Program-made: the position numbers and the translations under genes
Part shown: piece after piece, positions 1-43,893 of the stretch
How the letters are laid out: the number at the start of each line of letters is the position of its first letter
Position numbering within the stretch: the stretch's first letter is position 1
Source of the DNA: a virus
Lineage: Duplodnaviria > Heunggongvirae > Uroviricota > Caudoviricetes
Strand: one strand, 5' to 3'
Length of the DNA stretch: 43,893 nt
Virus record (IMG/VR): IMGVR_UViG_2645727810_000025
Span: 1-43,893 of that record
Notes under the pieces: generated by a model
Databases searched by the model: none
The model's input: only the letters and a program-made list of their open reading frames with translations
Told to the model about the DNA's origin: nothing

Positions 1-180
1 TTAATTTCTGGATTGTATAAATTCTCGCTGTAGTTCAACTGTCATTTGCAGTTCTTCGCATTTCTTATGCAAGACACTATTTTCCGTTTGCAGCCAGTTA
101 ACTTGCGCGCTTTTCTGCACAATCACAGCGCGCTGCTCTTCCAGTTGGCGGATTAACTCCGCCTCATTGAACATATTCAT
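1..180 (-). CDS. hypothetical small protein (59 aa), coiled-coil-like
   Basis: ATG at 180-178 overlaps the TGA of the upstream methylase gene (ATGA); stop TAA at 3-1; sequence MNMFNEAELIRQ...; no recognisable domain. Confidence 0.45.
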   Translation of the reverse strand: MNMFNEAELIRQLEEQRAVIVQKSAQVNWLQTENSVLHKKCEELQMTVELQREFIQSRN

Positions 181-824
181 GCTGCACGCTCCCGTCCCTG
201 GCTGTCTGATGGTGATAGCGGGGCGTTTTTGAATGCCTTCGCCATTCCTGAGATATCTAGTGCATAACCAGGTTGCAGTTGCACTGCCGGACCGTCGCAC
301 TGATTTCCCCATACATCGAAGCCATGCGACGACTGGCGGGCGAAAAGCTCAATGCGCGGCACATCGCCCAGCAGCTGCACCAGTTTCTCTCTGATCACGT
401 CCGGCTTGCGCGAGTTCTCCAGGCGCGGCGCCGTGACATGCTGGCAGATAGAGGCGTCCATTCGTGCAGGAAGTTTTCCGCGTACCGCAAAGAGTACGTC
501 TTCGCTATTCGCCCTGGTCATGTGGCCCATTCCGATCGCACTGTTTCCTTTGTGCTTATTCGTCTTGTGCCAGGTGAATCCCTTCATGGTCATCAGCTTG
601 AAGCCCCACGCCTCGACTACCTTCAGTGCCTCAACCGGCTGCGTCGGCACCCACCACATAGCCAGCAGGCAATCGTCGGCTGCCAGATCCCAAACCGGCA
701 GGCGGCAGATATCCAACACGTTCATTACTGGGTATTTAAACCCGGCACCGCGCTCGCCGTCGGCGGCTTTATCGCGGTAGACCCAAGGCGGATCAGCGTA
801 GATAAGTGTGTATTTAACGGTCAT
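177..824 (-). CDS. DNA N6-adenine methyltransferase (Dam/MT-A70-like)
   Basis: 215-aa ORF with the DPPW catalytic motif (IYADPPW) near the N-terminus; ATG with SD-like GAAGGCGGTG; 4-bp ATGA overlaps with both neighbours. Confidence 0.8.
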   Translation of the reverse strand: MTVKYTLIYADPPWVYRDKAADGERGAGFKYPVMNVLDICRLPVWDLAADDCLLAMWWVPTQPVEALKVVEAWGFKLMTMKGFTWHKTNKHKGNSAIGMGHMTRANSEDVLFAVRGKLPARMDASICQHVTAPRLENSRKPDVIREKLVQLLGDVPRIELFARQSSHGFDVWGNQCDGPAVQLQPGYALDISGMAKAFKNAPLSPSDSQGRERAA

Positions 825-1483
825 GCTGCACCGCCTTCAATGCGCTTAAACTCGATCACCCAGACCCACGGGTTGGAATAAAAGCTGCCAGCTCCGTTAA
901 CCTTGTCCCACCACGCTTTAAAGCCATGCATTTCCGGACATAATCCAACCGGAACGCCTGCGATCGCATAATGCTCTGCATGGTTGAAGGCGCGGCCTGC
1001 GACGGTATCGCAATGCTCTAGCATATCTCCAAGGTCATTCAGGAGGTTTGATTCATCGGCATTCTGAAGCCTCTCGACGCGAATTCCGGTTATCTCCAGG
1101 CTGATTCTGCTGGCGGCGCGAGGCATGACTGCGCCAGATTGTGGGCGTGTCCAGTCTCCCCACTCCGGATCACCATCTGCCCAATACCAGAAATCCGGGA
1201 CTTCATGAGGCACGGCGGAATCGAAGAAGTTAAATGCGTCGAGCCGTGAAAATGACTCTCTGACGTAAATAACATCGCCGACTGCACCGAATGGACATGG
1301 ATGCCAGTAATCGCACACATTTTCAGCATCCTCACTCCACGGCCACCGGCTACCGTCTTCACGTTCTGCAATTTCTGTAGCCCGAGTCTGACGCCATTTT
1401 ATGGGCCGACGAACCTGCGTCATGCTGCCATCAAGCAGGGCACGCACTTGGTGCTCGTTGAAAATCATTCCGCGCTCTTTCAT
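821..1483 (-). CDS. hypothetical phage protein (220 aa)
   Basis: Long ORF with ATG start, translationally coupled at both ends; Trp/Cys-rich; no confident family assignment from sequence alone. Confidence 0.6.
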   Translation of the reverse strand: MKERGMIFNEHQVRALLDGSMTQVRRPIKWRQTRATEIAEREDGSRWPWSEDAENVCDYWHPCPFGAVGDVIYVRESFSRLDAFNFFDSAVPHEVPDFWYWADGDPEWGDWTRPQSGAVMPRAASRISLEITGIRVERLQNADESNLLNDLGDMLEHCDTVAGRAFNHAEHYAIAGVPVGLCPEMHGFKAWWDKVNGAGSFYSNPWVWVIEFKRIEGGAA

Positions 1484-1638
1484 GCTGCAACCTTCTTATT
1501 ATTCATCAGCTCAGCAATGCGCTGAGCCTTTAATGGGTTTTTGATAACCTTTCTGCCTGGCACAATCCATCCGCAACGAAGAGATGAATAAACCAGCGTG
1601 ATGCTACCGACGCGGATATTGTCGTGAGGGTTAGTCAT
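1480..1638 (-). CDS. hypothetical small protein (52 aa)
   Basis: ATG at 1638 preceded by GGTGGTG SD-like; stop overlaps next start (ATGA); the track's alternative GTG start at 1677 would overlap the upstream gene. Confidence 0.4.
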   Translation of the reverse strand: MTNPHDNIRVGSITLVYSSLRCGWIVPGRKVIKNPLKAQRIAELMNNKKVAA

Positions 1639-1930
1639 ACACCACCCCGCGACATCCGATCCCTGCGTATTCACCACGGCGCAGGCCGTTACCTTTCGAT
1701 ATGCACTGATCGCGGCGTATCGCTATCCTTGCGCGTTCAACCTCACCGACTGCTGCATCCATGCACAGCAACCAAAGCCTGGCTGCAATGCGGAACTGGC
1801 CTTTCGATTCTCGCTCAACAGCGCGCTTTTCTACCTCCATCGCCGCAGGAGTTACGGCGACAACCTTTGAAGCCTGACGCTGAGACACATAGTTCAGGTG
1901 ATACTTTTCAAGACGGGTTAATTTGCTCAT
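1631..1930 (-). CDS. hypothetical protein (99 aa)
   Basis: ATG at 1930 chosen over the track's longer upstream start because it is coupled (ATGA) to the stop of an upstream small ORF. Confidence 0.5.
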   Translation of the reverse strand: MSKLTRLEKYHLNYVSQRQASKVVAVTPAAMEVEKRAVERESKGQFRIAARLWLLCMDAAVGEVERARIAIRRDQCISKGNGLRRGEYAGIGCRGVVYD

Positions 1931-2043
1931 CGGATCCAGCCTTCTATGAAAATTACCGCCAGCAGATACAGCCAGGCGGAAACAGAGGTCAGGAATAAGT
2001 ACCATCCTGACCATTTTTCCCAGTGCCTGATCAGCGCTGTCAT
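1927..2043 (-). CDS. candidate small hydrophobic membrane peptide (38 aa), below the ORF-track cutoff
   Basis: My own translation: MTALIRHWEKWSGWYLFLTSVSAWLYLLAVIFIEGWIR; ATG overlaps the AlpA-like stop (ATGA) and its TGA overlaps the next ATG (ATGA); one predicted TM helix. Confidence 0.35.
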   Translation of the reverse strand: MTALIRHWEKWSGWYLFLTSVSAWLYLLAVIFIEGWIR

Positions 2044-2288
2044 GCGGCGTTACTTACTGGGCGGTAAACGCGCTGATCAACCGGCGGCTTTTTTCCGGTG
2101 AACTCTGCGGGGCTGGTGGCCTGACGTTCATCAAGCCAGTTCTCAACCTCTTCAGCGTTCCATGCACAACGCTTATCAGTAATCCAGAATCGCTGCGGGA
2201 ACTCGCCATTGCGCTCCATGCGATCAATGGTGCTCATAGATACCGGCACCACTGCCATCAGTTCCTTTTTGCCAAATGCTCTTTTCAT
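2040..2288 (-). CDS. AlpA-family phage transcriptional regulator / excisionase-like HTH protein
   Basis: 82 aa; motif VVPVSMSTIDRMERNGEFPQRF typical of the AlpA (prophage CP4-57 regulatory) family; ATG with GAGAGG SD. Confidence 0.75.
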   Translation of the reverse strand: MKRAFGKKELMAVVPVSMSTIDRMERNGEFPQRFWITDKRCAWNAEEVENWLDERQATSPAEFTGKKPPVDQRVYRPVSNAA

Positions 2289-2334
2289 AATTACCTCTCT
2301 TGCATTTGCGACGCGCGCGGCGCCGCAGTGGTGG

Positions 2335-3216
2335 TTACATCGGTACTTCGTTCAGTTCGTCGCAGCGGATGGTGTAAACGTCAGTTGCTTTTGCCAGCAG
2401 GTCATCATCACCTGCCAGTTTCTGAGCAACGTATTTGTACGCTTTGTCCAGTTCGGCCTGAGTGTTGTAGTTCATCGCCGCTACGGAAAATGCGTGCAGA
2501 ATCTCTTCAGGGCCGCGATCATCTTTGTACTGCTGACGATCTTCCTGCTTCTGCTCAGGCTTTGAGTTGATCAGGCTGTTCATGCCCTGAGCCGTTGCCG
2601 CAGGTGGCGTGATGTCGCGCTCAACACGCGGTGTTGTCTCCTGCAGTTCGTCGGGTGTATAGACACCAAGAAGAACATCAGGGGCATGCAGGCGCGCCCA
2701 GCGCTTAACGCACAGATAAGCAAGTTGCTGACGTGGATCCTGTTCCCACAGTGGAGAGTTACGGACACCGGCCTGAGCCATGCTGATGGTAAGTTCACGC
2801 GGCTCTGCTTCGCCTTTCAGCACTGCCGATACTGTTACGGTCAGTGATGGTGACTTGTCGCTCTTGCCATTCACCTTTGACCAGTCGCCGTCCCAGCGGT
2901 AATTCAGGCGGGTTGAAAGCAGGTTTGAAGACGAAACGACGGCGTTAACAAGCTGCGCTTCATAGCCAAGAGTGCCGTTTACAACGTGCGTCTTCTGGGC
3001 CACAGCGAACGGGTTCATGCCCCACTGCGCCGCCTGCATGGTTACCGCCAGGCAGTCAGCAGGCTTTCCTGCCAGGTGCTGCGGAACGGTTGCTTTACTG
3101 TCTGCCATCAGGGTTGCGAAACGCACCAGGCGGTCCATACCCTCAGGACTGAAGATTGCCGCAGCGGTCCCTACGGTAGCGCCAGGCTGTGATGTGATTG
3201 CGATATCGTTGCTCAT
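2335..3216 (-). CDS. single-strand annealing recombinase, RecT/Red-beta (Bet) family
   Basis: 293 aa from ATG at 3216 (ATGA overlap with exonuclease stop); QWGMNPF segment resembles the lambda Bet QYGLNPW region; partner of the adjacent exonuclease. Confidence 0.65.
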   Translation of the reverse strand: MSNDIAITSQPGATVGTAAAIFSPEGMDRLVRFATLMADSKATVPQHLAGKPADCLAVTMQAAQWGMNPFAVAQKTHVVNGTLGYEAQLVNAVVSSSNLLSTRLNYRWDGDWSKVNGKSDKSPSLTVTVSAVLKGEAEPRELTISMAQAGVRNSPLWEQDPRQQLAYLCVKRWARLHAPDVLLGVYTPDELQETTPRVERDITPPAATAQGMNSLINSKPEQKQEDRQQYKDDRGPEEILHAFSVAAMNYNTQAELDKAYKYVAQKLAGDDDLLAKATDVYTIRCDELNEVPM

Positions 3217-4034
3217 ACGTACATATCCTGTTTTCTTGCCCATTCAGGGCGTTTAATAATTTCCACGCCACCCCATTCATCACTGATGCGGCACTCGTGA
3301 TAGGTGTTCAAATCCCGGCGGAATAACTGGTGCCCGGCGTCAACATCCAGCGCATCCAGTTCGAACACGCGGACCGGGTATCGACCGCAGTCGATGGTTT
3401 CGCTCACAGCCAGGAAGAAAAATCCGTGTGGCTGCCCAGTTACTTTCAGTGCGCCCTCTCTGTACATGGCGTCCTGCACGTGGTAGCGGAATTCCTCGAT
3501 GTGACGAGCAAAGCGATCCATGTCTGCAACCTTTTTCACGTCGACGATCACGTTGTGTTCATTCAGCCACTTATCAGGTCGTATTCGGCACAACTCGCCA
3601 GTCTCATCGTCATTCCAGTACATCGATGCTTCGCAGTGGCCTGGCGCTTCCAGCATCCAGCGCGCCGCCGGGTGAGCCATTGCGCTTTTGTGCATCAAAC
3701 CTAGCTTTCTCCAATCCTCATCAGGAATAGGTGTTATATCCATCCCATCTATTGATTCTTTGAATGCAGCTAATGCCACTTTTCCCTTCGTAGTTCGAAG
3801 ATCAACTTTCGGCTCTTTCACAAAACGCTTATCGAATTCATCCGGCTCAAGCAGCAGGCAGTGCAGCGCAGTACCCATGTCCAGTGCGGATTTCTTCTCT
3901 TCATCTTCCGGAGCAGCCTTCACCCATTTCAGAAGGGCAGGGTTCTTGGCCACCATATCCAGTTGTGACTTACTCACGCCGTCACCGGCGTGGTAGTCCT
4001 CGTTGCTGATGTCGTAATAGATGCCTGTATTCAT
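3213..4034 (-). CDS. phage exonuclease, PD-(D/E)XK family (RecE/exoVIII-like partner of the annealing protein)
   Basis: 273 aa; N-terminus MNTGIYYDISNEDYHAG is characteristic of phage PD-(D/E)XK recombination exonucleases; immediately upstream of the RecT/Bet-like gene. Confidence 0.65.
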   Translation of the reverse strand: MNTGIYYDISNEDYHAGDGVSKSQLDMVAKNPALLKWVKAAPEDEEKKSALDMGTALHCLLLEPDEFDKRFVKEPKVDLRTTKGKVALAAFKESIDGMDITPIPDEDWRKLGLMHKSAMAHPAARWMLEAPGHCEASMYWNDDETGELCRIRPDKWLNEHNVIVDVKKVADMDRFARHIEEFRYHVQDAMYREGALKVTGQPHGFFFLAVSETIDCGRYPVRVFELDALDVDAGHQLFRRDLNTYHECRISDEWGGVEIIKRPEWARKQDMYV

Positions 4035-4333
4035 GCCGCATTCCTTTTGCTGTCGATCTGGTCAGCAAGGTCAAGACGGGCGATGATGCCGGTCAGCTCG
4101 CGCTTAAATGTCGACACGACCTCTTCGAACTCGCAACTTTCACGCGCTGCGTCGATGATTTCTTTGCGTACCCCTGAGCGCAGCAGTGCTCGCTCGAATG
4201 ACTCTTCCATTTCGCAACCAGCAACTGCTTCGATCAGCTCAACGTGGCGGTCGTACAGTTCAGATGACAGCTGGTAGTCATTGCCGAACTGAGATGCTAT
4301 TTTTTTTAGGTTATTGAATTGCTTAATGTTCAT
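4031..4333 (-). CDS. hypothetical protein (100 aa)
   Basis: ATG (MNIKQF...) chosen inside the track ORF, whose first codon is TTG; stop overlaps the exonuclease start. Confidence 0.5.
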   Translation of the reverse strand: MNIKQFNNLKKIASQFGNDYQLSSELYDRHVELIEAVAGCEMEESFERALLRSGVRKEIIDAARESCEFEEVVSTFKRELTGIIARLDLADQIDSKRNAA

Positions 4334-4340
4334 AGTCACC

Positions 4341-5333
4341 TCAGTAGTTGATGGTCGTTGCGGGTACTTTCCCGCGAGCGATGGCGACAACACATTCCTT
4401 CGCCCAGTCATCAGGAATACCCTGGTCAATTAGCGCTTGAACCGCAGAAGCATTAATGGCACGACGGTGCTCTACATCAGCAGCGCGTGCTGCCGCTTCG
4501 TCAGCGATGCGTTTCTCTTCTGCCAGGCGTGCTGCTTCTTTCGCTTCGGCCTCGCGCTTAATTCGATCTGCTTCTTCCTGTGATTTGCGCTTCTCGGCTT
4601 CGATAGCTTCCTGCTTTTCACGCTCGGCACGATCAGCGGCTTCCTTCTTCTCTGCTTCAGCTTTTTGCTCTGTGGCAATGCGGTCACGCTCTGCTTGCTC
4701 TGCCTTGAGCTTTAATTCAGCCTCACGACGGGCAGATTCAGCGCGTTCACGCTCTATTTTCTCTTCAGCTTCACGCCTGGCCTTTTCTTCCGCCTGGCGC
4801 TTCAACTCTTCTTCATGAGCAATGCGCTGGCGCTCTGCTTCTTCTGCTTTCGCCTTCGCTTCTCGGTCGAATGCGTCGTTCATCAGCAGGGCCATCTCGT
4901 GATCCGCTTCGAACTTGGCAGCCCGCTCCTGATCGAACTTGATATTCATCTCCAGTGCTTCGGCGTGCAGCACATTCATGGCTTCTTCAGCCTTGATGCG
5001 TTCCTGCTCGGCCTCCCATTCGGTAAGTGGGCGGCGAACCTCATCGCGCATCTCATCGCAAGCTGATACAAATCGACGCAGTTCAGCCTCAGCAGGTTTG
5101 ACGGCTTCTTTCAGATGACGAAGGTAATCTCGACCAGGCTTTTCAACTGCTGTTTTACTGCGAGAAACCTGTGCTGCCAGAGATGCAATGCGGGCACGAC
5201 CTTTGGCAGTGCTCAGGTCAGGAACTTCGTTAACGCTTTCGCGGATCTGTTCGAGGAACTTTTCCAGACCGTTTTCTACGTAAATGCTTGGCGCCATATC
5301 TGGCGCAATTTCGATAATTGCTAATTCGCTCAC
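4341..5333 (-). CDS. charged coiled-coil protein with E/K/R/A-rich repeat core (330 aa)
   Basis: GTG start with GGGGG SD-like; about 150-aa low-complexity stretch (AEEAERQRIAHEEELKRQAEEKARREAEEK...) flanked by non-repetitive ends. Confidence 0.6.
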   Translation of the reverse strand: MSELAIIEIAPDMAPSIYVENGLEKFLEQIRESVNEVPDLSTAKGRARIASLAAQVSRSKTAVEKPGRDYLRHLKEAVKPAEAELRRFVSACDEMRDEVRRPLTEWEAEQERIKAEEAMNVLHAEALEMNIKFDQERAAKFEADHEMALLMNDAFDREAKAKAEEAERQRIAHEEELKRQAEEKARREAEEKIERERAESARREAELKLKAEQAERDRIATEQKAEAEKKEAADRAEREKQEAIEAEKRKSQEEADRIKREAEAKEAARLAEEKRIADEAAARAADVEHRRAINASAVQALIDQGIPDDWAKECVVAIARGKVPATTINY

Positions 5334-5479
5334 TTGCTAACCCCCATATCCATTTCCGTTTTTACCGCCAGCTTGCTGACGAATACCCAGTTCATGCCTT
5401 CACCCAGCGTGCGAAACTTCCAGCTCATCAGCCCGCAAGCTGTAACGCAGTACCAACCATTGATGACTTTCCACTGCAT
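5330..5479 (-). CDS. hypothetical small protein (49 aa), first gene of the leftward operon
   Basis: ATG at 5479 with GAGAGG SD just downstream of an operator-like site; the track's TTG start at 5611 would place two operator palindromes inside the coding region. Confidence 0.3.
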   Translation of the reverse strand: MQWKVINGWYCVTACGLMSWKFRTLGEGMNWVFVSKLAVKTEMDMGVSK

Positions 5480-5492
5480 ATGAACCTCTCTA

Positions 5493-5507
5493 TTACCATT
5501 TTGGTAA
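5493..5507. promoter_or_regulatory. operator-like palindrome TTACCATTTTGGTAA (OL-like site 1)
   Basis: Perfect 5+5 inverted repeat with 5-nt spacer, 14 nt upstream of the leftward operon start. Confidence 0.6.
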
Positions 5508-5568
5508 TACTTGAAGATGCAGGAAAGCCACGAAGTGGTGGTTTCTGCCTGAGCGACGCGCTCCTGTA

Positions 5569-5583
5569 TTACCTTTTGGGTAA
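5569..5583. promoter_or_regulatory. operator-like palindrome TTACCTTTTGGGTAA (OL-like site 2)
   Basis: Same TTACC-N5-GGTAA pattern, followed by TAATC. Confidence 0.55.
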
Positions 5584-5630
5584 TAATCAGATCAAAAAGT
5601 GATTGTGTCAATAGGTATGACGAGAAAAAA

Positions 5631-5645
5631 TTACCATTTTGGTAA
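5631..5645. promoter_or_regulatory. operator-like palindrome TTACCATTTTGGTAA (OL-like site 3)
   Basis: Same pattern; lies between the leftward operon and the 3' end of the repressor gene. Confidence 0.55.
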
Positions 5646-5703
5646 TTGCGTGAGGCGCGAGCTTACCGCCATCGGGCAGGTAAAGCGTCAGAATGGCGGG
5701 GGA

Positions 5704-6300
5704 TTACTTGCTTTTGTTCTGCTCAAACACGAAGTTGATGAATGAGGTGATCTTGTTCTTCTCTTCCTGTGGCAGAGCTGCATACATCCGGTGGTCGTAG
5801 TCGATAACACCAGGAGCGCCGACGGGAATAATCATCTCGTATGCTTCATGCCCGAACGCGCGCGCCAGGGAGGAAAGAACACCGATGGTCGTGCTGACTT
5901 CCGCTTTCATAATCCGGTTAACTGTGGCCGGGCCAATACCAGCTGCAACAGCAACTTTCTTTTCGGATGTCATTTCCGTGTTCTTTCTCATCCAGGCATT
6001 GAGCGTGGCTGCGGCCTGCTTCTCTACAGTCCATTCGCCATCTTCAGTGGCCGGAATAAAGATATCAGCCTGTACTGCGTCCAGTTCGTGATCGACATCA
6101 AGCCAGAACTTTTCTTTGCGCGCCGCTTCTTCAATGATACGCGCGGCATTCGGCCCGATGTTTTTGATGCCAGTGCACCACCGGTTGACCAGGTTCTGCG
6201 AACGCTTCACCCGCTCTGCAAAGCGCAACTGGGTGTCATCGAAATCCCGGCGAATGATTTCGTTAAGGTTTTTGCGTCTTATGTCATAAATACTTTTCAT
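5704..6300 (-). CDS. CI-like phage repressor with two Xre-type helix-turn-helix domains
   Basis: 198 aa; N-terminal HTH (TQLRFAERVKRSQNLVNRW...ARKEKFWLD) and a second HTH-like segment (AVAAGIGPATVNRIMKAEV); no S24 peptidase domain; divergent from the Cro-like gene with palindromic sites on both sides; no SD before the ATG. Confidence 0.7.
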   Translation of the reverse strand: MKSIYDIRRKNLNEIIRRDFDDTQLRFAERVKRSQNLVNRWCTGIKNIGPNAARIIEEAARKEKFWLDVDHELDAVQADIFIPATEDGEWTVEKQAAATLNAWMRKNTEMTSEKKVAVAAGIGPATVNRIMKAEVSTTIGVLSSLARAFGHEAYEMIIPVGAPGVIDYDHRMYAALPQEEKNKITSFINFVFEQNKSK

Positions 6301-6354
6301 AGCTATTGTATTTGTCCATTTAATGTTACCTAACTGACTAAATTTAAATGAATA

Positions 6355-6386
6355 TTACCATAAAGGTAAAGTTACCATAACGGTAA
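6355..6386. promoter_or_regulatory. two adjacent operator-like palindromes (TTACCATAAAGGTAA and TTACCATAACGGTAA), OR-like
   Basis: Tandem TTACC-N5-GGTAA sites with 17-bp centre spacing between the divergent repressor and Cro-like genes; second site followed by TAATCAT. Confidence 0.6.
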
Positions 6387-6401
6387 TAATCATTGATTTT
6401 T

Positions 6402-6416
6402 TCACCAGAAAGGTAA
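6402..6416. promoter_or_regulatory. degenerate operator-like site TCACCAGAAAGGTAA (OR-like site 3)
   Basis: One mismatch in the left half; followed by TAATTCA; 40 bp upstream of the Cro-like ATG. Confidence 0.4.
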
Positions 6417-6455
6417 TAATTCAGATATGAATAGACAGGCTGAGATAAGCAAAAT

Positions 6456-6689
6456 ATGAGTGACGAAAAAAAATTTGATTTCAAAAAGCACTGGCTGGAG
6501 CTGTCTCCTGTTGAGCGTGAAGCATTTGCAGATGAAGCCGGAACCACCAGTCATTACATCCAGACGCACCTGACCGGGCGCCGCAAGATGCCAGGTAAGC
6601 GACTGATGGACGGACTGTTTAAAGCATGTCGTTCCCGCGAATGGACAAAGTCAAAACCTGAATTAGTGCTCTTCTTCTACGACCGATAA
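6456..6689 (+). CDS. Cro/YdaS-like small DNA-binding protein
   Basis: 77 aa; position divergent from the repressor; segment TSHYIQTHLTGRRKMP resembles YdaS/Cro-type HTH proteins. Confidence 0.55.
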   Translation: MSDEKKFDFKKHWLELSPVEREAFADEAGTTSHYIQTHLTGRRKMPGKRLMDGLFKACRSREWTKSKPELVLFFYDR

Positions 6690-6837
6690 CTCTCCCTGAA
6701 CCCATCAATGCCGTCATCCCCTGGCGGCTCCTTCCTGCATAAAACACCTTTCTGGTAATAAAAAACCATATACGGTTGATCTTTTTTCGCCTTAGTGCAA
6801 AATTACCGATATCCATAACAAAAAGGAGGCACCTCCT

Positions 6838-7032
6838 GTGAAGATTGTCACCAGAATGGAGGCAGCAAAAGCTGGCCTTAATCGTTTTTATACCGGTAAA
6901 GAATGCCGAAATGGTCACCGTGCTGAGCGCTACGTTCTGAACGGAACGTGTGTTGAGTGCGCAATGAATAGTGCTCATCGTCACCGTGATGAGTTCGCTG
7001 CTGCGTTGAGGAACGCGCGGGAGGCAACATGA
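6838..7032 (+). CDS. hypothetical small Cys/His-rich protein (64 aa)
   Basis: GTG start 8 nt after a strong SD (AAAGGAGG); C-x5-H...C-x2-C pattern suggests metal binding; stop overlaps next ATG. Confidence 0.5.
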
Positions 7033-7703
7033 ATATCTATCAACGCATCAACGGATCTGACTGGCGCAATATTTGGGTGGTTGGCGATCTGCATGGTTGT
7101 TACACAAACCTGATGGGAAAGCTGGATGACCTTAAGTTCGACCCGGCACAAGACCTGCTTATCTCCGTGGGTGATCTTATCGACCGAGGAACTGAAAACG
7201 TTGAATGCCTGGAGCTTATTACTATGCCATGGTTCCGATCTGTACGTGGCAACCATGAACAGATGATGATTGATGGCCTGTCAGAGCATGGAAACGTCAA
7301 TCACTGGCTGGTAAATGGTGGTGGATGGTTCTTTTATCTCGACTACGAAAAAGAAGTGTTGGCTAAGGCGCTGGTTCACAAAGCTGCTGAGTTACCGCTA
7401 ATCATCGAACTGGTGACCAGCGACCGTAAAGTTGTCATCTGCCACGCTGACTACCCGCACAACGAATATGAGTTCGACAAGCCAGTGCCAGAGGAAATGG
7501 TCATCTGGAACAGAGAACGGATAGCCAATGCGCAAGACGGATATCATCACGAAATCATCGGCGCAGACCTTTTCATCTTTGGTCACACGCCTGCACGTCA
7601 GCCACTGAAATACTCCAACCAGATGTACATCGACACCGGCGCTGTGTTCTGTGGAAACCTGACATTATTACAGTTACAAGGCGAGGTGAATAATGGCCGG
7701 TGA
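7029..7703 (+). CDS. serine/threonine protein phosphatase (lambda PPase / calcineurin-like metallophosphatase)
   Basis: 224 aa with GDLHGC, GDLIDRG and GNHE metallophosphatase motifs; ATG with GGGAGG SD. Confidence 0.85.
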
Positions 7704-8508
7704 CTGGATCAAGATGCGTGCCGACCTGCACACGCACCCTAAAGTTGTCCGCATGGCGTCCGCATTGAAAGCGGACAGATTGCGGATAGTTGGCGGACTA
7801 CATTCCGCATGGTGTCTTTTCGATGTCCACTCTGTTGACGGTTTTCTTGACGGATACAGTGCGGAGACTCTCGACGACCTGATCGGCTTCCCCGGATTCG
7901 CGCGTGCAATGATGGCTGTCGGATGGCTGGAAGAAGAAGGCGAAAGCCTAGTAATGCCGCGCTTTGAAGCCCATAACGGGCAGTCTGCCAAGCGTCGAGC
8001 ACAGGACGCAGACAGGAAGAGAAATGTCCGCAAAGCGTCCGCATCAGAAGCGGACAAAAAGCGGACCAGAGAAGAGAAGAGAAGAGAAGATCTAAAAGAT
8101 AAAACCCCACACATAGGCGAAGCGAAAAATCAGCCTGTGGATAACTCCGGAGGTGGCAAACCAGATCCCCATGCAACAAATTCCGTGATTGATGGATATG
8201 TCCCACCAGGAGGTTCCGGTTCACTGGGTAAATTCACTATGCCGGATAGCTGGACGCCGGATCCTGATTTCACCAAACGAGCTGCGCTATGGGGAGTAAA
8301 CCTTAAAACCGATGTGACGCCATTTGAACTGGCAGATTTCATCACGTACTGGAAAGCCGAGGGCAAAGCATTCCATCACGACCAGTGGCAGCAGAAACTG
8401 GCGCGCAGTGTTCAACTGTCCAGGACAAAGCCAGCGAGAACGCAGCAGAGGGACGTTAACGCAGTACCAGAACCAGACAGCGAGATCCCTCCAGGCTTTC
8501 GCGGTTAA
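7693..8508 (+). CDS. replication protein with DnaT-like C-terminal domain
   Basis: 271 aa; C-terminus ([13 protein letters not shown]...[24 protein letters not shown]...[12 protein letters not shown]) closely parallels the C-terminus of E. coli primosomal protein DnaT as I recall it; ATG with GAGGTG SD. Confidence 0.6.
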
Positions 8509-8548
8509 CACCGGGAGCGCAGTAGCGCATTTTTTTACATCTAATGAA

Positions 8549-8563
8549 TTACCAAAAAGGTAA
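8549..8563. promoter_or_regulatory. operator-like palindrome TTACCAAAAAGGTAA
   Basis: TTACC-N5-GGTAA followed by TAAAAT, 67 bp upstream of the resolvase gene. Confidence 0.5.
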
Positions 8564-8610
8564 TAAAATATGCGCATTACTATTGAAATTAACTCATTTG
8601 TGGTTTTAAA

Positions 8611-8627
8611 TTACCTGGGGGGGGTAA
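8611..8627. promoter_or_regulatory. variant palindrome TTACC-N7-GGTAA (TTACCTGGGGGGGGTAA)
   Basis: Same half-sites with a 7-nt G-rich spacer immediately before the ATG at 8631; the G-run may double as the SD. Confidence 0.3.
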
Positions 8628-8630
8628 ATC

Positions 8631-9095
8631 ATGGCGGCAGTATTAGGGATTGACCCAGGATGCAGAGGATCTCTGGTCCTGATAACTGAGCAGGGCGGAT
8701 ACATCGACCATCTGGCAATGCCGACCATCAAGGTTGGGACCAAGTCCAGAGTCAACGGCGCAGCGGTGGCGGCATGGATAAGGCAGTACGGAATAACTCA
8801 TGCGTATCTGGAGCAGGTGGGCGCAATGCCAGGACAGGGAACGGCGAGCATGTTCACGTTCGGGCATGCAGCTGGCGTGGTGGAGGGGATACTCCAGGGG
8901 CTGAACATCCCATACACGCTGGTAACTCCGCAGTCCTGGAAGAAGTCAGCCGGTCTCATCGGAAGTGACAAGGACGCAGCGCGCAGCAGGGCGATTCAGC
9001 TCTACCCGGAACTCAGGGCGCTGGATGCAAAAGCGAAAGGTCAGGCCATCGCAGATGCGCTGTTAATCGCAAGGTTCGGGATCGGTATCAAATAA
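8631..9095 (+). CDS. RuvC-like Holliday junction resolvase
   Basis: 154 aa; N-terminal GIDPGCRGS motif analogous to the RuvC GIDPG active-site segment. Confidence 0.65.
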   Translation: MAAVLGIDPGCRGSLVLITEQGGYIDHLAMPTIKVGTKSRVNGAAVAAWIRQYGITHAYLEQVGAMPGQGTASMFTFGHAAGVVEGILQGLNIPYTLVTPQSWKKSAGLIGSDKDAARSRAIQLYPELRALDAKAKGQAIADALLIARFGIGIK

Positions 9096-9151
9096 CGATC
9101 CTTTTAGTTATCAAACTAATCAATAACTTATACGGGTAAGCGAGGGTAATA

Positions 9152-9724
9152 ATGGGAAGCAATATCATTGAGTTAGCGAAGTTAGGACATGAGCGCGCGG
9201 CTGAACTGAAGGCATCATGCGGTGCTGTCGACGTGCGCAGCCTGGCGCAACTGATTAGCGATCTGGCCACGCAGCTTGAAGTGCAGTTTGTTTGCTCAAC
9301 CAACATGGCAGTACAGCTCGCTAACGCCGAGAGCAAGTGCAGGGAGCTGGCGGCGGAGAATGGGGAGTTGAAATCATACCGGCCTAGACCTGGTGGTCAG
9401 GTCATGATGGAAGCGCTGGATGCTTTTGAATCGCAAGACGATTACCCAGAAGGCGGCATGATGGACGCCTTTGAACTGCTTTGCTGCAAGCACGTTGAAA
9501 CCCCAGCCACCGACGCTTTCCTGGCTGAAGTGCGGGCGCAGGGCGTGGATGCTGCTATAGAAGCTGCAAAAAATCTGGTGGCCCAAGAATATGAGTATAA
9601 GGATTTCAAAGCGGCGCAGAGTGATTGCTGTATGCACCCTGGTTCAGACCTGGTAGGGAAGGTTGAAATGACTGAGTGGTTAGTTGACTTTGCTGCCCAG
9701 CTTCGCAAAGGAGGCAACCAGTGA
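9152..9724 (+). CDS. hypothetical protein (190 aa)
   Basis: ATG preceded by GAGGGTAATA; acidic, helical-looking; no family recognised. Confidence 0.55.
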   Translation: MGSNIIELAKLGHERAAELKASCGAVDVRSLAQLISDLATQLEVQFVCSTNMAVQLANAESKCRELAAENGELKSYRPRPGGQVMMEALDAFESQDDYPEGGMMDAFELLCCKHVETPATDAFLAEVRAQGVDAAIEAAKNLVAQEYEYKDFKAAQSDCCMHPGSDLVGKVEMTEWLVDFAAQLRKGGNQ

Positions 9725-9990
9725 GTGAGTCAAAATGCCAAATTAATGGCAACAAGATAGAACCGTGCGCGGCGTTGGCAAAATCTCTCGAATATGGAAA
9801 TCCAACATTCAAGAGTAAAGGCATATTTATCCCGGAGCGTGTGAACATAAACACCGGCGAGTCATGCATAGATATTGCTCAAATTCACTCGGGGAAATAT
9901 ATCGGTCGTGGCGTTGCAATGTGCTTTTGCCCGTTCTGTGGTGAAAGTTTGAAAACGTGGGAAGCGGAGGCAGCCAGTGAGCAAAATTGA
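9721..9990 (+). CDS. hypothetical Cys-rich small protein (89 aa)
   Basis: GTG start after AGGAGG SD; CFCPFCGE motif suggests a zinc ribbon. Confidence 0.45.
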   Translation: MSESKCQINGNKIEPCAALAKSLEYGNPTFKSKGIFIPERVNINTGESCIDIAQIHSGKYIGRGVAMCFCPFCGESLKTWEAEAASEQN

Positions 9991-10615
9991 CCATCAGGCA
10001 CTGCGTGAGGCGGCAGAGCAGGCAATGCATGACGACTGGGGATTTGACGCGGACCTTTTCCATGAGCTGGTAACACCATCGATTGTGCTGGAACTGCTGG
10101 ATGAACAGGAAAGAAACCAGCAATACATCAAACGCCGCGACCAGGAGAACGAGGAGATTGCGCTTACGGTTGGGAAGCTGCGTGTTGAGCTTGAAGCAGC
10201 AGAGAACAACCTTATTGATAGTGAATGCCATGTTGCTGAACTGGAAGAAGCTCTACGCGATAAGCAGGCGTTACTTGAAGCCTCAGAAAAGCGCAACGCA
10301 AAATTACAAAGCGAGAATGCATACATCCGCAACCGGTACAAAGAACTGGACCTATTAATCGGGAAAAACATTCTGGTCATGCAGGCTGCCATTATCGAAT
10401 GGCAGGCAACTGGCGACGCTAAGAGCGGACTAGCATGGATTTATAACACACTGTTTGGCCCTGGCGAATTACCGGACGAATCTGAGAAAGATGCTCAGGC
10501 CTACTTTAATCGCAAATATGCACCGATTGACGAAAAGCTTATGGCGCTTCACAAGTGGTTTTGGGAACAAAGTGAAGCCGAGCGCGCCGCTGGCATTCGC
10601 ATCAAAGGAGAGTGA
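9977..10615 (+). CDS. Ead/Ea22-like protein
   Basis: 212 aa; N-terminus (M)SKIDHQALREAAEQA and coiled-coil middle typical of lambdoid Ea22-like proteins; GTG start after GGAGG. Confidence 0.55.
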   Translation: MSKIDHQALREAAEQAMHDDWGFDADLFHELVTPSIVLELLDEQERNQQYIKRRDQENEEIALTVGKLRVELEAAENNLIDSECHVAELEEALRDKQALLEASEKRNAKLQSENAYIRNRYKELDLLIGKNILVMQAAIIEWQATGDAKSGLAWIYNTLFGPGELPDESEKDAQAYFNRKYAPIDEKLMALHKWFWEQSEAERAAGIRIKGE

Positions 10616-10616
10616 G

Positions 10617-10808
10617 ATGAACGGACAAATCTCAATTGTTCGACCGGGAGCATGTGACGATTGCGAGATACGAATGATTATTCGTCTGGCGAGGGGGAAA
10701 ACAATAACTGCTCTCATTACTCCAGAAAATCTCGCATTAGCATTAACCGGAAAGTCAGACCTGCCAGTAGAGCTAAAGCTGCGAAATGTTGAGATTAAGG
10801 TGAAATAG
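10617..10808 (+). CDS. hypothetical small protein (63 aa)
   Basis: ATG 8 nt after AAAGGAG; internal start within the longer track ORF 10455-10808. Confidence 0.45.
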   Translation: MNGQISIVRPGACDDCEIRMIIRLARGKTITALITPENLALALTGKSDLPVELKLRNVEIKVK

Positions 10809-10810
10809 CT

Positions 10811-11206
10811 ATGACCACTATTACCAAAGAGCGACTGCTGACAATCAAGCAGTGGCGCGAAACATACGGACCGGGTAGCAACGTTGTACTGCCAGCAGAA
10901 GAAGCGGAAGAACTGGCACGAATTGCTCTGGCATCGCTGGAAGTCGAGCCGATAGGTTTCCGTTGCAGGCGCAATGATAACCTTGGTGATTGGAGTTACG
11001 TATATCATCGAGAGCCAGATGATTTTGAGCGCAAACATTTAGTGATAGAGGGCATTTACGCCGCCCCTCCAGCGCAAGTAGTACCGGAAGAAAAACCAAT
11101 GCCTAATCCTCTTAGCATGTACGCGGTTGATGCTGTTGCCGCTATTGCAGAGGTGAGAGGCTGGAACGCCTGCCGTGCCGCTATGCTTCAGGGGAAAGGA
11201 GACTGA
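10811..11206 (+). CDS. hypothetical protein (131 aa), shares N-terminal module with the 11416 gene
   Basis: MTTITKE... and ELARIALASLEVEP segments repeated in the downstream paralog; AAGGTG SD. Confidence 0.55.
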   Translation: MTTITKERLLTIKQWRETYGPGSNVVLPAEEAEELARIALASLEVEPIGFRCRRNDNLGDWSYVYHREPDDFERKHLVIEGIYAAPPAQVVPEEKPMPNPLSMYAVDAVAAIAEVRGWNACRAAMLQGKGD

Positions 11207-11207
11207 T

Positions 11208-11405
11208 ATGGATAAAAACACCACTGCTTACTGGAATCTGTCACTTGATACCGAATGCCCAAAATGCGGTCACAATTTCGATCTGCTTTGTGACGCTGAT
11301 TTCTGGGAGTTTTCTGGAGCTAAACAGGCATGTGAAGAAATAAAAGGTTACGAAACATGCTGTCCAGAATGTAACCATGAATTTAAAACAGATTTCGTGT
11401 ATTGA
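11208..11405 (+). CDS. hypothetical zinc-ribbon small protein (65 aa)
   Basis: ATG after AAGGAG; CPKCGH...CCPECNH four-Cys pattern. Confidence 0.5.
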   Translation: MDKNTTAYWNLSLDTECPKCGHNFDLLCDADFWEFSGAKQACEEIKGYETCCPECNHEFKTDFVY

Positions 11406-11415
11406 GGCATAACAA

Positions 11416-12042
11416 ATGACCACTATTACCAGAGAACAGGCACAGAAAATTATTGAAGCAGCCGATGAGGTTATTAGTGCGCTTGCCGGAACTAACGAGG
11501 ATGTTCACCCTGGTAGCGATAACATGCTACGCCTGTGGGATGACCTGAATGACCGTTACGCGCCCCCTGAAGTTGTGCGTGAGCTGGCACGAATTGCACT
11601 GGCATCACTGGAAGCAGAGCCTGTAAGCCAAACTTACAACTTGCCAGAATTAATCGAAGGGATGGAAGTTTCCATTGATGTAAGCACTTGTGATGCTGAT
11701 TTAGGTAATCGCTATTTCGGTACCGTCACCGAGGCGTTAGAACTTGATACAGCCAAGAATGGTTACATCCTCCTAGTTCAGGACGCAGAGCCAAACTTCG
11801 ATGTAAATGGCAACTCTCCGGTAATTCCGGGCGGTTGGATAAGCTGTAGTGAGCGAATGCCGGATAGCAAAACAGCCGTTCTTGTTGCCAGGGAGTTTGA
11901 CAGGAAAGGTGACTGGCGAATGAAATGGGCGACTTACATCCCGGGGCATCCTGACGCTAATGATGGGTGGGTAATACCTGGTGCGTCGTGGATACCATCA
12001 CACTGGATGCCGCTACCAGAACCGCCGCAGGAGGCAAAATGA
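11416..12042 (+). CDS. DUF551-like phage protein
   Basis: 208 aa; C-terminal GGWISCSERMPD...PSHWMPLPEPPQ resembles the DUF551 signature; N-terminal module paralogous to the 10811 gene. Confidence 0.6.
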   Translation: MTTITREQAQKIIEAADEVISALAGTNEDVHPGSDNMLRLWDDLNDRYAPPEVVRELARIALASLEAEPVSQTYNLPELIEGMEVSIDVSTCDADLGNRYFGTVTEALELDTAKNGYILLVQDAEPNFDVNGNSPVIPGGWISCSERMPDSKTAVLVAREFDRKGDWRMKWATYIPGHPDANDGWVIPGASWIPSHWMPLPEPPQEAK

Positions 12043-12299
12043 TGGATGTAAAAGAGAAGGTTTTGCAGGTGATACGTTCCCGTGCGGCCCTGCAAGAGAA
12101 AGCTCTCGGCGGGGAATATCCATTCACGATAGCAACCTGGAATCTGCGGTTGGCAATGGAGAAGGAATTTCCTGATGAAGAATGGCGCTCGGCAGATTTG
12201 CGCAAAATTCTTATGGAGCTGGCTAAAGACGGAACAGTATCTAAAGATACCCATGCCAGCCGGATTGGTCAGGCGGTATGGAGACTGGAGGTGAGGTAA
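12039..12299 (+). CDS. hypothetical protein (86 aa)
   Basis: ATG 7 nt after AGGAGG; overlaps previous stop (ATGA). Confidence 0.5.
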   Translation: MMDVKEKVLQVIRSRAALQEKALGGEYPFTIATWNLRLAMEKEFPDEEWRSADLRKILMELAKDGTVSKDTHASRIGQAVWRLEVR

Positions 12300-12637
12300 T
12301 GGCTAAATCCGCAGCAGAACGCAAAGCCGCGCAGCGGGCCCGCCAGGCTGAATCTGGTAACCGCAAGCTTGAATTGCAACTCGATGAGCAGGAGCATGAG
12401 ATGCTGGCGCGGAACTGCGCCGCCCGGCGCCCTGGTCGTGCGCCGTATGAGATGAGCGAGTACATCGCGTTGCTTATCCGCCAGGATGATGCGCGAGTTC
12501 GTGGCCGTATCAAGTCAATCAGTTCTAACCGCTGTGGTAAGTGCGGCGATTCGCTACCGGTTGAGTCGTGTCCGTGCGACGGTGATTCTGCATGTTGGGT
12601 GACGCGTGGCTGGCATGAGACTAAGTTATCAGTGTGA
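12299..12637 (+). CDS. hypothetical basic protein with C-terminal Cys cluster (112 aa); candidate regulator
   Basis: ATG after GGAGGTGAGG; N-terminus rich in R/K/Q, C-terminus CGKCGDS...CPCDGDSAC; last gene before the packaging genes. Confidence 0.5.
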   Translation: MAKSAAERKAAQRARQAESGNRKLELQLDEQEHEMLARNCAARRPGRAPYEMSEYIALLIRQDDARVRGRIKSISSNRCGKCGDSLPVESCPCDGDSACWVTRGWHETKLSV

Positions 12638-12645
12638 CATGTCAC
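12634..12645. repeat. 12-bp perfect palindrome GTGACATGTCAC (copy 1)
   Basis: Overlaps the TGA stop of the 12299-12637 gene; followed by an intrinsic terminator. Confidence 0.7.
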
Positions 12646-12668
12646 GATATCTACAATAAATTGCAACG

Positions 12669-12694
12669 GCCGCCGACTATGGCGGCTTTGTTTT
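12669..12694 (+). terminator. rho-independent terminator
   Basis: GCCGCC-gactat-GGCGGC hairpin followed by TTTGTTTTG. Confidence 0.6.
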
Positions 12695-12705
12695 GCGTGT
12701 TACTA

Positions 12706-12738
12706 TTACCAAAACGGTAATTATTACTTCGGTGGTAA
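12706..12738. promoter_or_regulatory. operator-like palindrome TTACCAAAACGGTAA plus degenerate second site TTACTTCGGTGGTAA
   Basis: First site followed by TTATTAC; second site ends 3 nt before the terS ATG. Confidence 0.5.
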
Positions 12739-12740
12739 CA

Positions 12741-13334
12741 ATGCCCGCAGAACCAAAAGCACCAAAACGCAAATCAACGCAGTACAAGCCACTGACAGCG
12801 ATGCAGGAGGCTTACGCGCAGGAATACACCAAATGCCCTGAGAATCAGACGCAGGCAGCGATTAACGCAGGGTTCTCACCTAATACAGCAGCGGTCAAGG
12901 CCAGTGTCATGATGCGTGATGAGCGCATCCAGAAACGGATCGCCGAACTGATGGAAGAGCGCAACAAGCGCCTGCGAGTCAGTGCGGATTACGTACTGCT
13001 TCGCCTGGTAGAAATAGACCAGATGGATGTGATTGACATCCTGAACGATGACGGCACGCTGAAGCCGATCCGCGAGTGGCCAAAGATATGGCGTACCACG
13101 CTGAGCGGTTTCGACCTGTCATCGACCATCATGAACATGGATGAGACCTCGATAGAGACAATCCTCAAAAAAATAAAATGGCCTGACAAGGTGAAGAACC
13201 TCGAGCTTATCGGTAAACACGTGGACGTTAACGCGTTCAAAGAGCGCCTTGAGGTATCCGGCACCGTCACCATTGCCGACCGCATGGCGAAGGCCCGCCG
13301 TCGCGTGAAAGAGCAGGCTGGTGGTGAAGAATGA
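12741..13334 (+). CDS. terminase small subunit
   Basis: 197 aa from ATG at 12741; AGFSPNTAAVKAS segment resembles the P27-family small terminase HTH; directly upstream of and overlapping the large subunit. Confidence 0.7.
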   Translation: MPAEPKAPKRKSTQYKPLTAMQEAYAQEYTKCPENQTQAAINAGFSPNTAAVKASVMMRDERIQKRIAELMEERNKRLRVSADYVLLRLVEIDQMDVIDILNDDGTLKPIREWPKIWRTTLSGFDLSSTIMNMDETSIETILKKIKWPDKVKNLELIGKHVDVNAFKERLEVSGTVTIADRMAKARRRVKEQAGGEE

Positions 13335-14812
13335 CAACCGCAGCCATGTCGCCGGAAGAACAGCTCGTCGAGGATATCGCCTCGTTCACGTATGACCCGC
13401 TGGGCTATTCGCTGTATGCGTTTCCGTGGGGCGAAGAGGGAACAGAGCTGGCGCATGCCACCGGCCCACGCAAATGGCAGGCCGATGCATTCCGCGAGAT
13501 ACGCGATCACCTTCAGAATCCTGCCACTCGTCACCAGCCGCTGATGCTGGCCCGCGCATCCGGCCACGGTATCGGCAAATCCGCGTTCATCTCAATGCTG
13601 ATTAACTGGGGCATGTCCACCTGTGAAGACTGCAAGGTGGTGGTGACCGCCAACACAGACAACCAGCTGCGCACCAAAACATGGCCTGAAATCATCAAAT
13701 GGTCGAACCTGGCTATCACGAAAGAGTGGTTCACCTGCACCGCCACCGCGATGTACAGCAACGATCCCGGTCATGACAAACGCTGGCGCGCTGATGCTAT
13801 CCCATGGTCTGAGCACAACACTGAGGCGTTCGCCGGGCTGCACAACGAGCGTAAGCGCATCATAGTTGTATTCGATGAAGCGTCCAACATTGCCGATCTG
13901 GTGTGGGAAGTTGCCGAGGGTGCGCTGACGGACGAAGACACTGAAATCATCTGGGTGGCGTTCGGGAACCCGACGCGTAACACCGGGCGTTTCCGTGAAT
14001 GCTTCCGTAAATACAAACACCGCTGGAAGTGCGCGCAGATTGATTCACGTACCGTGGAAGGCACCAACAAGGAGCAACTGCAAAAATGGGTGGACGACTA
14101 CGGCGAGGACAGCGATTTCGTCAAAGTACGTGTGCGCGGGATCTTCCCTGACGCTTCTGAAAACCAGTTCATTCCATCAGGCCTGACGCAACCAGCTGTT
14201 GGCAGGGTTATTACTCCGGCACAGGTCCAGCACGCTGCTGTAGTTCTTGGCGTCGACCCGTCTCACCAGGGTAAAGACCCGGCGGTTATCTACCTGCGGC
14301 AAGGCCTGCACTGCAAAAAACTCGGGGAGTGGCAGCGTACCACTGACGATGTGCTGTTTGCGAAAGTGATTGCCGACTTCGAGGACCAGTACCAGGCTGA
14401 CGCTGTGTTTATCGATTACGGCTATGGCACAGGTCTTAAATCTGTTGGCGATAACTGGGGGCGCAACTGGACGCTGATAATGTTCGGCAGCGGTACGGCA
14501 GATCCCGAGATGGGCAACAAACGCGGCGAGATGTATAAATCCGCCCGTGACGCGCTGAAGCTTGGTGCGCAACTGGATAGCCAGGAACTTGCCGACGAAC
14601 TGAGCGCACCTGAATACAAAGTCAGGCTGAAGGACAGTAGGAAGATTTTGCAGGACAAGGACGAGGTGAAAGAATTGCTTGGCCGTTCACCGAACAACGC
14701 CGACGCCTATGTTCTGACCTACGCAGCACCGGTTACAAAAAAACAGTTTAACTATGGGCAGCAGCAAAGCCAGCAGGGTAAGGCACTCACAGAGTACGAT
14801 CCCTATGCATGA
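13331..14812 (+). CDS. terminase large subunit
   Basis: 493 aa; Walker A-like GHGIGKS; size and position between small terminase and the structural genes. Confidence 0.85.
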   Translation: MTTAAMSPEEQLVEDIASFTYDPLGYSLYAFPWGEEGTELAHATGPRKWQADAFREIRDHLQNPATRHQPLMLARASGHGIGKSAFISMLINWGMSTCEDCKVVVTANTDNQLRTKTWPEIIKWSNLAITKEWFTCTATAMYSNDPGHDKRWRADAIPWSEHNTEAFAGLHNERKRIIVVFDEASNIADLVWEVAEGALTDEDTEIIWVAFGNPTRNTGRFRECFRKYKHRWKCAQIDSRTVEGTNKEQLQKWVDDYGEDSDFVKVRVRGIFPDASENQFIPSGLTQPAVGRVITPAQVQHAAVVLGVDPSHQGKDPAVIYLRQGLHCKKLGEWQRTTDDVLFAKVIADFEDQYQADAVFIDYGYGTGLKSVGDNWGRNWTLIMFGSGTADPEMGNKRGEMYKSARDALKLGAQLDSQELADELSAPEYKVRLKDSRKILQDKDEVKELLGRSPNNADAYVLTYAAPVTKKQFNYGQQQSQQGKALTEYDPYA

Positions 14813-14815
14813 AAA

Positions 14816-14840
14816 AGCCCGCGCATCGGCGGGCTTTGTG
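14816..14840. terminator. bidirectional intrinsic terminator
   Basis: GCCCGC-gcatcg-GCGGGC hairpin flanked by A5 upstream and TTTGTG downstream; sits between convergent terL and the leftward 14999 gene. Confidence 0.65.
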
Positions 14841-14990
14841 TAGTGCGCGGTAGATGGTGCTGATATCCATCTGTGGCAGGTTGACAACAGCCACCTTCTT
14901 TCCCCGTCTCGTCAGCATATCGAGAATGTACCGCGCAATTCAGCATAAAAATGCTGAGTTAATAAGTCAATGCCGATTTGCGGGCTGATT

Positions 14991-15002
14991 GTGACATGTC
15001 AC
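14991..15002. repeat. 12-bp perfect palindrome GTGACATGTCAC (copy 2)
   Basis: Contains the TGA stop (reverse strand) of the 14999-15274 gene. Confidence 0.7.
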
Positions 15003-15274
15003 GGCTTAAAAACCGGCGGCACAGATGCCGTTCTTTGGATAGTTTTAATTATCTCACTTTCGTAATGATCTGCTCTTTTTTTCTGAATACTCATGTACTG
15101 AACGATGGCCTGTTGTTCAGTAATCGCACCATTCCTGAGTGCTGCAATAACCATCCTCGCATAAGTATCATGGGCAATTAAAGACTCAAGGTACTCAATA
15201 GCTGATGATTCTTTGGCCTGAATTTCCTGCTCGATAGCCATGAAGGATGGTGCTGGAGATGCAGTTGATACCAT
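14999..15274 (-). CDS. hypothetical helical protein (91 aa)
   Basis: ATG at 15274 with AAGGTG SD (the track's first codon at 15283 is GTG); no family recognised. Confidence 0.5.
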   Translation of the reverse strand: MVSTASPAPSFMAIEQEIQAKESSAIEYLESLIAHDTYARMVIAALRNGAITEQQAIVQYMSIQKKRADHYESEIIKTIQRTASVPPVFKP

Positions 15275-15286
15275 GATTATCACCTT

Positions 15287-15310
15287 AAAAAAATGCCCAC
15301 CGAAGTGGGC
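15287..15310 (-). terminator. intrinsic terminator (minus strand)
   Basis: GCCCAC-ttcg-GTGGGC hairpin followed by a T7 run on the minus strand, downstream of the 15395-15640 gene. Confidence 0.6.
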
Positions 15311-15387
15311 GAACTGGAAGCAAGGGTGCCTTCCATGGCAGTTACGGGTTTACAGCGCAACGTCATCGCAATGGCGTTCTGGTGTAA

Positions 15388-15409
15388 AGCCGCATTAGGC
15401 GGCTTTTTT
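15388..15409 (+). terminator. intrinsic terminator (plus strand)
   Basis: AGCCGC-loop-GCGGCT hairpin followed by TTTTTTG; overlaps the 3' end of the leftward 15395 gene (face-to-face with the minus-strand terminator). Confidence 0.5.
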
Positions 15410-15640
15410 GACTGGCGTTAACCATGCTTTGTTGAATTCCCGCATGGCTTCTTCTGGGGTGCTACCTACGCCGACAACTCCGGTTGGCAGGTCGCCATAT
15501 ATCGCAAGCCATTTATCTCCATCCTGACTAAGTGTCGGTCTGTACAAAACACTCGGTTCACGCATGCATTCAGAAGTAATCTGAAAGTCAGAGGCAACGT
15601 TGAAGAACACGTTTTGGAAATATCCGAGGTCAATATTCAT
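15395..15640 (-). CDS. hypothetical small protein with HicB-like (UPF0150-type) motif
   Basis: 81 aa, ATG with GGAG SD; segment DGDKWLAIYGDLPTGVVGVGSTPEEAMREFNKAW matches the HicB N-terminal pattern (DGGY..S.PDLPGC...G.T.EEA); no DNA-binding domain attached. Confidence 0.45.
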   Translation of the reverse strand: MNIDLGYFQNVFFNVASDFQITSECMREPSVLYRPTLSQDGDKWLAIYGDLPTGVVGVGSTPEEAMREFNKAWLTPVKKAA

Positions 15641-16534
15641 ACTTTTCTCCGGTAAAAAGGGCGGTGGTCAGAAAGGGAATAACTGCCACCGCCAAACTTG
15701 CACTGGAACTACGGGTATCACGGTCCTGAGGCGTGATTGGGTTGTGGTACGCAGTCTATTCGGCATAGCAACTCTGCGCAGATGCTTCTAACAATCACCG
15801 GTGGTAACCGGTTTAATGCCTTATTCACCACAACGGAAAGAGCACTGAAGCGATTACGATTTCAAGGTCGTAATGCTGGCATTGTCGCAATGCTCTTGCC
15901 TGTTGTGTGCTGACCTTACAGCCAGCATGGCTGGAATGAAGCCGCATAACGACTTTTCACCAACTAGGCAGGATCACCCTGAAAGAGCTGCCTCTTGATT
16001 CTTTCAGGCTCCCAATCTTTCCTGGTAGTCAATGCCTTCAGTTGGGCATGCAACCTTCGGTTATCGATCCGTCGTCATCGCCACTGTCCAGGACATTTAA
16101 AAGGACCGTCTCCAAGTGGTAACTCTTCCAGTCCCGCTAAGCACCCGGTGAGATGCTTAACGTGAATGGCTGACATCCTCGTCTCTTCCGAGGTGTCACA
16201 CCGTATCGCCACGATGGTGAGTCGTCTGTCCGTGCTTACCTAACACTGGCTTGCACATTCCGGCTACCCGGCTGGGGAAGTAGCATCAAGGGAACCCATC
16301 CGGACCGCTGCGGCACATGTGCCATATGCCGTACTGCTACACACCTGAAAGCGCACTCCACACCAGGCTCAAAGGTCATTCACTGAAGCGCGCTTTTAGT
16401 TGTGTGCGGAGATGATGCTCCGCTTATCCACCGCCTTTACTTTTAAGCCCAATTTATTGCTGCGGTACTCCGGGCTACTGCACAAGCGGTTACATAACCA
16501 CCTCCGCAATTCGTCAATTCAATACATGAATCAA
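15641..16534. other. about 0.9-kb ORF-free, hairpin-dense region (candidate structured ncRNA or decayed gene)
   Basis: No ORF of 60 aa or more in any frame except one 63-aa track ORF (15600-15791, +) at the left edge, although GC looks like coding DNA; many local stem-loops (GGCGGTGG...CCACCGCC near 15661; CCTGAAAG...CTTTCAGG near 15975; GCGGAG-atgatg-CTCCGC near 16408; palindrome GGCACATGTGCC near 16312). Confidence 0.3.
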
Positions 16535-16549
16535 TTACCTAAAAGGTAA
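16535..16549. promoter_or_regulatory. operator-like palindrome TTACCTAAAAGGTAA
   Basis: TTACC-N5-GGTAA followed by TATCT; a GGTAATAAT half-site follows at about 16607; 90 bp upstream of the 16640 gene and the portal operon. Confidence 0.5.
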
Positions 16550-16639
16550 TATCTGATGTTATAAGTGTCAATAGCCTACGCTAAATAAATCATATGTGGT
16601 TAAATTGGTAATAATTTAATTGCGTACGGAGCTATTGCT

Positions 16640-16846
16640 ATGTGTATCGGCAGCAAGCCATCAGTGCCAGCAGCACCAGAAGTACAGGCCGCGCCACAGG
16701 AGCAGGATGCAGCAGTTGTCAGTTCTCGTGATGACGAAGAGCGCCGCCGCCGTGCAGCTGCTGGTCGCAGTTCTACTCTGCTGACTGGTGCGCAGGGCGA
16801 CACCTCAACCGCAAACACCAGCGGTAAAACGCTGCTCGGTCAGTAA
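16640..16846 (+). CDS. hypothetical small protein (68 aa), Ala/Ser/Thr-rich
   Basis: ATG 12 nt after GGAG; directly upstream of the portal gene. Confidence 0.5.
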   Translation: MCIGSKPSVPAAPEVQAAPQEQDAAVVSSRDDEERRRRAAAGRSSTLLTGAQGDTSTANTSGKTLLGQ

Positions 16847-16860
16847 CGGAGTAGGCAGAG

Positions 16861-18531
16861 ATGGCGGAAACCGAAAAAGAGCGTCTGCTGAAGCAGCTAG
16901 CACAGCTGAAGAGTGAGCGCACATCGTTCGAATCGCACTGGCGTGACCTGAGCGATTTTATCAATCCGCGCGGTTCCCGCTTTCTGACGTCTGATGTAAA
17001 CCGTGATGATCGTCGTAACACCAAGATTGTTGATCCTACCGGCTCAATGGCTCAGCGCATTCTGTCCAGCGGCATGATGTCCGGCATCACGAGCCCGGCA
17101 CGTCCATGGTTCAAACTGGCAACGCCTGACCCTGACATGATGGATTACGGCCCGGTGAAAGTCTGGCTTGAAGTCGTGCAGCGCCGCATGAACGAAGTGT
17201 TCAACAAGTCTAACCTGTATCAGTCACTGCCTGTCATGTACGCCAGCCTGGGTACTTTCGGCACCGCCGCTATGGCTGTGCTGGAAGATGACCAGGACGT
17301 TATCCGCACAATGCCTTTCCCGATTGGCAGCTACTACCTGGCTAACAGCCCGCGCGGCAGCGTCGACACTTCATTCCGTCAGTTCTCCATGACTGTTCGT
17401 CAACTGGTGCAGGAATTCGGTCTGGATAACGTCAGCTCATCGGTGCAGGGGATGTGGCAAAACGGCACGTATGAAACGTGGATCGAGGTTAACCACTGCA
17501 TTACGCCAAACGTTAACCGCGACACAGGGAAGATGGACAGCAAGAACAAGCCGTTCCGCTCCGTGTACTTCGAGAGTGGCGGCGACTCCGACAAGCTGCT
17601 GCGTGAATCCGGATTCGATGAATTCCCGATCCTTGCTCCGCGCTGGGAAGTTAACGGCGAAGACGTTTACGCATCATCCTGCCCCGGCATGCTGGCACTC
17701 GGTCAGGTTAAAGCCCTTCAGGTTGAGCAGAAGCGTAAGGCTCAGCTCATAGATAAGGCCACTAACCCGCCGATGGTTGCACCGACGTCACTTAAAACGC
17801 AGCGTGTTTCCCTGCTTCCTGGTGATGTGACGTACCTCGACGTGTTGAGCGGTCAGGACGGTTTCAAACCTGCATACCTGGTAAACCCGAATACTGCAGA
17901 TCTGCTGGCTGATATTCAGGATACCCGCCAGACCATCAACAGCGCCTACTTTGTCGACCTCTTCATGATGCTGCAAAACATCAATACCCGCTCTATGCCG
18001 GTGGAAGCGGTGATCGAGATGAAGGAAGAGAAACTGCTGATGCTTGGCCCGGTGCTGGAGCGCCTGAACGACGAAGCGCTTAACCCGCTTATTGACCGCG
18101 TGTTCTCCATTATGGCGCGCAAAAATATGCTTCCGCCACCGCCTGACGTTATGCAGGGTATGCCGCTGCGTATCGAATACATCTCCGTTATGGCGCAGGC
18201 TCAGAAATCTATCGGACTCACCAGCCTTTCGCAGACCGTTGGCTTCATTGGCCAACTCGCACAGTTCAAACCTGAAGCACTCGACAAGCTCGATGTGGAT
18301 GAGGCTATCGACGCGTTCTCCGAAATGTCCGGCGTATCGCCAACCGTCATCATTCCGCAGGAGCAGGTTCAGGGCATTCGTGAAGAGCGCGCCAAACAGG
18401 CACAAGCCGCACAGGCAATGGCAATGGGGCAGGCCGTAGCGCAGGGAGCCAAGACTCTCAGCGAGACGCAAACCACTGACCCGAGCGCATTAACCGCTAT
18501 CGCTAATGCAGCAGGAGCACCGCAGCAATGA
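16861..18531 (+). CDS. portal protein
   Basis: 556 aa; first large gene after the terminase region, followed by scaffold and capsid; N-terminal pattern resembles podovirus portal proteins. Confidence 0.75.
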   Translation: MAETEKERLLKQLAQLKSERTSFESHWRDLSDFINPRGSRFLTSDVNRDDRRNTKIVDPTGSMAQRILSSGMMSGITSPARPWFKLATPDPDMMDYGPVKVWLEVVQRRMNEVFNKSNLYQSLPVMYASLGTFGTAAMAVLEDDQDVIRTMPFPIGSYYLANSPRGSVDTSFRQFSMTVRQLVQEFGLDNVSSSVQGMWQNGTYETWIEVNHCITPNVNRDTGKMDSKNKPFRSVYFESGGDSDKLLRESGFDEFPILAPRWEVNGEDVYASSCPGMLALGQVKALQVEQKRKAQLIDKATNPPMVAPTSLKTQRVSLLPGDVTYLDVLSGQDGFKPAYLVNPNTADLLADIQDTRQTINSAYFVDLFMMLQNINTRSMPVEAVIEMKEEKLLMLGPVLERLNDEALNPLIDRVFSIMARKNMLPPPPDVMQGMPLRIEYISVMAQAQKSIGLTSLSQTVGFIGQLAQFKPEALDKLDVDEAIDAFSEMSGVSPTVIIPQEQVQGIREERAKQAQAAQAMAMGQAVAQGAKTLSETQTTDPSALTAIANAAGAPQQ

Positions 18532-18827
18532 CGGATATCGATGACGAAGCCCGCAAAGCAGAGCTTGACGCTAAACAGCAACTTCTGGCGCAGCGCGACA
18601 TTGACGACATTCAGTTTGTCATGGGTAGCGAGCAGGGCCGCCGCGTGATCTGGTCACTGCTTGAGAAAGGTCAGGTGTTCGGTGCTTGCTTCAACGTAGA
18701 TCCACACATCACAGCATTCAACGAAGGGCAGCGCAACCTGGCTCTGGTTCTTTTTCAGCGCGTCATGGCGCACTGCCCCGATCAGTATCTGAAGATGGCC
18801 GCAGAGGCCGGAGAGGACAATTTATGA
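18528..18827 (+). CDS. hypothetical head-morphogenesis protein (99 aa)
   Basis: ATG overlapping the portal stop (ATGA); GGAG SD. Confidence 0.55.
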   Translation: MTDIDDEARKAELDAKQQLLAQRDIDDIQFVMGSEQGRRVIWSLLEKGQVFGACFNVDPHITAFNEGQRNLALVLFQRVMAHCPDQYLKMAAEAGEDNL

Positions 18828-19147
18828 CACAGGTACAAACGCAGCGCGTCGTGCGCCTCGATGGTTCCAGCCAGGTAGTTGAGGTTCCGGATCCTGCTCC
18901 GGCAGTAATTGGCGCTCCAACCGCGACTGATTACGGTGGCGTAAAACTGGGCGCGACAATCGCGGCCCCGGCTGCAATGACGGCCACCAAGGATACAGCC
19001 TCATCGGCATCAGATGTTGCTGGTCTGCTCACCGACCATAACGACCTGGTTACGAAATATAACGCACTGCTGGATGACACCACAGCAGTGCGCACCACGC
19101 TGGCATCAGTTCTGGCGCAACTGAAAGCCAAAACGATCCCGGTTTAA
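18824..19147 (+). CDS. hypothetical protein (107 aa)
   Basis: ATG at 18824 after GGAGAGG, coupled to previous stop; the track ORF extends upstream without a plausible start. Confidence 0.5.
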   Translation: MTQVQTQRVVRLDGSSQVVEVPDPAPAVIGAPTATDYGGVKLGATIAAPAAMTATKDTASSASDVAGLLTDHNDLVTKYNALLDDTTAVRTTLASVLAQLKAKTIPV

Positions 19148-19158
19148 GGAGATAACCA

Positions 19159-19866
19159 ATGAATTTGTTTGAACGTCTTCTGCATCGTCGCCTTTGCAAC
19201 GAACAACCTGCTGATGGTGGCGCAGCTCCTGCTGCATCTGAACCTGCTGCATCAACTGGGGATAATCCGGCACCAGCTGGCGATCCGGCTAAATCGGAAG
19301 GCGATAAGTCACAGCCAGGCGCTGAAGGTGACAAACCTCAGGAAGAAAAACCTGCTGATGGTGATAAGCCAGAAGAGAAAAAGCCTGGCGAAGAAAAAGA
19401 GCAGAAGCAGGAAGGCGCGCCGGAGAAATATGAGTTCAAACCAGCCGAAGGACAGGAGCTTGATGCTGCTGCTCTTGAGCAGTTCGAGCCTATCGCCCGT
19501 GAACTGAACCTGACCAATGATCAGGCGCAGAAGATGGTCGACCTGTACGGCACCAAGATCATGCCAATGGTCCAGCAGCAGCAGGCAGAAGCCTGGCAGA
19601 AGACCACCGAGCAGTGGGCTGCTGACGTGAAGGCAGACAAAGAGATCGGCGGCGACAAGCTCACCGGTAACCTGAGCGCTGCACAGCGTGCTCTTGCTCA
19701 GTTCGGTACGCCTGAACTGAAAGAATATCTGGAAGGCACTGGCCTGGGTAATCACCCTGAACTGGTCAAGGCGTTCGTGAAAATCGGTAAAGCCATGTCG
19801 GAAGACGGCATGGTCGATGGCAGTAATCAAGGCCAGCGTAGTGCGGCCGAAGTGCTTTATGGCTAA
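19159..19866 (+). CDS. scaffolding protein
   Basis: 235 aa; acidic, low-complexity, helical (PAAGDPAKSEGDKSQPGAEGDKPQEEKP...); positioned immediately before the major capsid gene; AAGGAG SD. Confidence 0.65.
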   Translation: MNLFERLLHRRLCNEQPADGGAAPAASEPAASTGDNPAPAGDPAKSEGDKSQPGAEGDKPQEEKPADGDKPEEKKPGEEKEQKQEGAPEKYEFKPAEGQELDAAALEQFEPIARELNLTNDQAQKMVDLYGTKIMPMVQQQQAEAWQKTTEQWAADVKADKEIGGDKLTGNLSAAQRALAQFGTPELKEYLEGTGLGNHPELVKAFVKIGKAMSEDGMVDGSNQGQRSAAEVLYG

Positions 19867-19883
19867 TAAGAGAGGATATAACC

Positions 19884-20870
19884 ATGGCTGTTAAAGGCGT
19901 AAATGCGCTGACGCTGGCTGACTGGGCTAAGCGTACTGATCCAAACGGGAAGGTCGATAAGATCGTCGAACTCCTTTCCCAGACCAACGAAATCCTGACG
20001 GACATGATGTTCGTTGAGGGTAACCTGCCAACCGGCCACCGTACTACCGTGCGCTCTGGTTTGCCATCTGCTACCTGGCGTTTGCTTAACTACGGCGTGC
20101 AGCCAAGCAAATCAACTACAGTACAGGTAACCGACACCTGCGGGATGCTGGAAACTTATGCCGAAGTTGACAAGTCACTGGCAGATCTGAACGGCAACAC
20201 CGCTGAATTCCGTCTGTCTGAAGACCGTGCGTTCATCGAAGGCATGAACCAGCAGATGGCTCAGACTCTGTTCTATGGCGATACAAGTGTTAACCCTCAG
20301 CAGTTCATGGGGCTTGCTTCTCGTTATTCCAGCAAATCTGCCGGTAATGGGCAGAACATTATTGATGCTGGCGGTACCGGTACCGACAACACTTCTATCT
20401 GGCTGGTTGTGTGGGGAGAAAACACGGTTCACGGTATTTTCCCGAAAGGTCAGAAAGCAGGATTACAGACTCAGAATCTGGGCGAACAGACGCTTATCGA
20501 TGCTGCTGGTGGTAAATACCAGGGATACCGTACCCACTACAAGTGGGATAACGGACTGGCCCTGCGTGACTGGCGCTACGTTGTTCGCATCGCCAACATC
20601 GATGTGAGCGATCTGTCTGTTCCAGCTTCTGCTGCAAACATCGTCACGATGATGGTTAAAGCGCTGCACCGCGTTCCTAACCTGAAGATGGGTCGCGCGG
20701 CTTTCTACATGAACCGCACTGTTGCCCAGGCACTCGACCTGCAATCTCTGGATAAAGCTTCTCTGGCTCTGTCCGTCAAAGAGACTGAGGGCGAATGGTG
20801 GACCACTTTCCGTGGCATCCCAATCCGTGAAACTGACGCAATTCTGGAAACAGAAGCGCGCGTTGTTTAA
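19884..20870 (+). CDS. major capsid protein
   Basis: 328 aa; position after scaffold, strong SD (GAGAGGAT); partial stem-loop without T-run follows. Confidence 0.75.
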   Translation: MAVKGVNALTLADWAKRTDPNGKVDKIVELLSQTNEILTDMMFVEGNLPTGHRTTVRSGLPSATWRLLNYGVQPSKSTTVQVTDTCGMLETYAEVDKSLADLNGNTAEFRLSEDRAFIEGMNQQMAQTLFYGDTSVNPQQFMGLASRYSSKSAGNGQNIIDAGGTGTDNTSIWLVVWGENTVHGIFPKGQKAGLQTQNLGEQTLIDAAGGKYQGYRTHYKWDNGLALRDWRYVVRIANIDVSDLSVPASAANIVTMMVKALHRVPNLKMGRAAFYMNRTVAQALDLQSLDKASLALSVKETEGEWWTTFRGIPIRETDAILETEARVV

Positions 20871-20921
20871 CGCCTGTCATTAACTAATGGGCCTTAACCG
20901 GCCCATGAATGGAGAAAGAAA

Positions 20922-21362
20922 ATGATCCTCGACAAACTGTTGATGTTCTCCGAGAAGCAGGCGGTTACAGCTTCTGCTGCTTCTACGGATGTGATTGACC
21001 TTGGACCTATCGACGGCACCCGCCGCGATATCGGTGTGGGTTATCCGCTGGAGTTCTGGGCAACCGTTGACACCACTGCGACCGCTGCCGGTGCTGCGAC
21101 TCTTAACGTTCAACTACAGACCAGCCAGGACAACTCCACCTGGACCACTATCTACGATAGCGGTGCTTTGGCACTTGCTGCGTTGACTGCTGGCAAGCGC
21201 CTGTTCTCTGCGAAGGTTCCTGCTGGTGTTCAGCGTTATCTGCGCGTGAACTACACGGTAGGTACTGGCCCACTGACGGCTGGCGCGTTCACCTCGGGAA
21301 TTAACCTGGATGTTGATAACAACAGCCCGTACTACCCGATTCGTTCAAAAGTGACTGGCTAA
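20922..21362 (+). CDS. hypothetical virion protein (146 aa)
   Basis: ATG after GGAGAAAG; Ala/Thr/Gly-rich; between capsid and tubular-like genes. Confidence 0.55.
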   Translation: MILDKLLMFSEKQAVTASAASTDVIDLGPIDGTRRDIGVGYPLEFWATVDTTATAAGAATLNVQLQTSQDNSTWTTIYDSGALALAALTAGKRLFSAKVPAGVQRYLRVNYTVGTGPLTAGAFTSGINLDVDNNSPYYPIRSKVTG

Positions 21363-21372
21363 GGGGATATCG

Positions 21373-21717
21373 ATGTCAGGTGAAAAAGCAAGATACCGAG
21401 TCCTGCGTTTATCACACATTCATAACAACCTATGGCCTGAAGGCTCTGAAGTTGAGTATGACGGTGAGCCGGGCACGGCGCTGGAGCCGCTGAACGATGC
21501 TGCACGTGCAGCAAAGGCTAAAGCAAAGCACAAAGGCGAACCAACGGTTGTCGTTGCTGAGCATGAGCCGCTGAACGATGCGGATAGCGCTGATGATGGT
21601 CTGGATAAACTCCGCGAAGAGTATGAGTTCCTCTTCAACGAGAAACCGCATCACAACGCCAAAGCCGAAACGCTCCGCGAGAAGATCGCAGATAAGCGTA
21701 AAGAACTGGGCGTCTAA
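21373..21717 (+). CDS. hypothetical protein (114 aa)
   Basis: ATG after AAGGGG; followed by an intrinsic terminator. Confidence 0.55.
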   Translation: MSGEKARYRVLRLSHIHNNLWPEGSEVEYDGEPGTALEPLNDAARAAKAKAKHKGEPTVVVAEHEPLNDADSADDGLDKLREEYEFLFNEKPHHNAKAETLREKIADKRKELGV

Positions 21718-21734
21718 GCCTCGCTAATCAAACA

Positions 21735-21756
21735 GGGGGCTTCGGCCCCCTTCTTG
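21735..21756 (+). terminator. rho-independent terminator
   Basis: GGGGGC-ttcg-GCCCCC hairpin followed by TTCTTG. Confidence 0.6.
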
Positions 21757-21768
21757 CAGGAGTCCGTT

Positions 21769-22092
21769 ATGGATCTGGTAAACCTCAAAACCGGCACCGA
21801 CACATATCAGGATGAGGATGGTAAAACCCAGACTCGTGATGATTATCCGTGGGGCCTTTGCATTGAGTTGAACAACGAGACGCTCGCCAAGCTCAAGGCA
21901 ACGCCTCAATCCGCTGGCACTGAAGTAATGATCACCGCAAAGGCAACTATTCGCTCAACGTCTACCCGCGAAACGGAAGATGGAATGCAGCATAACGCCA
22001 GTCTGCAGATCACTGATATGGCACTCAGCCCCGTATCCGGGGAGCAACCGAAGACAGCAGCGCAAACTCTTTACGGTGGGGAGGATGATTAA
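21769..22092 (+). CDS. hypothetical protein (107 aa)
   Basis: ATG at 21769 six nt after AGGAG (the track start at 21754 is TTG). Confidence 0.5.
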   Translation: MDLVNLKTGTDTYQDEDGKTQTRDDYPWGLCIELNNETLAKLKATPQSAGTEVMITAKATIRSTSTRETEDGMQHNASLQITDMALSPVSGEQPKTAAQTLYGGEDD

Positions 22093-22697
22093 TGGCCTCC
22101 GTTATCGAGATCTGCAACCGCGCGCTGAGCAATATCGGCAACAGCCGCAGCATAAACAGTCTGAATGAAGCCAGTAAAGAGGCCGGACAGTGCTCCCTGC
22201 ATTATGATGCTTGCCGCGATGCTGCTCTGGCTGATTTCGACTGGAACTTTGCTACCAAGCGCGTTGCGCTAGCTGATACCAATAATCCACCTCCTGACTG
22301 GCAATACGCCTACCAGTACCCATCTGATTGTGTTCGCATAACCGAGATCATGCCGACAGGCATACGCAATCCTACTGCTGAGCAGCGCATTGAGTATGTT
22401 GTCGGTTCCAATGAGGACCTGACAGGTAAGCTCATTTACACCGATCAGCCGAAAGCGTGGTTGAAGTACGTGGCGCGGGTTACTGACGTCAATATGTATG
22501 ACGCCATTTTTATGGAGGCGCTTTCCTGGCGTCTGGCTGCTGCTATCAATATGGCGCTGACCGGTAGCGCAGATCTCGGTAACAACGCACTGACGATGTA
22601 CAACCGCGTGATCCTGAGTGCTGGCTCACATAGCCAGAACGAATCACAGGAGCCACAACCACCGGTAGATGAGTTCACAGCAGCGAGGTTGTCATAA
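22092..22697 (+). CDS. tail tubular protein A-like (T7 gp11-like)
   Basis: 201 aa; size, position and N-terminal pattern (CNRALSNIG...) resemble podovirus gp11; coupled to the following 825-aa gene. Confidence 0.5.
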   Translation: MASVIEICNRALSNIGNSRSINSLNEASKEAGQCSLHYDACRDAALADFDWNFATKRVALADTNNPPPDWQYAYQYPSDCVRITEIMPTGIRNPTAEQRIEYVVGSNEDLTGKLIYTDQPKAWLKYVARVTDVNMYDAIFMEALSWRLAAAINMALTGSADLGNNALTMYNRVILSAGSHSQNESQEPQPPVDEFTAARLS

Positions 22698-25174
22698 TGG
22701 CTTTTAGCTGGATTCAACCGAGCTTTGCCGGTGGTGAAATTGGTCCGTCACTGTATGGCCGCATTGATATGTCAAAGTATCAGGTGGCGCTTCGCAAGTG
22801 CGATAACTTCATTGTTCGTCAGTATGGCGGTGTCGAGAACAGACCAGGTACGCGCTTTGTTGGCCCAGCTAAATATCCTGATCGCAAGTGCCGGTTAATC
22901 CCGTTTCAGTTCTCGACCGTCCAGACCTACGCGCTTGAGTTCGGTCATAACTATATGCGCGTCATTAAAGACGGAGCTTATGTTCTGACGACCAGTAATG
23001 TGATTTATGAGCTGGCGATGCCGTATGCTGATACCGACCTTTTCCGCATTAAATTCACGCAGAGCGCCGACGTTCTGACGCTGGTGCATCCTGCTTACCC
23101 GCCGAAAGAGCTGCGTCGTTACGCGCACGACAACTGGCAGATTGTCGACGTCACCACCAAAAACGGACCGTTCGAAGATATCAACGTTGACGAGACAGTA
23201 AAGGTATACGCCAGCGCCAGCACCGGCACCATTACGCTGACGGCCAGCTCTGCCATCTTCGGTGCTGAGCAGGTCGGAAAACTGTTCTATCTCGAGCAGC
23301 CTGCTATTGATTCCGTACCGGTATGGGAAACCAGCAAGACCACGGCAATCAATGATGTTCGTCGTGCAGACAGCAACTACTACCGCGCCAATACTGCTGG
23401 CAAGACCGGAACACTTCGCCCTTCGCATACCGAGGGAATGTCGTGGGATGGCTGGGGCGGTACCGGTTCAGATGATACCGGGATCCAGTGGGAGTACCTG
23501 CACAGCGGTTTTGGCATTGCCAGAATCACAGCGGTGGCTGGTGATGGACTGACAGCAACTGCCGATGTGGTTTCATTCATTCCTTCTCAGGCGGTTGGGT
23601 CCACTAACGCCAGCTATAAGTGGGCGAAATACGCATGGAACAGCGTTAACGGCTACCCGAGCACCGTTGTTTACTACCAGCAGAGGCTGTATTTTGCCGC
23701 GTCTACCGCGTACCCGCAAACCATCTGGGCAAGCCGCACCGGCGATTATAAGGACTTCGGAAAGAACAACCCTATTCAGGATGATGATCGGATTATTTAC
23801 ACCTACGCCGGTAGGCAGGTGAATGAAATCCGCCATCTTATTGACGTTGGCAACCTGGTCGCGCTGACTTCCGGAGGGGAATATACGATATCCGGGGACC
23901 AGAATAAGGTTCTCACGCCGTCGGCGTTTTCTTTCAGCTCACAGGGTAATAAAGGGTCCAGTAACGTGCCACCTATTGCCGTGGCTAACATTGCGTTGTT
24001 CATCCAGGAGAAAGGAAGCGTGGTCCGTGATCTGGCGTATTCATTTGATGTTGACGGATACCAGGGCACCGACCTGACCATACTGGCAAACCACCTTTTC
24101 CAGAAGCACAGTATTGTTGACTGGTCATTCTGCATCGTGCCGTACAGCAGCGCGTTCTGCATTCGTGATGACGGCAAGTTGCTGGTGTTGACCTATCTGC
24201 GTGATCAGCAGGTTTTTGCCTGGGCACCGCAATCCAGTGCCGGTAAGTACGAAAGCACCTGCTCCATCAGTGAAGGCAGCGAGGATGCTGTTTATTTCGT
24301 GGTTAACCGTACTATTAATGGGCAGACTGTGCGTTACATCGAGCGCCTTTCCAGTCGCCTGTTCACCAACGATGAAGATGCGTTCTTTGTCGACTGCGGC
24401 CTGAGCTACGACGGACGCAACACATCATCACGCACAATGACCATCAGCGGTGGCACGGGTGACTGGAGCTATCAGGTTGATTATCCGGTTACGGTGAGTG
24501 GTGGAGCGTATTTCGTTAATACTGATGTTGGTTCTCAGATTCAGTTCCCATATACCGGAACGGATCCAGACACCAACGAACCGGTGGCTAAAGAGCTGCG
24601 CGGCGATATCATCTCGGTAACAAGCAATACCGCAGTTACCGTCCGATTCAATCGCAACGTTCCGGAGATACTTCGCAATGTGCCAACAACTAACTGGCAG
24701 ATGGCCCGACAGACGTTCGGCGGCCTTTCTCACCTCGAAGGGCAAACGGTAAACATCCTGTCAGATGCCAGCGTTGAACCACAGAAAACAGTAACTGGTG
24801 GCTCTGTCACGCTGGAATCACCAGGCGCAGTTGTGCACATCGGTCTTCCTATCACTGCTGAATTCGAAACACTGGATATCAATATCAACGGCCAGGAAAC
24901 GCTGCTGGATAAAAAGCAGGTCATTCCTACTGTCACGATGGTGGTTAATGCCAGCCGTGGCATCTGGGCCACTACTCCTGGTGGGACATGGTACGAATAC
25001 CAGCAGCGTGAATTTGAGTTCTACGACGATCCTGTTGATGACGCTACCGGCAAGGTTGAAGTAAAACTCGACAGCAACTGGGATAAAAACGGACGCGTTA
25101 AGGTTCGCCAACTTGATCCTTTGCCGCTGTCAGTGCTTGCTGTTCTTCCTCGACTTACCGTCGGAGGCTTCTGA
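22697..25174 (+). CDS. tail tubular protein B-like (T7 gp12-like)
   Basis: 825 aa; size and order after the gp11-like gene. Confidence 0.55.
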   Translation: MAFSWIQPSFAGGEIGPSLYGRIDMSKYQVALRKCDNFIVRQYGGVENRPGTRFVGPAKYPDRKCRLIPFQFSTVQTYALEFGHNYMRVIKDGAYVLTTSNVIYELAMPYADTDLFRIKFTQSADVLTLVHPAYPPKELRRYAHDNWQIVDVTTKNGPFEDINVDETVKVYASASTGTITLTASSAIFGAEQVGKLFYLEQPAIDSVPVWETSKTTAINDVRRADSNYYRANTAGKTGTLRPSHTEGMSWDGWGGTGSDDTGIQWEYLHSGFGIARITAVAGDGLTATADVVSFIPSQAVGSTNASYKWAKYAWNSVNGYPSTVVYYQQRLYFAASTAYPQTIWASRTGDYKDFGKNNPIQDDDRIIYTYAGRQVNEIRHLIDVGNLVALTSGGEYTISGDQNKVLTPSAFSFSSQGNKGSSNVPPIAVANIALFIQEKGSVVRDLAYSFDVDGYQGTDLTILANHLFQKHSIVDWSFCIVPYSSAFCIRDDGKLLVLTYLRDQQVFAWAPQSSAGKYESTCSISEGSEDAVYFVVNRTINGQTVRYIERLSSRLFTNDEDAFFVDCGLSYDGRNTSSRTMTISGGTGDWSYQVDYPVTVSGGAYFVNTDVGSQIQFPYTGTDPDTNEPVAKELRGDIISVTSNTAVTVRFNRNVPEILRNVPTTNWQMARQTFGGLSHLEGQTVNILSDASVEPQKTVTGGSVTLESPGAVVHIGLPITAEFETLDININGQETLLDKKQVIPTVTMVVNASRGIWATTPGGTWYEYQQREFEFYDDPVDDATGKVEVKLDSNWDKNGRVKVRQLDPLPLSVLAVLPRLTVGGF

Positions 25175-25638
25175 TGATTAACGCTCAGATCGTACCAACT
25201 ACCGCAGAACACATCGAAGCCATGCTTCCACGTGTCCGCCAGGCTGATATCGATGAGTTTATGGCAACTAATGGATGGAGTCCGCGCCGCGTGCTGGAAA
25301 CTGGTCTGCGCACGTCAACATTTTGCTGTGCCGGATTGATTAACGGTGAAGTGGTGACTGTCTTTGGCGTAGCACCAGCATCGATGATCGGCGGCAGCGG
25401 TATTCCGTGGCTGGTGGGCACTGACGCGCTGGAGAAATACCAGAGCACCTTCCTTCGCCGCTGTGGGAAAGTGGTCAATGCAATGCTTACTGTTTACCCG
25501 TATCTTGAAAATTATGTTGATGCACGTAACCACACTGCGCGCATTTGGCTTCACTGGCTGGGATTCACCATCGACGAAGCTCAGCCATACGGCATTAAAA
25601 ACCTACCGTTTCACCGTTTCCACATGGAGAGAAAATAA
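25174..25638 (+). CDS. internal virion protein (gp13-like)
   Basis: 154 aa; position between tubular B-like and gp14-like genes. Confidence 0.45.
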   Translation: MINAQIVPTTAEHIEAMLPRVRQADIDEFMATNGWSPRRVLETGLRTSTFCCAGLINGEVVTVFGVAPASMIGGSGIPWLVGTDALEKYQSTFLRRCGKVVNAMLTVYPYLENYVDARNHTARIWLHWLGFTIDEAQPYGIKNLPFHRFHMERK

Positions 25639-26186
25639 TGTGCAGCCCGGCTATCGCTCTCGTTGGCGCCAGTGTCGCTTTAAGTGGCGTTTCAGCATAC
25701 AACCAGTACCAGCAAGGTAAGTATTCGTCTGCTGTTGCCGAGCAAAATGCAGAAGTGGCCACGGCACAGGCACAGGATTCTATCAACCGTGGTAATGCTC
25801 AGGCTGATGAGGTTCGTCGTCGTAACCGTCAGGCTGCTGGAACCCAGGCGGCAACCATGGGCGCAACTGGCGCAGATCTTTCCACTGGTGGAGCGCTTGA
25901 TATCTTTGGCGATACAGCTCAGTTTGGCGCGCTTGATGCGCTGACTACTGTGAATAATGCCCAGAGAGAGGCCTATGGTTTTCGTGTTCAGGGGGCAAAT
26001 TATCAGTCTCAGGCAGATTCAGCGCGCAGTGCAGGAAGTGCCGGCCTGACTCAGACATTACTAACCGCGCCACTGAAGGCATATGGGGCTTATAAGATTG
26101 GTGGTGGAGAGTGGAACCCATTTACTCAAACTGATCCTGCACCTATCGGAGCAGCAGCCGGAACTAGATTGCCAAGGGGGTTATGA
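25638..26186 (+). CDS. internal virion protein B (T7 gp14-like)
   Basis: 182 aa; N-terminus MCSPAIALVGASVALSGVS followed by Q/A-rich helical region mirrors the T7 gp14 N-terminus (MC.AAIPIAISGAQAISG...) as I recall it. Confidence 0.55.
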   Translation: MCSPAIALVGASVALSGVSAYNQYQQGKYSSAVAEQNAEVATAQAQDSINRGNAQADEVRRRNRQAAGTQAATMGATGADLSTGGALDIFGDTAQFGALDALTTVNNAQREAYGFRVQGANYQSQADSARSAGSAGLTQTLLTAPLKAYGAYKIGGGEWNPFTQTDPAPIGAAAGTRLPRGL

Positions 26187-28807
26187 TGCCAGTTGTACCT
26201 ACAGTTAACGGACGCCAGGTCGAAAGTCGTGGGTTTCAGTCTCCTGGATTTCAGGCTTTTGATCAGCCAAACATCGGTGATGCTATCGTCGACGCTGGCA
26301 GCAAAGCTATCAACGTATTTGGAGAGGCCAAGCAACGGGCAAATGTGGCACTTACCCAAGAGGCAACTCTTCAACTGAATGCGGTTGGCAACGATCTGCT
26401 AAATAACCCTGATTCAGGCTTCATGAATCTGCAAGGGAAGAACGCGATCGGCAAGGGGCAGGAGTACGTGCAGCAGTTTGATTCTCAGGCGCAGAGCATT
26501 GCAGCAAGCCTGCCGGATGAGCAGGCGCGAAATGCGTTTCTTCAGCAGGCACAGCAGCAGAGAATCCAGTTCCAGACGACCGCTGTTCGTCATGAAGTTG
26601 GGCAGGTGCGTCAGTACGAAGCAGGTATGCAGGAGGGAACGTTACGTTCGCTGGCACAGCAGGCGATTTCTCCTGGTCTGTTTGTTCCTGCATTGATGAA
26701 TGCTCGTAATTCTATTATCGCTTATGGGAAAGCCCACGGACAGAGCGATGAGGAAATAGAGTCTAATTTCGTGCAGTGGCGTGAGCAGGCCGCCAACCGC
26801 GCCAGCGAAGCATGGTATACACAAACCTATCAGCAAATCATGGGGCCGGAAGGTAAGATCGAAGTTACCGACACTCCGAGCGAATCGCAGCTTTTTTCCG
26901 CGATGATCTGGCATGAATCCGGAGGTAATCAGTATGGCAAAGACGGTTTACCACTGGTATCTCCGAAAGGTGCAGTAGGGGTGGCGCAGGTGATGGAGGA
27001 TACGGGGCCGGAAGCAGCACGACTGGCTGGCGTACCGTGGGATCGTGGTAAGTGGCTGAACGATACGCGCTACAATGCGAAGCTTGGTCAAGCCTACTTC
27101 GGCGCGCAGATGAAGAAGTATGACAATAATCCTGTACTGGCGGTGGCGGCGTATAACGCTGGGCCAGGTGAGGTTGATGGATGGATAAAGCAGTTTGGCG
27201 ACCCGCGTACTGGTGCGGTGAGCAATGAGCAATTCGCTGCGGCAATCCCTTATGATGAAACTCGCAACTATGTCGCGAAAGTAACCGGCAGCGCTCCGGC
27301 GATACCAGGAACTGCTACGATGGAAAACCTCATCAATCAGCCTTTCTGGGATGCGATGAGTCCGCAGAACAAATCAGCGATGATGAGCAAAGTGGCAGGC
27401 ATGTACGATATGCAAGCCGCAGCTGGTCGCGTGTCATTGCAAAGCCGCATGCAGGATGACCTTGCTAAATTAGAGTCAGGACAGAAAGTTAACCCGATCT
27501 CGGAACGTGAGTGGCTGGCGGTCATGCCGTTGCAGGCAAGCCCGGCGGAGCGCATTCAGATGCGCGAGTCATTCCAGCAATATCAGCAGGCGATGACGCT
27601 GCAACCGGTATATCAATCCATTGTTCAGGGTTCTGCGCAGCAGGGTATCGCTGCGGTGCAGTCTATGGTGCCGCAGGAAGATGACCCTGACTTTAAATTT
27701 AAGCAGAGCTTGTACGCAACTGCGCAGGCCAAACTGAATCAGGTAATTAAAGCGCGCGAGTCCGACCCGGGTACGTGGCTACAAGCCAACTCGCCGGTGG
27801 TGAAAAACGCCTTTGAGCAATATCAGAACAACCAGGCATCAGGTGAATATCTGGTTTCCCGTCTGCAAGCAGAGAAAGACCGCCTTGGTATCAATAGTAA
27901 GAAGGTACTTCCTGACGCCATGGTTAACAACCTCATTTCTCAGATCGATAACAATAAAGAATCAAGCGTGACCGCCATTCAGTCGGTGGCGCAGTCGTTC
28001 GGAAAATACTCCGATCAGGTTATGCAGCAGGTGCAGAAAAGCGCATATCCAGCGCTTCAAGTCATCATGGCGACCAATAATCCTCGGGCCGCCAACGCGC
28101 TCTGGCAAAACCGCAGTGTTAAAACTTCTGACCTGCGCGGCACCTTTGAGAAGACAGACGCCGACAGCGCCGACTCATCCTGGAATGACCAGGCTAAAGA
28201 CTTTGCCGGTACGATGGTTGTGCAGCCTGGCGGGGCCGCCGTATGGAATAACTTCAACGAGCAGGGCAAGCGTCTTACCTACACCTATATGCAGCGCGGC
28301 ATGTCACCGGGCGATGCAGCAAAACAGGCCTACCAGGACGTTCTCGGTGAACAGTATCAGACCAATGGCACCTGGCGTATGCCGAACAACTCCGGGCACG
28401 ATATTCGCGACGTTAACGACGGCGCTAACGAGTATCTGAAAAACCTGTCAGCCGATCAGATCATGCCGCTTATCGGCGATGCCCGTCTACCGGATGAGGT
28501 TAACCGCGAGCAGAGTATTTCGCGCATTCGTGAAAATGCGCAGTGGGTGACGAACAGCAACGAAACAGGGCTGACACTGATGATGAACGGGCTGCTGATC
28601 AATAACGCCCAGGGGCAGCCGATTACCGTGCCGTTTGCTGACCTGGCGAAACTTGGCGCTGGCAACCGCACCACGTGGAACAGCCTGACTAAATTCGTGC
28701 AGACGCCGGTTAAGTACACTCCGGGCCAGTCGAAGAATTACACGGTGGAAAGTCAGCGCGACAACCTGATCAACATTATCCAGAACGGCCAGCAGGCGGG
28801 ACGATAA
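26183..28807 (+). CDS. internal virion / ejection protein with lytic transglycosylase (SLT) domain
   Basis: 874 aa; SLT motifs (MIWHESGGNQYG ... AYNAGPGEVDGW) in the N-terminal third. Confidence 0.75.
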   Translation: MMPVVPTVNGRQVESRGFQSPGFQAFDQPNIGDAIVDAGSKAINVFGEAKQRANVALTQEATLQLNAVGNDLLNNPDSGFMNLQGKNAIGKGQEYVQQFDSQAQSIAASLPDEQARNAFLQQAQQQRIQFQTTAVRHEVGQVRQYEAGMQEGTLRSLAQQAISPGLFVPALMNARNSIIAYGKAHGQSDEEIESNFVQWREQAANRASEAWYTQTYQQIMGPEGKIEVTDTPSESQLFSAMIWHESGGNQYGKDGLPLVSPKGAVGVAQVMEDTGPEAARLAGVPWDRGKWLNDTRYNAKLGQAYFGAQMKKYDNNPVLAVAAYNAGPGEVDGWIKQFGDPRTGAVSNEQFAAAIPYDETRNYVAKVTGSAPAIPGTATMENLINQPFWDAMSPQNKSAMMSKVAGMYDMQAAAGRVSLQSRMQDDLAKLESGQKVNPISEREWLAVMPLQASPAERIQMRESFQQYQQAMTLQPVYQSIVQGSAQQGIAAVQSMVPQEDDPDFKFKQSLYATAQAKLNQVIKARESDPGTWLQANSPVVKNAFEQYQNNQASGEYLVSRLQAEKDRLGINSKKVLPDAMVNNLISQIDNNKESSVTAIQSVAQSFGKYSDQVMQQVQKSAYPALQVIMATNNPRAANALWQNRSVKTSDLRGTFEKTDADSADSSWNDQAKDFAGTMVVQPGGAAVWNNFNEQGKRLTYTYMQRGMSPGDAAKQAYQDVLGEQYQTNGTWRMPNNSGHDIRDVNDGANEYLKNLSADQIMPLIGDARLPDEVNREQSISRIRENAQWVTNSNETGLTLMMNGLLINNAQGQPITVPFADLAKLGAGNRTTWNSLTKFVQTPVKYTPGQSKNYTVESQRDNLINIIQNGQQAGR

Positions 28808-28808
28808 G

Positions 28809-30515
28809 ATGCCTATTTATACAGATGATCCGGGGCAGGGTATAAACCAGCCGTTGTCGAATGCCCAGGCAGGGTTGGGTGAATCACTGCTTTCTTCCCT
28901 GAAAGAGGGATTTAAAGAGGGGCCGGTAGTATCCGGCTATCGTTTCTCCCAGGCTGAACAACTGGCTAACGATCCGAACTCGACCATTGTCGCCAAATCA
29001 GATGCCGATGCTCGCCTGAAAGAGTACGGTGTGAAAAGCATTAACGTGCCGGAAAGTGGAGTCACGCAGTCGTATCTCGATCATGTGATCAGCGAGCGCC
29101 GGGAATCGCTGGCGAAGCAGCAGATCGCCATGTCGGCCCCGTCTGGATGGGTAGCCACTCCGCTTAACTTTGCCGCAAACCTTGCTGGCTCCATGGCTGA
29201 CCCCGGCAACGTGGCGCTGGCGCTGGTCCCGTTCGGTGGAGAAGCGAAAGCGGCTACCATGCTCGGGCGGTTCGGCGAACGCTTGGCTACCGGCGCGCGG
29301 CTTGGCGCTGGCCAGGCCATTGCCACCGTACCGCTGACGGCACAGGCAGCAGCGGCAGAAGGGGATGACTTCACCTACGGCAATGCGCTGGAGAGCACTT
29401 TTTTTAACACCCTGGCTGGCGGGCTTATGCACGCTGGCGGCGGGCTTATCTCTGATGTTGTACGCTCCCGCAGGGCTGGCACAACTGAAAATCCTGCTAC
29501 CTCGCCAGACGCTCAGCCCGTCGCTGATGCGCAGCCAACGCCGGTAGTCACGCCTGACAATATTCCGGCTGGCGTCAATATTCCTGAGGCCGGCACTAAC
29601 GCCGATCTGTCAGCGGCAATCGCGCGGGATGCAGAGGCCTACGCCTACAGCCGCGCCTATGATGATGTCGTGCCGGAATATCTCGCCCGGCAGCAGGAGC
29701 TACAGACCGGGCGCGTCGACAACGTTGCCGATCTGCGCACTGAGCTGACGACCAATAACCGGCAAAGTGAAGCGCTTGACGCTACGCTGGCGCAGCGCAC
29801 GACGGAGTATCAGGCGCAACGTATGAACTTCAAAGCGGCGCGAGCCAGGGCGCAGCGTGATATTCAGGGTGAGAAAGACACCATTGCCGCGCGTAATCAG
29901 GAAATTAACCAGACGCTTGAGCGTAACGCCGCCGCAGAACAGGCGCGCGGCAGAGAGTCGCAACTGTCACGAAAAGAGATCCCCGACGACCTGGCCCCGT
30001 TAATCGATCAGCGCGCACAGCAGATCCGCGAGAGCATGCAGATGTCACCGGTCGCCGGTGCCGTGCGTACAGCTTCGGCAGCGGTGCGGGAGGCAGACTG
30101 GAGCGTAAACCAGCAGGCTTATCGCGGCGCACTGGCGCACATGATGGAAGGTCGCTCTCCGGACATTGAGCCTTTCTACGATCTGCACAAACCAGCGCTA
30201 CGCGAGCGTGCTATCCAACGCATCCAGAATCCTGTGCGGCAGGCTAATGAAGGTTCACGCGCCGTCAGTGAAAGTGCCGATCGTGTGTGGCAGGATACGC
30301 AAAAGGCTGACCACGAAATCACAGCGGCCACTGCCGATCTGGAAAATGAATTCAATATCAGTGACGCGCTGCTGAACGACATTGCCGCAGACAACCCTGA
30401 GCTGGCAGCGTCAATGCGCGAGAACATTGCCGCGATCCGTGCAGAGGCCAGTGACGACTCTATCGGCAAAGCGTATCGCGCTTTCGCCGCCTGTATGATT
30501 AACCGGGGGCTGTAA
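28809..30515 (+). CDS. internal virion / ejection protein
   Basis: 568 aa; position in the ejection-protein block. Confidence 0.55.
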   Translation: MPIYTDDPGQGINQPLSNAQAGLGESLLSSLKEGFKEGPVVSGYRFSQAEQLANDPNSTIVAKSDADARLKEYGVKSINVPESGVTQSYLDHVISERRESLAKQQIAMSAPSGWVATPLNFAANLAGSMADPGNVALALVPFGGEAKAATMLGRFGERLATGARLGAGQAIATVPLTAQAAAAEGDDFTYGNALESTFFNTLAGGLMHAGGGLISDVVRSRRAGTTENPATSPDAQPVADAQPTPVVTPDNIPAGVNIPEAGTNADLSAAIARDAEAYAYSRAYDDVVPEYLARQQELQTGRVDNVADLRTELTTNNRQSEALDATLAQRTTEYQAQRMNFKAARARAQRDIQGEKDTIAARNQEINQTLERNAAAEQARGRESQLSRKEIPDDLAPLIDQRAQQIRESMQMSPVAGAVRTASAAVREADWSVNQQAYRGALAHMMEGRSPDIEPFYDLHKPALRERAIQRIQNPVRQANEGSRAVSESADRVWQDTQKADHEITAATADLENEFNISDALLNDIAADNPELAASMRENIAAIRAEASDDSIGKAYRAFAACMINRGL

Positions 30516-33061
30516 TGGCTAACGAATTTCTGACGCAATGCGAAATGACCGTCAATACGGCTGCCGGGCGCAAGCTGTCTGAGGACGAAATGGAATCTCT
30601 GGTGCGTGACATGAACGACACCACTAACCGGATCCTGGCTGGCAATGAAGCACTGACACTGGAAGAAGCGGCGATGCGCGCCGCGCAGGAGCTTGGCAAC
30701 CGCGAGCAACTGGCGAAAGTAATCGAGGCACGCAACAAGGCCATCAATACGCGCATTGCAGCGCAGCGCCTCGGTGAGCTTCGCCGGACGTGGAAAGACA
30801 GGCCTGACATTGGGCTGGAAGCAATGCTGGTAGGCCGCAATGACGCGCGCACCGGCTCCCGCCGCTCTGTATCGTCTGAGGTGGCCCAGCTGCGCGGGAA
30901 GTATCACGCCGGTATTAACTACGATTTCGACCAGGCCGGGCTGGTTAAATTTATTGCCAGCGGCAGCAACGACCGGGAGATCGCCGACGCCATGTGGCGC
31001 ATCGGTCGCGGACAGAAAACGGACGGCATGACGCCACAATCTGTCAGTGCTGCGAAGATCATCATGAAGTGGCAGGAAACTGCGCGCGTGGATGAAAACC
31101 GTGCTGGTGCCTGGATCGGCAAGATGCCCGGCTACATCGTACGGCAGTCGCATGACATCCTGAAAATTCGTGCCGCCGGGTATGAGTCCTGGCGCAATGC
31201 CATTCTGCCGCGCCTTGATGATATGACATTTGACGGGATCACCGACCGCGATGGATTCCTGCGTGGCGTTTATGATGGCTTGGCCTCCGGCGTGCACCTG
31301 ACATCTGAAAAGCCTGACTGGATGAATGGCTTCAAGGGATCGTCTAACGCGGCGAAGCGCGCCAGCCAGGAGCGCGTGCTGCACTTCAAAGACGGTGTTA
31401 ACTGGCACGAATACAATGAGCAATTCGGGACCGGCAGCCTGCGAGAAGCAGTATTCGGTGGCCTGAACAGCGCGGCGCGCACGACGGGCATGATGCGCGT
31501 ACTGGGCACTAACCCGCAGAACATGTTCAAGTACCTGACAGACACCATCGCCAAAGACGTGAGTAAGCAGAGCAACCCTGCGGCGCTGGCAGATTTCATG
31601 ACCAAAGTTCGCCGGCTGAATCGCACGGTGATGCCTCAGGTAGACGGATCTCTGAATATCCCCGGCAGTGTCGGCTGGGCCAATGCCTCCGCTAACGTGC
31701 GCGGCTGGCTGCGAATGAGTCAGCTCGGCGGCGCGGTTATTTCGTCTTTTAACGACGTGCCGATCTCGGCGACAGAAATGCGGTATCAGGGCCAGAATTT
31801 TATGCAGGCGCTGACCGGCGCAATGAAGGGGCGCTTCTCCCGCTACACCAGTGATGAGCAGAAGGAAATTCTTTCCTCCATCGGCGTTTATTCCGACACG
31901 ATGACGCAAGAGATCATCCGTCGCATGTCCGGCGACGACAGCATGAGCGGGAAGATGGGCCGTGCGCAGCAACTGTTCTTCAAATACAACCTCATGAACT
32001 TCTGGACAGAATCCGGGCGTAACAGCAACGCCATGATGATAACCAACTGGCTGGCGAAGAACGCGGATCAGCAGTTCACGGCGTTGCCGGAAGACCTGCG
32101 CCGCGTGCTGGACCTGCACGGCATAGGTGACGCTGAATGGAATATCTACCGCAGCATGGACATGGCAGACAGCGAAGGCCGCAAATTCATGACGACCAGC
32201 GGAATTCGTGGCGTTCCGGATGAGGTGATAGCCTCATATGTTGAAGGAAAAGGCATGAAGGTCACCGAGCGATCTATTGCCGATGCGAGAGACACGCTGG
32301 AAAGCCAACTTCGTGGGTATATTCTTGACCGACTAAACATCGCTATGTCAGAGCCGGGAGACCGTACGCAGGCGTTTATGAAGATGGGCACTGTACCAGG
32401 AACAGTAGCTGGGGAGGCAATACGTTTCGCTGGTCAGTACAAATCGTTCACTGCGAGTTTCATGCAGAACGTGCTTGGACGTGAGGTATTCGGGCGTGGT
32501 TATACTCCCGCAGGACTGGGTGAGTCGAAAACCGGATCTCTGACGAATGCGCTGCTGCGTAACGGAAAAGGTGCATTCTTGGGGGCGGCAAACCTGTTCG
32601 TCTGGGCAACCATGTTTGGCTATATCTCTATGCAGTCGAAACTATTGCTTAAGGGGCAGACGCCGCGTCCGGCAGATGCCAAGACATTCCTCGCAGCCGC
32701 ATCTCAGGGCGGAGGCCTAGGCATCTTAGGCGACTTCATGTTTGGCGAAGTCAATCGCATGGGGGCTGGTCCAGTGACATCATTGATGGGGCCAGCCGCG
32801 TCGAACGCTGATAGCATTATCACGTTGTTCCAGCAGACAACGCGCGGCGATGCAGACCTGGGTGACTGGTATCGCACCGCGCTGGACAATACGCCTTTCC
32901 TTAACGTGTTCTGGCTGCGCACAGCAATGAATGGTTTAATATTGAACCGTATACAGGATGCGCTTGACCCAGGCTCTTTGGAGCGATATCAGCGCCGGGT
33001 TGAGCGTGAGCAGGGTAACGACTTTCTGATTCCACCATCGCAGTTCATGCTAGGGAAGTAA
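30515..33061 (+). CDS. internal virion / ejection protein
   Basis: 848 aa; coupled to the previous gene; with it, comparable in total length to T7 gp16. Confidence 0.55.
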   Translation: MANEFLTQCEMTVNTAAGRKLSEDEMESLVRDMNDTTNRILAGNEALTLEEAAMRAAQELGNREQLAKVIEARNKAINTRIAAQRLGELRRTWKDRPDIGLEAMLVGRNDARTGSRRSVSSEVAQLRGKYHAGINYDFDQAGLVKFIASGSNDREIADAMWRIGRGQKTDGMTPQSVSAAKIIMKWQETARVDENRAGAWIGKMPGYIVRQSHDILKIRAAGYESWRNAILPRLDDMTFDGITDRDGFLRGVYDGLASGVHLTSEKPDWMNGFKGSSNAAKRASQERVLHFKDGVNWHEYNEQFGTGSLREAVFGGLNSAARTTGMMRVLGTNPQNMFKYLTDTIAKDVSKQSNPAALADFMTKVRRLNRTVMPQVDGSLNIPGSVGWANASANVRGWLRMSQLGGAVISSFNDVPISATEMRYQGQNFMQALTGAMKGRFSRYTSDEQKEILSSIGVYSDTMTQEIIRRMSGDDSMSGKMGRAQQLFFKYNLMNFWTESGRNSNAMMITNWLAKNADQQFTALPEDLRRVLDLHGIGDAEWNIYRSMDMADSEGRKFMTTSGIRGVPDEVIASYVEGKGMKVTERSIADARDTLESQLRGYILDRLNIAMSEPGDRTQAFMKMGTVPGTVAGEAIRFAGQYKSFTASFMQNVLGREVFGRGYTPAGLGESKTGSLTNALLRNGKGAFLGAANLFVWATMFGYISMQSKLLLKGQTPRPADAKTFLAAASQGGGLGILGDFMFGEVNRMGAGPVTSLMGPAASNADSIITLFQQTTRGDADLGDWYRTALDNTPFLNVFWLRTAMNGLILNRIQDALDPGSLERYQRRVEREQGNDFLIPPSQFMLGK

Positions 33062-33062
33062 T

Positions 33063-33434
33063 ATGAACAGAATTATATTAATGACTCTTCTTATTTTTTT
33101 TGTTGGAAAAGCTTCTGCTGATACTACATCACCTTTAATGATTCAGCCTAAAAATGGAGAAACATTGGAGGATTCTAAAAAGCATACAATGGAATACTTT
33201 GGATGCATAAAAGGGCAGGCTGTAAAGTATGCCAAGACAGGAGAAAGTGTTGATTCCATATCAAAAGCTTCGGTTGTGTCATGCGAGTCATACATACCAA
33301 TGATCGCCGAGTCGAATATATATTATTTAAACTCTTCGCAAGATGGTAAGCGGCAATTTACAGAAAGGCTAAAATCTGATGGTGAGAGATTAGCCACAAA
33401 ATTTGCCATGGATGAGAAGATTAAAAATAAATAG
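33063..33434 (+). CDS. secreted/periplasmic hypothetical protein (AT-rich moron)
   Basis: 123 aa with signal peptide MNRIILMTLLIFFVGKASA/DT; visibly lower GC than the flanking structural genes. Confidence 0.6.
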   Translation: MNRIILMTLLIFFVGKASADTTSPLMIQPKNGETLEDSKKHTMEYFGCIKGQAVKYAKTGESVDSISKASVVSCESYIPMIAESNIYYLNSSQDGKRQFTERLKSDGERLATKFAMDEKIKNK

Positions 33435-33442
33435 GTGACCAC

Positions 33443-33739
33443 ATGCAAGCTATTGGTTTCATTGTTTACATAGTTGTTGGTCTTTTTCAGTTGGCTGCGA
33501 TCATGGCTGGTCTTGAATCGTGGTGGGGACTGCACTGGATAGTGGCTGCACCCATTGCTTTCATCGTTAGTTATATCCCGTTGGTCGGTTCCATTGTTGG
33601 AATGGTTGGCGCTGTCGACGTATGGCGTTGGGAATGGTGGCAGGCAGGGCTTCTTTTCTTTGGCGGCCTGGTTTTTGCTATTGCGTGCGGGGGAATGTCT
33701 TCGTTCTTCGAATGGCTATCCTTCAGGAAAAGAGCGTGA
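33443..33739 (+). CDS. small integral membrane protein (98 aa, about 3 TM segments)
   Basis: Hydrophobic Trp-rich sequence; ATG after AGGTGA; stop lies inside the GTGACATGTCAC palindrome. Confidence 0.6.
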   Translation: MQAIGFIVYIVVGLFQLAAIMAGLESWWGLHWIVAAPIAFIVSYIPLVGSIVGMVGAVDVWRWEWWQAGLLFFGGLVFAIACGGMSSFFEWLSFRKRA

Positions 33740-33747
33740 CATGTCAC
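33736..33747. repeat. 12-bp perfect palindrome GTGACATGTCAC (copy 3)
   Basis: Overlaps the TGA stop of the 33443-33739 gene; followed by a terminator. Confidence 0.7.
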
Positions 33748-33749
33748 AA

Positions 33750-33776
33750 AGGCCGCCGAAGCGGCCTTAATTTTTT
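33750..33776. terminator. bidirectional intrinsic terminator
   Basis: AGGCCGC-cgaa-GCGGCCT hairpin followed by TAATTTTTT; between convergent genes. Confidence 0.65.
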
Positions 33777-33927
33777 AACGCCCGCCAGGACGAGAATCGG
33801 CAGAACGACCACCGCAGCGTGATCCATCCGAAGCCGTATCGCTGTCATGCTGGCAGTTTCCAGCAAAAGCTTGTGTAGCAGAACCCAGAGACAACAGAAC
33901 AAACAGCACTGCTAATGCTTTTTTCAT
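33775..33927 (-). CDS. candidate small secreted protein (50 aa), below the ORF-track cutoff
   Basis: My own translation: MKKALAVLFVLLSLGSATQAFAGNCQHDSDTASDGSRCGGRSADSRPGGR; canonical signal peptide with AFA cleavage motif; weak SD. Confidence 0.4.
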   Translation of the reverse strand: MKKALAVLFVLLSLGSATQAFAGNCQHDSDTASDGSRCGGRSADSRPGGR

Positions 33928-33995
33928 TTCTTAATTCCATGTGTAGGCCACTAAATTATGGCGAAGAATTGTAGCGCGTCCATGCGCTACCGTCA

Positions 33996-34685
33996 TCAGA
34001 ACTTACCAGTCATGCTGTTGATGTACTGCACATGAGTCTGGATATCGCGCAGGCATTTACTGGCACCTACGATGTAGCTCATCATGGCCGTGAACTCTGC
34101 TACAGCACCTTCAACATCATGTCCGTCGGCGTCCATCTTCCGCAGCAGGTCCATCAGCATCGATCGCTCCGTCAGGCCAAGAACGCCTTCAGGTGAATGG
34201 ATGTGTTCACGGTAGTTCGGCTTGAGTGGTGCGCTGTATTCCTGTTTCTCTTCCGTTTTCATCGCTTCCAGAATGGCGGGCATGAAGCTGGCCACAACCT
34301 TTTGCGCTTTGTCTGCCGGTGATAATTCTTCACGAACGTAGCGACCGGTGCGACGTATCTGCGGGAGAACTTCGCCAGTTACCCATTTGCGGAAACGATA
34401 GGGGATAGTACCAGGAGTTACCGCATCGCGGCAGCGCAGGATCAGAGTGTAGAGGCCGGATTCAGAGATGATGAGGGTATTAGGGTTCCCTCGTTTTCCG
34501 TCGGTTAAAGCGACGGTATTCTTTTCGTCGTCATCCAATTTAAGCAGAGCATCACGGTTGTTTGATATACCAAGAGCATTACATACATCTAACGCAATAA
34601 ACCATGGCTCGCCGTCGATGATGATTGCACGAATATCGGCTTGCGATTCGAAAGAAAAAACTGAAGTATTTTTTTGAGTTGTCAT
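33996..34685 (-). CDS. phage antirepressor, Bro-N domain protein
   Basis: 229 aa from ATG at 34685 (AAGGTG SD; the track's first codon at 34694 is GTG); N-terminal Bro-N pattern (FSFESQADIRAIIIDGEPWFIALDVCNALGI). Confidence 0.7.
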   Translation of the reverse strand: MTTQKNTSVFSFESQADIRAIIIDGEPWFIALDVCNALGISNNRDALLKLDDDEKNTVALTDGKRGNPNTLIISESGLYTLILRCRDAVTPGTIPYRFRKWVTGEVLPQIRRTGRYVREELSPADKAQKVVASFMPAILEAMKTEEKQEYSAPLKPNYREHIHSPEGVLGLTERSMLMDLLRKMDADGHDVEGAVAEFTAMMSYIVGASKCLRDIQTHVQYINSMTGKF

Positions 34686-34843
34686 AGTGATCACCTTTTA
34701 GTCTGGTTAATCACCACCGGAGGTTCCAATCTCGGAGGTGGTGAACTGTGCAGGGTTGGAACTACCGGCTAAAAGGACCCGGCGCACCTTTCGGTGCCCC
34801 CACACAGCCCACCATAATGCGAATGTGGCCGTGCTTAACGCAT

Positions 34844-34945
34844 AAAAAAACCGCTTGCGCGGTGAATGCGCCTTTTAGTATCCGGGGTTCCAATCCCGGC
34901 ACTGGATTTTGCCAGTGCCTGATCACTATGGCACAAGTATTTTGC
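34844..34945 (-). ncRNA. candidate small regulatory RNA upstream of the antirepressor gene (C4-antisense-like architecture)
   Basis: Minus-strand order: palindromic promoter-like site (34955-34969), then 8-bp stem-loop GGCACUGG/CCAGUGCC, 5-bp stem-loop with loop AUUGGAAC, then CCGC-GCAA-GCGG hairpin plus U7; the loop motif GAUUGGAAC recurs in a hairpin at 34715-34745 in the antirepressor 5' UTR. Confidence 0.3.
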
Positions 34946-34954
34946 GTTGTAAAT

Positions 34955-34969
34955 TTACCGTAAAGGTAA
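34955..34969. promoter_or_regulatory. operator-like palindrome TTACCGTAAAGGTAA
   Basis: TTACC-N5-GGTAA followed by TAATAAG; upstream of the candidate RNA and antirepressor. Confidence 0.5.
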
Positions 34970-35000
34970 TAATAAGCGCATAGTGTATGATATTTCAACC

Positions 35001-35261
35001 TTATGTGGTTTGTCTTCGTAGCTGTTCAACACAGTAATCGAGATGTGTCTGCACATCCTTCATGGATAGCTGTGAGCTGGTGACATAGTTCACCAGTGCA
35101 GTAAGTTCGGCCAGCGGCCCGTCGACGTTGAACCCGTCTTTATCAAGTTCCCGCAATAAAGTCATAAGGTGCGAGTTCTCCACCAGGGATATAACGCCTC
35201 CCGGCGTGTGTACTCTTTCATAAAATCCATCTTCCAGTGGGTGGTGATACCGCTGTTGCAT
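35001..35261 (-). CDS. small protein paralogous to the antirepressor C-terminal domain (86 aa)
   Basis: ATG at 35261 with GGAG SD (the track start at 35279 is TTG); HTPGGVISLVENSHLMTLLRELDKDGFNVDGPLAELTALVNYV aligns with HSPEGVLGLTERSMLMDLLRKMDADGHDVEGAVAEFTAMMSYI of the 33996 gene. Confidence 0.55.
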   Translation of the reverse strand: MQQRYHHPLEDGFYERVHTPGGVISLVENSHLMTLLRELDKDGFNVDGPLAELTALVNYVTSSQLSMKDVQTHLDYCVEQLRRQTT

Positions 35262-35337
35262 TAACCATTCTCCATACAAACACTGTATATATATACATAT
35301 ATCAGATGAACCACTGTTTCACCAGTATGATTTTTAA

Positions 35338-35352
35338 TTACCTGTGAGGTAA
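35338..35352. promoter_or_regulatory. operator-like palindrome TTACCTGTGAGGTAA
   Basis: TTACC-N5-GGTAA followed by TAACT; in the divergent region about 100 bp upstream of the tail fibre gene. Confidence 0.5.
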
Positions 35353-35456
35353 TAACTTTGTTGATTACATCTCGTGCGATTCATATATGGTTCGTTGGGT
35401 AATAGAATAACCAGTAGTGCGGTGCGCCGGGTGCTGCGACTTTCTGGAGTTTAAAC

Positions 35457-38168
35457 ATGACGGTCTCAACCGAAGTTGACCACAATGACTACACGGGTAA
35501 CGGGGTCACGACATCATTCCCCTATACCTTCCGAATTTTTCATAAGTCTGATCTGGTGGTGCAGGTTGTTGACCTGAGCGAAAACATCACTGAATTAACA
35601 CTGGACACTGACTACACGGTGACAGGTGCTGGCGGATATACTGGCGGGAATGTTGTTTTATCGTCGCCTCTTGCCAATGGTTATCAGATTTCGATATCCA
35701 GAGAGTTACCGGTTACCCAGGAGACTGATCTCAGAAATCAGGGTAAGTTTTTCGCAGAAGTGCATGAGGATGCTTTTGATAAGTTGACCATGCTGATACA
35801 GCAGGCAATTAGCTGGCTGCGCCTTTCTTTACGTAAGCCGTCTTTTATTGCAAATTATTATGATGCCCTGGGTAACTACATACGAAATCTTCGTGACCCG
35901 TCACGACCACAGGATGCAGCTACAAAAAATTACGTTGACGGGGTTGCTGAAGGTAACATTTCTTATGCAGATTCTCTATTTAAAAGAACCTTAAGAGTTC
36001 CTGAGGATTATGTTGACCAGATACCATCAAATGCTGATAGATCAAATAAAATACTTGCTTTTGATTCTGGAGGTAAACCGATTGCTGTTTTACCTGAATC
36101 TGGTTCTGCTTCAGATGTTTTAATTGAGCTGGCAAATAACGGTGATAAAAAAATTGGTAGCTCATATGGTGGCACAGTTTATAGCGACTACCAACAATCA
36201 ATTTTTGTCAAAAAAGGAGATTTTTATTCCGGTTTAAGCATATCGGGAAAAGATGATGCCTACCTTTTTTCTGATGGGCTATGGTATGTATGGACTGGCG
36301 CATTACCGCACACGATCTTGTCGGGTGAAACTCCTGATGTAGAAACAACTAAATGGGCTTGTGTAGGCCTGCTTAATGGGCATGAAATTTGTTCTGCTCT
36401 TAACTATAGCGATTCATGGGGCATCCATGATGATTCACCATTACTTCGCAAAGCCATCATTAGTTTAATAAGAACTGGATATGCAAGATTTTGCATTAAC
36501 GCTGGCGTTACTATTAACCTTTTTACTGATTGCGAAATTCCGTTCTATCTGGATGGGAGGGCTGTGTCTTTCCGTTTTCATGGAGAAACAGCAATTGGTT
36601 CTTTAGGAAGAGTGTCAGAACTAGTAGTAGCTCTAGGTATTAGAGGTCTTGTATTCGAGGCTATTCAAGTAGAGATTGACCATTTCACTATGCGTCAGTG
36701 GGTTGGTAATGCTGGGCAGTCTATTGTCAGTTATACATCTGATACAGTTACGCTATCTTTTGACCCATGGCCTGACGGACGCACCCCAGTGATATGGCCT
36801 TGGGGAACTACTGCTGGTGATGGCACTGTTTACACAAGCTTTTTAGAATTTACAACTGACAGTGGTGGTTATTACGCATCTGGCGTAACTCGCAACTTAG
36901 ATGGAACCGTAACACTAACCAATGTCCATCCTATTGGGCCAACTAATACAATCGCTTCCGCAACGATTGTTAACTTTTTCCAGAGTCATGCTAATAACTA
37001 TCCAGAAGGAAGTTTCGCAGATACGGCAGCAGTAATCACCCTGGGGGTATCAGAAAACCCATTTATTCATAACTTATGGGTGCTTGCTGTCTATCGAGGC
37101 TTTGCTCACGGTCTTGGCTCTGGAGCAGGTCCGGGAGTATTGATGGGAAATATCGGCGTATGGTCTGATATTGTCGTAGACAACGCTTTATACTTTATAG
37201 CTAATACTGATGTGAATCCATCATCTGGGCAAGGCATCAACAATGGGATGTTCAATAACATTCAGTTATCAAACGTCCGTCGTGGAATAAGAGCACGTAG
37301 AGCCTACAATCTTGCATTCACAAACCTTCAGCATATTGCTAGCGGTAATGTTTCATTTGATGCTGTTACTATACTGGCAAATGAAATAGAAGGTGTTACT
37401 TTAAATGGATCTCAGTTTGGTTGGACATCTATCGACTGGGTTATAGATACATGGGTTCCTAAACTACTCAAGTGTACCCGATTACGTCGCTCCTCTATTA
37501 CTGGATGCGTGTTCGGTCGACATGATGTAACCATCACAAGAGGTGCCGTAATTGACGTTAAGGACGGCACAATACTAGGTTTAACACTAACTGGTAATTC
37601 TATGGTTACAATCGACGAAAACTCAGATTCAAGTAACTATGGATGGATTGAGTGTAATGAGCTTAAATCATCAGTTATTTCTGATAACTCCCCTAGTTCA
37701 GGTAGTGAGCTTGGTGGAAGCATTAATCTCTCGCTGAGAACTGCTTCTAATGACTTAACAAAATTTGATAACACATATTTTGGTCAACCAGTCAGAACAA
37801 ACGCAGAAGCTGGTGTGTTTGATAATGAACTAGCATCCGGTGGAAATGTTTTTGACAGCACAACTGAATACAGAGACGCAGGTAAAATTTTAATCTTTGT
37901 TGATGTAAACAATGCTGCTGTATGGCCTGATAATTCAAGGAATATCATACCATTCGGCGGAGGATTAACAGGAGGTAAAACACTTGGATTGCCTACCCCA
38001 GCAGTACTCCTGTCATTGAAAAGAAGAAGTGTTCTGGTTGATTTGTCATCTGTGGTTTTTGGTAGCCAGACAATTGGAGTGTATAACGGGGCAACTTTGG
38101 TATCAACAATATCAACTCCTGGTGTTTATGAGTTTCTCCTCGTAGGGGCAAAATACATAAAATTATAA
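35457..38168 (+). CDS. tail fibre / tailspike protein with T7 gp17-like N-terminal adaptor domain
   Basis: 903 aa; N-terminus (DYTGNGVTTSFPYTFRIFHKSDLVVQVV...TLDTDYTV) parallels the T7 tail-fibre N-terminal domain; long C-terminal Gly/Ser/Thr/Asn-rich region; GGAG SD; terminator downstream. Confidence 0.75.
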   Translation: MTVSTEVDHNDYTGNGVTTSFPYTFRIFHKSDLVVQVVDLSENITELTLDTDYTVTGAGGYTGGNVVLSSPLANGYQISISRELPVTQETDLRNQGKFFAEVHEDAFDKLTMLIQQAISWLRLSLRKPSFIANYYDALGNYIRNLRDPSRPQDAATKNYVDGVAEGNISYADSLFKRTLRVPEDYVDQIPSNADRSNKILAFDSGGKPIAVLPESGSASDVLIELANNGDKKIGSSYGGTVYSDYQQSIFVKKGDFYSGLSISGKDDAYLFSDGLWYVWTGALPHTILSGETPDVETTKWACVGLLNGHEICSALNYSDSWGIHDDSPLLRKAIISLIRTGYARFCINAGVTINLFTDCEIPFYLDGRAVSFRFHGETAIGSLGRVSELVVALGIRGLVFEAIQVEIDHFTMRQWVGNAGQSIVSYTSDTVTLSFDPWPDGRTPVIWPWGTTAGDGTVYTSFLEFTTDSGGYYASGVTRNLDGTVTLTNVHPIGPTNTIASATIVNFFQSHANNYPEGSFADTAAVITLGVSENPFIHNLWVLAVYRGFAHGLGSGAGPGVLMGNIGVWSDIVVDNALYFIANTDVNPSSGQGINNGMFNNIQLSNVRRGIRARRAYNLAFTNLQHIASGNVSFDAVTILANEIEGVTLNGSQFGWTSIDWVIDTWVPKLLKCTRLRRSSITGCVFGRHDVTITRGAVIDVKDGTILGLTLTGNSMVTIDENSDSSNYGWIECNELKSSVISDNSPSSGSELGGSINLSLRTASNDLTKFDNTYFGQPVRTNAEAGVFDNELASGGNVFDSTTEYRDAGKILIFVDVNNAAVWPDNSRNIIPFGGGLTGGKTLGLPTPAVLLSLKRRSVLVDLSSVVFGSQTIGVYNGATLVSTISTPGVYEFLLVGAKYIKL

Positions 38169-38175
38169 GCTTAAC

Positions 38176-38200
38176 AGGCCGGGAAACCGGCCTATTTTTT
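38176..38200 (+). terminator. rho-independent terminator
   Basis: AGGCCGG-gaaa-CCGGCCT hairpin followed by ATTTTTT. Confidence 0.7.
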
Positions 38201-38312
38201 ACTAATTATTTTTTGAAGTTACTAAATAGTCACAATGAAAATTTAAACCATATATGGTTTATTGTGTATGATGTGATCACCAACTAATGGGGGTCTTTAT
38301 GCACAGTAAACG

Positions 38313-38726
38313 GTGGTCACCATGTCAGCCCAGCTAACCAGTGAGTCTTTAAATCAGTGGCTTAGTATGGGTTCTCTGGCTGCAGTGATCGCAGGAGTTC
38401 CACCAGAGGTGGCGCTTGGTGCTTTATCAGGTGCGGTAATATTTATTACCTCAGCCGTTGAGTATCCAATACGCCGTCGGGTTCTCCTGTCGATGCTCAG
38501 CTTCCTCTGCGGGCTTCTATTCTACAAACCAACTGCATCAATCCTTATCGGCGTAGCCAGCCTGATCCCAACTATCACGCAGGACTCTTTCGAGAAAGGG
38601 ATCGTCTTCTCTGCTGGCGCGTTCGTGTCGGCAATCGTCGCAGTACGTATTGGTATCTGGCTCTATCACCGTTCCGACAATCCACGCGATTTAATCCCGG
38701 GGAGAAAAGACGATGACAACTCATGA
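38313..38726 (+). CDS. membrane protein, putative holin
   Basis: 3-4 predicted TM segments, first gene of the lysis cassette; true start may be the ATG at 38322 rather than the GTG at 38313. Confidence 0.5.
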   Translation: MVTMSAQLTSESLNQWLSMGSLAAVIAGVPPEVALGALSGAVIFITSAVEYPIRRRVLLSMLSFLCGLLFYKPTASILIGVASLIPTITQDSFEKGIVFSAGAFVSAIVAVRIGIWLYHRSDNPRDLIPGRKDDDNS

Positions 38727-39018
38727 GCTGCTTTTACTGATTGCCAATGCGGTTATCTGTTCAGCTATAGCAATCCGCGTCGGTACATTCAGGCGTAATG
38801 GATCGCAACACCGCCGGTGGGGTGGGTGGATAGCCTACTTCCTTATCGTGGCATCAGCCAGCATCCCCGTCCGGGCTGCATATGCAATCTGGTATCACAC
38901 ACCAATGTCCGCTGATTTATCAGAGGTCATCATCAATGCTGTCATGCTTGCCGCCGTTCTGAAGACGCGCGGTAACGTCGTGCAGATATTCAAAATATCG
39001 AGGTCTCAACATGAGTGA
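38713..39018 (+). CDS. membrane protein, holin/antiholin-like
   Basis: 101 aa, about 3 TM segments; overlaps its neighbours; GGGGAG SD. Confidence 0.5.
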   Translation: MTTHELLLLIANAVICSAIAIRVGTFRRNGSQHRRWGGWIAYFLIVASASIPVRAAYAIWYHTPMSADLSEVIINAVMLAAVLKTRGNVVQIFKISRSQHE

Positions 39019-39490
39019 ACTTGCATGGATTTCTGAAGGAAGAAAATATATAGGGCAACTGGAAATCAAAGGCCCTCGTCATAATCCTCTAATTCTCCAG
39101 TTCTGGAAGGATATTAAACGAGGTGGTATCAAAGATGATGAAACGCCATGGTGTGCTGCATACGTCGGATCAATGCTCGAGCGTGTCGGAATCAAATCAA
39201 CCCGTTTCGAGTCTGCAAAATCTTACCTCAACTGGGGCGTCGAAATTAGCGAACCAGCTTATGGGTGTGTAGTGGTATTCAATCGTGACGGTGGCGGACA
39301 TGTCGGGTTTGTTGTCGGACAGCAACAGAACGGTGACCTGATGGTGCTGGGCGGTAATCAGTCAGATGCCATCAATATTCGTGCATTTTCACGCTCCCGT
39401 GTCACCGGTTACCGCTGGCCTGTTAATGTTGCCAAGGACAACAGGAAGTTACCTTTAATGACCGGCTCATTATCGGTGAGTGAATCATGA
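39011..39490 (+). CDS. endolysin, NlpC/P60-CHAP-like cell-wall peptidase (TIGR02594-like)
   Basis: 159 aa; candidate Cys nucleophile (PWCAAYVG) and His (GGHVGFVVG); located between the holin-like genes and the spanins. Confidence 0.6.
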   Translation: MSELAWISEGRKYIGQLEIKGPRHNPLILQFWKDIKRGGIKDDETPWCAAYVGSMLERVGIKSTRFESAKSYLNWGVEISEPAYGCVVVFNRDGGGHVGFVVGQQQNGDLMVLGGNQSDAINIRAFSRSRVTGYRWPVNVAKDNRKLPLMTGSLSVSES

Positions 39491-39969
39491 TCAGAGCATT
39501 CATGAAAGCGTACTGGAAACAGTTGCTTATCGTGGCGATGCTTGCTGCTCTGGTGATCGTCGGCGTTGTTGCCTGGAATGTTCATGGCAGCCGACAGTAT
39601 GACGCCGGGTATGCGCAGGCAAAGACAGACCGTAAAACCGAAGATGATAAAGCTCGTCAGCACGACGAACAGGAGAAAGCAATCAATGAACGTAAAGCGC
39701 AGCAGAGGATCGACCAGGCGCGCAATGATGCTCTTGATGCTGCCGCTCGCGCTGGCAGGTTGCAGCAACAGCTCGTTGCCATCCGTGAGCAGCTCAGGCA
39801 GTATAACGCCATTGTCGGCGCTGGGCCGTCAGCCGCAGACACCGGTGTTTTGCTTGCCGACTTGCTCAGCAAATCTCTCGAGCGAAACCGACAACTGGCA
39901 GAGTACGCTGATCGGGCAGCCGAAGCAGGAAGAGTCTGTGAAAAGCAGTACGATTCGCTGACCAGGTGA
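39487..39969 (+). CDS. i-spanin (Rz-like)
   Basis: 160 aa; N-terminal TM helix (LLIVAMLAALVIVGVVAW) followed by a charged coiled-coil; last gene of the lysis cassette. Confidence 0.7.
   Translation: MIRAFMKAYWKQLLIVAMLAALVIVGVVAWNVHGSRQYDAGYAQAKTDRKTEDDKARQHDEQEKAINERKAQQRIDQARNDALDAAARAGRLQQQLVAIREQLRQYNAIVGAGPSAADTGVLLADLLSKSLERNRQLAEYADRAAEAGRVCEKQYDSLTR
39686..39961 (+). CDS. o-spanin (Rz1-like lipoprotein) embedded in the +1 frame of the i-spanin gene
   Basis: ATG at 39686 after AGGAG; lipoprotein signal MNVKRSRGSTRRAMMLLMLPLALAGC with lipobox LAGC; Pro/Ser-rich mature region. Confidence 0.65.
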   Translation: MNVKRSRGSTRRAMMLLMLPLALAGCSNSSLPSVSSSGSITPLSALGRQPQTPVFCLPTCSANLSSETDNWQSTLIGQPKQEESVKSSTIR

Positions 39970-39982
39970 CATGGCATTTTTC

Positions 39983-40376
39983 ATGGTACTGATTTCCGGC
40001 GACGGTATATAAAACGGTATTGGAAATTTTGTTTCTTTAAAAGTTGTTGTCAGTCAATTACTTATGTTGTCCGTAAATAATTGAGTGGGAATGATTTAAC
40101 GTCTGGCAACAGCCTGCACGTAAAAGCAGTAAAGTACCTCTAAGCCCGCGTAACTGCGGGCTTTTTTGTTTTTGTATCTGGCACTTTCTGGCAGCTGTTA
40201 GCAACGGGAAGCACGGTTTTTTCAATGGAATTTTTGATGGTACTCTCTGGTTTCGAATTCAGGTTTGAAAAAGTACCATGTGATAAATTTCGGTTGAGTT
40301 ATGGTATTTATTTTTTATAACTCAATTAAAAACAGAGAGTTAAACAAGTTTTCTGAATTTTTTACAACATGGTATT
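39983..40376. repeat. cluster of five ATGGTA(C/T)T repeats upstream of the integrase
   Basis: Copies near 39983, 40237, 40301, 40369 and an inverted copy at 40272 within an AT-rich 430-bp spacer. Confidence 0.4.
40143..40167 (+). terminator. rho-independent terminator after the lysis cassette
   Basis: AGCCCGC-gtaact-GCGGGCT hairpin followed by TTTTTTGTTTTTG. Confidence 0.7.
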
Positions 40377-40400
40377 TTTGATAAAGGAAAACAATAAAAC

Positions 40401-41591
40401 ATGTTGACTGACACCAGGCTGCGTCACCTTAAGCCGAAGGAGAAACTCTATAAAGTTAATGACCGTGATGGTCTGTATGTTGCGGTCACTCCGGCTGGAA
40501 CTATTTCATTTCGTTATAACTATTCAATAAACGGAAGACAGGAGACCGTTACTTTTGGCCGCTATGGTGTTGGAGGGATCACGCTTGCAGAAGCGCGTGA
40601 ACGGCTCAATGAAGCTAAAAAAATGGTTGCCAGTGGAAGATCGCCAGCGAGGGAAAAAGCTAGAGATAAAGCTCGTATCAAAGATGCGGAGACTTTTGGT
40701 GCATGGGCTGAGAAATGGTTACGCGGTTATCAAATGGCTGAATCGACGCGTGATATGCGGCGTTCGGTATATCAAAGGGAGTTGAAGTCAAAATTTGCGC
40801 AGCAGAAATTGACCGAGATTACACATGAAGACTTACGCGCATTAACCGATAACATTGTCGAGAGAGGGGCACCGGCGACAGCTGTGCACGCCAGAGAGAT
40901 TGTATTGCAAGTCTATCGCTGGGCTATTGAGCGCGGTCAGAAGGTTGAGAATCCCGCTGATCTGGTACGGCCTGCAAGCATAGCGAAATTTGAGCCTCGT
41001 GACAGGGCATTGACGCCAGTTGAAATTGGTCTGATGTATCGGTACATGGAACGGGTAGGAACGACGCCATCAATCAGAGCAGCGGTTAAACTTTTGCTGT
41101 TAACGATGGTACGTAAAAGTGAGCTTACTAACGCAACCTGGAACGAGATCAATTTTAGTGAGGCATTATGGACGATACCAAAGGAGAGGATGAAACGACG
41201 TAATCCACATTTGGTTTTTCTTTCCAGACAGGCAATGGATATTATGATTGCTCTCAAAACCTTTGCCGGTAGCTCTGATTTTATCCTTCCTTCGCGGTAC
41301 GATTCCGATGCGCCAATGAGTAGCGCTACTTTAAACCGGGTTTTGACACTGACGTATCGTCTGGCTCAGAAAGAAGGGGACTTGTTACCTAAGTTTGGTC
41401 CCCATGACTTACGGCGTACTGCCAGCACCTTGCTACATGAGGCCGGGTACAATACTGACTGGATTGAGAAGTGCCTTGCCCATGAACAAAAGGGGGTACG
41501 AGCTGTTTATAACAAGGCTGAATATCGTGAGCAGAGGGCCGAGATGCTACAAGATTGGGCGAATATGATTGATGAATGGACTAGTAAGTAG
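40401..41591 (+). CDS. tyrosine site-specific integrase (P4-type)
   Basis: 396 aa; N-terminal arm-binding region (MLTDTRLRHLKPKEKLYKVNDRDGLYVAV) and C-terminal catalytic region with R...HDLRRT...Y residues typical of phage tyrosine integrases. Confidence 0.85.
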   Translation: MLTDTRLRHLKPKEKLYKVNDRDGLYVAVTPAGTISFRYNYSINGRQETVTFGRYGVGGITLAEARERLNEAKKMVASGRSPAREKARDKARIKDAETFGAWAEKWLRGYQMAESTRDMRRSVYQRELKSKFAQQKLTEITHEDLRALTDNIVERGAPATAVHAREIVLQVYRWAIERGQKVENPADLVRPASIAKFEPRDRALTPVEIGLMYRYMERVGTTPSIRAAVKLLLLTMVRKSELTNATWNEINFSEALWTIPKERMKRRNPHLVFLSRQAMDIMIALKTFAGSSDFILPSRYDSDAPMSSATLNRVLTLTYRLAQKEGDLLPKFGPHDLRRTASTLLHEAGYNTDWIEKCLAHEQKGVRAVYNKAEYREQRAEMLQDWANMIDEWTSK

Positions 41592-41644
41592 TTAATAATC
41601 AGTGATTTAAGTGGATATACTTCTTTTATCTACGCCAGGAGAGC

Positions 41645-41664
41645 AATTTTAGCCGCTAAAATTT
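41645..41664. repeat. 20-bp palindromic element AATTTTAGCCGCTAAAATTT (copy 1)
   Basis: Inverted repeat ATTTTAGC/GCTAAAAT about 50 bp upstream of the 41715 gene; near-identical copy at 42481-42500. Confidence 0.6.
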
Positions 41665-41714
41665 ACTGAATCTTTACTGGTTTTATCTGGATTGCATAAA
41701 AAGGAAAAATAAAA

Positions 41715-42344
41715 GTGCCTGAGTTGTCTGTAATTATACAATGGATGAATCAATACCCTAAGACCGGCTGGCTATTGCTGTGTATCTATATTGCACTCGG
41801 TGTAGTTCGTCACAGAGTAATTAATGCTGAATCTGGAAGTGTATTTCGTGGACTACTCAATCTTAGGAAGCGCCGGCTAGAGCAAATGCTGACACAGCCA
41901 TATTTGAATAAAAATGCGGTCCGTCTGGCAAAGCGTGAGCTTCGTCAGCGCAGCCTTTATCGGCTCACAGGCTTGTATAATTATCGGCTGCAGGATTTGG
42001 CTGTAATAATGTGTGATCGTTATGGGTTGCGGGCTGGTTATCTCAAGCCGTGGCGTAACTGGCTCGAAGAACGGGATGGACGGATTGTGTTCAACAGGAA
42101 ATGGCATTGTTTTCGCTGGCGTCTTTTTCTGGTAGGTCAGATTGTAAACACAGTTCTACTAATCTTATTCATTATGTATATAGTTTCTCATTCTTCGGCC
42201 GAAATGATCGCACCGCTTATGTTACTCTTCATGCTTGTATGGTGGTTTCCTTGGCTAATGATCACCTCGGTACCTACCCCTAGGTGGACTCGCGAAATGG
42301 AAGTCTATCTTGAGAAATTTAACGCTGAACAGACCATGGTTTAA
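41715..42344 (+). CDS. hypothetical membrane protein (209 aa)
   Basis: GTG start after AAGGAAAA; N-terminal TM helix, basic middle region, C-terminal TM helices (LLILFIMYIV..., LMLLFMLVWWFPWLMI); low GC. Confidence 0.5.
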   Translation: MPELSVIIQWMNQYPKTGWLLLCIYIALGVVRHRVINAESGSVFRGLLNLRKRRLEQMLTQPYLNKNAVRLAKRELRQRSLYRLTGLYNYRLQDLAVIMCDRYGLRAGYLKPWRNWLEERDGRIVFNRKWHCFRWRLFLVGQIVNTVLLILFIMYIVSHSSAEMIAPLMLLFMLVWWFPWLMITSVPTPRWTREMEVYLEKFNAEQTMV

Positions 42345-42480
42345 ACTGTTCTTTGTTACCATGCATTCAGAGTGAATTGTCAGAGTTTTGGAAGATTCCA
42401 TCCTACGAGTAATACTCACAAGGTAATTCACATAATCAATAGGTTAAGTCATAAGCTTCTTGACCCTACATGAGAAGACG

Positions 42481-42500
42481 AATTTTAGCTGCTAAAAGTT
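42481..42500. repeat. 20-bp palindromic element AATTTTAGCTGCTAAAAGTT (copy 2)
   Basis: 18/20 identical to copy 1; about 140 bp downstream of the 41715-42344 gene. Confidence 0.6.
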
Positions 42501-42921
42501 TGGGCATATTTGGACTTAAATGCCACCGACATGATTCTAATAATTAAGCCAGTACCTAATGAGCCAAGAGAAGACAACTGTAAACGCCCCTTGGCTTAGA
42601 CTTGCTTTCAGGAAAGCGAATGCTTTTTATGGTCAGGGACAAGTAAGGGGATGAGCCATTGCATAACCATAAAACCAATTCGTTCTATGTCATTACAGAT
42701 CGGCTTCAGTGATTTACTGGTGAGGTAGTATCACTGTGATCCGTTTTGCATAACGCTTACAGCTGCGCTACAAACAATAAACTATAATACTGTATTTTCA
42801 AAATCATCAATTTGAAGCAGGGTAATCGCGAAAAACCCTCGTAAGTGGCTGGTTATAATTCAATAAAGTGGATGATATTAAGACTTAAACTGCCACCATA
42901 ATAGCTCGTGGATATACTATT

Positions 42922-43893
42922 TTAAATATAAAATTCTTTCCTCACAGACGCTAAGGCCTTGGACACAGCCTGCTTTGTCATAGTTGTGTAGTGATTTTTT
43001 TCTAAAACCTGTGCGGTTTCAAACTGGTTAAAACCTTGGTGTTTTAATATGATTATTTTTTTCTTAGTATCAGTGAATTTGGAGTCAACCATTCGTCTGG
43101 CAATATTCCTAAGTTTATCTAGATCTGCTGGGGTTAAAGTTTGACCCTGCATCCACTCATGAAAATAGGTATCAATCAATATATCCCCTGTGTTTGCGTT
43201 AGCTTTATGCGGTTTAGCGCATTGCCGTCTAAGCCTTATTAATTCTTTATTGAACTGTTCGAGAGACCGCTTTCCTTGTCTGTATTTGGGATTCCATAGA
43301 CCATTGGTGAGTTTGGGCCTATGGTCAGAACAATATCGATGACTAAGGACCTGTTTTTCATGAACGGGGAACTCATTATCGTTAGCAACAAATTCTGATA
43401 TCTCACTGATCAACTTGGAAAATTCGGTTAGATTACCGCAGAACTCGCAATAACCGAGCTTACGCTGTGAATTTATAGTTACTCCTTTTGCAGGAGAGGA
43501 TTTCTTCGGCCGCTTGGATGCGCACTCACTGACTAATTCAATAAGAGACTCAATCGTAGCGGTAAAGCATTTATCAAGAGAAGTTTGTTGATCTAAAGTC
43601 AGAACGAAATTACGCAAAAGAAGTCTTTGTGCCTGTACTACGACGTTTAAGCCCACTTTTTTAAGTACATCACTAAATCCTAGATTTACTCCAGAAATGT
43701 AGTCTTTATGACTTGGTGGCAGGGAATTTACATAAGCAGCTACTGCTGGATCAATAACTTCCTGTATGAGACGCAGTATTGGATACCTCCGTGAAAATAT
43801 GGAGTACGGATAACTACGCTCTACAAATAATTTAATTGCAGCTGCAACTGTGAGGTCACAGCCTTCCCAGATAGTAATTTTCATGTCAACCAT
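42922..43893 (-). CDS. hypothetical protein with C-terminal HTH-like region and Cys/His motifs (323 aa)
   Basis: Complete ORF with ATG at the window edge; AT-rich; C-terminus (KKKIIILKHQGFNQFETAQVLEKNHYTTMTKQAVSKALASVRKEF) resembles a sigma-70 region 4 / LuxR-type HTH; CEFCGN and CSDH motifs suggest metal binding. Confidence 0.55.
   Translation of the reverse strand: MVDMKITIWEGCDLTVAAAIKLFVERSYPYSIFSRRYPILRLIQEVIDPAVAAYVNSLPPSHKDYISGVNLGFSDVLKKVGLNVVVQAQRLLLRNFVLTLDQQTSLDKCFTATIESLIELVSECASKRPKKSSPAKGVTINSQRKLGYCEFCGNLTEFSKLISEISEFVANDNEFPVHEKQVLSHRYCSDHRPKLTNGLWNPKYRQGKRSLEQFNKELIRLRRQCAKPHKANANTGDILIDTYFHEWMQGQTLTPADLDKLRNIARRMVDSKFTDTKKKIIILKHQGFNQFETAQVLEKNHYTTMTKQAVSKALASVRKEFYI

Follow-up and report, generated by a model that had tools for sequence, protein, structure and literature searches.

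The region at 16861-38168 of the window, the 43,893-nucleotide stretch of viral DNA analyzed here, raises the question of why a temperate phage should carry virion genes that look like those of T7. A preliminary description had read it as an uncommon hybrid of a T7-like virion module and a lambdoid lysogeny and early region, and the open reading frames that it named are all present (portal, 16861-18531; capsid genes, 19884-22092; a block at 22092-33061; tailspike, 35457-38168). We are highly confident that the window holds a prophage: a temperate, epsilon15-like (Uetakevirus-type) podovirus inserted into an E. coli chromosome at the 3' end of guaA. The region is its virion, ejection and lysis half. 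The "temperate yet T7-like" appearance is genuine but already known: the tail and DNA-ejection proteins of the epsilon15 group are distant T7 relatives, a homology published by Hardies et al., 2016 (PMC4819975), with an ancient divergence from T7. PMC8954989 is also among the literature supporting the epsilon15-type reading.

By megablast, the region groups with Salmonella phages PAT1/65FD, epsilon15 and SPN1S and with Tyrion, TL-2011b and phiV10, and the same order from terminase to lysis genes is found in epsilon15 and its relatives (PAT1/65FD, SPN1S/SPC32H, Tyrion, phiV10, and TL-2011b). Compared gene by gene with epsilon15 (BLASTP), the window is collinear, with identities of 96% for the portal, 98.5% for gp11, 98.2% for gp12, 88% for gp13, 84% for gp14 and 82% for TerL; portal, adaptor, nozzle and internal virion proteins A and B (IVP-A, IVP-B) thus span 84-98%. 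The Rep/Ant switch, RecT/exonuclease and DnaT-like early genes are likewise shared with this group. The prophage belongs to the epsilon15 lineage and is collinear with it; it is not an "uncommon hybrid". Any single sequenced phage covers only 37-60% of nucleotides at 78-91% identity, and "Uetakevirus-type" denotes a lineage, not a formal genus by the ICTV identity-times-coverage rule. Window positions 25457-43893 are 100% identical to NCBI contig JHQV01000010.1. Gene content and order, the near-identity of portal, adaptor and nozzle with epsilon15, and the att core were established directly for this prophage.

The right-hand end of the prophage lies within the window:

40080..40098 (+): attR core ATTGAGTGGGAATGATTTA, final bases of guaA, right-hand prophage end
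40401..43893 (no strand assigned): neighboring integrative element downstream of guaA, not phage; integrase (40401-41591, +) and two hypothetical genes

The same 19-mer core occurs in epsilon15 attP and, left of the window, where guaA meets int; the guaA target is also that of the epsilon15 group. Directly left of the window the phage has an integrase of its own, Int, of 417 aa and with 96% identity to that of epsilon15. The integrase that had been counted as a phage gene falls outside the prophage, beyond the attR core: positions 40080-43893 are 99.8% identical to E. coli chromosomes without this prophage, in which guaA is directly followed by the window integrase and then by AlpA-type, RepA-type and Trb genes. 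That integrase is 52.7% identical to the phage's own Int.

The head genes are as follows:

12693..14812 (+): terminase small (12693-13334) and large (13331-14812) subunits; Pfam Terminase_2; 88% and 82% identical to epsilon15 gp1 and gp2
16861..18531 (+): portal, 556 aa; PF12236, E 5.6e-187; 96% identical to epsilon15 gp4; Carin-1 portal 8ck0_A, E 6.6e-180
18528..18827 (+): Bbp19-like small protein; PF25181; 77% identical to epsilon15 gp5
19159..19866 (+): prohead protease; phrog_458, E 7.8e-100; 90% identical to epsilon15 gp6
19884..22092 (+): capsid-shell cassette, beginning with the major capsid protein (19884-20870); PF20911 GP7
20922-21362 (+): Bbp16-like cement protein of the cassette; PF21190 Bbp16
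21373-21717 (+): gp9-like protein of the cassette
21754-22092 (+): gp10-like decoration protein of the cassette; PF21628 Gp10-like

The capsid-shell cassette is only 36-44% identical to epsilon15 gp7-gp10, while flanking genes reach 96-98%; the PAT1/65FD match, at ~89% nucleotide identity, extends across it. None of the genes for capsid, protease, terminase, replication and lysogeny is of T7 type. Where the window has a PF20911 capsid with protease and cement proteins, T7 has PF21703 and a PF05396 scaffold, and the window terminase lies upstream and is of another type.

Downstream of the head genes are the tail, ejection and lysis genes:

22092..22697 (+): adaptor (tail tubular protein A homologue), 201 aa; 98.5% identical to epsilon15 gp11; phrog_394, phrog_9239
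22697..25174 (+): tail nozzle (tail tubular protein B homologue), 825 aa; 98.2% identical to epsilon15 gp12; Carin-1 nozzle 8ck1_A, E 7.8e-210
25174-25638 (+): IVP-A, T7 gp13 counterpart; phrog_308, a family common to T7 gp13
25638-26186 (+): IVP-B, T7 gp14 counterpart; PF24072 T7_gp14
26183..33061 (+): three large ejection (core) proteins of 874, 568 and 848 aa; assignments after PMC4819975
33063..33739 (+): two small ORFs (33063-33434, 33443-33739), no role assigned
33749-33768 (+): terminator-like stem-loop, end of structural operon
35457..38168 (+): tailspike, 903 aa; anchor (~residues 1-165), linker, C-terminal receptor-binding module (residues 227-903)
38313..39969 (+): lysis cassette of two holin-family proteins, a CHAP endolysin (39011-39490) and an Rz-like DUF2514 protein; PF16931, PF05449, PF10721; PF05257 CHAP

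As in T7, the portal is followed by the adaptor, nozzle, IVP-A, IVP-B, the large ejection proteins and finally the fibre or spike. Against T7 gp8-gp19, nothing significant was found for the window proteins by pairwise BLASTP or phmmer; the T7 likeness emerges only with profiles and structure. At that level the portal, nozzle, IVP-A and tailspike anchor are deeply homologous to their T7 counterparts. PF12236 is common to the portal and T7 gp8. For epsilon15 gp11, RefSeq records a match by HHpred to T7 gp11 (3j4b_A); in the Pfam search the adaptor gave no PF17212 match, and neither adaptor nor nozzle reached T7's Pfam models. The nozzle profile matches T7 gp12 at residues 364-464 (hmmsearch, E 9e-5) and 350-466 (HHalign, E 2e-4) and does not match P22 gp10 (HHalign, 0.2%). 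In Foldseek searches, the nozzle AlphaFold model (pLDDT 91.9) aligned with 8ck1_A (TM 0.91), LME-1 (0.66), T7 gp12 (E 1e-23, TM 0.53-0.55) and P22 gp10 (E 1e-7). Carin-1, a Cobetia marina podovirus (PDB 8CK0/8CK1), offers direct sequence homologues with solved portal, nozzle and tailspike D1 anchor, and the nozzle of Legionella phage LME-1 (PDB 9EFK) matches the profile at E 2.5e-54; nozzle identities are ~43% and 16%, respectively, and both phages differ in hosts and receptor-binding domains. LME-1 is an integrating element too, with a tail complex described as closely like T7's (PMC12407071).

The gp14-like protein is borderline (PF24072, E 5.2e-5, 23.7 bits against a cut-off of 27) and is listed unmarked in the precomputed Pfam hits. 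Among the large ejection proteins, which are closest to those of Tyrion, TL-2011b and E. coli prophages (~77% nucleotide identity), the 874-aa protein has an SLT lytic transglycosylase domain at residues 233-340 (PF01464, E 2.5e-15; SLT70-type PDB matches), internal here, whereas the T7 domain is at the N-terminus of the 1318-aa gp16. The 568-aa protein matches phrog_342, that of T7 gp16, at E 5.7e-5, and the 848-aa protein is the epsilon15 gp17/IVP-D homologue (phrog_684; 21% identical to epsilon15 gp17). By BLASTP against epsilon15, the first of the three matches at the N-terminus only, the second does not match and the third is 21% identical; these proteins, like the capsid-shell cassette and the tailspike receptor module, differ from epsilon15.

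Tailspike residues 1-258 are 76% identical to epsilon15 gp20 and match Carin-1 Dpo31 D1 at E 1.7e-25. The anchor aligns with T7 gp17-type N-domains (HHalign, 98.7%, E 3.9e-16; reversed control, 0.1%); as judged by this alignment, the first ~160 residues, and only those, are homologous to the gp17 anchor. The C-terminus matches phrog_22294 across its full length, and P22-type as well as true T7-type anchors are also found joined to this module. Foldseek matches of its model (pLDDT 65) to beta-helix depolymerases suggest that it is probably a beta-helix module, the model being of low confidence; the receptor-binding part is modeled as a tailspike, not a gp37-type fibre tip as in T7. In the public assembly collection, 47 indexed blocks contain the identical tailspike. 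The GC content of the tailspike entry is 41%, against ~52% for the window.

The preliminary description is partly confirmed as an observation and partly supported as an interpretation. Its T7-like structural patterns hold as deep homology for portal, nozzle fold, phrog_308 and gp17 anchor and fail for capsid, protease and terminase, with gp14 borderline; its gp17-like fibre holds for the anchor and gives way to the modeled beta-helix module beyond it. It had proposed that a non-T7 lineage with gp14/gp17-like similarity below significance would count against it: the structural proteins do belong to a non-T7 lineage, while the gp17-like similarity is significant.

As had also been claimed, the window ORFs include no RNA polymerase, DNA polymerase or primase-helicase. 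All ORFs above 400 aa are accounted for, namely TerL, portal, nozzle, the three ejection proteins, the tailspike and one antisense ORF (30176-32119), which we take as spurious. RecT, a PDDEXK exonuclease and an SPC32H-type Ant were identified, in line with the reported RecT/Exo genes and antirepressor; the replication genes present are only a DnaT-like initiator, RuvC, RecT and the exonuclease. An AlpA-type Xis candidate is intact, and Ead/Ea22-type early genes are present. In contrast to epsilon15, the window has no serotype- (O-antigen-) conversion genes between tailspike and holin, and its endolysin is of CHAP type, the corresponding epsilon15 gene being named glycoside hydrolase family 19 or chitinase class I in related records.

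A rare, recent joining of a T7-group (Autographiviridae) virion module to a lambdoid early and lysogeny region would account for the portal family in common with T7, the gp12-like nozzle fold, the gp17-type anchor and the missing polymerases. It is nevertheless very unlikely and effectively refuted: the same genes are 84-98% identical to epsilon15 in a wholly collinear genome, no T7 structural protein shows significant pairwise similarity, the capsid, scaffold/protease and terminase families differ from T7's, and the divergence from T7 is ancient (PMC4819975). Nor is the lineage rare. Of 5426 complete E. coli genomes, 951 contain DNA that matches part of the region, and there are 18,172 clusters at 50% identity in the nozzle family.

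Scarcely any probability attaches to a P22-like (Lederbergvirus) prophage, an identity ruled out by sequence comparisons. Like such a phage, this one is a temperate podovirus of enterobacteria that has a tailspike and Ead/Ea22-type early genes, the antirepressor locus does sit between structural genes and tailspike, and the tailspike C-terminal module is found on P22-type head-binding domains too; yet no window structural protein matches a P22 structural protein at E <=0.01, the nozzle profile finds no gp10 match and its fold is far nearer T7 gp12, and the tailspike lacks the PF09008 head-binding domain. Somewhat less remote, though still improbable, is a defective epsilon15-like remnant that has lost particle formation. 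The window itself is without a phage integrase and the prophage stands in tandem with another element at guaA, but the integrase is intact just outside the window in a near-identical lysogen; the Xis candidate and both att cores are intact too, the morphogenesis, ejection and lysis ORFs are all full length against epsilon15, and the tailspike recurs identically in public assemblies.

The tail structures solved for Carin-1, LME-1 and T7, together with epsilon15 cryo-EM reports, allow virion assembly and ejection to be sketched for an intact epsilon15-like phage. The head is of epsilon15/BPP-1 type, with protease, cement and decoration proteins. By analogy, a dodecameric portal would bear a dodecameric adaptor and hexameric nozzle, with six trimeric tailspikes fixed at the adaptor/nozzle junction through the gp17-type N-terminal anchor; the exchangeable C-terminal module, which is probably a beta-helix, would bind and probably cleave surface polysaccharide. 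The gp13 to gp17 counterparts would be packed on the portal and, ejected on infection, may form a channel across the envelope, with peptidoglycan cut by the SLT domain. The work would fall to the RNA polymerase and replisome of the host, the phage supplying only the DnaT-like initiator and no polymerases.

The repressor, the antirepressor-type genes and the associated RNAs and site are as follows:

5704..6300 (-): repressor, SPC32H Rep type, 198 aa; PDB 5d50_A, E 6.2e-129, full length
33996..34694 (-): Bro-N protein with C-terminal Ant-like domain, 232 aa; PF02498 Bro-N, E 8e-21
34734-34819 (-): C4 antisense RNA; Rfam RF01695, 77.1 bits, above gathering score
34844-34918 (-): isrK-like sRNA; Rfam RF01394, 76.1 bits, above gathering score
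35001..35261 (-): small antirepressor, SPC32H Ant type, 86 aa; PDB 5d50_E, E 5.4e-45, full length; 78% identical to epsilon15 gp19
35283..35298 (no strand assigned): predicted LexA box CTGTATATATATACAT, close to consensus, directly preceding the Ant operon

A repressor is present, as the preliminary description had it, but not one of CI type: its HTH lies at residues 109-150, HTH_3 is its sole Pfam domain, and no S24 peptidase domain was found by Pfam. Rep and the 86-aa Ant both match SPC32H (PDB 5D50) over their full length (E 6e-129 and 5e-45), and SPC32H has a LexA-box-like site upstream of ant as well; the box here has one mismatch to CTGTATATATATACAG, with a chance expectation of 0.06 matches at <=3 mismatches. 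From these matches, the switch is predicted to be of SPC32H Rep/Ant type with a LexA box, not one of lambda CI autocleavage. In SPC32H the Ant tetramer disrupts the Rep tetramer (PMC9638917). Rep would maintain lysogeny, and by the same route SOS induction would remove LexA from the 35283-35298 box, allowing the 86-aa Ant to be made and Rep to be inactivated. The prophage carries a second, longer Ant-like protein in which an Ant-like C-terminus (residues 151-226; 5d50_E, E 2.9e-16) is fused to Bro-N; this gene, with the C4 and isrK-like RNAs directly upstream of it, is an addition relative to epsilon15.

The finding consists of a single rightward gene block, from the portal gene to the genes for three large internal proteins, together with the genes immediately past it; these are listed below with the other features discussed here.

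Features of the gene block, its neighbours and the early region (window coordinates)
early region: MT-A70 methylase, candidate AlpA-type Xis, RecT, PDDEXK exonuclease, phosphoesterase, DnaT-like initiator, RuvC, Ead/Ea22 and DUF551 proteins
16861-18531, plus strand: portal
between portal and capsid-shell cassette, plus strand: small Bbp19-like protein, then protease
19884-22092, plus strand: capsid-shell cassette of 4 genes
22092-22697, plus strand: adaptor
22697-25174, plus strand: nozzle
25174-26186, plus strand: two small internal virion proteins
26183-33061, plus strand: three large proteins (874, 568 and 848 aa)
between the large proteins and the antirepressor locus: two small ORFs and a terminator
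33996-35298, leftward: antirepressor locus
34734-34819, minus strand: C4 antisense RNA (Rfam, 77 bits)
34844-34918, minus strand: isrK-like sRNA (Rfam, 76 bits)
35457-38168: tailspike, 903 aa
38313-39969: lysis cassette
40401-41591: predicted integrase of a neighbouring element, beyond attR and outside the prophage

Megablast searches with the region and with the remainder of the window led to epsilon15-type temperate podoviruses: Salmonella phages PAT1/65FD/66FD (∼89-91% identity), epsilon15 and SPN1S/SPC32H, Enterobacter phage Tyrion, and the E. coli phages TL-2011b and phiV10. The best phage records covered 37-60% of the query at 78-91% identity, with the int end of the prophage lying outside the query window; the ICTV genus rule is ∼70% nucleotide identity to a member across the whole genome. 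Comparison of annotation with window ORFs, together with BLASTP, showed the genome to be collinear with epsilon15 from the terminase to the lysis genes and also in the early region. Over their full length, the portal, adaptor and nozzle shared 96, 98.5, and 98.2% amino acid identity with epsilon15 gp4, gp11, and gp12, respectively (BLASTP), and identities to gp13, gp14, TerS, and TerL were 88, 84, 88, and 82%. A P22-like (Lederbergvirus) assignment was rejected, given that pairwise BLASTP of 12 P22 structural proteins (gp1, gp5, gp4, gp10, gp7, gp20, gp16, and gp9 among those covered) against the window proteins gave no match at E ≤0.01, and that a profile of the nozzle did not detect P22 gp10 by hmmsearch or HHalign (0.2%).

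Because part of the region is matched by DNA in 951 of 5426 complete E. coli genomes and the nozzle family comprises 18,172 cluster representatives at 50% identity, the epsilon15-type lineage is common. The phage belongs to this well-known and abundant lineage, which has already been related to T7 in print, and the preliminary description of an uncommon temperate T7-like hybrid does not hold in view of its epsilon15-type gene order and identities and the published T7 relationship (PMC4819975). As a discovery it carries little weight: temperate podoviruses whose tail and ejection apparatus is distantly related to that of T7 make up the epsilon15 group, for which an analysis has been published (PMC4819975), cryo-EM studies of epsilon15 are cited in PMC8954989, and a public E. 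coli assembly already contains the window sequence, positions 25457-43893 being 100% identical to NCBI contig JHQV01000010.1.

The T7 resemblance itself is genuine, and the preliminary description was largely correct about it. Pairwise comparison of 21 window proteins with 14 T7 proteins (BLASTP, phmmer) gave nothing significant. T7 proteins were compared one by one, pairwise and then by PHROG cross-hits, HMM/HHalign and structure comparison, the last three being used because Pfam missed the T7 adaptor, nozzle and fibre-anchor families. The portal is linked by PF12236, common to the window protein (E 5.6e-187) and T7 gp8 (E 2.8e-113), and by reciprocal cross-matches in PHROG 332 and 449. The T7 Pfam models for the adaptor (PF17212) and nozzle (PF25675) gave no match at E ≤0.1 among window proteins, and the adaptor is linked to T7 through an HHpred match that RefSeq records for epsilon15 gp11.

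For the nozzle, the homologues listed by a direct search were all at least 83% identical, too close for a useful profile, and a profile of 50 sequences was built with diversity taken from a representative search. In a set of 45 proteins, hmmsearch with this profile matched T7 gp12 at residues 364-464 (E 9e-5), and HHalign matched it at 350-466 (E 2e-4). The matched stretch lies inside the region of T7 gp12, residues 354-556, that Hardies et al. reported (PMC4819975). Against PDB sequences the profile did not reach T7 gp12 at E ≤1; it reached a chain labelled “nozzle gp13” and the nozzles of the relatives Carin-1 and LME-1, the tails of which have been called T7-like (PMC12407071). The predicted nozzle structure (pLDDT 91.9) matched the Carin-1 nozzle with a Foldseek TM of 0.91 and that of LME-1 with 0.66, followed by a run of T7-family nozzles. 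Among these was T7 gp12 itself, matched along its whole length (E 1e-23, TM 0.53-0.55); P22 gp10 scored only E 1e-7. The link between the nozzle and T7 gp12 is drawn only through small-database hmmsearch, HHalign and Foldseek, and the relation of adaptor and nozzle to T7 is one of superfamily-level homology, not family membership.

Among the internal virion proteins, IVP-A, the counterpart of T7 gp13, has phrog_308 in common with that protein. IVP-B, the gp14-like protein, scored 23.7 bits against PF24072 (E 5e-5), short of the 27-bit cut-off, and the family is among the collection's precomputed matches. The 568-aa protein weakly matched phrog_342 of T7 gp16 (E 5.7e-5), and the SLT domain, N-terminal in T7 gp16, occupies residues 233-340 of the 874-aa protein in the window. 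No counterpart of T7 gp15 was detected among window proteins, as was likewise the case in PMC4819975. The capsid protein belongs to PF20911 in the window vs. PF21703 in T7, and the terminase family also differs from that of T7. The window encodes a protease (phrog_458) and no homologue of the T7 gp9 scaffold (PF05396), and its cement or decoration proteins (Bbp16-like and gp10-like) are of BPP-1 and epsilon15 types, unlike those of T7. No single-subunit RNA polymerase, T7-type DNA polymerase or primase-helicase was found among window ORFs, all ORFs of >400 aa being assigned elsewhere save a probably spurious antisense ORF at 30176-32119; their absence, and the presence of RecT/Exo recombination genes (RecT and the PDDEXK exonuclease of the early region), had both been correctly anticipated. 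The antisense ORF, 647 aa on the minus strand opposite the ejection-protein genes in a stretch of 58% GC, is most likely an artefact of composition and not a gene.

The value of these comparisons is corrective, in that they delimit how deep the T7 relationship goes. What had been called a T7-like virion module is related to T7 in its portal, nozzle, IVP-A and fibre anchor, with no pairwise similarity; the capsid, terminase and replication genes are unrelated. This graded picture agrees with the published one, which makes the epsilon15 group a branch within a wide homology group of tail and ejection proteins that also takes in T7, and in which its capsid and terminase have a history separate from those proteins (PMC4819975); epsilon15 also has a T7-like internal core stack (PMC8954989).

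The tailspike, described beforehand as a gp17-like fibre, is gp17-like in its N-terminal anchor only. The Pfam model of that anchor (PF03906) does not detect it, and its N-terminus and T7 gp17 have five PHROG families in common. Since mixed PHROG profiles could explain shared families, clean alignments of 13 epsilon15-type and 14 T7-type N-termini were built from fetched loci. HHalign joined the two over 150 collinear columns (98.7%, E 3.9e-16; reversed control 0.1%), the T7-type HMM matched the window tailspike N-terminus (E 2.4e-7), and the same N-terminus directly matched the tail fibre of the Autographiviridae phage HTVC142P (tblastn E 2e-4). Residues 227-903 match phrog_22294 across the full length of that family, and the DNA of this C-terminal module has 41% GC vs. 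∼52% for the window. Homologues of the module from E. coli, Salmonella and Citrobacter are borne on three anchors, the epsilon15 type, the P22 type (PF09008) and the true T7 type (PF03906), which makes the C-terminus a receptor-binding cassette that podovirus lineages exchange, a shuffling that bears on host-range prediction. The receptor module (window 36135-38168) is 75-90% identical in 881-aa proteins with PF03906 and 797-aa proteins with PF09008. The model of the C-terminal part (pLDDT 65) retrieved other tailspikes and polysaccharide lyases and hydrolases of beta-helix fold in Foldseek at low TM scores (0.14-0.24), which backs the fold class only and no enzyme or substrate assignment; on this modeling the tailspike is likely of the depolymerase type.

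Within the epsilon15 lineage, the element is a mosaic. The capsid-shell genes (19884-22092) share only 36-44% identity with those of epsilon15, whereas their flanks (portal on one side, adaptor and nozzle on the other) share 96-98%, and the match to PAT1/65FD runs across the capsid-shell genes at ∼89% nucleotide identity; this divergence looks like a cassette exchange within the morphogenesis operon. Further along, the 874-aa protein resembles epsilon15 gp15 in residues 1-236 only, no epsilon15 protein matches the 568-aa protein (BLASTP), identity between the 848-aa protein and gp17 is 21%, and the tailspike has only its first ∼258 residues in common with gp20. Between the tailspike stop (38168) and the holin start (38313), the ORF survey found no O-antigen serotype-conversion genes; the 144-base interval (38169-38312) holds a terminator-like stem-loop at 38176-38193. 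At this position epsilon15 carries an O-antigen polymerase and its inhibitor (gp21/gp22), and phiV10 (oac), Tyrion, and PAT1 carry an acetyltransferase. O-antigen conversion genes are an accessory trait of epsilon15, and genus membership does not need them.

The integrase within the window (40401-41591) had been taken for that of the phage. A 19-bp core, ATTGAGTGGGAATGATTTA, forms the end of guaA and occurs as the attR copy at window 40080-40098, as a second copy at the guaA/int junction directly left of the window in a near-identical lysogen (L010; 99.96% identical across window 1-8825), and as a third in the epsilon15 attP region. Because of the core at that junction, the phage's own Int (417 aa, 96% identical to epsilon15 Int) is placed just outside the left end, immediately left of position 1; the in-window integrase is 52.7% identical to it. 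Beyond attR, positions 40080-43893 are 99.8% identical to E. coli chromosomes without a prophage at guaA, and in such prophage-free strains guaA leads directly into this integrase (396 aa) and two hypothetical genes, with Trb conjugation genes and AlpA-type and RepA-type genes after them. This arrangement, the neighbouring element next to guaA with no prophage between, is seen in many E. coli strains. The in-window integrase belongs to the neighbouring integrative element, the right end of the window is not phage, and two elements in tandem occupy one guaA site; assignment of the integrase to another mobile element is again a corrective result. A further reading, that of a free phage genome in circularly permuted form, was considered because genes abut both ends of the window, and was rejected because the right end is host and island DNA and the left end runs into int and guaA in the 99.96%-identical lysogen. 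Given their tandem position on one 19-bp guaA core and their related integrases, it would be a long shot to suppose that phage and element interact, the Int/Xis of the phage or of the element acting on the shared hybrid att site so that the island is co-excised with the phage or mobilized by it. A separate long shot is that tailspike residues 227-903 form an uncharacterised polysaccharide-cleaving family that moves between epsilon15-type, P22-type and T7-type anchors.

The lysogeny switch had been described as CI/Cro-type. Its layout is consistent with this, the repressor gene (5704-6300, minus strand) being divergent from a small Cro-like gene (6456-6689, plus strand; 77 aa, no Pfam match). 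The repressor itself is homologous to SPC32H Rep from end to end (5d50_A, E 6e-129), and in it Pfam found an HTH alone (residues 109-150) and no S24 peptidase domain. SPC32H Rep is inactivated through binding of Ant (PMC9638917). The antirepressor expected from the preliminary description is present, the 86-aa gene at 35001-35261 corresponding to SPC32H Ant (5d50_E, E 5e-45). The exact LexA pattern CTGT-N8-ACAG gave no match; a mismatch-tolerant consensus search returned one site, a near-consensus LexA box, CTGTATATATATACAT, at 35283-35298, directly upstream of ant. This predicted box points to SOS induction by antirepression rather than by repressor cleavage, and LexA control of antirepression in SPC32H was reportedly described by Kim and Ryu in 2013. 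The switch has the lambda layout and, by analogy, most likely works by LexA-controlled antirepression, and placing it with the LexA/Ant/Rep type is likewise of corrective value. Downstream of the Ant gene and in the same orientation lie the isrK-like RNA, the C4 antisense RNA and a gene for a Bro-N protein with an Ant-like C-terminus. The two RNAs have the small Ant gene on one side and the Bro-N/Ant-like gene on the other, a position that suggests that a second antirepressor may be controlled at the RNA level, as in P1/P7 immI.

Several smaller features of the window were recorded. The gap between TerL and portal measures ∼2.05 kb vs. ∼1.1 kb in epsilon15, and ∼0.8 kb between the terminase and the gp3-like/portal genes (∼15800-16600) contained no ORF of at least 60 aa, Rfam match or terminator-like site. 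The endolysin (39011-39490, 159 aa) has a CHAP domain, in contrast to its counterpart in related phage records, where the name given is either glycoside hydrolase family 19 or chitinase class I. A 330-aa early ORF (4341-5333, minus strand), with the exonuclease on one side and the repressor on the other, is without a Pfam match; missing at the same position in another lysogen (L009) and found in L010, it has the look of a moron-like, variable accessory gene.

Follow-up and report, generated by a model that had tools for sequence, protein, structure and literature searches.

Three independently assorting accessory genes with predicted envelope-directed products at the late-operon end of an epsilon15-like prophage

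The described locus closest in layout to the one analysed here is the immI region of phage P22, where a small gene for an envelope protein stands at the end of the ejection-gene operon, followed by the antirepressor region and the tailspike gene. This small gene, sieA, is transcribed from a promoter of its own, convergently with the last ejection-protein gene. It codes for a multi-pass inner-membrane protein of 164 aa that blocks DNA injection, acting on the gp16/gp20 conduit, and escape mutations map to the ejection proteins (PMC10883804). Other systems relevant to this locus are the small integral membrane proteins gp18 of epsilon15 (64 aa) and p21 of phiV10 (46 aa), with two helices each, the T6SS immunity proteins of the Rap1a/Tai4 family (PF18602), and the morons of lambdoid phages, such as HK97 gp15 and lambda bor/lom, i.e., genes with their own promoter and terminator and a deviant base composition, inserted between conserved neighbours.

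The whole stretch of DNA analysed (43,893 nucleotides), called here the window, is by its synteny an epsilon15-like (Uetakevirus) prophage, its gene order being that of epsilon15 and phiV10. The core genes of the late head/ejection operon end with the gp17-like gene, which is preceded by gp15-like and gp16-like genes, and beyond it lie three small genes named after the lengths of their products, orf123, orf98, and, on the opposite strand, orf50 (Table 1). All three, including the convergent one, were found where an original prediction, made from the DNA letters, had placed them. It had put them inside the late operon, however, while they actually occupy its 3' end, at the junction with a leftward operon of the P1-type immI kind. 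In this operon the antirepressor gene lies directly upstream of orf50, with no terminator in between. By their Rfam matches, the C4 RNA and isrK together make up an immI control region of the P1/Gifsy type for the antirepressor operon, and the isrK/C4/antirepressor architecture is that described in PMC4825925. In P22, in contrast, the antirepressor is controlled by Arc/Mnt/sar. P22 sieA resembles orf50 in being convergent with its own promoter, and orf98 in coding for a multi-pass inner-membrane protein. Nevertheless, orf98 is shorter (98 aa) and is encoded on the late strand without its own promoter, while the predicted product of orf50 is a secreted peptide and not a membrane protein.

Table 1. 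Features of the late-operon end and the adjoining antirepressor operon (positions in the window)
Feature	Position	Strand	Basis or details
gp15-like protein with SLT domain	26183-28807		Pfam SLT, E=2.5e-15
gp17-like pilot/ejection protein, 848 aa	30515..33061	+	phrog_684, E=2.7e-262
orf123, 123 aa	33063..33434	+	reading frame
orf123 predicted signal peptide, aa 1-19	33063-33119	+	hydropathy and family pattern
orf98, 98 aa	33443..33739	+	reading frame
Perfect 12-bp palindrome GTGACATGTCAC	33736..33747	.	gives orf98 its TGA stop
Intrinsic terminator	33749..33776	both	8-bp GC stem and tetraloop (33749-33768), then AATTTTTT on the + strand
orf50, 50 aa	33775..33927	-	reading frame
orf50 predicted signal peptide, aa 1-22	33927-33862	-	hydropathy and family pattern
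orf50 predicted mature part, 28 aa	33861-33778	-	GNCQHDSDTASDGSRCGGRSADSRPGGR
orf50 candidate promoter and 5' leader	33928..33996	-	promoter scan; starts at the antirepressor stop codon; -35-like ATGACG (33996-33991), -10 TACAAT (33973-33968), hairpin GCCAT-N6-GTGGC (33962-33947), SD region
Bro-N antirepressor, 232 aa	33996..34694	-	Pfam Bro-N, E=8e-21; phrog_130 Ant
C4 antisense RNA	34819-34734	-	Rfam RF01695, 77 bits, above the gathering score
isrK sRNA	34918-34844	-	Rfam RF01394, 76 bits, above the gathering score

The slot holding the three genes is the hypervariable gap of epsilon15-like podophages, which extends from the last ejection-protein gene to the antirepressor/tailspike region. 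orf123, orf98, and orf50 are three cassettes with separate histories that assort independently, and not the single cluster proposed originally: relatives carry orf123, orf98, or orf50 alone, orf98 with orf50, orf123 with orf98, orf123 with orf50, or all three, and the mosaic breakpoints fall at gene boundaries. The other occupants of the slot comprise epsilon15 gp18, phiV10 p21 (with two transmembrane segments), a Rap1a protein, lipoproteins, and other small membrane proteins; by an approximate hand tally from the family list, about 62 of the 72 classifiable terminal genes are envelope-directed. gp18 and p21 occupy the same position as orf98, before the same palindrome and terminator, but they are unrelated to it, as found by tblastn with each as a separate query and by the separation of the terminal ORFs into distinct blastp families; orf98 differs also in having three hydrophobic segments and a far wider conservation. 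The moron trait of being present or absent between homologous neighbours is displayed by all three genes, which are patchily distributed in Uetakevirus genomes. This patchiness, the variety of combinations, and the unrelated replacements in the slot bear out the view that they are accessory rather than uniformly conserved structural genes.

Since the slot otherwise holds small membrane proteins, lipoproteins, or Rap1a, our best guess as to the function of its contents is protection at the envelope, comparable to that by P22 SieA. The three genes, separate accessory cassettes whose products all appear to be envelope-bound, would then protect the lysogen or the infected cell at the level of its envelope, a reading that we consider, on balance, slightly favoured. 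Superinfection exclusion or envelope modification is plausible on positional grounds, namely the analogy to P22 sieA and the envelope-directed contents of the slot. The gap between the ejection genes and the tailspike gene of Uetakevirus mostly holds envelope-directed cargo and, if the protective reading is right, would be a compact region in which to seek new superinfection-exclusion and immunity proteins. For phage biology as currently understood, which stays unchanged, this adds members and detail to a known category, ordinary phage cargo.

orf98 starts 8 nt past the orf123 stop codon and is preceded by a strong SD sequence, AGGTGA, 6 nt upstream. Its product, originally described as a multi-pass membrane protein, does have three hydrophobic segments in the hydropathy analysis and an AlphaFold model composed of long helices (pLDDT 90), and is thus probably a small inner-membrane protein with three hydrophobic helices. 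It matches phrog_3075, a family of unknown function without annotation, from end to end (E=1.5e-52, residues 1-97 on positions 1-97 of the 98-position profile). The alignment of orf98 proteins reveals an invariant W-x-W-W-Q-A...F motif and a glycine zipper, G49xxxG53xxG56; the conserved W-x-W-W-Q-A motif and the link to the end of the ejection operon appear to be newly described for phrog_3075. A gp17-like gene directly precedes orf98 in 79 of 80 IMG/VR loci, whichever type of gp17 it encodes. orf98 is 96% identical between phages whose gp17 proteins are only 23% identical, with dN/dS of 0.008-0.03 in these comparisons. Recent exchange of the gene between phages was considered but discarded: with synonymous sites at saturation (pS 0.73), the identity of the protein reflects constraint and not recency, and orf98 is among the most constrained genes of these phages. 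A relationship to SieA was also rejected, the hhalign probability for the orf98 family against SieA of the P22 type, the only one compared, being 0.2%. In the protective reading, orf98 would be an inner-membrane protein whose invariant Trp-rich loop is exposed on the periplasmic side, and it would interfere, like P22 SieA, with the DNA conduit that the ejection proteins of an infecting phage assemble across the envelope, or with a conserved host membrane partner of the conduit. This reading is favoured by the linkage of orf98 to ejection genes, seen next to both types of gp17 and in the integrative island described below.

The promoter scan detected no promoter-like site for orf123 or orf98. 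Both genes seem to be appended to the late operon, to be co-transcribed with the ejection-protein genes, and to end at the operon terminator; the orf123 ATG is only 2 nt past the stop codon of the gp17-like gene. Without promoters of their own they may be made only late, which suits a role in the lytic cycle as well as exclusion. An alternative to lysogen-protecting cargo, unlikely in our opinion, is that orf123 and orf98 work together with the ejection proteins late in the cycle, for instance as membrane or periplasmic factors required for assembly, ejection, or the timing of lysis. It agrees with their co-transcription and probable translational coupling with the gp17-like gene, with their invariable position directly after the last ejection-protein gene, with the extreme constraint on orf98 (dN/dS ~0.01), and with an integrative island that lacks the other virion genes but has kept orf98 and, next to it, the gene for a gp15-like SLT protein. 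On the other hand, both genes are lacking in epsilon15, in phiV10, and in many of their close relatives, there are prophages with a 98% identical gp17 that carry orf123 and lack orf98, and unrelated proteins, among them the Rap1a immunity protein, take the slot. Moreover, the conservation of orf98 next to strongly diverged gp17 proteins means that the two do not co-evolve.

The product of orf123 is, by its predicted signal peptide, a Sec-exported periplasmic protein. In keeping with the signal peptides proposed originally for orf123 and orf50, the N-terminal segments of both have canonical n-, h-, and c-regions and end with an A-x-A site, in orf123 between MNRIILMTLLIFFVGKASA and DT. Both proteins display the features expected of Sec/SPase I substrates, i.e., a basic n-region, an h-region of 10-15 residues, small residues at -3 and -1, and no lipobox Cys at +1. 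In both families the signal region is hydrophobic but drifts in sequence, while the mature part is nearly invariant and the A-x-A site is kept. The mature part of orf123 (about 104 aa) is all-helical and has two Cys residues invariant in the family alignment; the AF2 model is a confident helical bundle (pLDDT 87), for which the fold search found no informative match. The family comprises 22 clusters and is confined to prophages of Enterobacterales. orf123 had no match in Pfam, PHROG, NCBIfam, or PADLOC, and was not found in the collections of phage records or plasmids. The databases were scarcely more informative on the two other proteins: none of the three matched Pfam or NCBIfam, or any PADLOC-DB v2 family at E<=1, PHROG offered an unannotated family for orf98 and descriptive ones for orf50, and the PDB sequence search with the three proteins returned noise only.

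As a protective factor, orf123 would be a helical protein of the periplasm, with a disulfide bond, that neutralises an envelope-active protein by binding it on its arrival, and it would take the place held by a Rap1a/Tai immunity protein in a sister prophage. It is possible to go further and regard orf123 as a periplasmic immunity protein against peptidoglycan-degrading effectors (T6SS amidases or the SLT domain that ejection proteins of incoming phages carry), analogous to Rap1a/Tai4. This is suggested by a true Rap1a-family protein (127 aa, PF18602, E=2.8e-12) encoded at the orf123 position in a related prophage of E. coli EC2001, by the traits of orf123, which is likewise a periplasmic protein of roughly 125 aa and has a signal peptide, an all-helical fold, and two invariant Cys, and by the SLT domain of the neighbouring gp15-like protein. 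Such an assignment is nonetheless improbable: a relationship between orf123 and Rap1a was rejected, there being no BLASTP alignment and an hhalign probability of 0.4%. orf123 matches neither the sequences nor the profile of the Rap1a/Tai4 family and, as said above, no Pfam entry, and no Rap1a/Tai4 chain is present among the fold matches listed.

orf50 codes for what appears to be the precursor of a secreted mini-protein of 28 residues, with predicted cleavage between MKKALAVLFVLLSLGSATQAFA and GN. The mature part contains a fixed 25-residue motif, C-x6-A-x-DGS-x-CG-x-R-x4-RPGG, which has this length in 124 of 124 instances, and the two Cys residues, correctly noted before, are invariant across the family. 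The protein is a full-length member of phrog_14503 (E=7.9e-31 over residues 1-49, with all the invariant motif columns present) and of phrog_3117 (2.8e-28), both named "membrane associated protein" in the moron category, the names being descriptive only. It is 86-100% identical to NCBI entries from Citrobacter, Klebsiella, and E. coli called "transmembrane anchored protein", a name borne by 103 clusters of the family, while the HMM search gave 565 representative clusters. Contrary to the "anchored" label, a cleaved signal peptide is the likelier reading of the A-x-A site and the family pattern. A literature search under the NCBI family name found nothing relevant. According to the original prediction, orf50 was not on the ORF track supplied; NCBI annotates it elsewhere under the above name, and it belongs to phrog_14503. 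Several candidate identities were rejected: the PDB match to Spackle covers the signal peptide alone; a lipoprotein or an o-spanin is contradicted by cleavage at A-x-A and by the position of the Cys, 2-3 residues past the cleavage site, so that there is no lipobox; and an 805-aa chitin-binding protein in the HMM match list is a look-alike, not a relative.

The expression signals of orf50 form a compact block. The candidate -10 hexamer lies 40 nt from the ATG, and a consensus-level -10-like hexamer is found at 39-43 nt in 69 of 80 viral loci; the 5' hairpin is present in 61 of the 80. The leader block is conserved whatever gene lies upstream, and the upstream operon's own terminator often stands before it. 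Downstream of orf50, the terminator core GGCCGC-N3-5-GCGGCC is kept in 68 of 80 viral loci. The U-run that follows the hairpin is good on the + strand but weaker (a UUUGUG tail) on the - strand, and the hairpin would end the late operon and, less efficiently, orf50. A bidirectional terminator had been ascribed to the three genes as their own; the 8-bp hairpin with U-runs on both strands is indeed there, but as part of the operon end and of the orf50 cassette rather than of a unit of three genes; to orf123 and orf98 it is no more than the terminator of the late operon. orf50 would thus be autonomous, with a sigma-70-type promoter, a stabilising 5' hairpin, and the shared hairpin as terminator, and in the window it may also be read by read-through from the antirepressor gene. 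It appears to be a classic moron, i.e., a promoter-gene-terminator cassette travelling as a unit. The palindrome GTGACATGTCAC is conserved in the alignment of this cassette; three exact copies occur in the window, with ~0.003 expected, and one copy is present in 155 of 205 fetched loci regardless of which gene is the last on the + strand. Judged from this distribution, it is a conserved late-operon-end element of the phage genus. A 119-aa Zn-finger regulator is encoded elsewhere in the window, at 12278-12637.

The orf50 motif extends far beyond this phage group. Among 5,426 complete E. coli genomes, 446 contain DNA resembling the orf50 region, and an orf50 relative is encoded on 312 IMG/VR contigs. 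In Proteobacteria and Cyanobacteria the mini-domain is found as a free secreted peptide and also, in a juxtamembrane position, within larger proteins, and relatives are encoded at non-prophage chromosomal sites from Mesorhizobium to Nostoc (Alphaproteobacteria, Cyanobacteria). Among their chromosomal neighbours none is conserved, the synteny being lineage-specific only. The primary role of the mini-protein need not therefore concern phages. As the domain spans Proteobacteria and Cyanobacteria and has no Pfam family, a name for it would help to annotate hundreds of small proteins better. In the envelope, the orf50 product would be exported, be processed by signal peptidase I, and, on oxidation, form a disulfide loop of 28 residues, the free form of the juxtamembrane module, which probably binds the same envelope ligand as the larger proteins do. 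A bolder proposal, speculative and rather unlikely, is that this new disulfide-stapled, extracytoplasmic mini-domain of 25 residues was captured by temperate podophages as a self-contained, lysogen-expressed cassette because it binds a conserved envelope component needed by incoming phages or their conduit, and that together with orf98 it forms an entry block of a new kind, with one layer in the periplasm and the other in the inner membrane.

The position of orf50 at the end of the antirepressor operon could also suggest an arbitrium-like communication or regulatory peptide for the lysis-lysogeny switch: it is small and apparently Sec-exported, lies 68 nt past the antirepressor gene with no intervening terminator, and is linked to an immI-type region in many phages. 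However, signalling peptides of the arbitrium type are expected to diverge between phages, while the mature sequence of orf50 is almost invariant over phages and hosts. Its occurrence as a domain of larger membrane proteins and at the chromosomal sites mentioned above also speaks against such signalling; neither a co-occurring receptor gene nor any recurrent neighbour was found, and the gene upstream of orf50 is variable and often separated from it by a terminator. We consider this reading very improbable.

orf123, orf98, and orf50 are real genes under strong purifying selection, with pairwise dN/dS of 0.008-0.16 across the three (0.11-0.16 for orf123 and 0.05-0.09 for orf50; orf98 is given above), and each has tens to hundreds of homologous clusters in which the length is kept. 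That one or more of them could be chance frames or decaying remnants, a negligible prospect prompted by their shortness, the lack of a Pfam family, and the reported omission of orf50 from the track, is already refuted by these values, by synonymous sites near saturation, by the constant length of the homologues, and by the confident models of orf123 and orf98. Their base composition differs: the G+C content of orf123 is 35.2% (GC3 31.5%), that of orf98 49.5%, and that of orf50 51.6%, compared with 50.9% for the window and 56.6% for the gp17-like neighbour. The description of the cluster as AT-rich thus holds for orf123, which is clearly unlike its flank (35% vs 57%), and fails for the two others. 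Horizontal acquisition as moron cargo, likewise, is consistent with the foreign composition of orf123 and with the orf50 cassette, but orf123 and orf98, having no detectable promoter and being fused to the late operon, are not strict morons. Compared with the lambdoid morons, orf50 has all the candidate parts and sits between conserved neighbours, while orf123 shares the deviant base composition but, like orf98, has no promoter and terminator of its own; orf50 and orf98 differ from these morons in their ordinary base composition.

The three ORFs sit within an epsilon15-like (Uetakevirus) prophage whose gene order is shared with epsilon15, phiV10, and Klebsiella phage BUCT711. The gene ending at 33061 encodes an 848-aa pilot/ejection protein of the gp17 type (phrog_684) and is preceded by genes for a gp16-like protein and an SLT-domain protein of the gp15 type, and the 903-aa ORF at 35457 has the N-terminus typical of the tailspike of this genus. 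The receptor-binding part of the tailspike falls into phrog_22294, a PHROG other than that of its conserved N-terminus, which, like the low GC of the gene, would fit a recent swap of the host-range module. Between the three ORFs and the tailspike lies, on the minus strand, a P1/Gifsy-type immI unit comprising isrK, the C4 RNA, and a Bro-N antirepressor, an architecture matching that reported for Gifsy-1 (PMC4825925). A c4-a1b1 target match overlapping isrK scores 42 bits, below the gathering score of 46.7. orf92 codes for an epsilon15 gp19-like protein (phrog_450) with ca. 41% identity to Ant residues 142-224; being homologous to the antirepressor C-terminal domain, it provides the operon with a free copy of that domain upstream of isrK.

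Features of the prophage in window coordinates
Feature	Position	Strand	Remarks
Palindrome copy	12634-12645		TGA stop of a 119-aa Zn-finger regulator homologue; clear intrinsic terminator next
Terminase-portal stretch	14812-16861		2 kb, between large terminase and portal genes
Palindrome copy	14991-15002		TGA stop of a 94-aa minus-strand ORF; adjoining hairpin imperfect
orf123	33063-33434	+	secreted, 123 aa
orf98	33443-33739	+	membrane, 98 aa
Palindrome copy	33736-33747		TGA stop of orf98; clear intrinsic terminator next
Hairpin	33749-33768	+/-	good on plus, weaker on minus strand
orf50	33775-33927	-	50-aa precursor of a secreted mini-protein
Bro-N antirepressor	34694-33996	-	part of the immI unit
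immI control region	34734-34931	-	upstream of the Bro-N antirepressor
C4 antisense RNA	34819-34734	-	Rfam, above gathering threshold
isrK	34918-34844	-	Rfam, above gathering threshold
orf92	35001-35279	-	epsilon15 gp19-like
Tailspike gene	35457-38168	+	GC 41.7%, GC3 31.5%, below head and ejection genes

The three genes are real but ordinary phage cargo: the analysis shows that their products are directed to the envelope, that they are accessory and under strong selection, and that they are placed where the ejection-protein operon ends. The original prediction is partly supported, for accessory cargo but not for one AT-rich cluster: there are three cassettes, and only orf123 is AT-rich (35% GC, GC3 31.5%), the values for orf98 and orf50 being 49.5% and 51.6% against 50.9% for the window. 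What deserves to be retained is that the genes assort independently, that orf50 forms a cassette and contains a mini-domain, that orf98 is linked to ejection operons, and that operon ends carry a conserved 12-bp palindrome.

All three ORFs are present precisely where they had been placed. The signal peptides proposed for orf123 and orf50 are, as predicted from their sequences, of the textbook Sec type ending with A-x-A; across each family the signal region changes in sequence with its hydrophobicity kept, and the mature part, with two cysteines in each, is near-invariant. orf98, described as a multi-pass membrane protein, indeed has three hydrophobic segments and a confidently predicted structure (pLDDT 90) with helices 2-28, 32-42, 46-59, and 65-97. 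Its topology is likely N-out/C-in because of three positive charges at the C-terminus, and the invariant W63-x-W65-W66-Q67-A68 stretch would then lie on the periplasmic face. Purifying selection acts on all three genes, with dN/dS of 0.008-0.03 for orf98 (synonymous sites close to saturation), 0.05-0.09 for orf50, and 0.11-0.16 for orf123. The supposed bidirectional terminator downstream of orf98 is good on the plus strand and weaker on the minus strand.

The division into separate cassettes follows from homology breakpoints and an IMG/VR census. Homology with Klebsiella prophages that have a 98% identical gp17 spans orf123 and ends at its stop codon; that with BUCT711-type phages extends from ca. 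15 nt before orf98 to beyond the putative orf50 promoter. In an E. coli prophage (locus L013, 5373-5402) homology continues ca. 30 nt past orf123 and then breaks, with only the first ca. 22 nt of orf98 kept; the junction looks like a deletion scar left by loss of orf98 from a former orf123-orf98 pair. Relatives of orf98 were found in 106 viral contigs, and among the best 80 a gp17-like gene, of one of two types only 23% identical to each other, lies directly 5' in 79, orf50 is convergent in 47, a close orf123 is present in six (87-100% identical), and a distant orf123-like ORF (43%) in two. orf123 has relatives in 17 viral contigs, preceded by the window-type gp17 in 14; the other three carry distant copies (47-51% identical) with neither gp17 type present, and one of these copies lies behind a gene for a 1,129-aa protein that takes the place of the last ejection gene. 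A Sodalis copy (60% identical) adjoins a Rep3 replication gene. For orf50, with relatives in 312 viral contigs, the convergent neighbour among the best 80 is orf98 in 29, a gp17-like gene separated by a gap in 19, some other neighbour in 24, and, more rarely, a p21-like (3), orf123-like (2), gp18-like (1), or Rap1a (1) gene. All combinations of the three genes occur, and the exact trio at 98-100% identity is found in a few UViGs.

orf50 probably has a transcription cassette of its own, its promoter being predicted from consensus elements. Alignment of seven cassettes revealed a conserved upstream block of ca. 75 nt with TACAAT/TACACT, an SD sequence, and a GCCAY-N6-GTGGY hairpin at the predicted mRNA 5' end. 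Most relatives have, ahead of this block, a terminator that ends the upstream operon, whichever operon that is. Of 80 viral loci, 69 have a -10-like hexamer at a distance of 39-43 nt from the orf50 ATG, 61 keep the 5' hairpin, and 68 keep the terminator core 3' of the gene. Since the putative promoter begins at the antirepressor stop codon, read-through from the immI operon into orf50 is also possible. The perfect palindrome GTGACATGTCAC (12 bp) is present in three exact copies in the window versus ca. 0.003 expected, and one copy marks the late-operon end in 155 of 205 fetched loci, regardless of the last gene; it is not present in the P22 region fetched. Possible roles are those of an operator, a module-boundary sequence, or a terminator component.

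When 1.84 billion representative proteins were searched with the orf50 profile, 565 clusters matched (E<=0.001). Among the best 145 of these, the motif C-x6-A-x-D-G-S-x-C-G-x-R-[AS]-[AS]-x-x-R-P-G-G spans 25 residues in 124 of 124 instances. By heuristic classes, the mini-domain is a stand-alone peptide in 35, an N-terminal module before a longer sequence in 37, and a C-terminal module, frequently directly after a hydrophobic helix, in 42. Pfam has no model for it. Its hosts include many Enterobacterales, Advenella, Paraburkholderia, Rhizobiales, Azospirillum, and Nostocales, and DNA resembling the orf50 region occurs in 446 of 5,426 complete E. coli genomes. Chromosomal copies, found for example in the greA-carB gap and at a Mesorhizobium locus, showed no recurrent neighbour. 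Five of the proteins retrieved (P0195, P0196, P0200, P0224, P0246) form a family of 220-290 aa in which a signal peptide and the mini-domain are followed by a conserved NPDTDW, a transmembrane helix, and an unannotated cytoplasmic domain; others carry the mini-domain C-terminally after a helix, in some cases in two copies.

Clustering of the terminal plus-strand ORFs beside orf50 showed that the slot after the gp17-like gene holds chiefly small multi-pass membrane proteins, signal-peptide proteins, and lipoproteins (ca. 62 of 72 classifiable loci envelope-directed, by an approximate hand tally of the family list), cytoplasmic proteins being a minority. In epsilon15 (gp18) and phiV10 (p21) it encodes 2-TM proteins, and in BUCT711 (locus L001, 3833-4006) gp17 and the orf98 homologue are separated by an unannotated 57-aa two-helix membrane ORF with a TTG start and the SD GGGGGA, which 26 of the examined IMG/VR loci share. 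In the prophage of E. coli EC2001 (locus L026, 4092-4475), the gene directly 3' of the gp17-like gene codes for a true Rap1a/Tai-family protein (PF18602, E=2.8e-12), by this match a phage-borne T6SS immunity protein against a peptidoglycan-amidase effector, with orf50 convergent at 96% nucleotide identity. The same arrangement recurs in IMG/VR locus L169.

Roles for orf123, orf98, and orf50 can be inferred only. The nearest experimentally understood layout is that of P22, where sieA, with its own promoter, is convergent on gene 16; SieA, an inner-membrane protein, obstructs the DNA conduit formed by gp20 and gp16, the two proteins to which escape mutations map (PMC10883804). By this analogy we think that orf98 is the prime candidate for blocking entry at the inner membrane. 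The constraint on orf98 far exceeds that on gp17 and orf98 is indifferent to gp17 type, which suggests that its target would be a conserved host or conduit feature and not gp17 itself. orf123, whose family comprises 22 clusters exclusively from Enterobacterales, would most simply be a periplasmic binder or immunity-like protein. Profile comparison ruled out orf98 as a relative of P22 SieA, as did sequence and profile comparison for orf123 and Rap1a, and PADLOC gave no match for any of the three.

A metagenomic integrative element (loci L023-L025) has DUF927 primase, SSB, and AlpA genes, with an integrase shown in L024 only. Three pieces of phage origin are found in it: a gp15-like SLT protein, intact and 70-75% identical along its entire length, an intact orf98 homologue (5001-5312), and no more of gp17 than its last 74 codons. 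The flanking cargo differs between loci, with Abi_2 in L023 and L025 and PP2C/kinase and SocA_Panacea genes in L024. The element may represent a satellite, or a remnant, in which an ejection protein and orf98 have been retained, and it links orf98 to ejection-protein biology in a way compatible with an exclusion or a partner role alike. The terminase-portal stretch has no long plus-strand ORF and two small minus-strand ORFs, of 94 and 81 aa, neither matched by Pfam; with its lower GC (47%) and a terminator and a palindrome copy at its bounds, it may be a second cargo slot.

Follow-up and report, generated by a model that had tools for sequence, protein, structure and literature searches.

The question raised by this locus is whether the spacer upstream of a phage antirepressor gene encodes an RNA control element and, if so, which of its parts acts as the regulator and which serve as targets. 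The window, by which we mean the whole stretch of 43,893 nucleotides that was analysed, is the genome of an epsilon15/phiV10-like temperate podovirus; none of the phage records compared closely matches it over its full extent. The gene concerned is ant (33996..34685, minus strand, ATG at 34685), coding for a 229-aa Bro-N antirepressor (Pfam Bro-N, 8e-21; PHROG anti-repressor Ant, 4e-51), and the module described below lies between the injection/tail genes and the tailspike. An earlier note on this DNA had suggested that a short terminated RNA in the spacer is a C4-like effector, controlling ant in the manner of P1/P7 c4 by pairing through a repeated loop motif with the same loop in the ant 5' UTR. 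We found that the spacer is a complete, ordinary copy of the known phage P1-type RNA switch, whose components, as read from the sequence, are a small RNA of the IsrK type, an antisense RNA of the C4 family and two corresponding sets of target sites, with ant as the predicted gene under its control. The note had the right family, as borne out by an Rfam C4 match of 77.1 bits, but it assigned the parts wrongly.

All the features of the spacer described here are on the minus strand, from 34969 to 34685, and follow one another 5' to 3' as a palindrome, a promoter, two hairpins, a terminator with a U7 tract, a structured block, a further hairpin presenting a target site (a2), a Shine-Dalgarno (SD) sequence and the ant ATG. 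The hairpins, the repeated GAUUGGAAC motif, the U7 terminator and the promoter palindrome pointed out by the earlier note are all present on this strand, as is the second hairpin with the repeated loop, shortly before the ant SD (34743-34712); it had overlooked a second repeat, the C4 element at 34819-34734, and a target site (b2) over the SD together with its complement in a C4 loop. An Rfam scan of the whole window at gathering thresholds (GA) recovered exactly two matches, isrK and C4, both in this spacer, and the 281-nt region folds much more strongly than its shuffles (z = -6.7).

The promoter, identified by a promoter scan, is of the sigma-70 type (34925..34953), with the -35 hexamer TTTACA (34953-34948) separated by a 17-nt spacer from a TG-extended -10 hexamer CATAGT (34930-34925), and both hexamers are kept in 70 distinct upstream regions. 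Transcription is predicted to start at G34918, and the Rfam isrK model begins 7 nt past the -10. The IsrK-like small RNA (34844..34918; Rfam isrK RF01394, 76.1 bits against a GA of 50) is made up of hairpin 1 (34918-34899), hairpin 2 (34898-34883), a spacer and an intrinsic terminator, ACCGC-GCAA-GCGGU followed by U7 (34844..34863), which was recovered by a terminator scan and ends the short form. IsrK is an Hfq-binding small RNA, as its family name and the literature have it. The terminated transcript is predicted to span about 75 nt (34918-34844) rather than the roughly 100 nt estimated in the note. In a permissive scan the leader was also recovered by the model for the a1, b1 targets of C4 antisense RNA (c4-a1b1, RF03163) at 34931-34879, with 42.1 bits (E = 2e-9), just under the GA of 46.7. 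The corresponding P1 leader matches c4-a1b1 with 51 bits and isrK with 35 bits, the latter below the threshold that the window's leader exceeds; hence, IsrK can be regarded as a homologue of the P1 a1/b1 leader. The terminated RNA that had been taken for a C4-like effector therefore belongs with isrK and c4-a1b1, and the real C4 lies downstream of it. As the promoter scan found no promoter-like site between the IsrK terminator and C4, both C4 and the ant mRNA need read-through of the terminator, which is a weak one with a 5-bp stem; such read-through has been documented in Gifsy-1 (PMC4825925).

The search with Infernal and the Rfam C4 model that had been suggested as a check was positive: the C4 antisense RNA (Rfam C4 RF01695; 34734..34819, minus strand), a GC-rich element of 86 nt by the Rfam boundaries, covers model positions 1-87 of 87 with an E-value of 1.7e-13 and a score well above the GA of 45, the P1 c4 itself scoring 68.8 bits. 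Its fold consists of a long outer stem around two hairpins, and in an RNAalifold consensus of 22 sequences, which included those of P1, Gifsy-1 and APSE-7, 10 of the 26 pairs are compensatory. By homology with the annotated ends of P1 c4, the mature C4 is predicted to be a 77-nt RNA (34813-34737, GGUGGG...CACCACC), which by analogy may be excised from the longer precursor by RNase P; the putative tRNA-like feature of the RNA would be its acceptor-like stem with a 3' ACC. The resemblance to a tRNA T-loop noted earlier is irrelevant to this: the T-loop-like GGTTCCAATCC belongs to the other strand, and a search with ARAGORN detected no tRNA. Immediately downstream, the hairpin that presents a2 (34712..34743, from the MFE fold) has an inner stem that covaries in 2 of 3 pairs, and a lower stem (CACCACC / GGUGGUG) built on the 3' strand from the outer stem of C4. 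The CACCACC at the C4 3' end (34737-34743), which is invariant, has two possible partners, the C4 5' strand GGUGGG... and the equally invariant downstream GGUGGUG (34712-34718); the same shared-strand arrangement of C4 stem and a2 hairpin is present in Gifsy-1. Since both structures use CACCACC, an unprocessed transcript can form either the C4 fold or the base of the a2 hairpin, but not the two at once.

Examination of the segments left open by these folds revealed two sets of matching sites on the same strand. One antisense segment, a' (GUUCCAA, 34756..34762), lies in the single-stranded junction of C4 and is the exact 7-nt complement of an upstream target, a1 (UUGGAAC, 34887..34893), in the loop of IsrK hairpin 2, and of a downstream one, a2 (UUGGAAC, 34723..34729), in the hairpin loop of the ant leader. 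The other, b' (CCUUUUAG, 34769..34776), occupies the loop of C4 hairpin 2, includes an anti-SD CC, and is the exact 8-nt complement of b1 (CUAAAAGG, 34871..34878) in the single-stranded IsrK spacer and of b2 (CUAAAAGG, 34694..34701), which overlaps the ant SD AAGGUGA (34697-34691) 6 nt before the AUG. The repeated UUGGAAC motifs are, on their pairing potential, the C4 targets a1 and a2 and not effector loops: the two GAUUGGAAC loops, which the earlier note had paired with each other, are identical rather than complementary and so cannot do so, whereas both are targets of the C4 segment GUUCCAA. The string GATTGGAAC occurs exactly twice in the 43.9 kb, both times in this spacer (0.43 expected; 6 of 100 shuffles reach two copies). 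The second repeat, ACTAAAAGG, is found at 34879-34871 and 34702-34694, with three matches in the window against 0.33 expected. A search of the window for further bipartite C4 targets yielded isolated single motifs at 22405, 9100 and 16539, and never a and b together.

Every interacting segment except b2 is predicted to be unpaired, the cost of opening a1 being 0.01 kcal/mol, and each a or b duplex is short, with 7-8 bp and about -7.3 kcal/mol. These values come from per-site opening energies and short-duplex energies, which were used in place of cofolding the whole RNAs. RNAduplex and RNAcofold, applied to the whole C4 against the leader or IsrK, returned unrealistic full-length duplexes or zero net gain; as nested-structure models cannot represent loop-loop contacts, the zero gain from RNAcofold is uninformative rather than negative.

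We then compared 80 IMG/VR loci gathered via the Ant protein (59-96% identity), all of which share the unit of promoter, IsrK, C4 and leader. Across these the a site comes in five alleles (UUGGCGU, UUGGAAC, UUGGUCU, UUUGCAC and UUGAGAC) and the b site in at least seven, CUAAAAGG and CUACAAAGG among them; in every locus a1 equals a2 and both are the reverse complement of a', the b sites behave likewise, and the a- and b-alleles reassort freely among loci. Formal pairing counts were made on 49 distinct sequences. For a1:a', all 343 of 343 cells are standard pairs, with 5 of the 7 pairs changed on both sides and none on one side only; 0 of 500 shuffles reach this score, and slid registers pair at 24-52%. 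The a':a2 helix is paired in 92.7% of cells, the failures being five rows with a one-column alignment shift. In the same 49 homologues covariation further supports IsrK hairpin 1, the terminator and the a2-presenting hairpin. Despite this turnover, b2 ends in the SD (AAGG or GGAG) across the homologues with a sole exception, the locus L046 (IMG/VR UViG_3300045988_040153, about 967-1203), in which the sequence matched by the C4 loop CAUAGUGA is UCACUAUG, placed on the ant start codon and not on the SD. There b1 has changed to match its own C4 loop and the target has moved, to a place where pairing would still be expected to block initiation. The a1/a'/a2 and b1/b'/b2 relations hold also in phiV10, TL-2011b, APSE-7 and Gifsy-1. 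The isrK-C4 unit or related sequence occurs in 330 phage records, more than 190 of them Stx-converting, and hardly any record annotates it. A longer query that includes ant found similar sequence in 826 of 5426 complete E. coli genomes (about 15%).

Based on the family membership, the RNA folds, the exact complementarity, the three-way covariation and the overlap of b2 with the SD obtained here, we consider it very likely that the spacer is an antisense-RNA immunity module of the P1 immI type, which silences the antirepressor. We infer its processing, the translational block, the decoy role of IsrK and the control of the promoter by a repressor, and propose that the switch works as follows. 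A single promoter, beside a probable repressor operator, would fire at about G34918; the weak terminator would stop most transcripts, giving the IsrK-like RNA of about 75 nt that displays a1 and b1, and the read-through RNA would carry C4 together with the ant mRNA. C4 would probably be excised as an RNA of about 77 nt, with RNase P acting at its 5' end as in P1, after which b' in the hairpin loop and a' in the junction could pair with b2 over the SD and with a2 in the leader loop. This pairing would block ribosome binding, so that no Ant is produced and the repressor of the prophage remains active. Ribosome occlusion is suggested by the position of b2, which throughout the homologues stays at the SD (in L046, at the AUG) even as its sequence turns over. 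By analogy with the known C4 RNAs, C4 would thereby repress antirepressor synthesis and set the specificity of immunity. The a1 and b1 sites of IsrK would compete for the C4 segments, in cis as long as the transcript is unprocessed, and in trans in the form of the short RNA; because it bears this competing copy, IsrK in excess would relieve repression as an anti-antisense RNA. In the MFE structure of the read-through RNA, a1/b1 are paired in cis with a'/b'; given this pairing and the other possible base for the a2 hairpin, the outcome should depend on processing and folding. The Gifsy-1 homologue lends this reading experimental support: its published compensatory pairs G28-C162 and G31-C159 coincide exactly with a1 and a', and IsrK given in trans increases the translation of anrP more than 100-fold (PMC4825925). 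Counting against it are the shortness of each duplex and the position of the putative operator, centred near -44.

Other explanations of the locus have to be weighed against the immI-type reading. To the possibility that the region codes for protein, as a 78-aa ORF (34762-34998, minus strand) or a 71-aa ORF (34748-34963, plus strand), we give next to no weight: both frames are open in the window and older phage records carry the label 'similar to hypothetical protein', but they cross the promoter, the terminator and two covarying RNAs. Among 70 distinct homologues, moreover, the ORF length ranges over 26-97 aa on the same strand and 0-81 aa on the opposite one, and with lengths so poorly conserved the dismissal of these two overlapping six-frame ORFs as spurious by the earlier note holds. 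The note's own proposal, that the terminated upstream RNA is the C4-like effector and its GAUUGGAAC loop pairs with the same loop of the 5' UTR, builds on a repeat that is real and specific to the locus. Yet we regard it as very improbable in light of the identity of the two loops, the match of that RNA to isrK / c4-a1b1 rather than to C4, and the occurrence of GUUCCAA on this strand only inside the intervening C4. Fairly unlikely as the main mechanism is transcription termination as with the P4 CI RNA, whereby C4 bound to nascent a1/b1 and a2/b2 would promote or prevent termination, at the IsrK terminator or Rho-dependently in the leader, and translation initiation would not be the primary target. 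The end of b1 only 7 nt upstream of the terminator stem would suit such a mechanism, and Biere, Citron and Schuster reportedly found in 1992 that P1 c4 ultimately lowers ant transcription through polarity. The Gifsy-1 study, too, likened its system to P4 CI, seqA and seqC (PMC4825925). Against it stands the constant placement of b2 at a site of initiation, the SD or, in L046, the AUG; nevertheless, termination could operate alongside the immI-type mechanism.

The remaining alternative is the activation model worked out for Gifsy-1, in which the short IsrK opens a locked read-through RNA so that an orf45-like ORF beginning at the AUG at the 5' end of C4 is translated and coupled into ant, the C4 region working as mRNA and not as a diffusible repressor. 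This model has been shown experimentally at the homologous locus (PMC4825925), and for the read-through RNA of the window the long-range pairing of Gifsy-1, between the middle region of IsrK and a'/b' of C4, is predicted as well. Moreover, the Gifsy-1 study explained activation by orf45 translation and coupling rather than by a C4 repressor, and constitutive STnc1160 did not oppose IsrK (PMC4825925), both of which count against a repressor role for C4. However, whereas the Gifsy-1 ORF of 45 codons overlaps the antirepressor start, the ORF from the conserved AUG at 34815 in the window ends after 17 codons, 76 nt before the ant AUG, and the equivalent ORF has 8-17 codons in 51 of the 80 relatives and in no case extends over the ant start. 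For Gifsy-1, the authors of that study themselves point out that orf45 is conserved in its nucleotides and not in its amino acids (PMC4825925), and the covariation of a2/b2 with C4 is not required by the coupling model, yet is seen. We therefore consider coupling of this kind unlikely in this window.

Returning to the immI-type module, its promoter is associated with a palindrome, TTACCTTTACGGTAA (TTACC-N5-GGTAA; 34955..34969, minus strand), at about -51 to -37. This pattern is the top 5-N5-5 palindrome both in the window, where it occurs 10 times perfectly and 15 times with up to one mismatch against 0.68 expected, and in TL-2011b; a search for it in Gifsy-1 gave none. Sites of the 15-nt palindrome in the window lie at 5493, 5569, 5631, 6355, 6372, 6402, 8549, 12706, 12724, 16535, 34955 and 35338, forming triple clusters on both sides of a 198-aa HTH gene (5704-6300, minus strand; Pfam HTH_3), which faces a cro-like gene (6456-6689). 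TL-2011b shows this pattern too, at syntenic places, with one site just upstream of the small terminase gene. This dispersed family, with triple clusters at the HTH gene and a copy at the IsrK promoter, suggests that the latter is probably an operator of the phage's main HTH repressor; being centred near -44, the putative operator could serve activation rather than repression. The set as a whole looks like the dispersed operators of P1 C1, and the copy upstream of IsrK recalls the C1 operator (Op51/Oc4) carried by the P1 c4 promoter.

The genes flanking the RNA module also merit description. Just upstream is an ORF of 86-92 aa (35001-35279, minus strand; probable start ATG 35261) with its own TTACC-N5-GGTAA at 35338-35352, which is homologous to phiV10p24 / epsilon15p19. 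Its product is a stand-alone copy of the Ant C-terminal domain (43% identity over 75 aa, E = 8e-24; both are phrog_450) and may, on this relationship, modulate Ant. Downstream of ant are a 50-aa ORF with a signal-peptide-like N-terminus (33775-33927, minus strand) and a hydrophobic 98-aa ORF with no Pfam match (33443-33739, plus strand); in the neighbourhood of TL-2011b that matches this downstream region a 'transmembrane anchored protein' is annotated.

Among the closest known systems is immI of P1/P7, in which a promoter with a repressor operator, a probable one in the window, is likewise followed by a1, b1, a terminator-like hairpin, c4, a2 and b2 over an SD. The two share the RNA family and fold, sites of 7-8 nt and the regulation of an antirepressor, and in P1, too, a' (CUGUCAA) is in the junction and b' (CACUAAC, pairing with b1/b2 GUUAGUG) in the hairpin-2 loop, at the same positions of the C4 model. 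They differ in that immI has the icd ORF as its direct target, with b2 covering the icd SD, so that P1 represses ant indirectly via icd translation, a difference of layout that we count against our reading; we found no icd-like ORF between b2 and ant in the window, where b2 covers the SD of ant itself. The Bro-N Ant of the window is set apart from P1 Ant1/2 by name and domain, its specificity is UUGGAAC / CUAAAAGG as opposed to UUGACAG / GUUAGUG, and the host element is an epsilon15/phiV10-like podovirus as opposed to a plasmid prophage.

The isrK-orf45 (STnc1160)-anrP region of Salmonella Gifsy-1 has isrK and C4 matches in the same arrangement upstream of an antirepressor and the same predicted long-range IsrK:C4 pairing, with a different b allele; the Rfam scan of the window found no isrJ downstream of ant. 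In Gifsy-1 (L085, NC_010392, 34076-34316, minus strand) 'orf45' / STnc1160 coincides with a full-length Rfam C4 match of 69 bits, and the reading frame of orf45 opens with the conserved AUG found at the C4 5' end and extends across C4. Numbered from the start of its IsrK, residues G28 and G31 fall in a1 (UUGGCGU, nt 26-32), and C162 and C159 in a' (ACGCCAA, nt 158-164); these form the compensatory pairs G28-C162 and G31-C159 by which Hershko-Shalev et al. 2016 demonstrated an inhibitory long-range helix (PMC4825925). The same study detected the processed, stable STnc1160 downstream of IsrK and makes no mention of P1 c4 or RNase P (PMC4825925), and a 2025 review treats IsrK and c4 as separate systems. 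Mapping the Gifsy-1 mutants onto a1:a' joins two literatures that are usually cited apart. For the APSE phages of Hamiltonella, Rouil et al. 2020 (PMC7313666) annotated isrK and c4 sRNAs beside a Bro-N gene and indicated a' and b', but did not link IsrK to a1/b1 sites in that genome paper. The APSE alleles, UUGAGAC / CUAACAAGG, are unlike those of the window, and we confirmed the a/b matching for APSE-7.

In light of these correspondences we put forward, with a confidence that falls a little short of even, the broader proposal that the IsrK-type and P1-type C4 RNAs are halves of one three-RNA switch, in which the short a1/b1 RNA is a dedicated decoy for C4 and the a/b sites are a modular, freely recombining specificity code. 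Were this so, the code would divide epsilon15-like and lambdoid prophages among many antirepressor-immunity groups, each blind to the others, and the Gifsy-1 'orf45' would in the main be a gene for a C4 RNA. Independently of this proposal, what had looked like a 330-bp 'spacer' filled with spurious ORFs is very probably a compact RNA control unit for prophage induction, and the table of alleles provides natural specificity swaps with which short loop contacts could be tested in immunity between co-resident prophages.

Two further systems offer partial parallels. The CI RNA of satellite phage P4 is, as predicted for C4, a processed small RNA with complementary sequences on both sides (seqA/seqC), and IsrK has been called a structural homologue of seqA (PMC4825925); however, P4 CI acts by premature transcription termination of replication genes, whereas the downstream target in the window is on the SD. 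P22, also a temperate podovirus, has in its immI (sar, ant, arc, mnt) an antirepressor cassette situated among late/tail genes and kept in check by a small antisense RNA; sar lies on the opposite strand of the ant leader as a true cis-antisense RNA, whereas C4 lies on the same strand as its targets and would act through short loop contacts. Relative to these systems, the known family and its principle are unchanged, and what is new here is a locus with an allele pair of its own, UUGGAAC / CUAAAAGG.

Follow-up and report, generated by a model that had tools for sequence, protein, structure and literature searches.

The 43,893-nucleotide stretch of DNA analysed here (the window; IMG/VR record IMGVR_UViG_2645727810_000025) closes with a phage lysis cassette, a spacer, an integrase gene at 40401 and a run of low-GC genes, and the question it raises is whether that integrase is the phage's own or belongs to a different mobile element. 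A sequence-only reading of the window had proposed a junction of two mobile elements, with preference for an adjacent integrase-led island, and the integrase, lysis cassette, spacer, repeats and low-GC downstream genes that it described were all found where it had placed them. Comparison of occupied and unoccupied chromosomal sites agreed with that preference. The window very probably spans the boundary of two independent integrative elements that stand in tandem at a single chromosomal site, the guaA 3′ end. The first is an epsilon15-like (Uetakevirus) prophage, occupying the window from base 1 to about 40079, whose own integrase gene lies immediately beyond the left edge; the second is a GIsul2-family integrative mobilizable element (IME) of the PIME1 type, which extends from 40098 and continues past the window. 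The features on which the argument draws are these:

1-4, + strand: last bases of the phage's own integrase gene (window 1-4 reads TTAA, with the stop codon at 2-4)
2040-2288, − strand: phage AlpA-like excisionase/regulator, 82 aa (Pfam Phage_AlpA, E=1.1e-5)
38313-39969, + strand: lysis cassette, from Pfam matches and blocks of epsilon15 identity
39970-40079, no strand assigned: phage P arm (the prophage's attR arm), with homology to the left arm of epsilon15 attP
40080-40097, + strand: shared attachment core ATTGAGTGGGAATGATTT, common to all junctions compared
40098-40400, no strand assigned: island (IME) P′ arm, its attL arm, 99.8% identical to the guaA-int spacer of phage-free carriers
40401-41591, + strand: island integrase, 396 aa, a guaA-targeting tyrosine recombinase, from Pfam matches and identity to GIsul2 Int
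41715-42344, + strand: 209-aa helical membrane protein, from its hydrophobic helices
42922-43893, − strand: 323-aa regulator, the 'LuxR-family' regulator of PIME1, from homologue names and gene context

Comparison of genomes and contigs recovered the guaA site in four states: empty, island only, phage only, and both. The empty state was found in K-12, where guaA is followed by the core and yfgI. In many phage-free E. coli, such as RM10042, window positions 40080-43893 followed directly after an intact guaA at 99.8% identity. Conversely, positions 35001-40097, which carry the tailspike and lysis module, were 99.8% identical in island-free contigs, in which the core joined native yfgI-side DNA directly. 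These two singly occupied states supplied the comparison with genomes lacking each element that the earlier reading had recommended, and fixed the boundaries at the core: the prophage ends at base 40097 and the island begins at the same core. Double occupancy was found in the source contig (L007, 100% identical to window 25457-43893), at the same junction in two independent Logan assemblies (L008 and L009, 96-97% identical), and in the complete genomes VE-V11-M and MS8345, which read guaA, phage int, prophage, lysis genes, core, island int. Analogous phage-island junctions, with different phages and island subtypes, were present in at least seven complete E. coli genomes; a search of species-representative genomes for the hybrid junction returned no match. 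The boundaries, the common core, the four occupancy states and the family assignments were established directly by this analysis.

Tandems were rare and of one orientation. A related island integrase region was present in 473 genomes and tandems in only at least seven, so nearly all island copies are phage-free. If phage carriage (548 genomes) and island carriage (473 genomes) were independent, a crude expectation would be about 48 genomes with both, against the at least seven observed. The order was phage then island in at least seven genomes, and a synthetic junction query for the reverse order matched none of 5426 genomes. The fixed order and low co-occupancy could reflect interplay of the integrases or a directional site preference; the order in which the phage and the island arrived is one that we infer.

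The common sequence lies within the spacer. Positions 40080-40094 are the last 15 nt of guaA, comprising its last four codons and stop (I-E-W-E-stop), a feature that the sequence-only reading had missed. The core of which they form part was present at the K-12 attB, at the guaA/phage, phage/yfgI, guaA/island and island/yfgI junctions, and in this window; the search for att repeats that had been suggested thus found copies at the guaA/phage junction (L013, described below), at the window junction and at the far island end (RM10042). The 17-bp Uetakevirus core attgagtgggaatgatt, which is the attP/attB core of phiV10, epsilon15 and vB_EcoP_ZX5 (PMC9782041), matched exactly at 40080-40096. The Int of GIsul2 has been shown to excise and integrate at guaA with the core GAGTGGGA (PMC9376610), and window positions 40080-40097 contain both this and the Uetakevirus core. 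Positions 40080-40097 are the predicted crossover site of both elements, each having been inserted in turn at this one 18-base site where guaA ends. No tRNA or tmRNA target, for which a search had also been proposed, was found within the window; the target is instead the end of a protein-coding gene.

The spacer as a whole (39970-40400; 431 bp, 35% GC) is a chimeric att site in which the phage P arm and the island P′ arm flank the core. It was indeed AT-rich and contained the five repeats previously noted, of the form ATGGTAYT, but they fall into two sets: one copy lies in the phage arm (39983, + strand) and four in the island arm (40237, 40301 and 40369 on the + strand; 40272-40279 on the − strand). 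The motif occurred only once in the remaining 43.5 kb, and dinucleotide-preserving shuffles of the spacer (n=5000) contained 0.03 copies on average, with none of the 5000 reaching even 3. Enrichment and conservation point to these copies as putative arm-type sites. The phage P arm carried ATGGCATTTTTCATGGTACT at 39971-39990 and two ACGGTAT motifs (40003-40009 and 40015-40021), and in the epsilon15 attP left arm GTGACGGTAT is an annotated integrase-binding site. This arm was identical in the island-free lysogens L010 and L011 and absent from phage-free genomes, whose match begins at 40080. In the island P′ arm, a terminator scan detected a hairpin and T-run at 40142-40173, located directly after the guaA stop in phage-free island carriers; the hairpin and all four motif positions were kept in the GIsul2 arm carried by plasmid pAB3, which has diverged elsewhere.

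On the phage side, the lysis cassette consisted of Phage_holin_8, Phage_holin_3_7, a CHAP endolysin and a DUF2514 Rz-like protein (Pfam), and ended at 39969. Window positions 38248-39013 and 39487-40098 were 91-95% identical to epsilon15, the endolysin block not being common to epsilon15; the second of these stretches was 91% identical, and homology then ended at the core. At the opposite end, contig L013 from another assembly was 99.955% identical to window 1-8825 and contained guaA, the core and a 417-aa integrase gene that ends at window base 4 and whose product is 96% identical to the epsilon15 integrase. The phage's own integrase therefore lies just left of the window, as had been surmised; it and attL were seen in L013 and related genomes, outside the window and the source contig. 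The AlpA-like gene at 2040-2288, also recognized in the earlier reading, is in the leftward early operon and belongs to the phage integration module; the equivalent epsilon15 gene, gp33, is annotated as excisionase and transcriptional regulator. An exact-protein look-up of the 103-aa open reading frame at 1-312, of which the gene caller has a 59-aa version, returned no record.

The integrase encoded at 40401-41591 contained Arm-DNA-bind_3 (E=2.4e-19), Phage_int_M and Phage_integrase (E=1.9e-23) domains (Pfam). It was 87.3% identical to GIsul2 Int over 395 residues and 52-53% identical to Uetakevirus integrases. Island integrases and GIsul2 Int were mutually 86-89% identical and the phage integrases mutually 87-96%, compared with 52-54% between the two groups. 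Its sequence places the 40401 product with the guaA-targeting GIsul2/epsilon15-cluster type. The guaA-targeting integrases form an 'epsilon15 cluster' apart from the P4 cluster (PMC8138268), and the label 'P4-type' applied at first holds only if taken broadly, for any tyrosine integrase with arm binding; the closer affiliation is with epsilon15.

The DNA downstream of the integrase had a GC content of 40-44%, compared with about 50-60% for most of the phage. The two genes visible there had both been taken for cargo. The 209-aa gene sits in the accessory slot, the known int-luxR hotspot. The 323-aa gene, by contrast, is no cargo gene and encodes a regulator conserved in the core of this island family: it was always located between the 209-aa gene and alpA (10 of 10 contexts) and is divergent from the alpA-repA operon, which starts just past the window. 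More than 370 homologues of its product were found, many called LuxR family by NCBI. The protein had been described as HTH/Cys-His; C149, C152, C188 and H191 were invariant, and Sigma70_r4, GerE and HTH_8 matched weakly in 4-6 of 28 homologues. Pfam, PADLOC and NCBIfam searches of both proteins gave nothing significant, and the suggested defence-system check found no PADLOC match at E<=1 for either. The 323-aa protein had a sub-threshold DrmE_C match (E=0.026); its AF2 model (pLDDT 73, disordered region 128-208) had no Foldseek match in the PDB at E<=0.001, and a profile search of PDB sequences found nothing. The HTH assignment therefore rests on the weak matches and the NCBI names.

Past the window, the source contig encoded Phage_AlpA (E=6e-13), AAA_25 RepA, a NikA-like protein, a 264-aa protein in the TrbJ position and TrbL, and the order of the island there was alpA, repA, a repC-like gene, traJ/nikA, trbJ and trbL, followed by variable cargo. 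The annotation of the RM10042 island (99.8% identical) lists RepA, TraJ, TrbJ and TrbL and contains no relaxase, coupling protein or other T4SS genes. In that copy, in which the right end was observed in place of that of the source genome, a second core lay 22,187 bp away and was followed by native guaA-downstream DNA. The visible part of the window island contained no resistance gene. In its integrase type, its guaA repeats with GAGTGGGA, its core genes without a full T4SS and its divergent luxR-family gene, the island matched the GIsul2-family/PIME1 type; it is a predicted conjugation-dependent mobilizable element.

This gene content bears on whether the island is a P4-like or PICI-like phage satellite that parasitizes, and is packaged by, the neighbouring Uetakevirus, as the earlier wording 'island or satellite' allowed. 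An integrase-led element of about 22 kb with an AlpA-type regulator and a replication module, adjoining a prophage whose integrase is related and whose att core is identical, has the outline of a satellite, and occasional transduction has been speculated upon in the PIME preprint (bioRxiv 10.64898/2026.01.12.698999). Its mobility genes, however, are of conjugation type (NikA/TraJ-like, TrbJ, TrbL), no capsid-remodelling or packaging gene was annotated in the copies examined, nearly all copies are phage-free, and excision of PIME1 was triggered by IncP plasmids (bioRxiv 10.64898/2026.01.12.698999). The satellite reading was rejected on these grounds as highly improbable.

Less probable still, and rejected by the four-state comparison, is a single epsilon15-like phage that uses the 40401 gene as its own integrase, with the downstream genes as morons. 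The free epsilon15 map does run Rz-like gene, attP, int, and the 40401 integrase is homologous (52-53%) to those of Uetakevirus. Yet the gene and all to its right are found beside guaA in phage-free genomes, and this right end of the phage is found in island-free contigs; a 417-aa integrase of the phage's own lies at the opposite end, and epsilon15 homology stops at the core (base 40098). Two integrases and two separable elements were found, in place of one element spanning the window with 40401 as its sole recombinase, and the apparent Epsilon15-like int-after-lysis arrangement is a coincidence of two homologous att/int modules lying head to tail. An assembly chimera, or homologous recombination between unrelated contigs, has a negligible probability, although the 18-bp repeat and related integrases could in principle have misled an assembler. 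It was rejected because two independent Logan assemblies share the junction of the source NCBI contig, and because analogous junctions, with different phages and island subtypes, are present in complete genomes.

A tandem of two elements at guaA suggests how such a site would form and resolve. Each element would act through its own tyrosine integrase with a predicted N-terminal arm-binding domain, the pair being homologous (about 53% identity), and both would recombine within the same core, GAGTGGG with a short inverted repeat on either side, which lies inside ATTGAGTGGGAATGATTT. Because the end of guaA is also present in each attP, integration restores the gene and duplicates the core; an occupied site can therefore be targeted again, with a further element inserting next to the one already there (tandem accretion). 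Phage Int with the AlpA-like Xis would recombine the guaA-attL with the chimeric site, freeing the phage and leaving guaA joined to the island. Island Int with AlpA and LuxR would carry out recombination between the chimeric site and the attR at the far end of the island, releasing the island and leaving a normal phage attR; for PIME1 the trigger is a signal from an IncP helper plasmid. It is possible, though unlikely, that the approximately 53%-identical integrases and AlpA-type cofactors act on each other's sites. The basis offered for such cross-talk is the chimeric site and a shared ATGGNAYT-N4-ATGGTAYT arm motif. If it occurred, induction of the prophage could free the island or excise it together with the phage, induction of the island could upset the lysogenic state, and a conjugation-dependent island would be linked to a phage.

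The value of these results lies mainly in annotation. Without the four-state comparison the 40401 integrase is easily mistaken for the phage's own, and the island genes would be counted as phage morons. At least two kinds of mobile element, whose integrases are homologous, use guaA as a common landing site, and where they form a tandem a chimeric att site is present. Anti-phage systems are among the cargo of the island family, and its physical linkage to a prophage is therefore of modest ecological interest. All components are already published, the tandem is an ordinary and well understood arrangement, and no new kind of element or mechanism is implied.

Among known systems, the prophage resembles Uetakevirus (epsilon15, phiV10, vB_EcoP_ZX5) in its identical 17-bp core (PMC9782041), in the location of attP between the Rz-like gene and int, and in a P arm 91% identical to that of epsilon15. 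Unlike in an ordinary Uetakevirus lysogen, attR here has the arm of a second element where its bacterial half would be, and the endolysin is CHAP/TIGR02594-type where the Uetakevirus system has GH19. The P4 integrase is likewise an arm-binding (DUF4102-type) tyrosine integrase leading an island and falls in the same broad IntSXT subgroup (PMC8138268), but P4-cluster integrases target tRNA genes whereas the 40401 integrase targets guaA and falls with the epsilon15 cluster, and the island here is without P4-type satellite genes.

The island agrees with the published description of PIME1 (e.g. EcRHB23-C07; bioRxiv 10.64898/2026.01.12.698999) in its guaA location, its left-end int, a luxR-family gene transcribed divergently from alpA, the presence of repA, traJ, trbJ and trbL but no full T4SS, a slot for accessory genes that separates int from the regulatory genes, defence cargo after trbL, and size (22.2 kb in the phage-free copy). 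It differs in not being directly beside guaA, because the prophage lies between. Excision, replication and transfer of two PIME1 elements are reported to be induced by an IncP helper plasmid; the E. coli example was IncP-induced yet not mobilized at high frequency, and the M. morganii element, unlike the E. coli example, encodes a relaxase (bioRxiv 10.64898/2026.01.12.698999). By analogy, the window island may be similarly weak in transfer. That int, luxR and alpA are essential is taken from the literature, as are catalytic activity, the core and helper dependence. GIsul2 (Nigro and Hall 2011; Harmer 2017; PMC9376610) shares an integrase 87% identical, the same guaA 3′ end, the core GAGTGGGA, conserved positions of the terminator hairpin and ATGGTAT motifs in the int-proximal arm, and the alpA-repA-repC and trbJ-trbL modules; it differs in having alpA directly after int, without the 209-aa and luxR-like genes, and in carrying ars, CR2 and sul2 cargo. 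The arrangement as a whole is that of tandem accretion as described for ICESt1/CIME and IME tandems, with head-to-tail elements, a regenerated core between them and distantly related integrases of the same specificity (PMC5704250); the described tandems are mostly ICE, IME or CIME pairs, whereas here one partner is a functional-looking temperate phage.

The right end of the window, which a sequence-only reading had taken for a probable junction between two mobile elements, is a tandem occupancy of the guaA attachment site by a Uetakevirus prophage and, next to it, a mobilizable island of the PIME1/GIsul2 type. The lysis cassette, integrase, AT-rich spacer with repeats and low-GC genes named in that reading were all found in place, and its proposal of two adjacent elements was borne out by guaA sites carrying the island only, the phage only, neither or both.

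Features of the phage-island junction
ending at 39969, lysis cassette: Phage_holin_8, Phage_holin_3_7, CHAP endolysin and DUF2514 Rz-like protein
39970-40079, phage P arm
40080-40097, core
40098-40400, island P' arm
40401-41591, + strand, integrase of 396 aa with Arm-DNA-bind_3, Phage_int_M and Phage_integrase, which make up the domain set of an arm-binding tyrosine integrase

The end of guaA (ATT GAG TGG GAA TGA, its four final codons plus stop) was located at 40080-40094, and ATTGAGTGGGAATGATTT at 40080-40097 was the block shared across all junctions compared. The core (17 bp) has been published as the attP/attB core of phiV10, epsilon15 and vB_EcoP_ZX5 (PMC9782041); by inspection, it may be read as a 7-bp GAGTGGG with a short inverted repeat on either side, A(C/T)CATT and AATGAT. 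Of 5426 complete E. coli genomes, 473 gave a megablast match to 39970-43893. In the best island-only genomes, a match of 99.8% identity extended from base 40080 to the end of the window and lay directly 3' of an intact guaA; the phage was absent and guaA was followed by the integrase. Contigs encoding a tailspike identical to the window's showed the phage-only state: they matched 35001-40097 at 99.8% identity and passed from the core straight into native yfgI-side DNA. K-12 represented the empty state (guaA, core, yfgI). Both elements were present in the source contig (GCA_001265165.1 JHQV01000010.1), 100% identical over 18.4 kb, and in two independent assemblies, 96-97% identical. The guaBA region of a near-identical lysogen contig (L013 10264-13309) showed just 96.4% identity to K-12 (L003), which seems low for a housekeeping locus compared within a species; the host may belong to a divergent Escherichia lineage.

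Across window 1-25000, identity to the Salmonella phages 65FD and PAT1 was approximately 90%; phiV10, TL-2011b and further podoviruses of the epsilon15 type matched as well. Identity to epsilon15 was 91-95% in the lysis and P-arm blocks, with homology stopping at base 40098. The gene order in free epsilon15 is Rz-like gene, attP, int, and therefore a lysogen has the lysis cassette at its right end and int at its left. A phage integrase had been anticipated to the left of the window, and a contig with 99.955% identity to window 1-8825 carried xseA, guaB, guaA, the core, a 417-aa integrase gene, a 59-aa gene and an MT-A70 methylase gene, in which the 417-aa integrase (96% identity to that of epsilon15) has its stop codon at window 2-4. 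The window starts on this stop, and the phage integrase was therefore just excluded. Both window ends coincide exactly with gene boundaries: bases 1-4 (TTAA) are the overlapping stops of the phage integrase (+) and a small minus-strand gene, and the last three bases (43891-43893) are the start codon of a 323-aa gene. The AlpA-like regulator noted earlier was located at 2040-2288 (-) and corresponds to epsilon15 gp33, annotated as an excisionase/regulator.

Several further features of the prophage were observed. Rfam placed a C4 antisense RNA (77 bits) beside an isrK Hfq-binding sRNA (76 bits) at 34734-34918 (-), just upstream of a BRO-N (antirepressor-like) gene at 33996-34694 (-), and this set looks like a P1/P7-style RNA-controlled antirepressor module. 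The gap of approximately 2 kb between the large terminase and portal genes (14812-16861) contained no ORF longer than 94 aa; at the same position the related VE-V11-M prophage has a Gp49-family gene and a tRNA-Arg, and ARAGORN found no tRNA in the whole window. The tailspike/lysis module (35001-40097) was 99.8% identical in two island-free lysogens (L010 and L011), the upstream virion genes of which are unlike those of the window (products of 915, 1129 and 283 aa); sequence comparison thus indicates a recent modular exchange of the host-range/lysis block between prophages. The 903-aa tailspike had no Pfam hit on record. Homology to epsilon15 was broken over exactly the endolysin gene (39011-39490), which encodes a CHAP-domain enzyme, its copy in a related E. 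coli prophage being named as TIGR02594 family, whereas epsilon15 and most E. coli relatives carry a GH19 endolysin.

The spacer between the lysis cassette and the 40401 integrase spans 431 bp at 35% GC and contains five ATGGTAYT motifs (four on the + strand, one on the - strand), versus one in the remaining window; shuffled spacers averaged 0.03 copies, and three copies were reached in 0 of 5000 shuffles. Phage P arm, core and island P' arm together make this spacer a chimeric att site. The island arm contributes a terminator hairpin with a T-run (40142-40173), and in phage-free carriers the guaA stop is followed directly by this hairpin. The hairpin and the island arm's four ATGGTAYT positions were kept in the otherwise diverged GIsul2 arm. 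The phage arm has ACGGTAT motifs, annotated in epsilon15 as GTGACGGTAT integrase sites, together with ATGGCATTTTTCATGGTACT, a 90% match to the island ATGGAATTTTTGATGGTACT that also resembles ATGGTATTTTTAATGGTATT at the far end of the island. Phage and island integrases were 52-54% identical between groups and 86-96% within groups, in agreement with the 'epsilon15 cluster' described for guaA-targeting integrases, which phages and islands have in common (PMC8138268). Cross-talk at the chimeric att site is possible.

The phage and island layout is a case of tandem accretion, a process that has been reviewed for integrative elements (PMC5704250). Every integration would regenerate the core at both sides, and either arrival order would therefore yield the layout seen here; how the tandem is built does not reveal which element came first. 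Each element would be expected to excise independently.

A phage-island junction of the tandem type was found in at least 7 of the 5426 complete E. coli genomes, with differing phages and island subtypes; that of MS8345 joins a K1-endosialidase phage to a PIME3-like island. The reverse order, island then phage, occurred in none of the 5426, and the exact hybrid junction was absent from GTDB species-representative genomes. The Uetakevirus int-side arm was present in 548 genomes and a related island int region in 473, which would predict approximately 48 co-occurrences under independence. Co-occupancy thus appears several-fold rarer than expected, by a crude estimate that ignores phylogeny and takes a lower bound of 7.

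The 40401 integrase is 87.3% identical to that of GIsul2 on the A. baumannii plasmid pAB3, an enzyme for which excision and integration of its island at the 3' end of guaA, using core GAGTGGGA, have been demonstrated (PMC9376610). In RM10042 the island ended at a second core copy 22,187 bp away, followed by native guaA-downstream DNA, with two ATGGTATT copies approximately 70 nt inside that end. The source contig and 10 other contexts had a common backbone order: int (396 aa), the 209-aa gene, the 323-aa gene (divergent), AlpA, RepA (AAA_25), a 260-aa gene, a NikA/TraJ-like gene, TrbJ, a 57-aa gene and TrbL, then variable cargo. On this one backbone the cargo after trbL differed between genomes (L001 24964-29150; L014-L023), with examples including an ABC-three-component system (CTD1, MComp1, SMC-like ATPase), DndB-type genes, Fic/DOC and a HigA antitoxin. 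The chromosomal flanks of these loci also differed, perhaps a sign of distinct host lineages; all of them encode an identical 323-aa protein.

Downstream of the integrase, DNA of 40-44% GC holds genes for two proteins, one of 209 aa with hydrophobic helices and, on the minus strand, the one of 323 aa. The latter had been read as cargo; its position and name identify it as the luxR regulator of PIME1, and its gene therefore as a core gene. Of its more than 370 homologues, many carry the name LuxR family at NCBI and some have weak Sigma70_r4, GerE or HTH_8 matches; the cluster C149-x2-C152 ... C188-x2-H191 is invariant. The AF2 model was confident at 211-323 and in part of the N-terminal domain; Foldseek and PDB profile searches returned nothing useful. 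The 209-aa protein belongs to a narrow family (28 clusters, named members mostly Enterobacterales), was 40-83% identical to 21 aligned homologues and is modelled as all-helical with hydrophobic helices, with no family match and no informative fold match. Its gene occupies a known accessory slot.

The sequence-only reading was a correct account of an ordinary situation, of which all components, the core sequence and the integrase kinship were already published. In the PIME1 subfamily, IncP plasmids are the inducers of excision and replication, excision requires int, luxR and alpA as essential genes, int is separated from the regulators by an accessory region, and defence genes abound in the cargo (bioRxiv 10.64898/2026.01.12.698999). 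The island matches this subfamily in its guaA location, its 22.2 kb size, the divergent placement of luxR and alpA, and its repA, traJ, trbJ and trbL genes (bioRxiv 10.64898/2026.01.12.698999).

Follow-up and report, generated by a model that had tools for sequence, protein, structure and literature searches.

At the right-hand end of the window, as the whole analysed stretch of 43,893 nucleotides is termed here, two near-identical 20-bp palindromic elements, located at 41645–41664 (AATTTTAGCCGCTAAAATTT) and 42481–42500 (AATTTTAGCTGCTAAAAGTT), bracket a single gene at 41715–42344, and the question is what these elements are and what binds them. An earlier, sequence-only reading, whose coordinates were confirmed, proposed operators for a dedicated regulator, recombination sites of a gene cassette, or weak AU-rich terminators. 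The first 20-mer holds a perfect 17-bp palindrome and the second a palindrome of 16 bp, and the similarity around them extends beyond the 20 bp originally described, to about 70 bp. The features concerned are as follows.

41646–41662, no strand: palindrome O_B-1, ATTTTAGCCGCTAAAAT, perfect over 17 bp, with the 13-mer core TTTAGCCGCTAAA at 41648–41660.
42482–42497, no strand: palindrome O_B-2, ATTTTAGCTGCTAAAA, 16 bp, core at 42484–42496 with T as the central base.
41595–41664, plus strand: copy 1 of a diverged direct repeat of about 70 bp, comprising the spacer after the int stop codon and O_B-1.
42432–42500, plus strand: copy 2 of the same repeat, comprising a spacer and O_B-2.

In a blastn self-comparison of 2.5 kb the two repeat copies align over 70 bp with 71% identity (E 4e-4). 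With up to two mismatches allowed, ATTTTAGCNGCTAAAA has no match in the 43,893 bp outside these two places, which account for four hits over both strands; the expectation for the window is 0.04, and the observed count was reached in 0 of 100 shuffles. O_B-1 is located 55 bp 3' of the int stop codon and 53 bp 5' of the start of the bracketed 209-aa gene, and O_B-2 lies between the 3' end of that gene and a conserved non-coding region.

Most of the window is prophage, the final 100 bp of which resemble the ends of the Escherichia phages TL-2011b and vB_EcoP_PAS61. To the right of the prophage the following genes are found.

40080–40094, plus strand: last codons of guaA, ATTGAGTGGGAATGA, 15 nt, with prophage DNA to the left.
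40401–41591, plus strand: int, a tyrosine integrase of the P4 type with an arm-binding domain (Pfam PF00589, PF13356, PF22022).
41715–42344, plus strand: cargo gene with a GTG start, encoding an all-helical protein of 209 aa.
42922–43893, minus strand: luxR-like regulator of 323 aa with a helical N-terminal part, a conserved CxxC...CxxH motif and a C-terminal LuxR/sigma-4-like HTH.

From 40080–40094 rightward the window is colinear with the guaA-downstream region of prophage-free E. coli strains; int and the genes for the 209-aa protein and the 323-aa HTH protein therefore belong to a second element, and the comparison marks 40094–43893 not as phage DNA but as the opening part of an integrative mobilizable element of the PIME1 type beside guaA. 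In the window, as in E. coli M8 and EcPF16, int sits 307 bp downstream of the 3' end of guaA. The window stops at the luxR-like start codon, and the M8 element, 99.7% identical over 41500–43000, continues with an alpA-like HTH gene, repA, traJ, trbJ, and trbL, followed by defence genes. The genes alpA, repA, traJ, trbJ, and trbL are likewise present in the loci 99–100% identical over the shared part (L001, L008), and the order in near-identical relatives is int, cargo, luxR-like gene, then alpA, repA, traJ, and trbJKL. The whole element of EcPF16, located between guaA and yfgI, is about 21 kb long. Two O_B copies lie in the part covered by the window, and the 99.7% identical relatives have four per element, confined to roughly the first 5.5 kb. 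That the palindromes are att sites of tandem elements was considered and rejected; the prophage junction at 40080–40094 and the position of the element integrase upstream of the repeats place the latter inside the element. No tRNA gene that could be the integration target is present in the window, and an Rfam search of the window returned only a sub-threshold Trp_leader hit at the terminator that follows guaA.

The gene order given above is that of the PIME1 elements, which were described in January 2026 (bioRxiv 10.64898/2026.01.12.698999). About 1,000 PIME elements are found in RefSeq, and many defence systems are carried by them; excision of the two PIME1 elements tested, from E. coli RHB23-C07 and M. 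morganii NCTC12028, both different from the copy in the window, was triggered only by the IncP-1 plasmids pB10 and pKJK5, and int, luxR, and alpA are needed for excision of a related PIME1 element. The abundance of pB10 drops while the PIME1 element replicates, which was termed a 'potential incompatibility' in the same preprint, and the inducer and the mechanism of helper sensing were left open there; the words 'KorB', 'operator', and 'palindrom' do not occur in its text (bioRxiv 10.64898/2026.01.12.698999). Integration beside guaA is common to the element and to PIME1 with GIsul2 and the 'IncP islands'. The shared order of PIME1 is int, luxR-like gene, alpA, repA, oriV, oriT, traJ, and trbJ-(trbK)-trbL, followed by defence cargo, to which the O_B sites are added by the present analysis. 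GIsul2, a relative without luxR, likewise has an O_B in trbJ.

By sequence comparison, the core shared by the two palindromes, TTTAGCNGCTAAA, is the O_B operator of IncP-1 plasmids, the centromere-type sequence TTTAGC(N)GCTAAA bound by KorB, the ParB-family CTP clamp of these plasmids (PMC11790492). The reverse complement of 41646–41662, ATTTTAGCGGCTAAAAT, agrees in 16 of 17 bases with ATTTTAGCGGCTAAAAG, the RK2 O_B oligonucleotide used in KorB biochemistry (PMC11790492). The O_B-1 core is an exact match to the 13-bp inverted repeat TTTAGC(G/C)GCTAAA, and in the O_B-2 core, TTTAGCTGCTAAA, all 12 symmetric positions match O_B, with the central base being T instead of the G or C of the RK2 sites. 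KorB, a CTPase of the ParB family, loads at O_B and then slides (PMC11790492); it represses promoters nearby as well as more than 1 kb distant and partitions the plasmid together with IncC (PMC11790492, PMC10954446).

The comparison with plasmids can be extended beyond the core. The IncP-1-type plasmid p5_3214, with a full backbone comprising trfA, the trb and tra operons, and korC, in which the korA, incC, and korB positions are occupied by a TrfB-related protein, a ParA, and a ParB, respectively, contains 14 exact O_B sites in 50 kb, and the IncP-1beta plasmid pB3 contains eight in 50 kb. In both plasmids one O_B is located 14–17 nt into trbJ, which is also the position of one copy in the element. 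IncP-1 plasmids (RK2/RP4, R751, pB10-type) and the element share the 13-bp palindrome together with its A/T extension, and in both it is present in several dispersed copies per replicon, one of which lies a few codons inside trbJ. After O_B-1 comes A-TTTACT; in the same geometry, O_B-A-TTTACA precedes the gene that occupies the trbA position of p5_3214 and is annotated as a 'transcriptional regulator'. The element differs from these plasmids in being a chromosomal integrative element that has no korB, korA, or incC, and in the central T of one copy. The KorA operator GTTTAGCTAAAC, the partner site of KorB, was not found in the window, and its exact form occurs in one element lineage only.

Conservation of the site was assessed in 63 loci found through alignment of the luxR-like protein (46–100% protein identity) in alpha-, beta-, and gammaproteobacteria. 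In the 880 kb of these loci there are 116 copies of the exact O_B 13-mer against 0.044 expected under a first-order Markov model, and only nine one-mismatch variants. At least one exact site is present in 52 of the 63 loci, and 13 of the 116 exact sites have A or T at the centre. The extended consensus, aT-TTTAGCsGCTAAA-At, is that of RK2, and between classes the flanks cannot be aligned while the site with its A/T extension persists. Given the 116 exact copies against nine one-mismatch variants amid unalignable flanks, O_B is therefore under strong purifying conservation and bears the mark of selection rather than of decay. Two O_B-bearing loci were tested for repeated palindromes of the 6-n-6 type, and O_B was the sole one. 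The O_B-2 core is invariant in six relatives that are 97–100% identical, and O_B-2 is absent from the Lonsdalea and Serratia relatives despite the presence of the same gene.

The positions of the sites recur as well. In 34 loci the stop codon of luxR or alpA is followed at a distance of 22–52 bp by an O_B, in the interval where int and the regulator genes converge; an O_B is found at the 5' end of trbJ in 30 of 33 loci and at the same place in pB3, p5_3214, and GIsul2, upstream of traJ in many loci, and close downstream of the int stop codon in the Enterobacterales loci L008–L016 and L064 as well as in compact elements of other classes. The presence of O_B follows that of an IncP-type trbJ, O_B being found in 29 of the 29 loci that have this gene against 5 of the 11 that lack it (Fisher p = 1.2e-4, a value that ignores phylogeny), and in all six O_B-less loci with a full flank the IncP-type trbJ is missing. 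Since a minority of related elements are devoid of any O_B, the site is not essential to the element family.

A rival reading takes the palindromes for inert relics, without present function, of the IncP-1 DNA that supplied the tra/trb module of the element. The trbJ site is exactly at the position occupied in IncP-1 plasmids, it is the only copy that GIsul2 retains, and the 96–99.6% nucleotide identity of the E. coli elements to plasmid trbJ begins precisely at the O_B; this particular site could simply have come along with the plasmid trb operon. The O_B sites of the element also adjoin the integrase, the cargo gene, and the luxR-like gene, none of which is present in IncP-1 plasmids; the two copies in the window stand beside int and the luxR-like gene, both without a plasmid counterpart, and the excess of exact over one-mismatch copies in three proteobacterial classes, among flanks that can no longer be aligned, also argues against inert DNA. 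Inert relics are considered an unlikely explanation.

As to the protein that recognises the sites, the earlier reading is partly supported: of its three proposals, operators for a regulator comes closest, the match with O_B being base for base, but the neighbouring HTH protein encoded at 42922–43893, which it named as a possible regulator, is probably not the binder. The luxR-like protein has no family match and no sequence match in the PDB; its AF2 model (pLDDT 80.8) matches only small HTH domains of the LuxR/FixJ, sigma-4, and terminase types, and neither the ParB nor the KorB fold is among its top structural matches. The recognition-helix region, RQAVSKAL, is identical in O_B-positive and O_B-negative elements, the site following the IncP-type trbJ instead, and no substitute palindromes were found in the O_B-less relatives. 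The neighbouring 323-aa protein is thus probably not the regulator.

A broader version of the same idea, in which the palindromes are operators for the element's own regulator, either the luxR-like HTH protein or AlpA, and resemble O_B through ancestry or convergence, draws on the proximity of the site to the luxR-like or alpA stop codon (22–52 bp in the 34 loci mentioned), on the C-terminal HTH of the luxR-like protein, and on the requirement for both proteins in the excision of a related element (bioRxiv 10.64898/2026.01.12.698999). It is nevertheless improbable in view of the unchanged RQAVSKAL, the lack of a substitute palindrome in O_B-negative elements, the placement of the sites at the 3' ends of the regulator genes and not at their promoters, and the absence of a ParB/KorB-like fold among the top matches of the luxR-like model. 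Moreover, IncP-1 plasmids use the same 13- to 17-mer without having a luxR-like protein; the only hit of a tblastn search of plasmids with this protein was a copy of the element from Vibrio.

A KorB encoded by the element itself was not found either. With KorB, KorA, IncC, and TrbA of p5_3214 as queries, tblastn gave no hit in the window or in 72 element loci, and no ParB is annotated in the complete 21-kb element of EcPF16. The simplest reading of these sequences is that the KorB of a helper plasmid would bind O_B in trans. We consider it likely that the palindromes are KorB O_B sites on a korB-less PIME1-type element, at which the KorB of the helper would dock in trans, and that the O_B sites are probably the means by which the island docks the protein of its helper.

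A precedent for such an arrangement is provided by SGI1 and its IncC helper plasmids. SGI1 has two mimics of the parS of the IncC helper, which bind the ParB of the helper, stabilise the excised island, and destabilise the helper plasmid (PMC10954446). Both SGI1 and the element are integrative and mobilizable, have no partition proteins of their own, and contain a few copies of the ParB-binding palindrome of the helper, in both cases within longer direct repeats; a helper is needed for excision by SGI1 and by the two PIME1 elements tested in the preprint, and there the replicating element depresses the helper. They differ in the helper, an IncC plasmid in one case and an IncP-1 plasmid in the other, and consequently in the ParB protein and in the sequence of the site; in addition, binding, stabilisation, and incompatibility were shown by experiment for SGI1, whereas for the element they are predictions. 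As in the SGI1 type of mimicry, the sites of the element are identical to those of plasmids of the helper type and the element has no partition genes, and by this analogy mimicry of parS or an operator, as practised by SGI1 towards IncC plasmids, appears to be the best reading.

By the same analogy we infer the binding of KorB to these copies and every effect downstream of it. With an IncP-1 helper in the cell, helper KorB would load at the O_B sites of the element; the excised element, replicating with RepA, could then be segregated by the IncC–KorB system of the helper, and its competition with the plasmid for KorB would amount to incompatibility of the centromere or titration type. Promoters adjacent to O_B would become helper-dependent, among them the putative promoter of the 209-aa gene, which closely follows O_B-1, and the more distal ones at traJ/oriT and trbJKL. 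It is conceivable, though rather doubtful, that KorB is also the helper signal sensed by PIME elements, through clamp loading at the O_B sites. In that case the KorB-CTP clamp would load between the convergent int and luxR or alpA genes, upstream of traJ, and in trbJ, and the loading would rewire transcription and lead to excision and replication of the element, which through these sites could also ride the IncC–KorB partition system and titrate KorB off the plasmid. KorB binding as the inducing signal is the more speculative part of the mechanism, because KorB represses transcription and the int-proximal O_B stands between convergent gene ends instead of at a promoter, from which an induction of excision does not obviously follow.

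Sites of this type are already known, and SGI1 is a known example of an island that mimics the ParB site of its helper; a literature search found no paper linking KorB or O_B with PIME, GIsul2, or IncP islands. PIME elements were described only in 2026, with the detection of the IncP-1 helper left explicitly open; conserved exact KorB operators on KorB-less elements are a concrete candidate for this detection, and they also offer an explanation for the reported fall in helper abundance. If the proposal is true, the element would join SGI1 with its IncC plasmids as a second independent example of an island copying the ParB site of its helper; centromere or operator mimicry would be suggested as a general strategy of mobilizable islands, and the sliding-clamp regulon of KorB would reach beyond the plasmid to chromosomal DNA. 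Should KorB be the signal, a chromosomal island would read and exploit the global regulator of a plasmid by operator mimicry.

The arrangement of two repeats around one gene had also suggested recombination sites bounding a mobile gene cassette. A comparison of relatives with one and two copies of the site gave a mixed result. The gene is accompanied by two sites in the window and in the M8, Shigella, Dickeya, Citrobacter, Yersinia, and Phytobacter loci, and by one site in Lonsdalea and Serratia, where the orthologues are 79–80% identical; two sites without the gene are found in the EcPF16 type, in which they enclose only the non-coding region, and one site without the gene in many loci. Compatible with a cassette is EcPF16, in which a single site corresponds to the site-gene-site arrangement of the window, the breakpoints lying at the repeat; its single int-proximal O_B (L005, 1739–1751) aligns to both repeat copies of the window, and the 837-bp segment is therefore an indel bounded by the repeat. 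The 70-bp diverged duplication includes the site, and other E. coli elements have another cargo, an EexN lipoprotein gene and a small ORF, immediately after the int-proximal site. On the other hand, the Lonsdalea and Serratia orthologues are accompanied by a single site, and EcPF16-type elements have two sites without the gene; in many non-enterobacterial elements the cargo is on the opposite side of a single site, and homology-driven deletion or exchange between repeats of 17–21 bp suffices for the indel. The latter is compatible with occasional exchange of this kind and is not evidence for a dedicated cassette system, which is considered very unlikely. We know of no recombinase acting on the O_B sequence. 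Other truncations at this locus, with E. coli breakpoints at window positions 42010 and 42563, were examined for a link with the palindromes, which was rejected; they are IS3 insertions.

The position of the palindromes at gene ends, between convergent genes, would also suit weak AU-rich intrinsic terminators or generic host repeats, yet this is the least probable of the readings, hardly to be entertained. The predicted folding energies of their hairpins, -1 to -4.6 kcal/mol, do not surpass those of shuffled sequences (z about 0.2–0.6), and the stable GC-rich stem and U-run of an intrinsic terminator are lacking; no terminator-like site was found at 41550–43000. Nor is the site scattered like a generic host repeat over the sequences compared: the 49-kb EcPF16 locus has its four copies in the initial 5.5 kb of the element, the remainder of the element and the flanking chromosome being free of them, and the 40-kb prophage of the window has none.

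The 209-aa protein has orthologues with 79–81% identity that have an ATG start at the same position. A family search gave no match and the fold comparison no informative one; its N-terminal helix and two long C-terminal helices are hydrophobic by eye, which is consistent with a membrane protein. Two further features belong to this region.

41673–41702, plus strand: candidate sigma-70 promoter of the 209-aa gene, TTTACT, 18 nt, TAAAAA, read by eye.
42540–42800, minus strand: conserved non-coding DNA lying between O_B-2 and the stop codon of the luxR-like gene.

The centre of O_B-1 is about 19 bp upstream of the candidate -35 hexamer, and the TTTAC(T/C) and CATAAAAAG blocks are retained in the orthologous regions of Lonsdalea and Serratia. 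A consensus scan did not call a promoter at 41673–41702, which is weak by consensus, and the segment is to be regarded as a putative promoter of the 209-aa gene. The non-coding region is 81–86% identical in two diverged E. coli element lineages and has no Rfam hit; for three independent sequences RNAalifold gave -58.6 kcal/mol with eight compensatory pairs on the minus strand and -39.7 kcal/mol with four on the plus strand, which hints at a candidate structured RNA on the minus strand.

The non-coding stretch around O_B-2 also contains a second direct repeat, GACTTAAA(C)TGCCACC, reported near 42513 and 42882.

42513–42527, plus strand: copy 1 of the second repeat, GACTTAAATGCCACC, with substitutions among near-identical relatives at 42516, 42517, and 42523.
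42882–42897, plus strand: copy 2 of the second repeat, GACTTAAACTGCCACC, variable at 42891 and 42892, with no counterpart in the EcPF16-type element.

Both copies are present as described, but they are not conserved: the 31 nt of the repeat hold 5 of the 19 variable columns of a 460-nt stretch compared among relatives that are 97–100% identical. Because substitutions gather there among near-identical relatives, unlike in the O_B-2 core, the second repeat is treated as unconstrained.

Where the window has its 209-aa gene, other E. coli elements, those of strains 1223 and PSS-12, have a gene for an EexN-family entry-exclusion lipoprotein, accompanied by a small ORF. Between their trbJ and trbL genes, at the place of trbK, the elements have a further short reading frame, whose annotation is "hypothetical" in the loci from E. 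coli but TrbK in the Vibrio plasmid pL29 and in GIsul2. The island therefore appears to gather entry-exclusion functions of plasmids.

L003, 6340-7005 (also in L002): EexN-family lipoprotein gene and small ORF

The trbJ genes of the E. coli elements share 96-99.6% identity with those of IncP-1-like enterobacterial plasmids of ca. 50 kb. The identity begins exactly at O_B, the KorB operator, which suggests that the helper plasmid and the island have recently exchanged DNA. The EcPF16 element (L005) provides the example, matched here with plasmid p5_3214 (L071), and further features of this element are listed below.

L005, 5805-6486, against L071, 48620-49301: trbJ match
L005, 4885-4896: exact KorA operator, GTTTAGCTAAAC, some 100 bp ahead of the O_B located upstream of traJ
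L005, 4600-4700: four iteron-like repeats, ACGCATGTTCTGTC, downstream of repA
L005, about 5285: IncP-type nick sequence, ATCCTG, upstream of traJ

The exact KorA operator is confined to the EcPF16 lineage and is absent from the window-type element. The iteron-like repeats and the ATCCTG nick sequence fit earlier reports of an oriV and an oriT in these elements. The same element core, with int, the luxR-like gene, alpA, repA, trbJKL and a retron Eco8 effector, is found in pL29 of Vibrio alginolyticus (L007), a "plasmid" of 29.7 kb deposited as circular, where O_B lies after the stop codon of the luxR-like gene and in trbJ; pL29 may be the element in its excised, replicating form.

The luxR-like protein of 323 aa (window 42922-43893) has no relative in Pfam or PDB. 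Its family shares four invariant residues, C149, C152, C188 and H191, which lie after a helical N-terminal domain and before the C-terminal HTH and likely form a zinc site. The non-coding stretch at 42540-42800, with no match in Rfam, is 81-86% identical across diverged E. coli element lineages, and its predicted folding is far stronger on the minus strand (-58.6 kcal/mol, eight compensatory pairs) than on the plus strand (-39.7 kcal/mol, four pairs). The stretch is a candidate for a small RNA or an element of the luxR 3' UTR, with a sigma-70-like sequence at the position given below.

42810-42781, minus strand: sigma-70-like sequence, TTGATG-18-TATAGT

The 3' end of guaA is occupied by a prophage located immediately upstream of the mobilizable element, so that two distinct mobile elements stand in tandem at one guaA site.

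1-40094: prophage
40080-40094: prophage/element junction, ATTGAGTGGGAATGA
177-824, minus strand: prophage gene for a methyltransferase of the MT-A70 family (Pfam PF05063, E 2.4e-23)

Over its final 100 bp the prophage shares 82-84% identity with the Escherichia phages TL-2011b and vB_EcoP_PAS61. Just beyond, at 40098-40169, a below-threshold match to Rfam Trp_leader (30.6 bits against a gathering score of 41) overlaps a hairpin 3' of guaA, which is probably just the guaA terminator.
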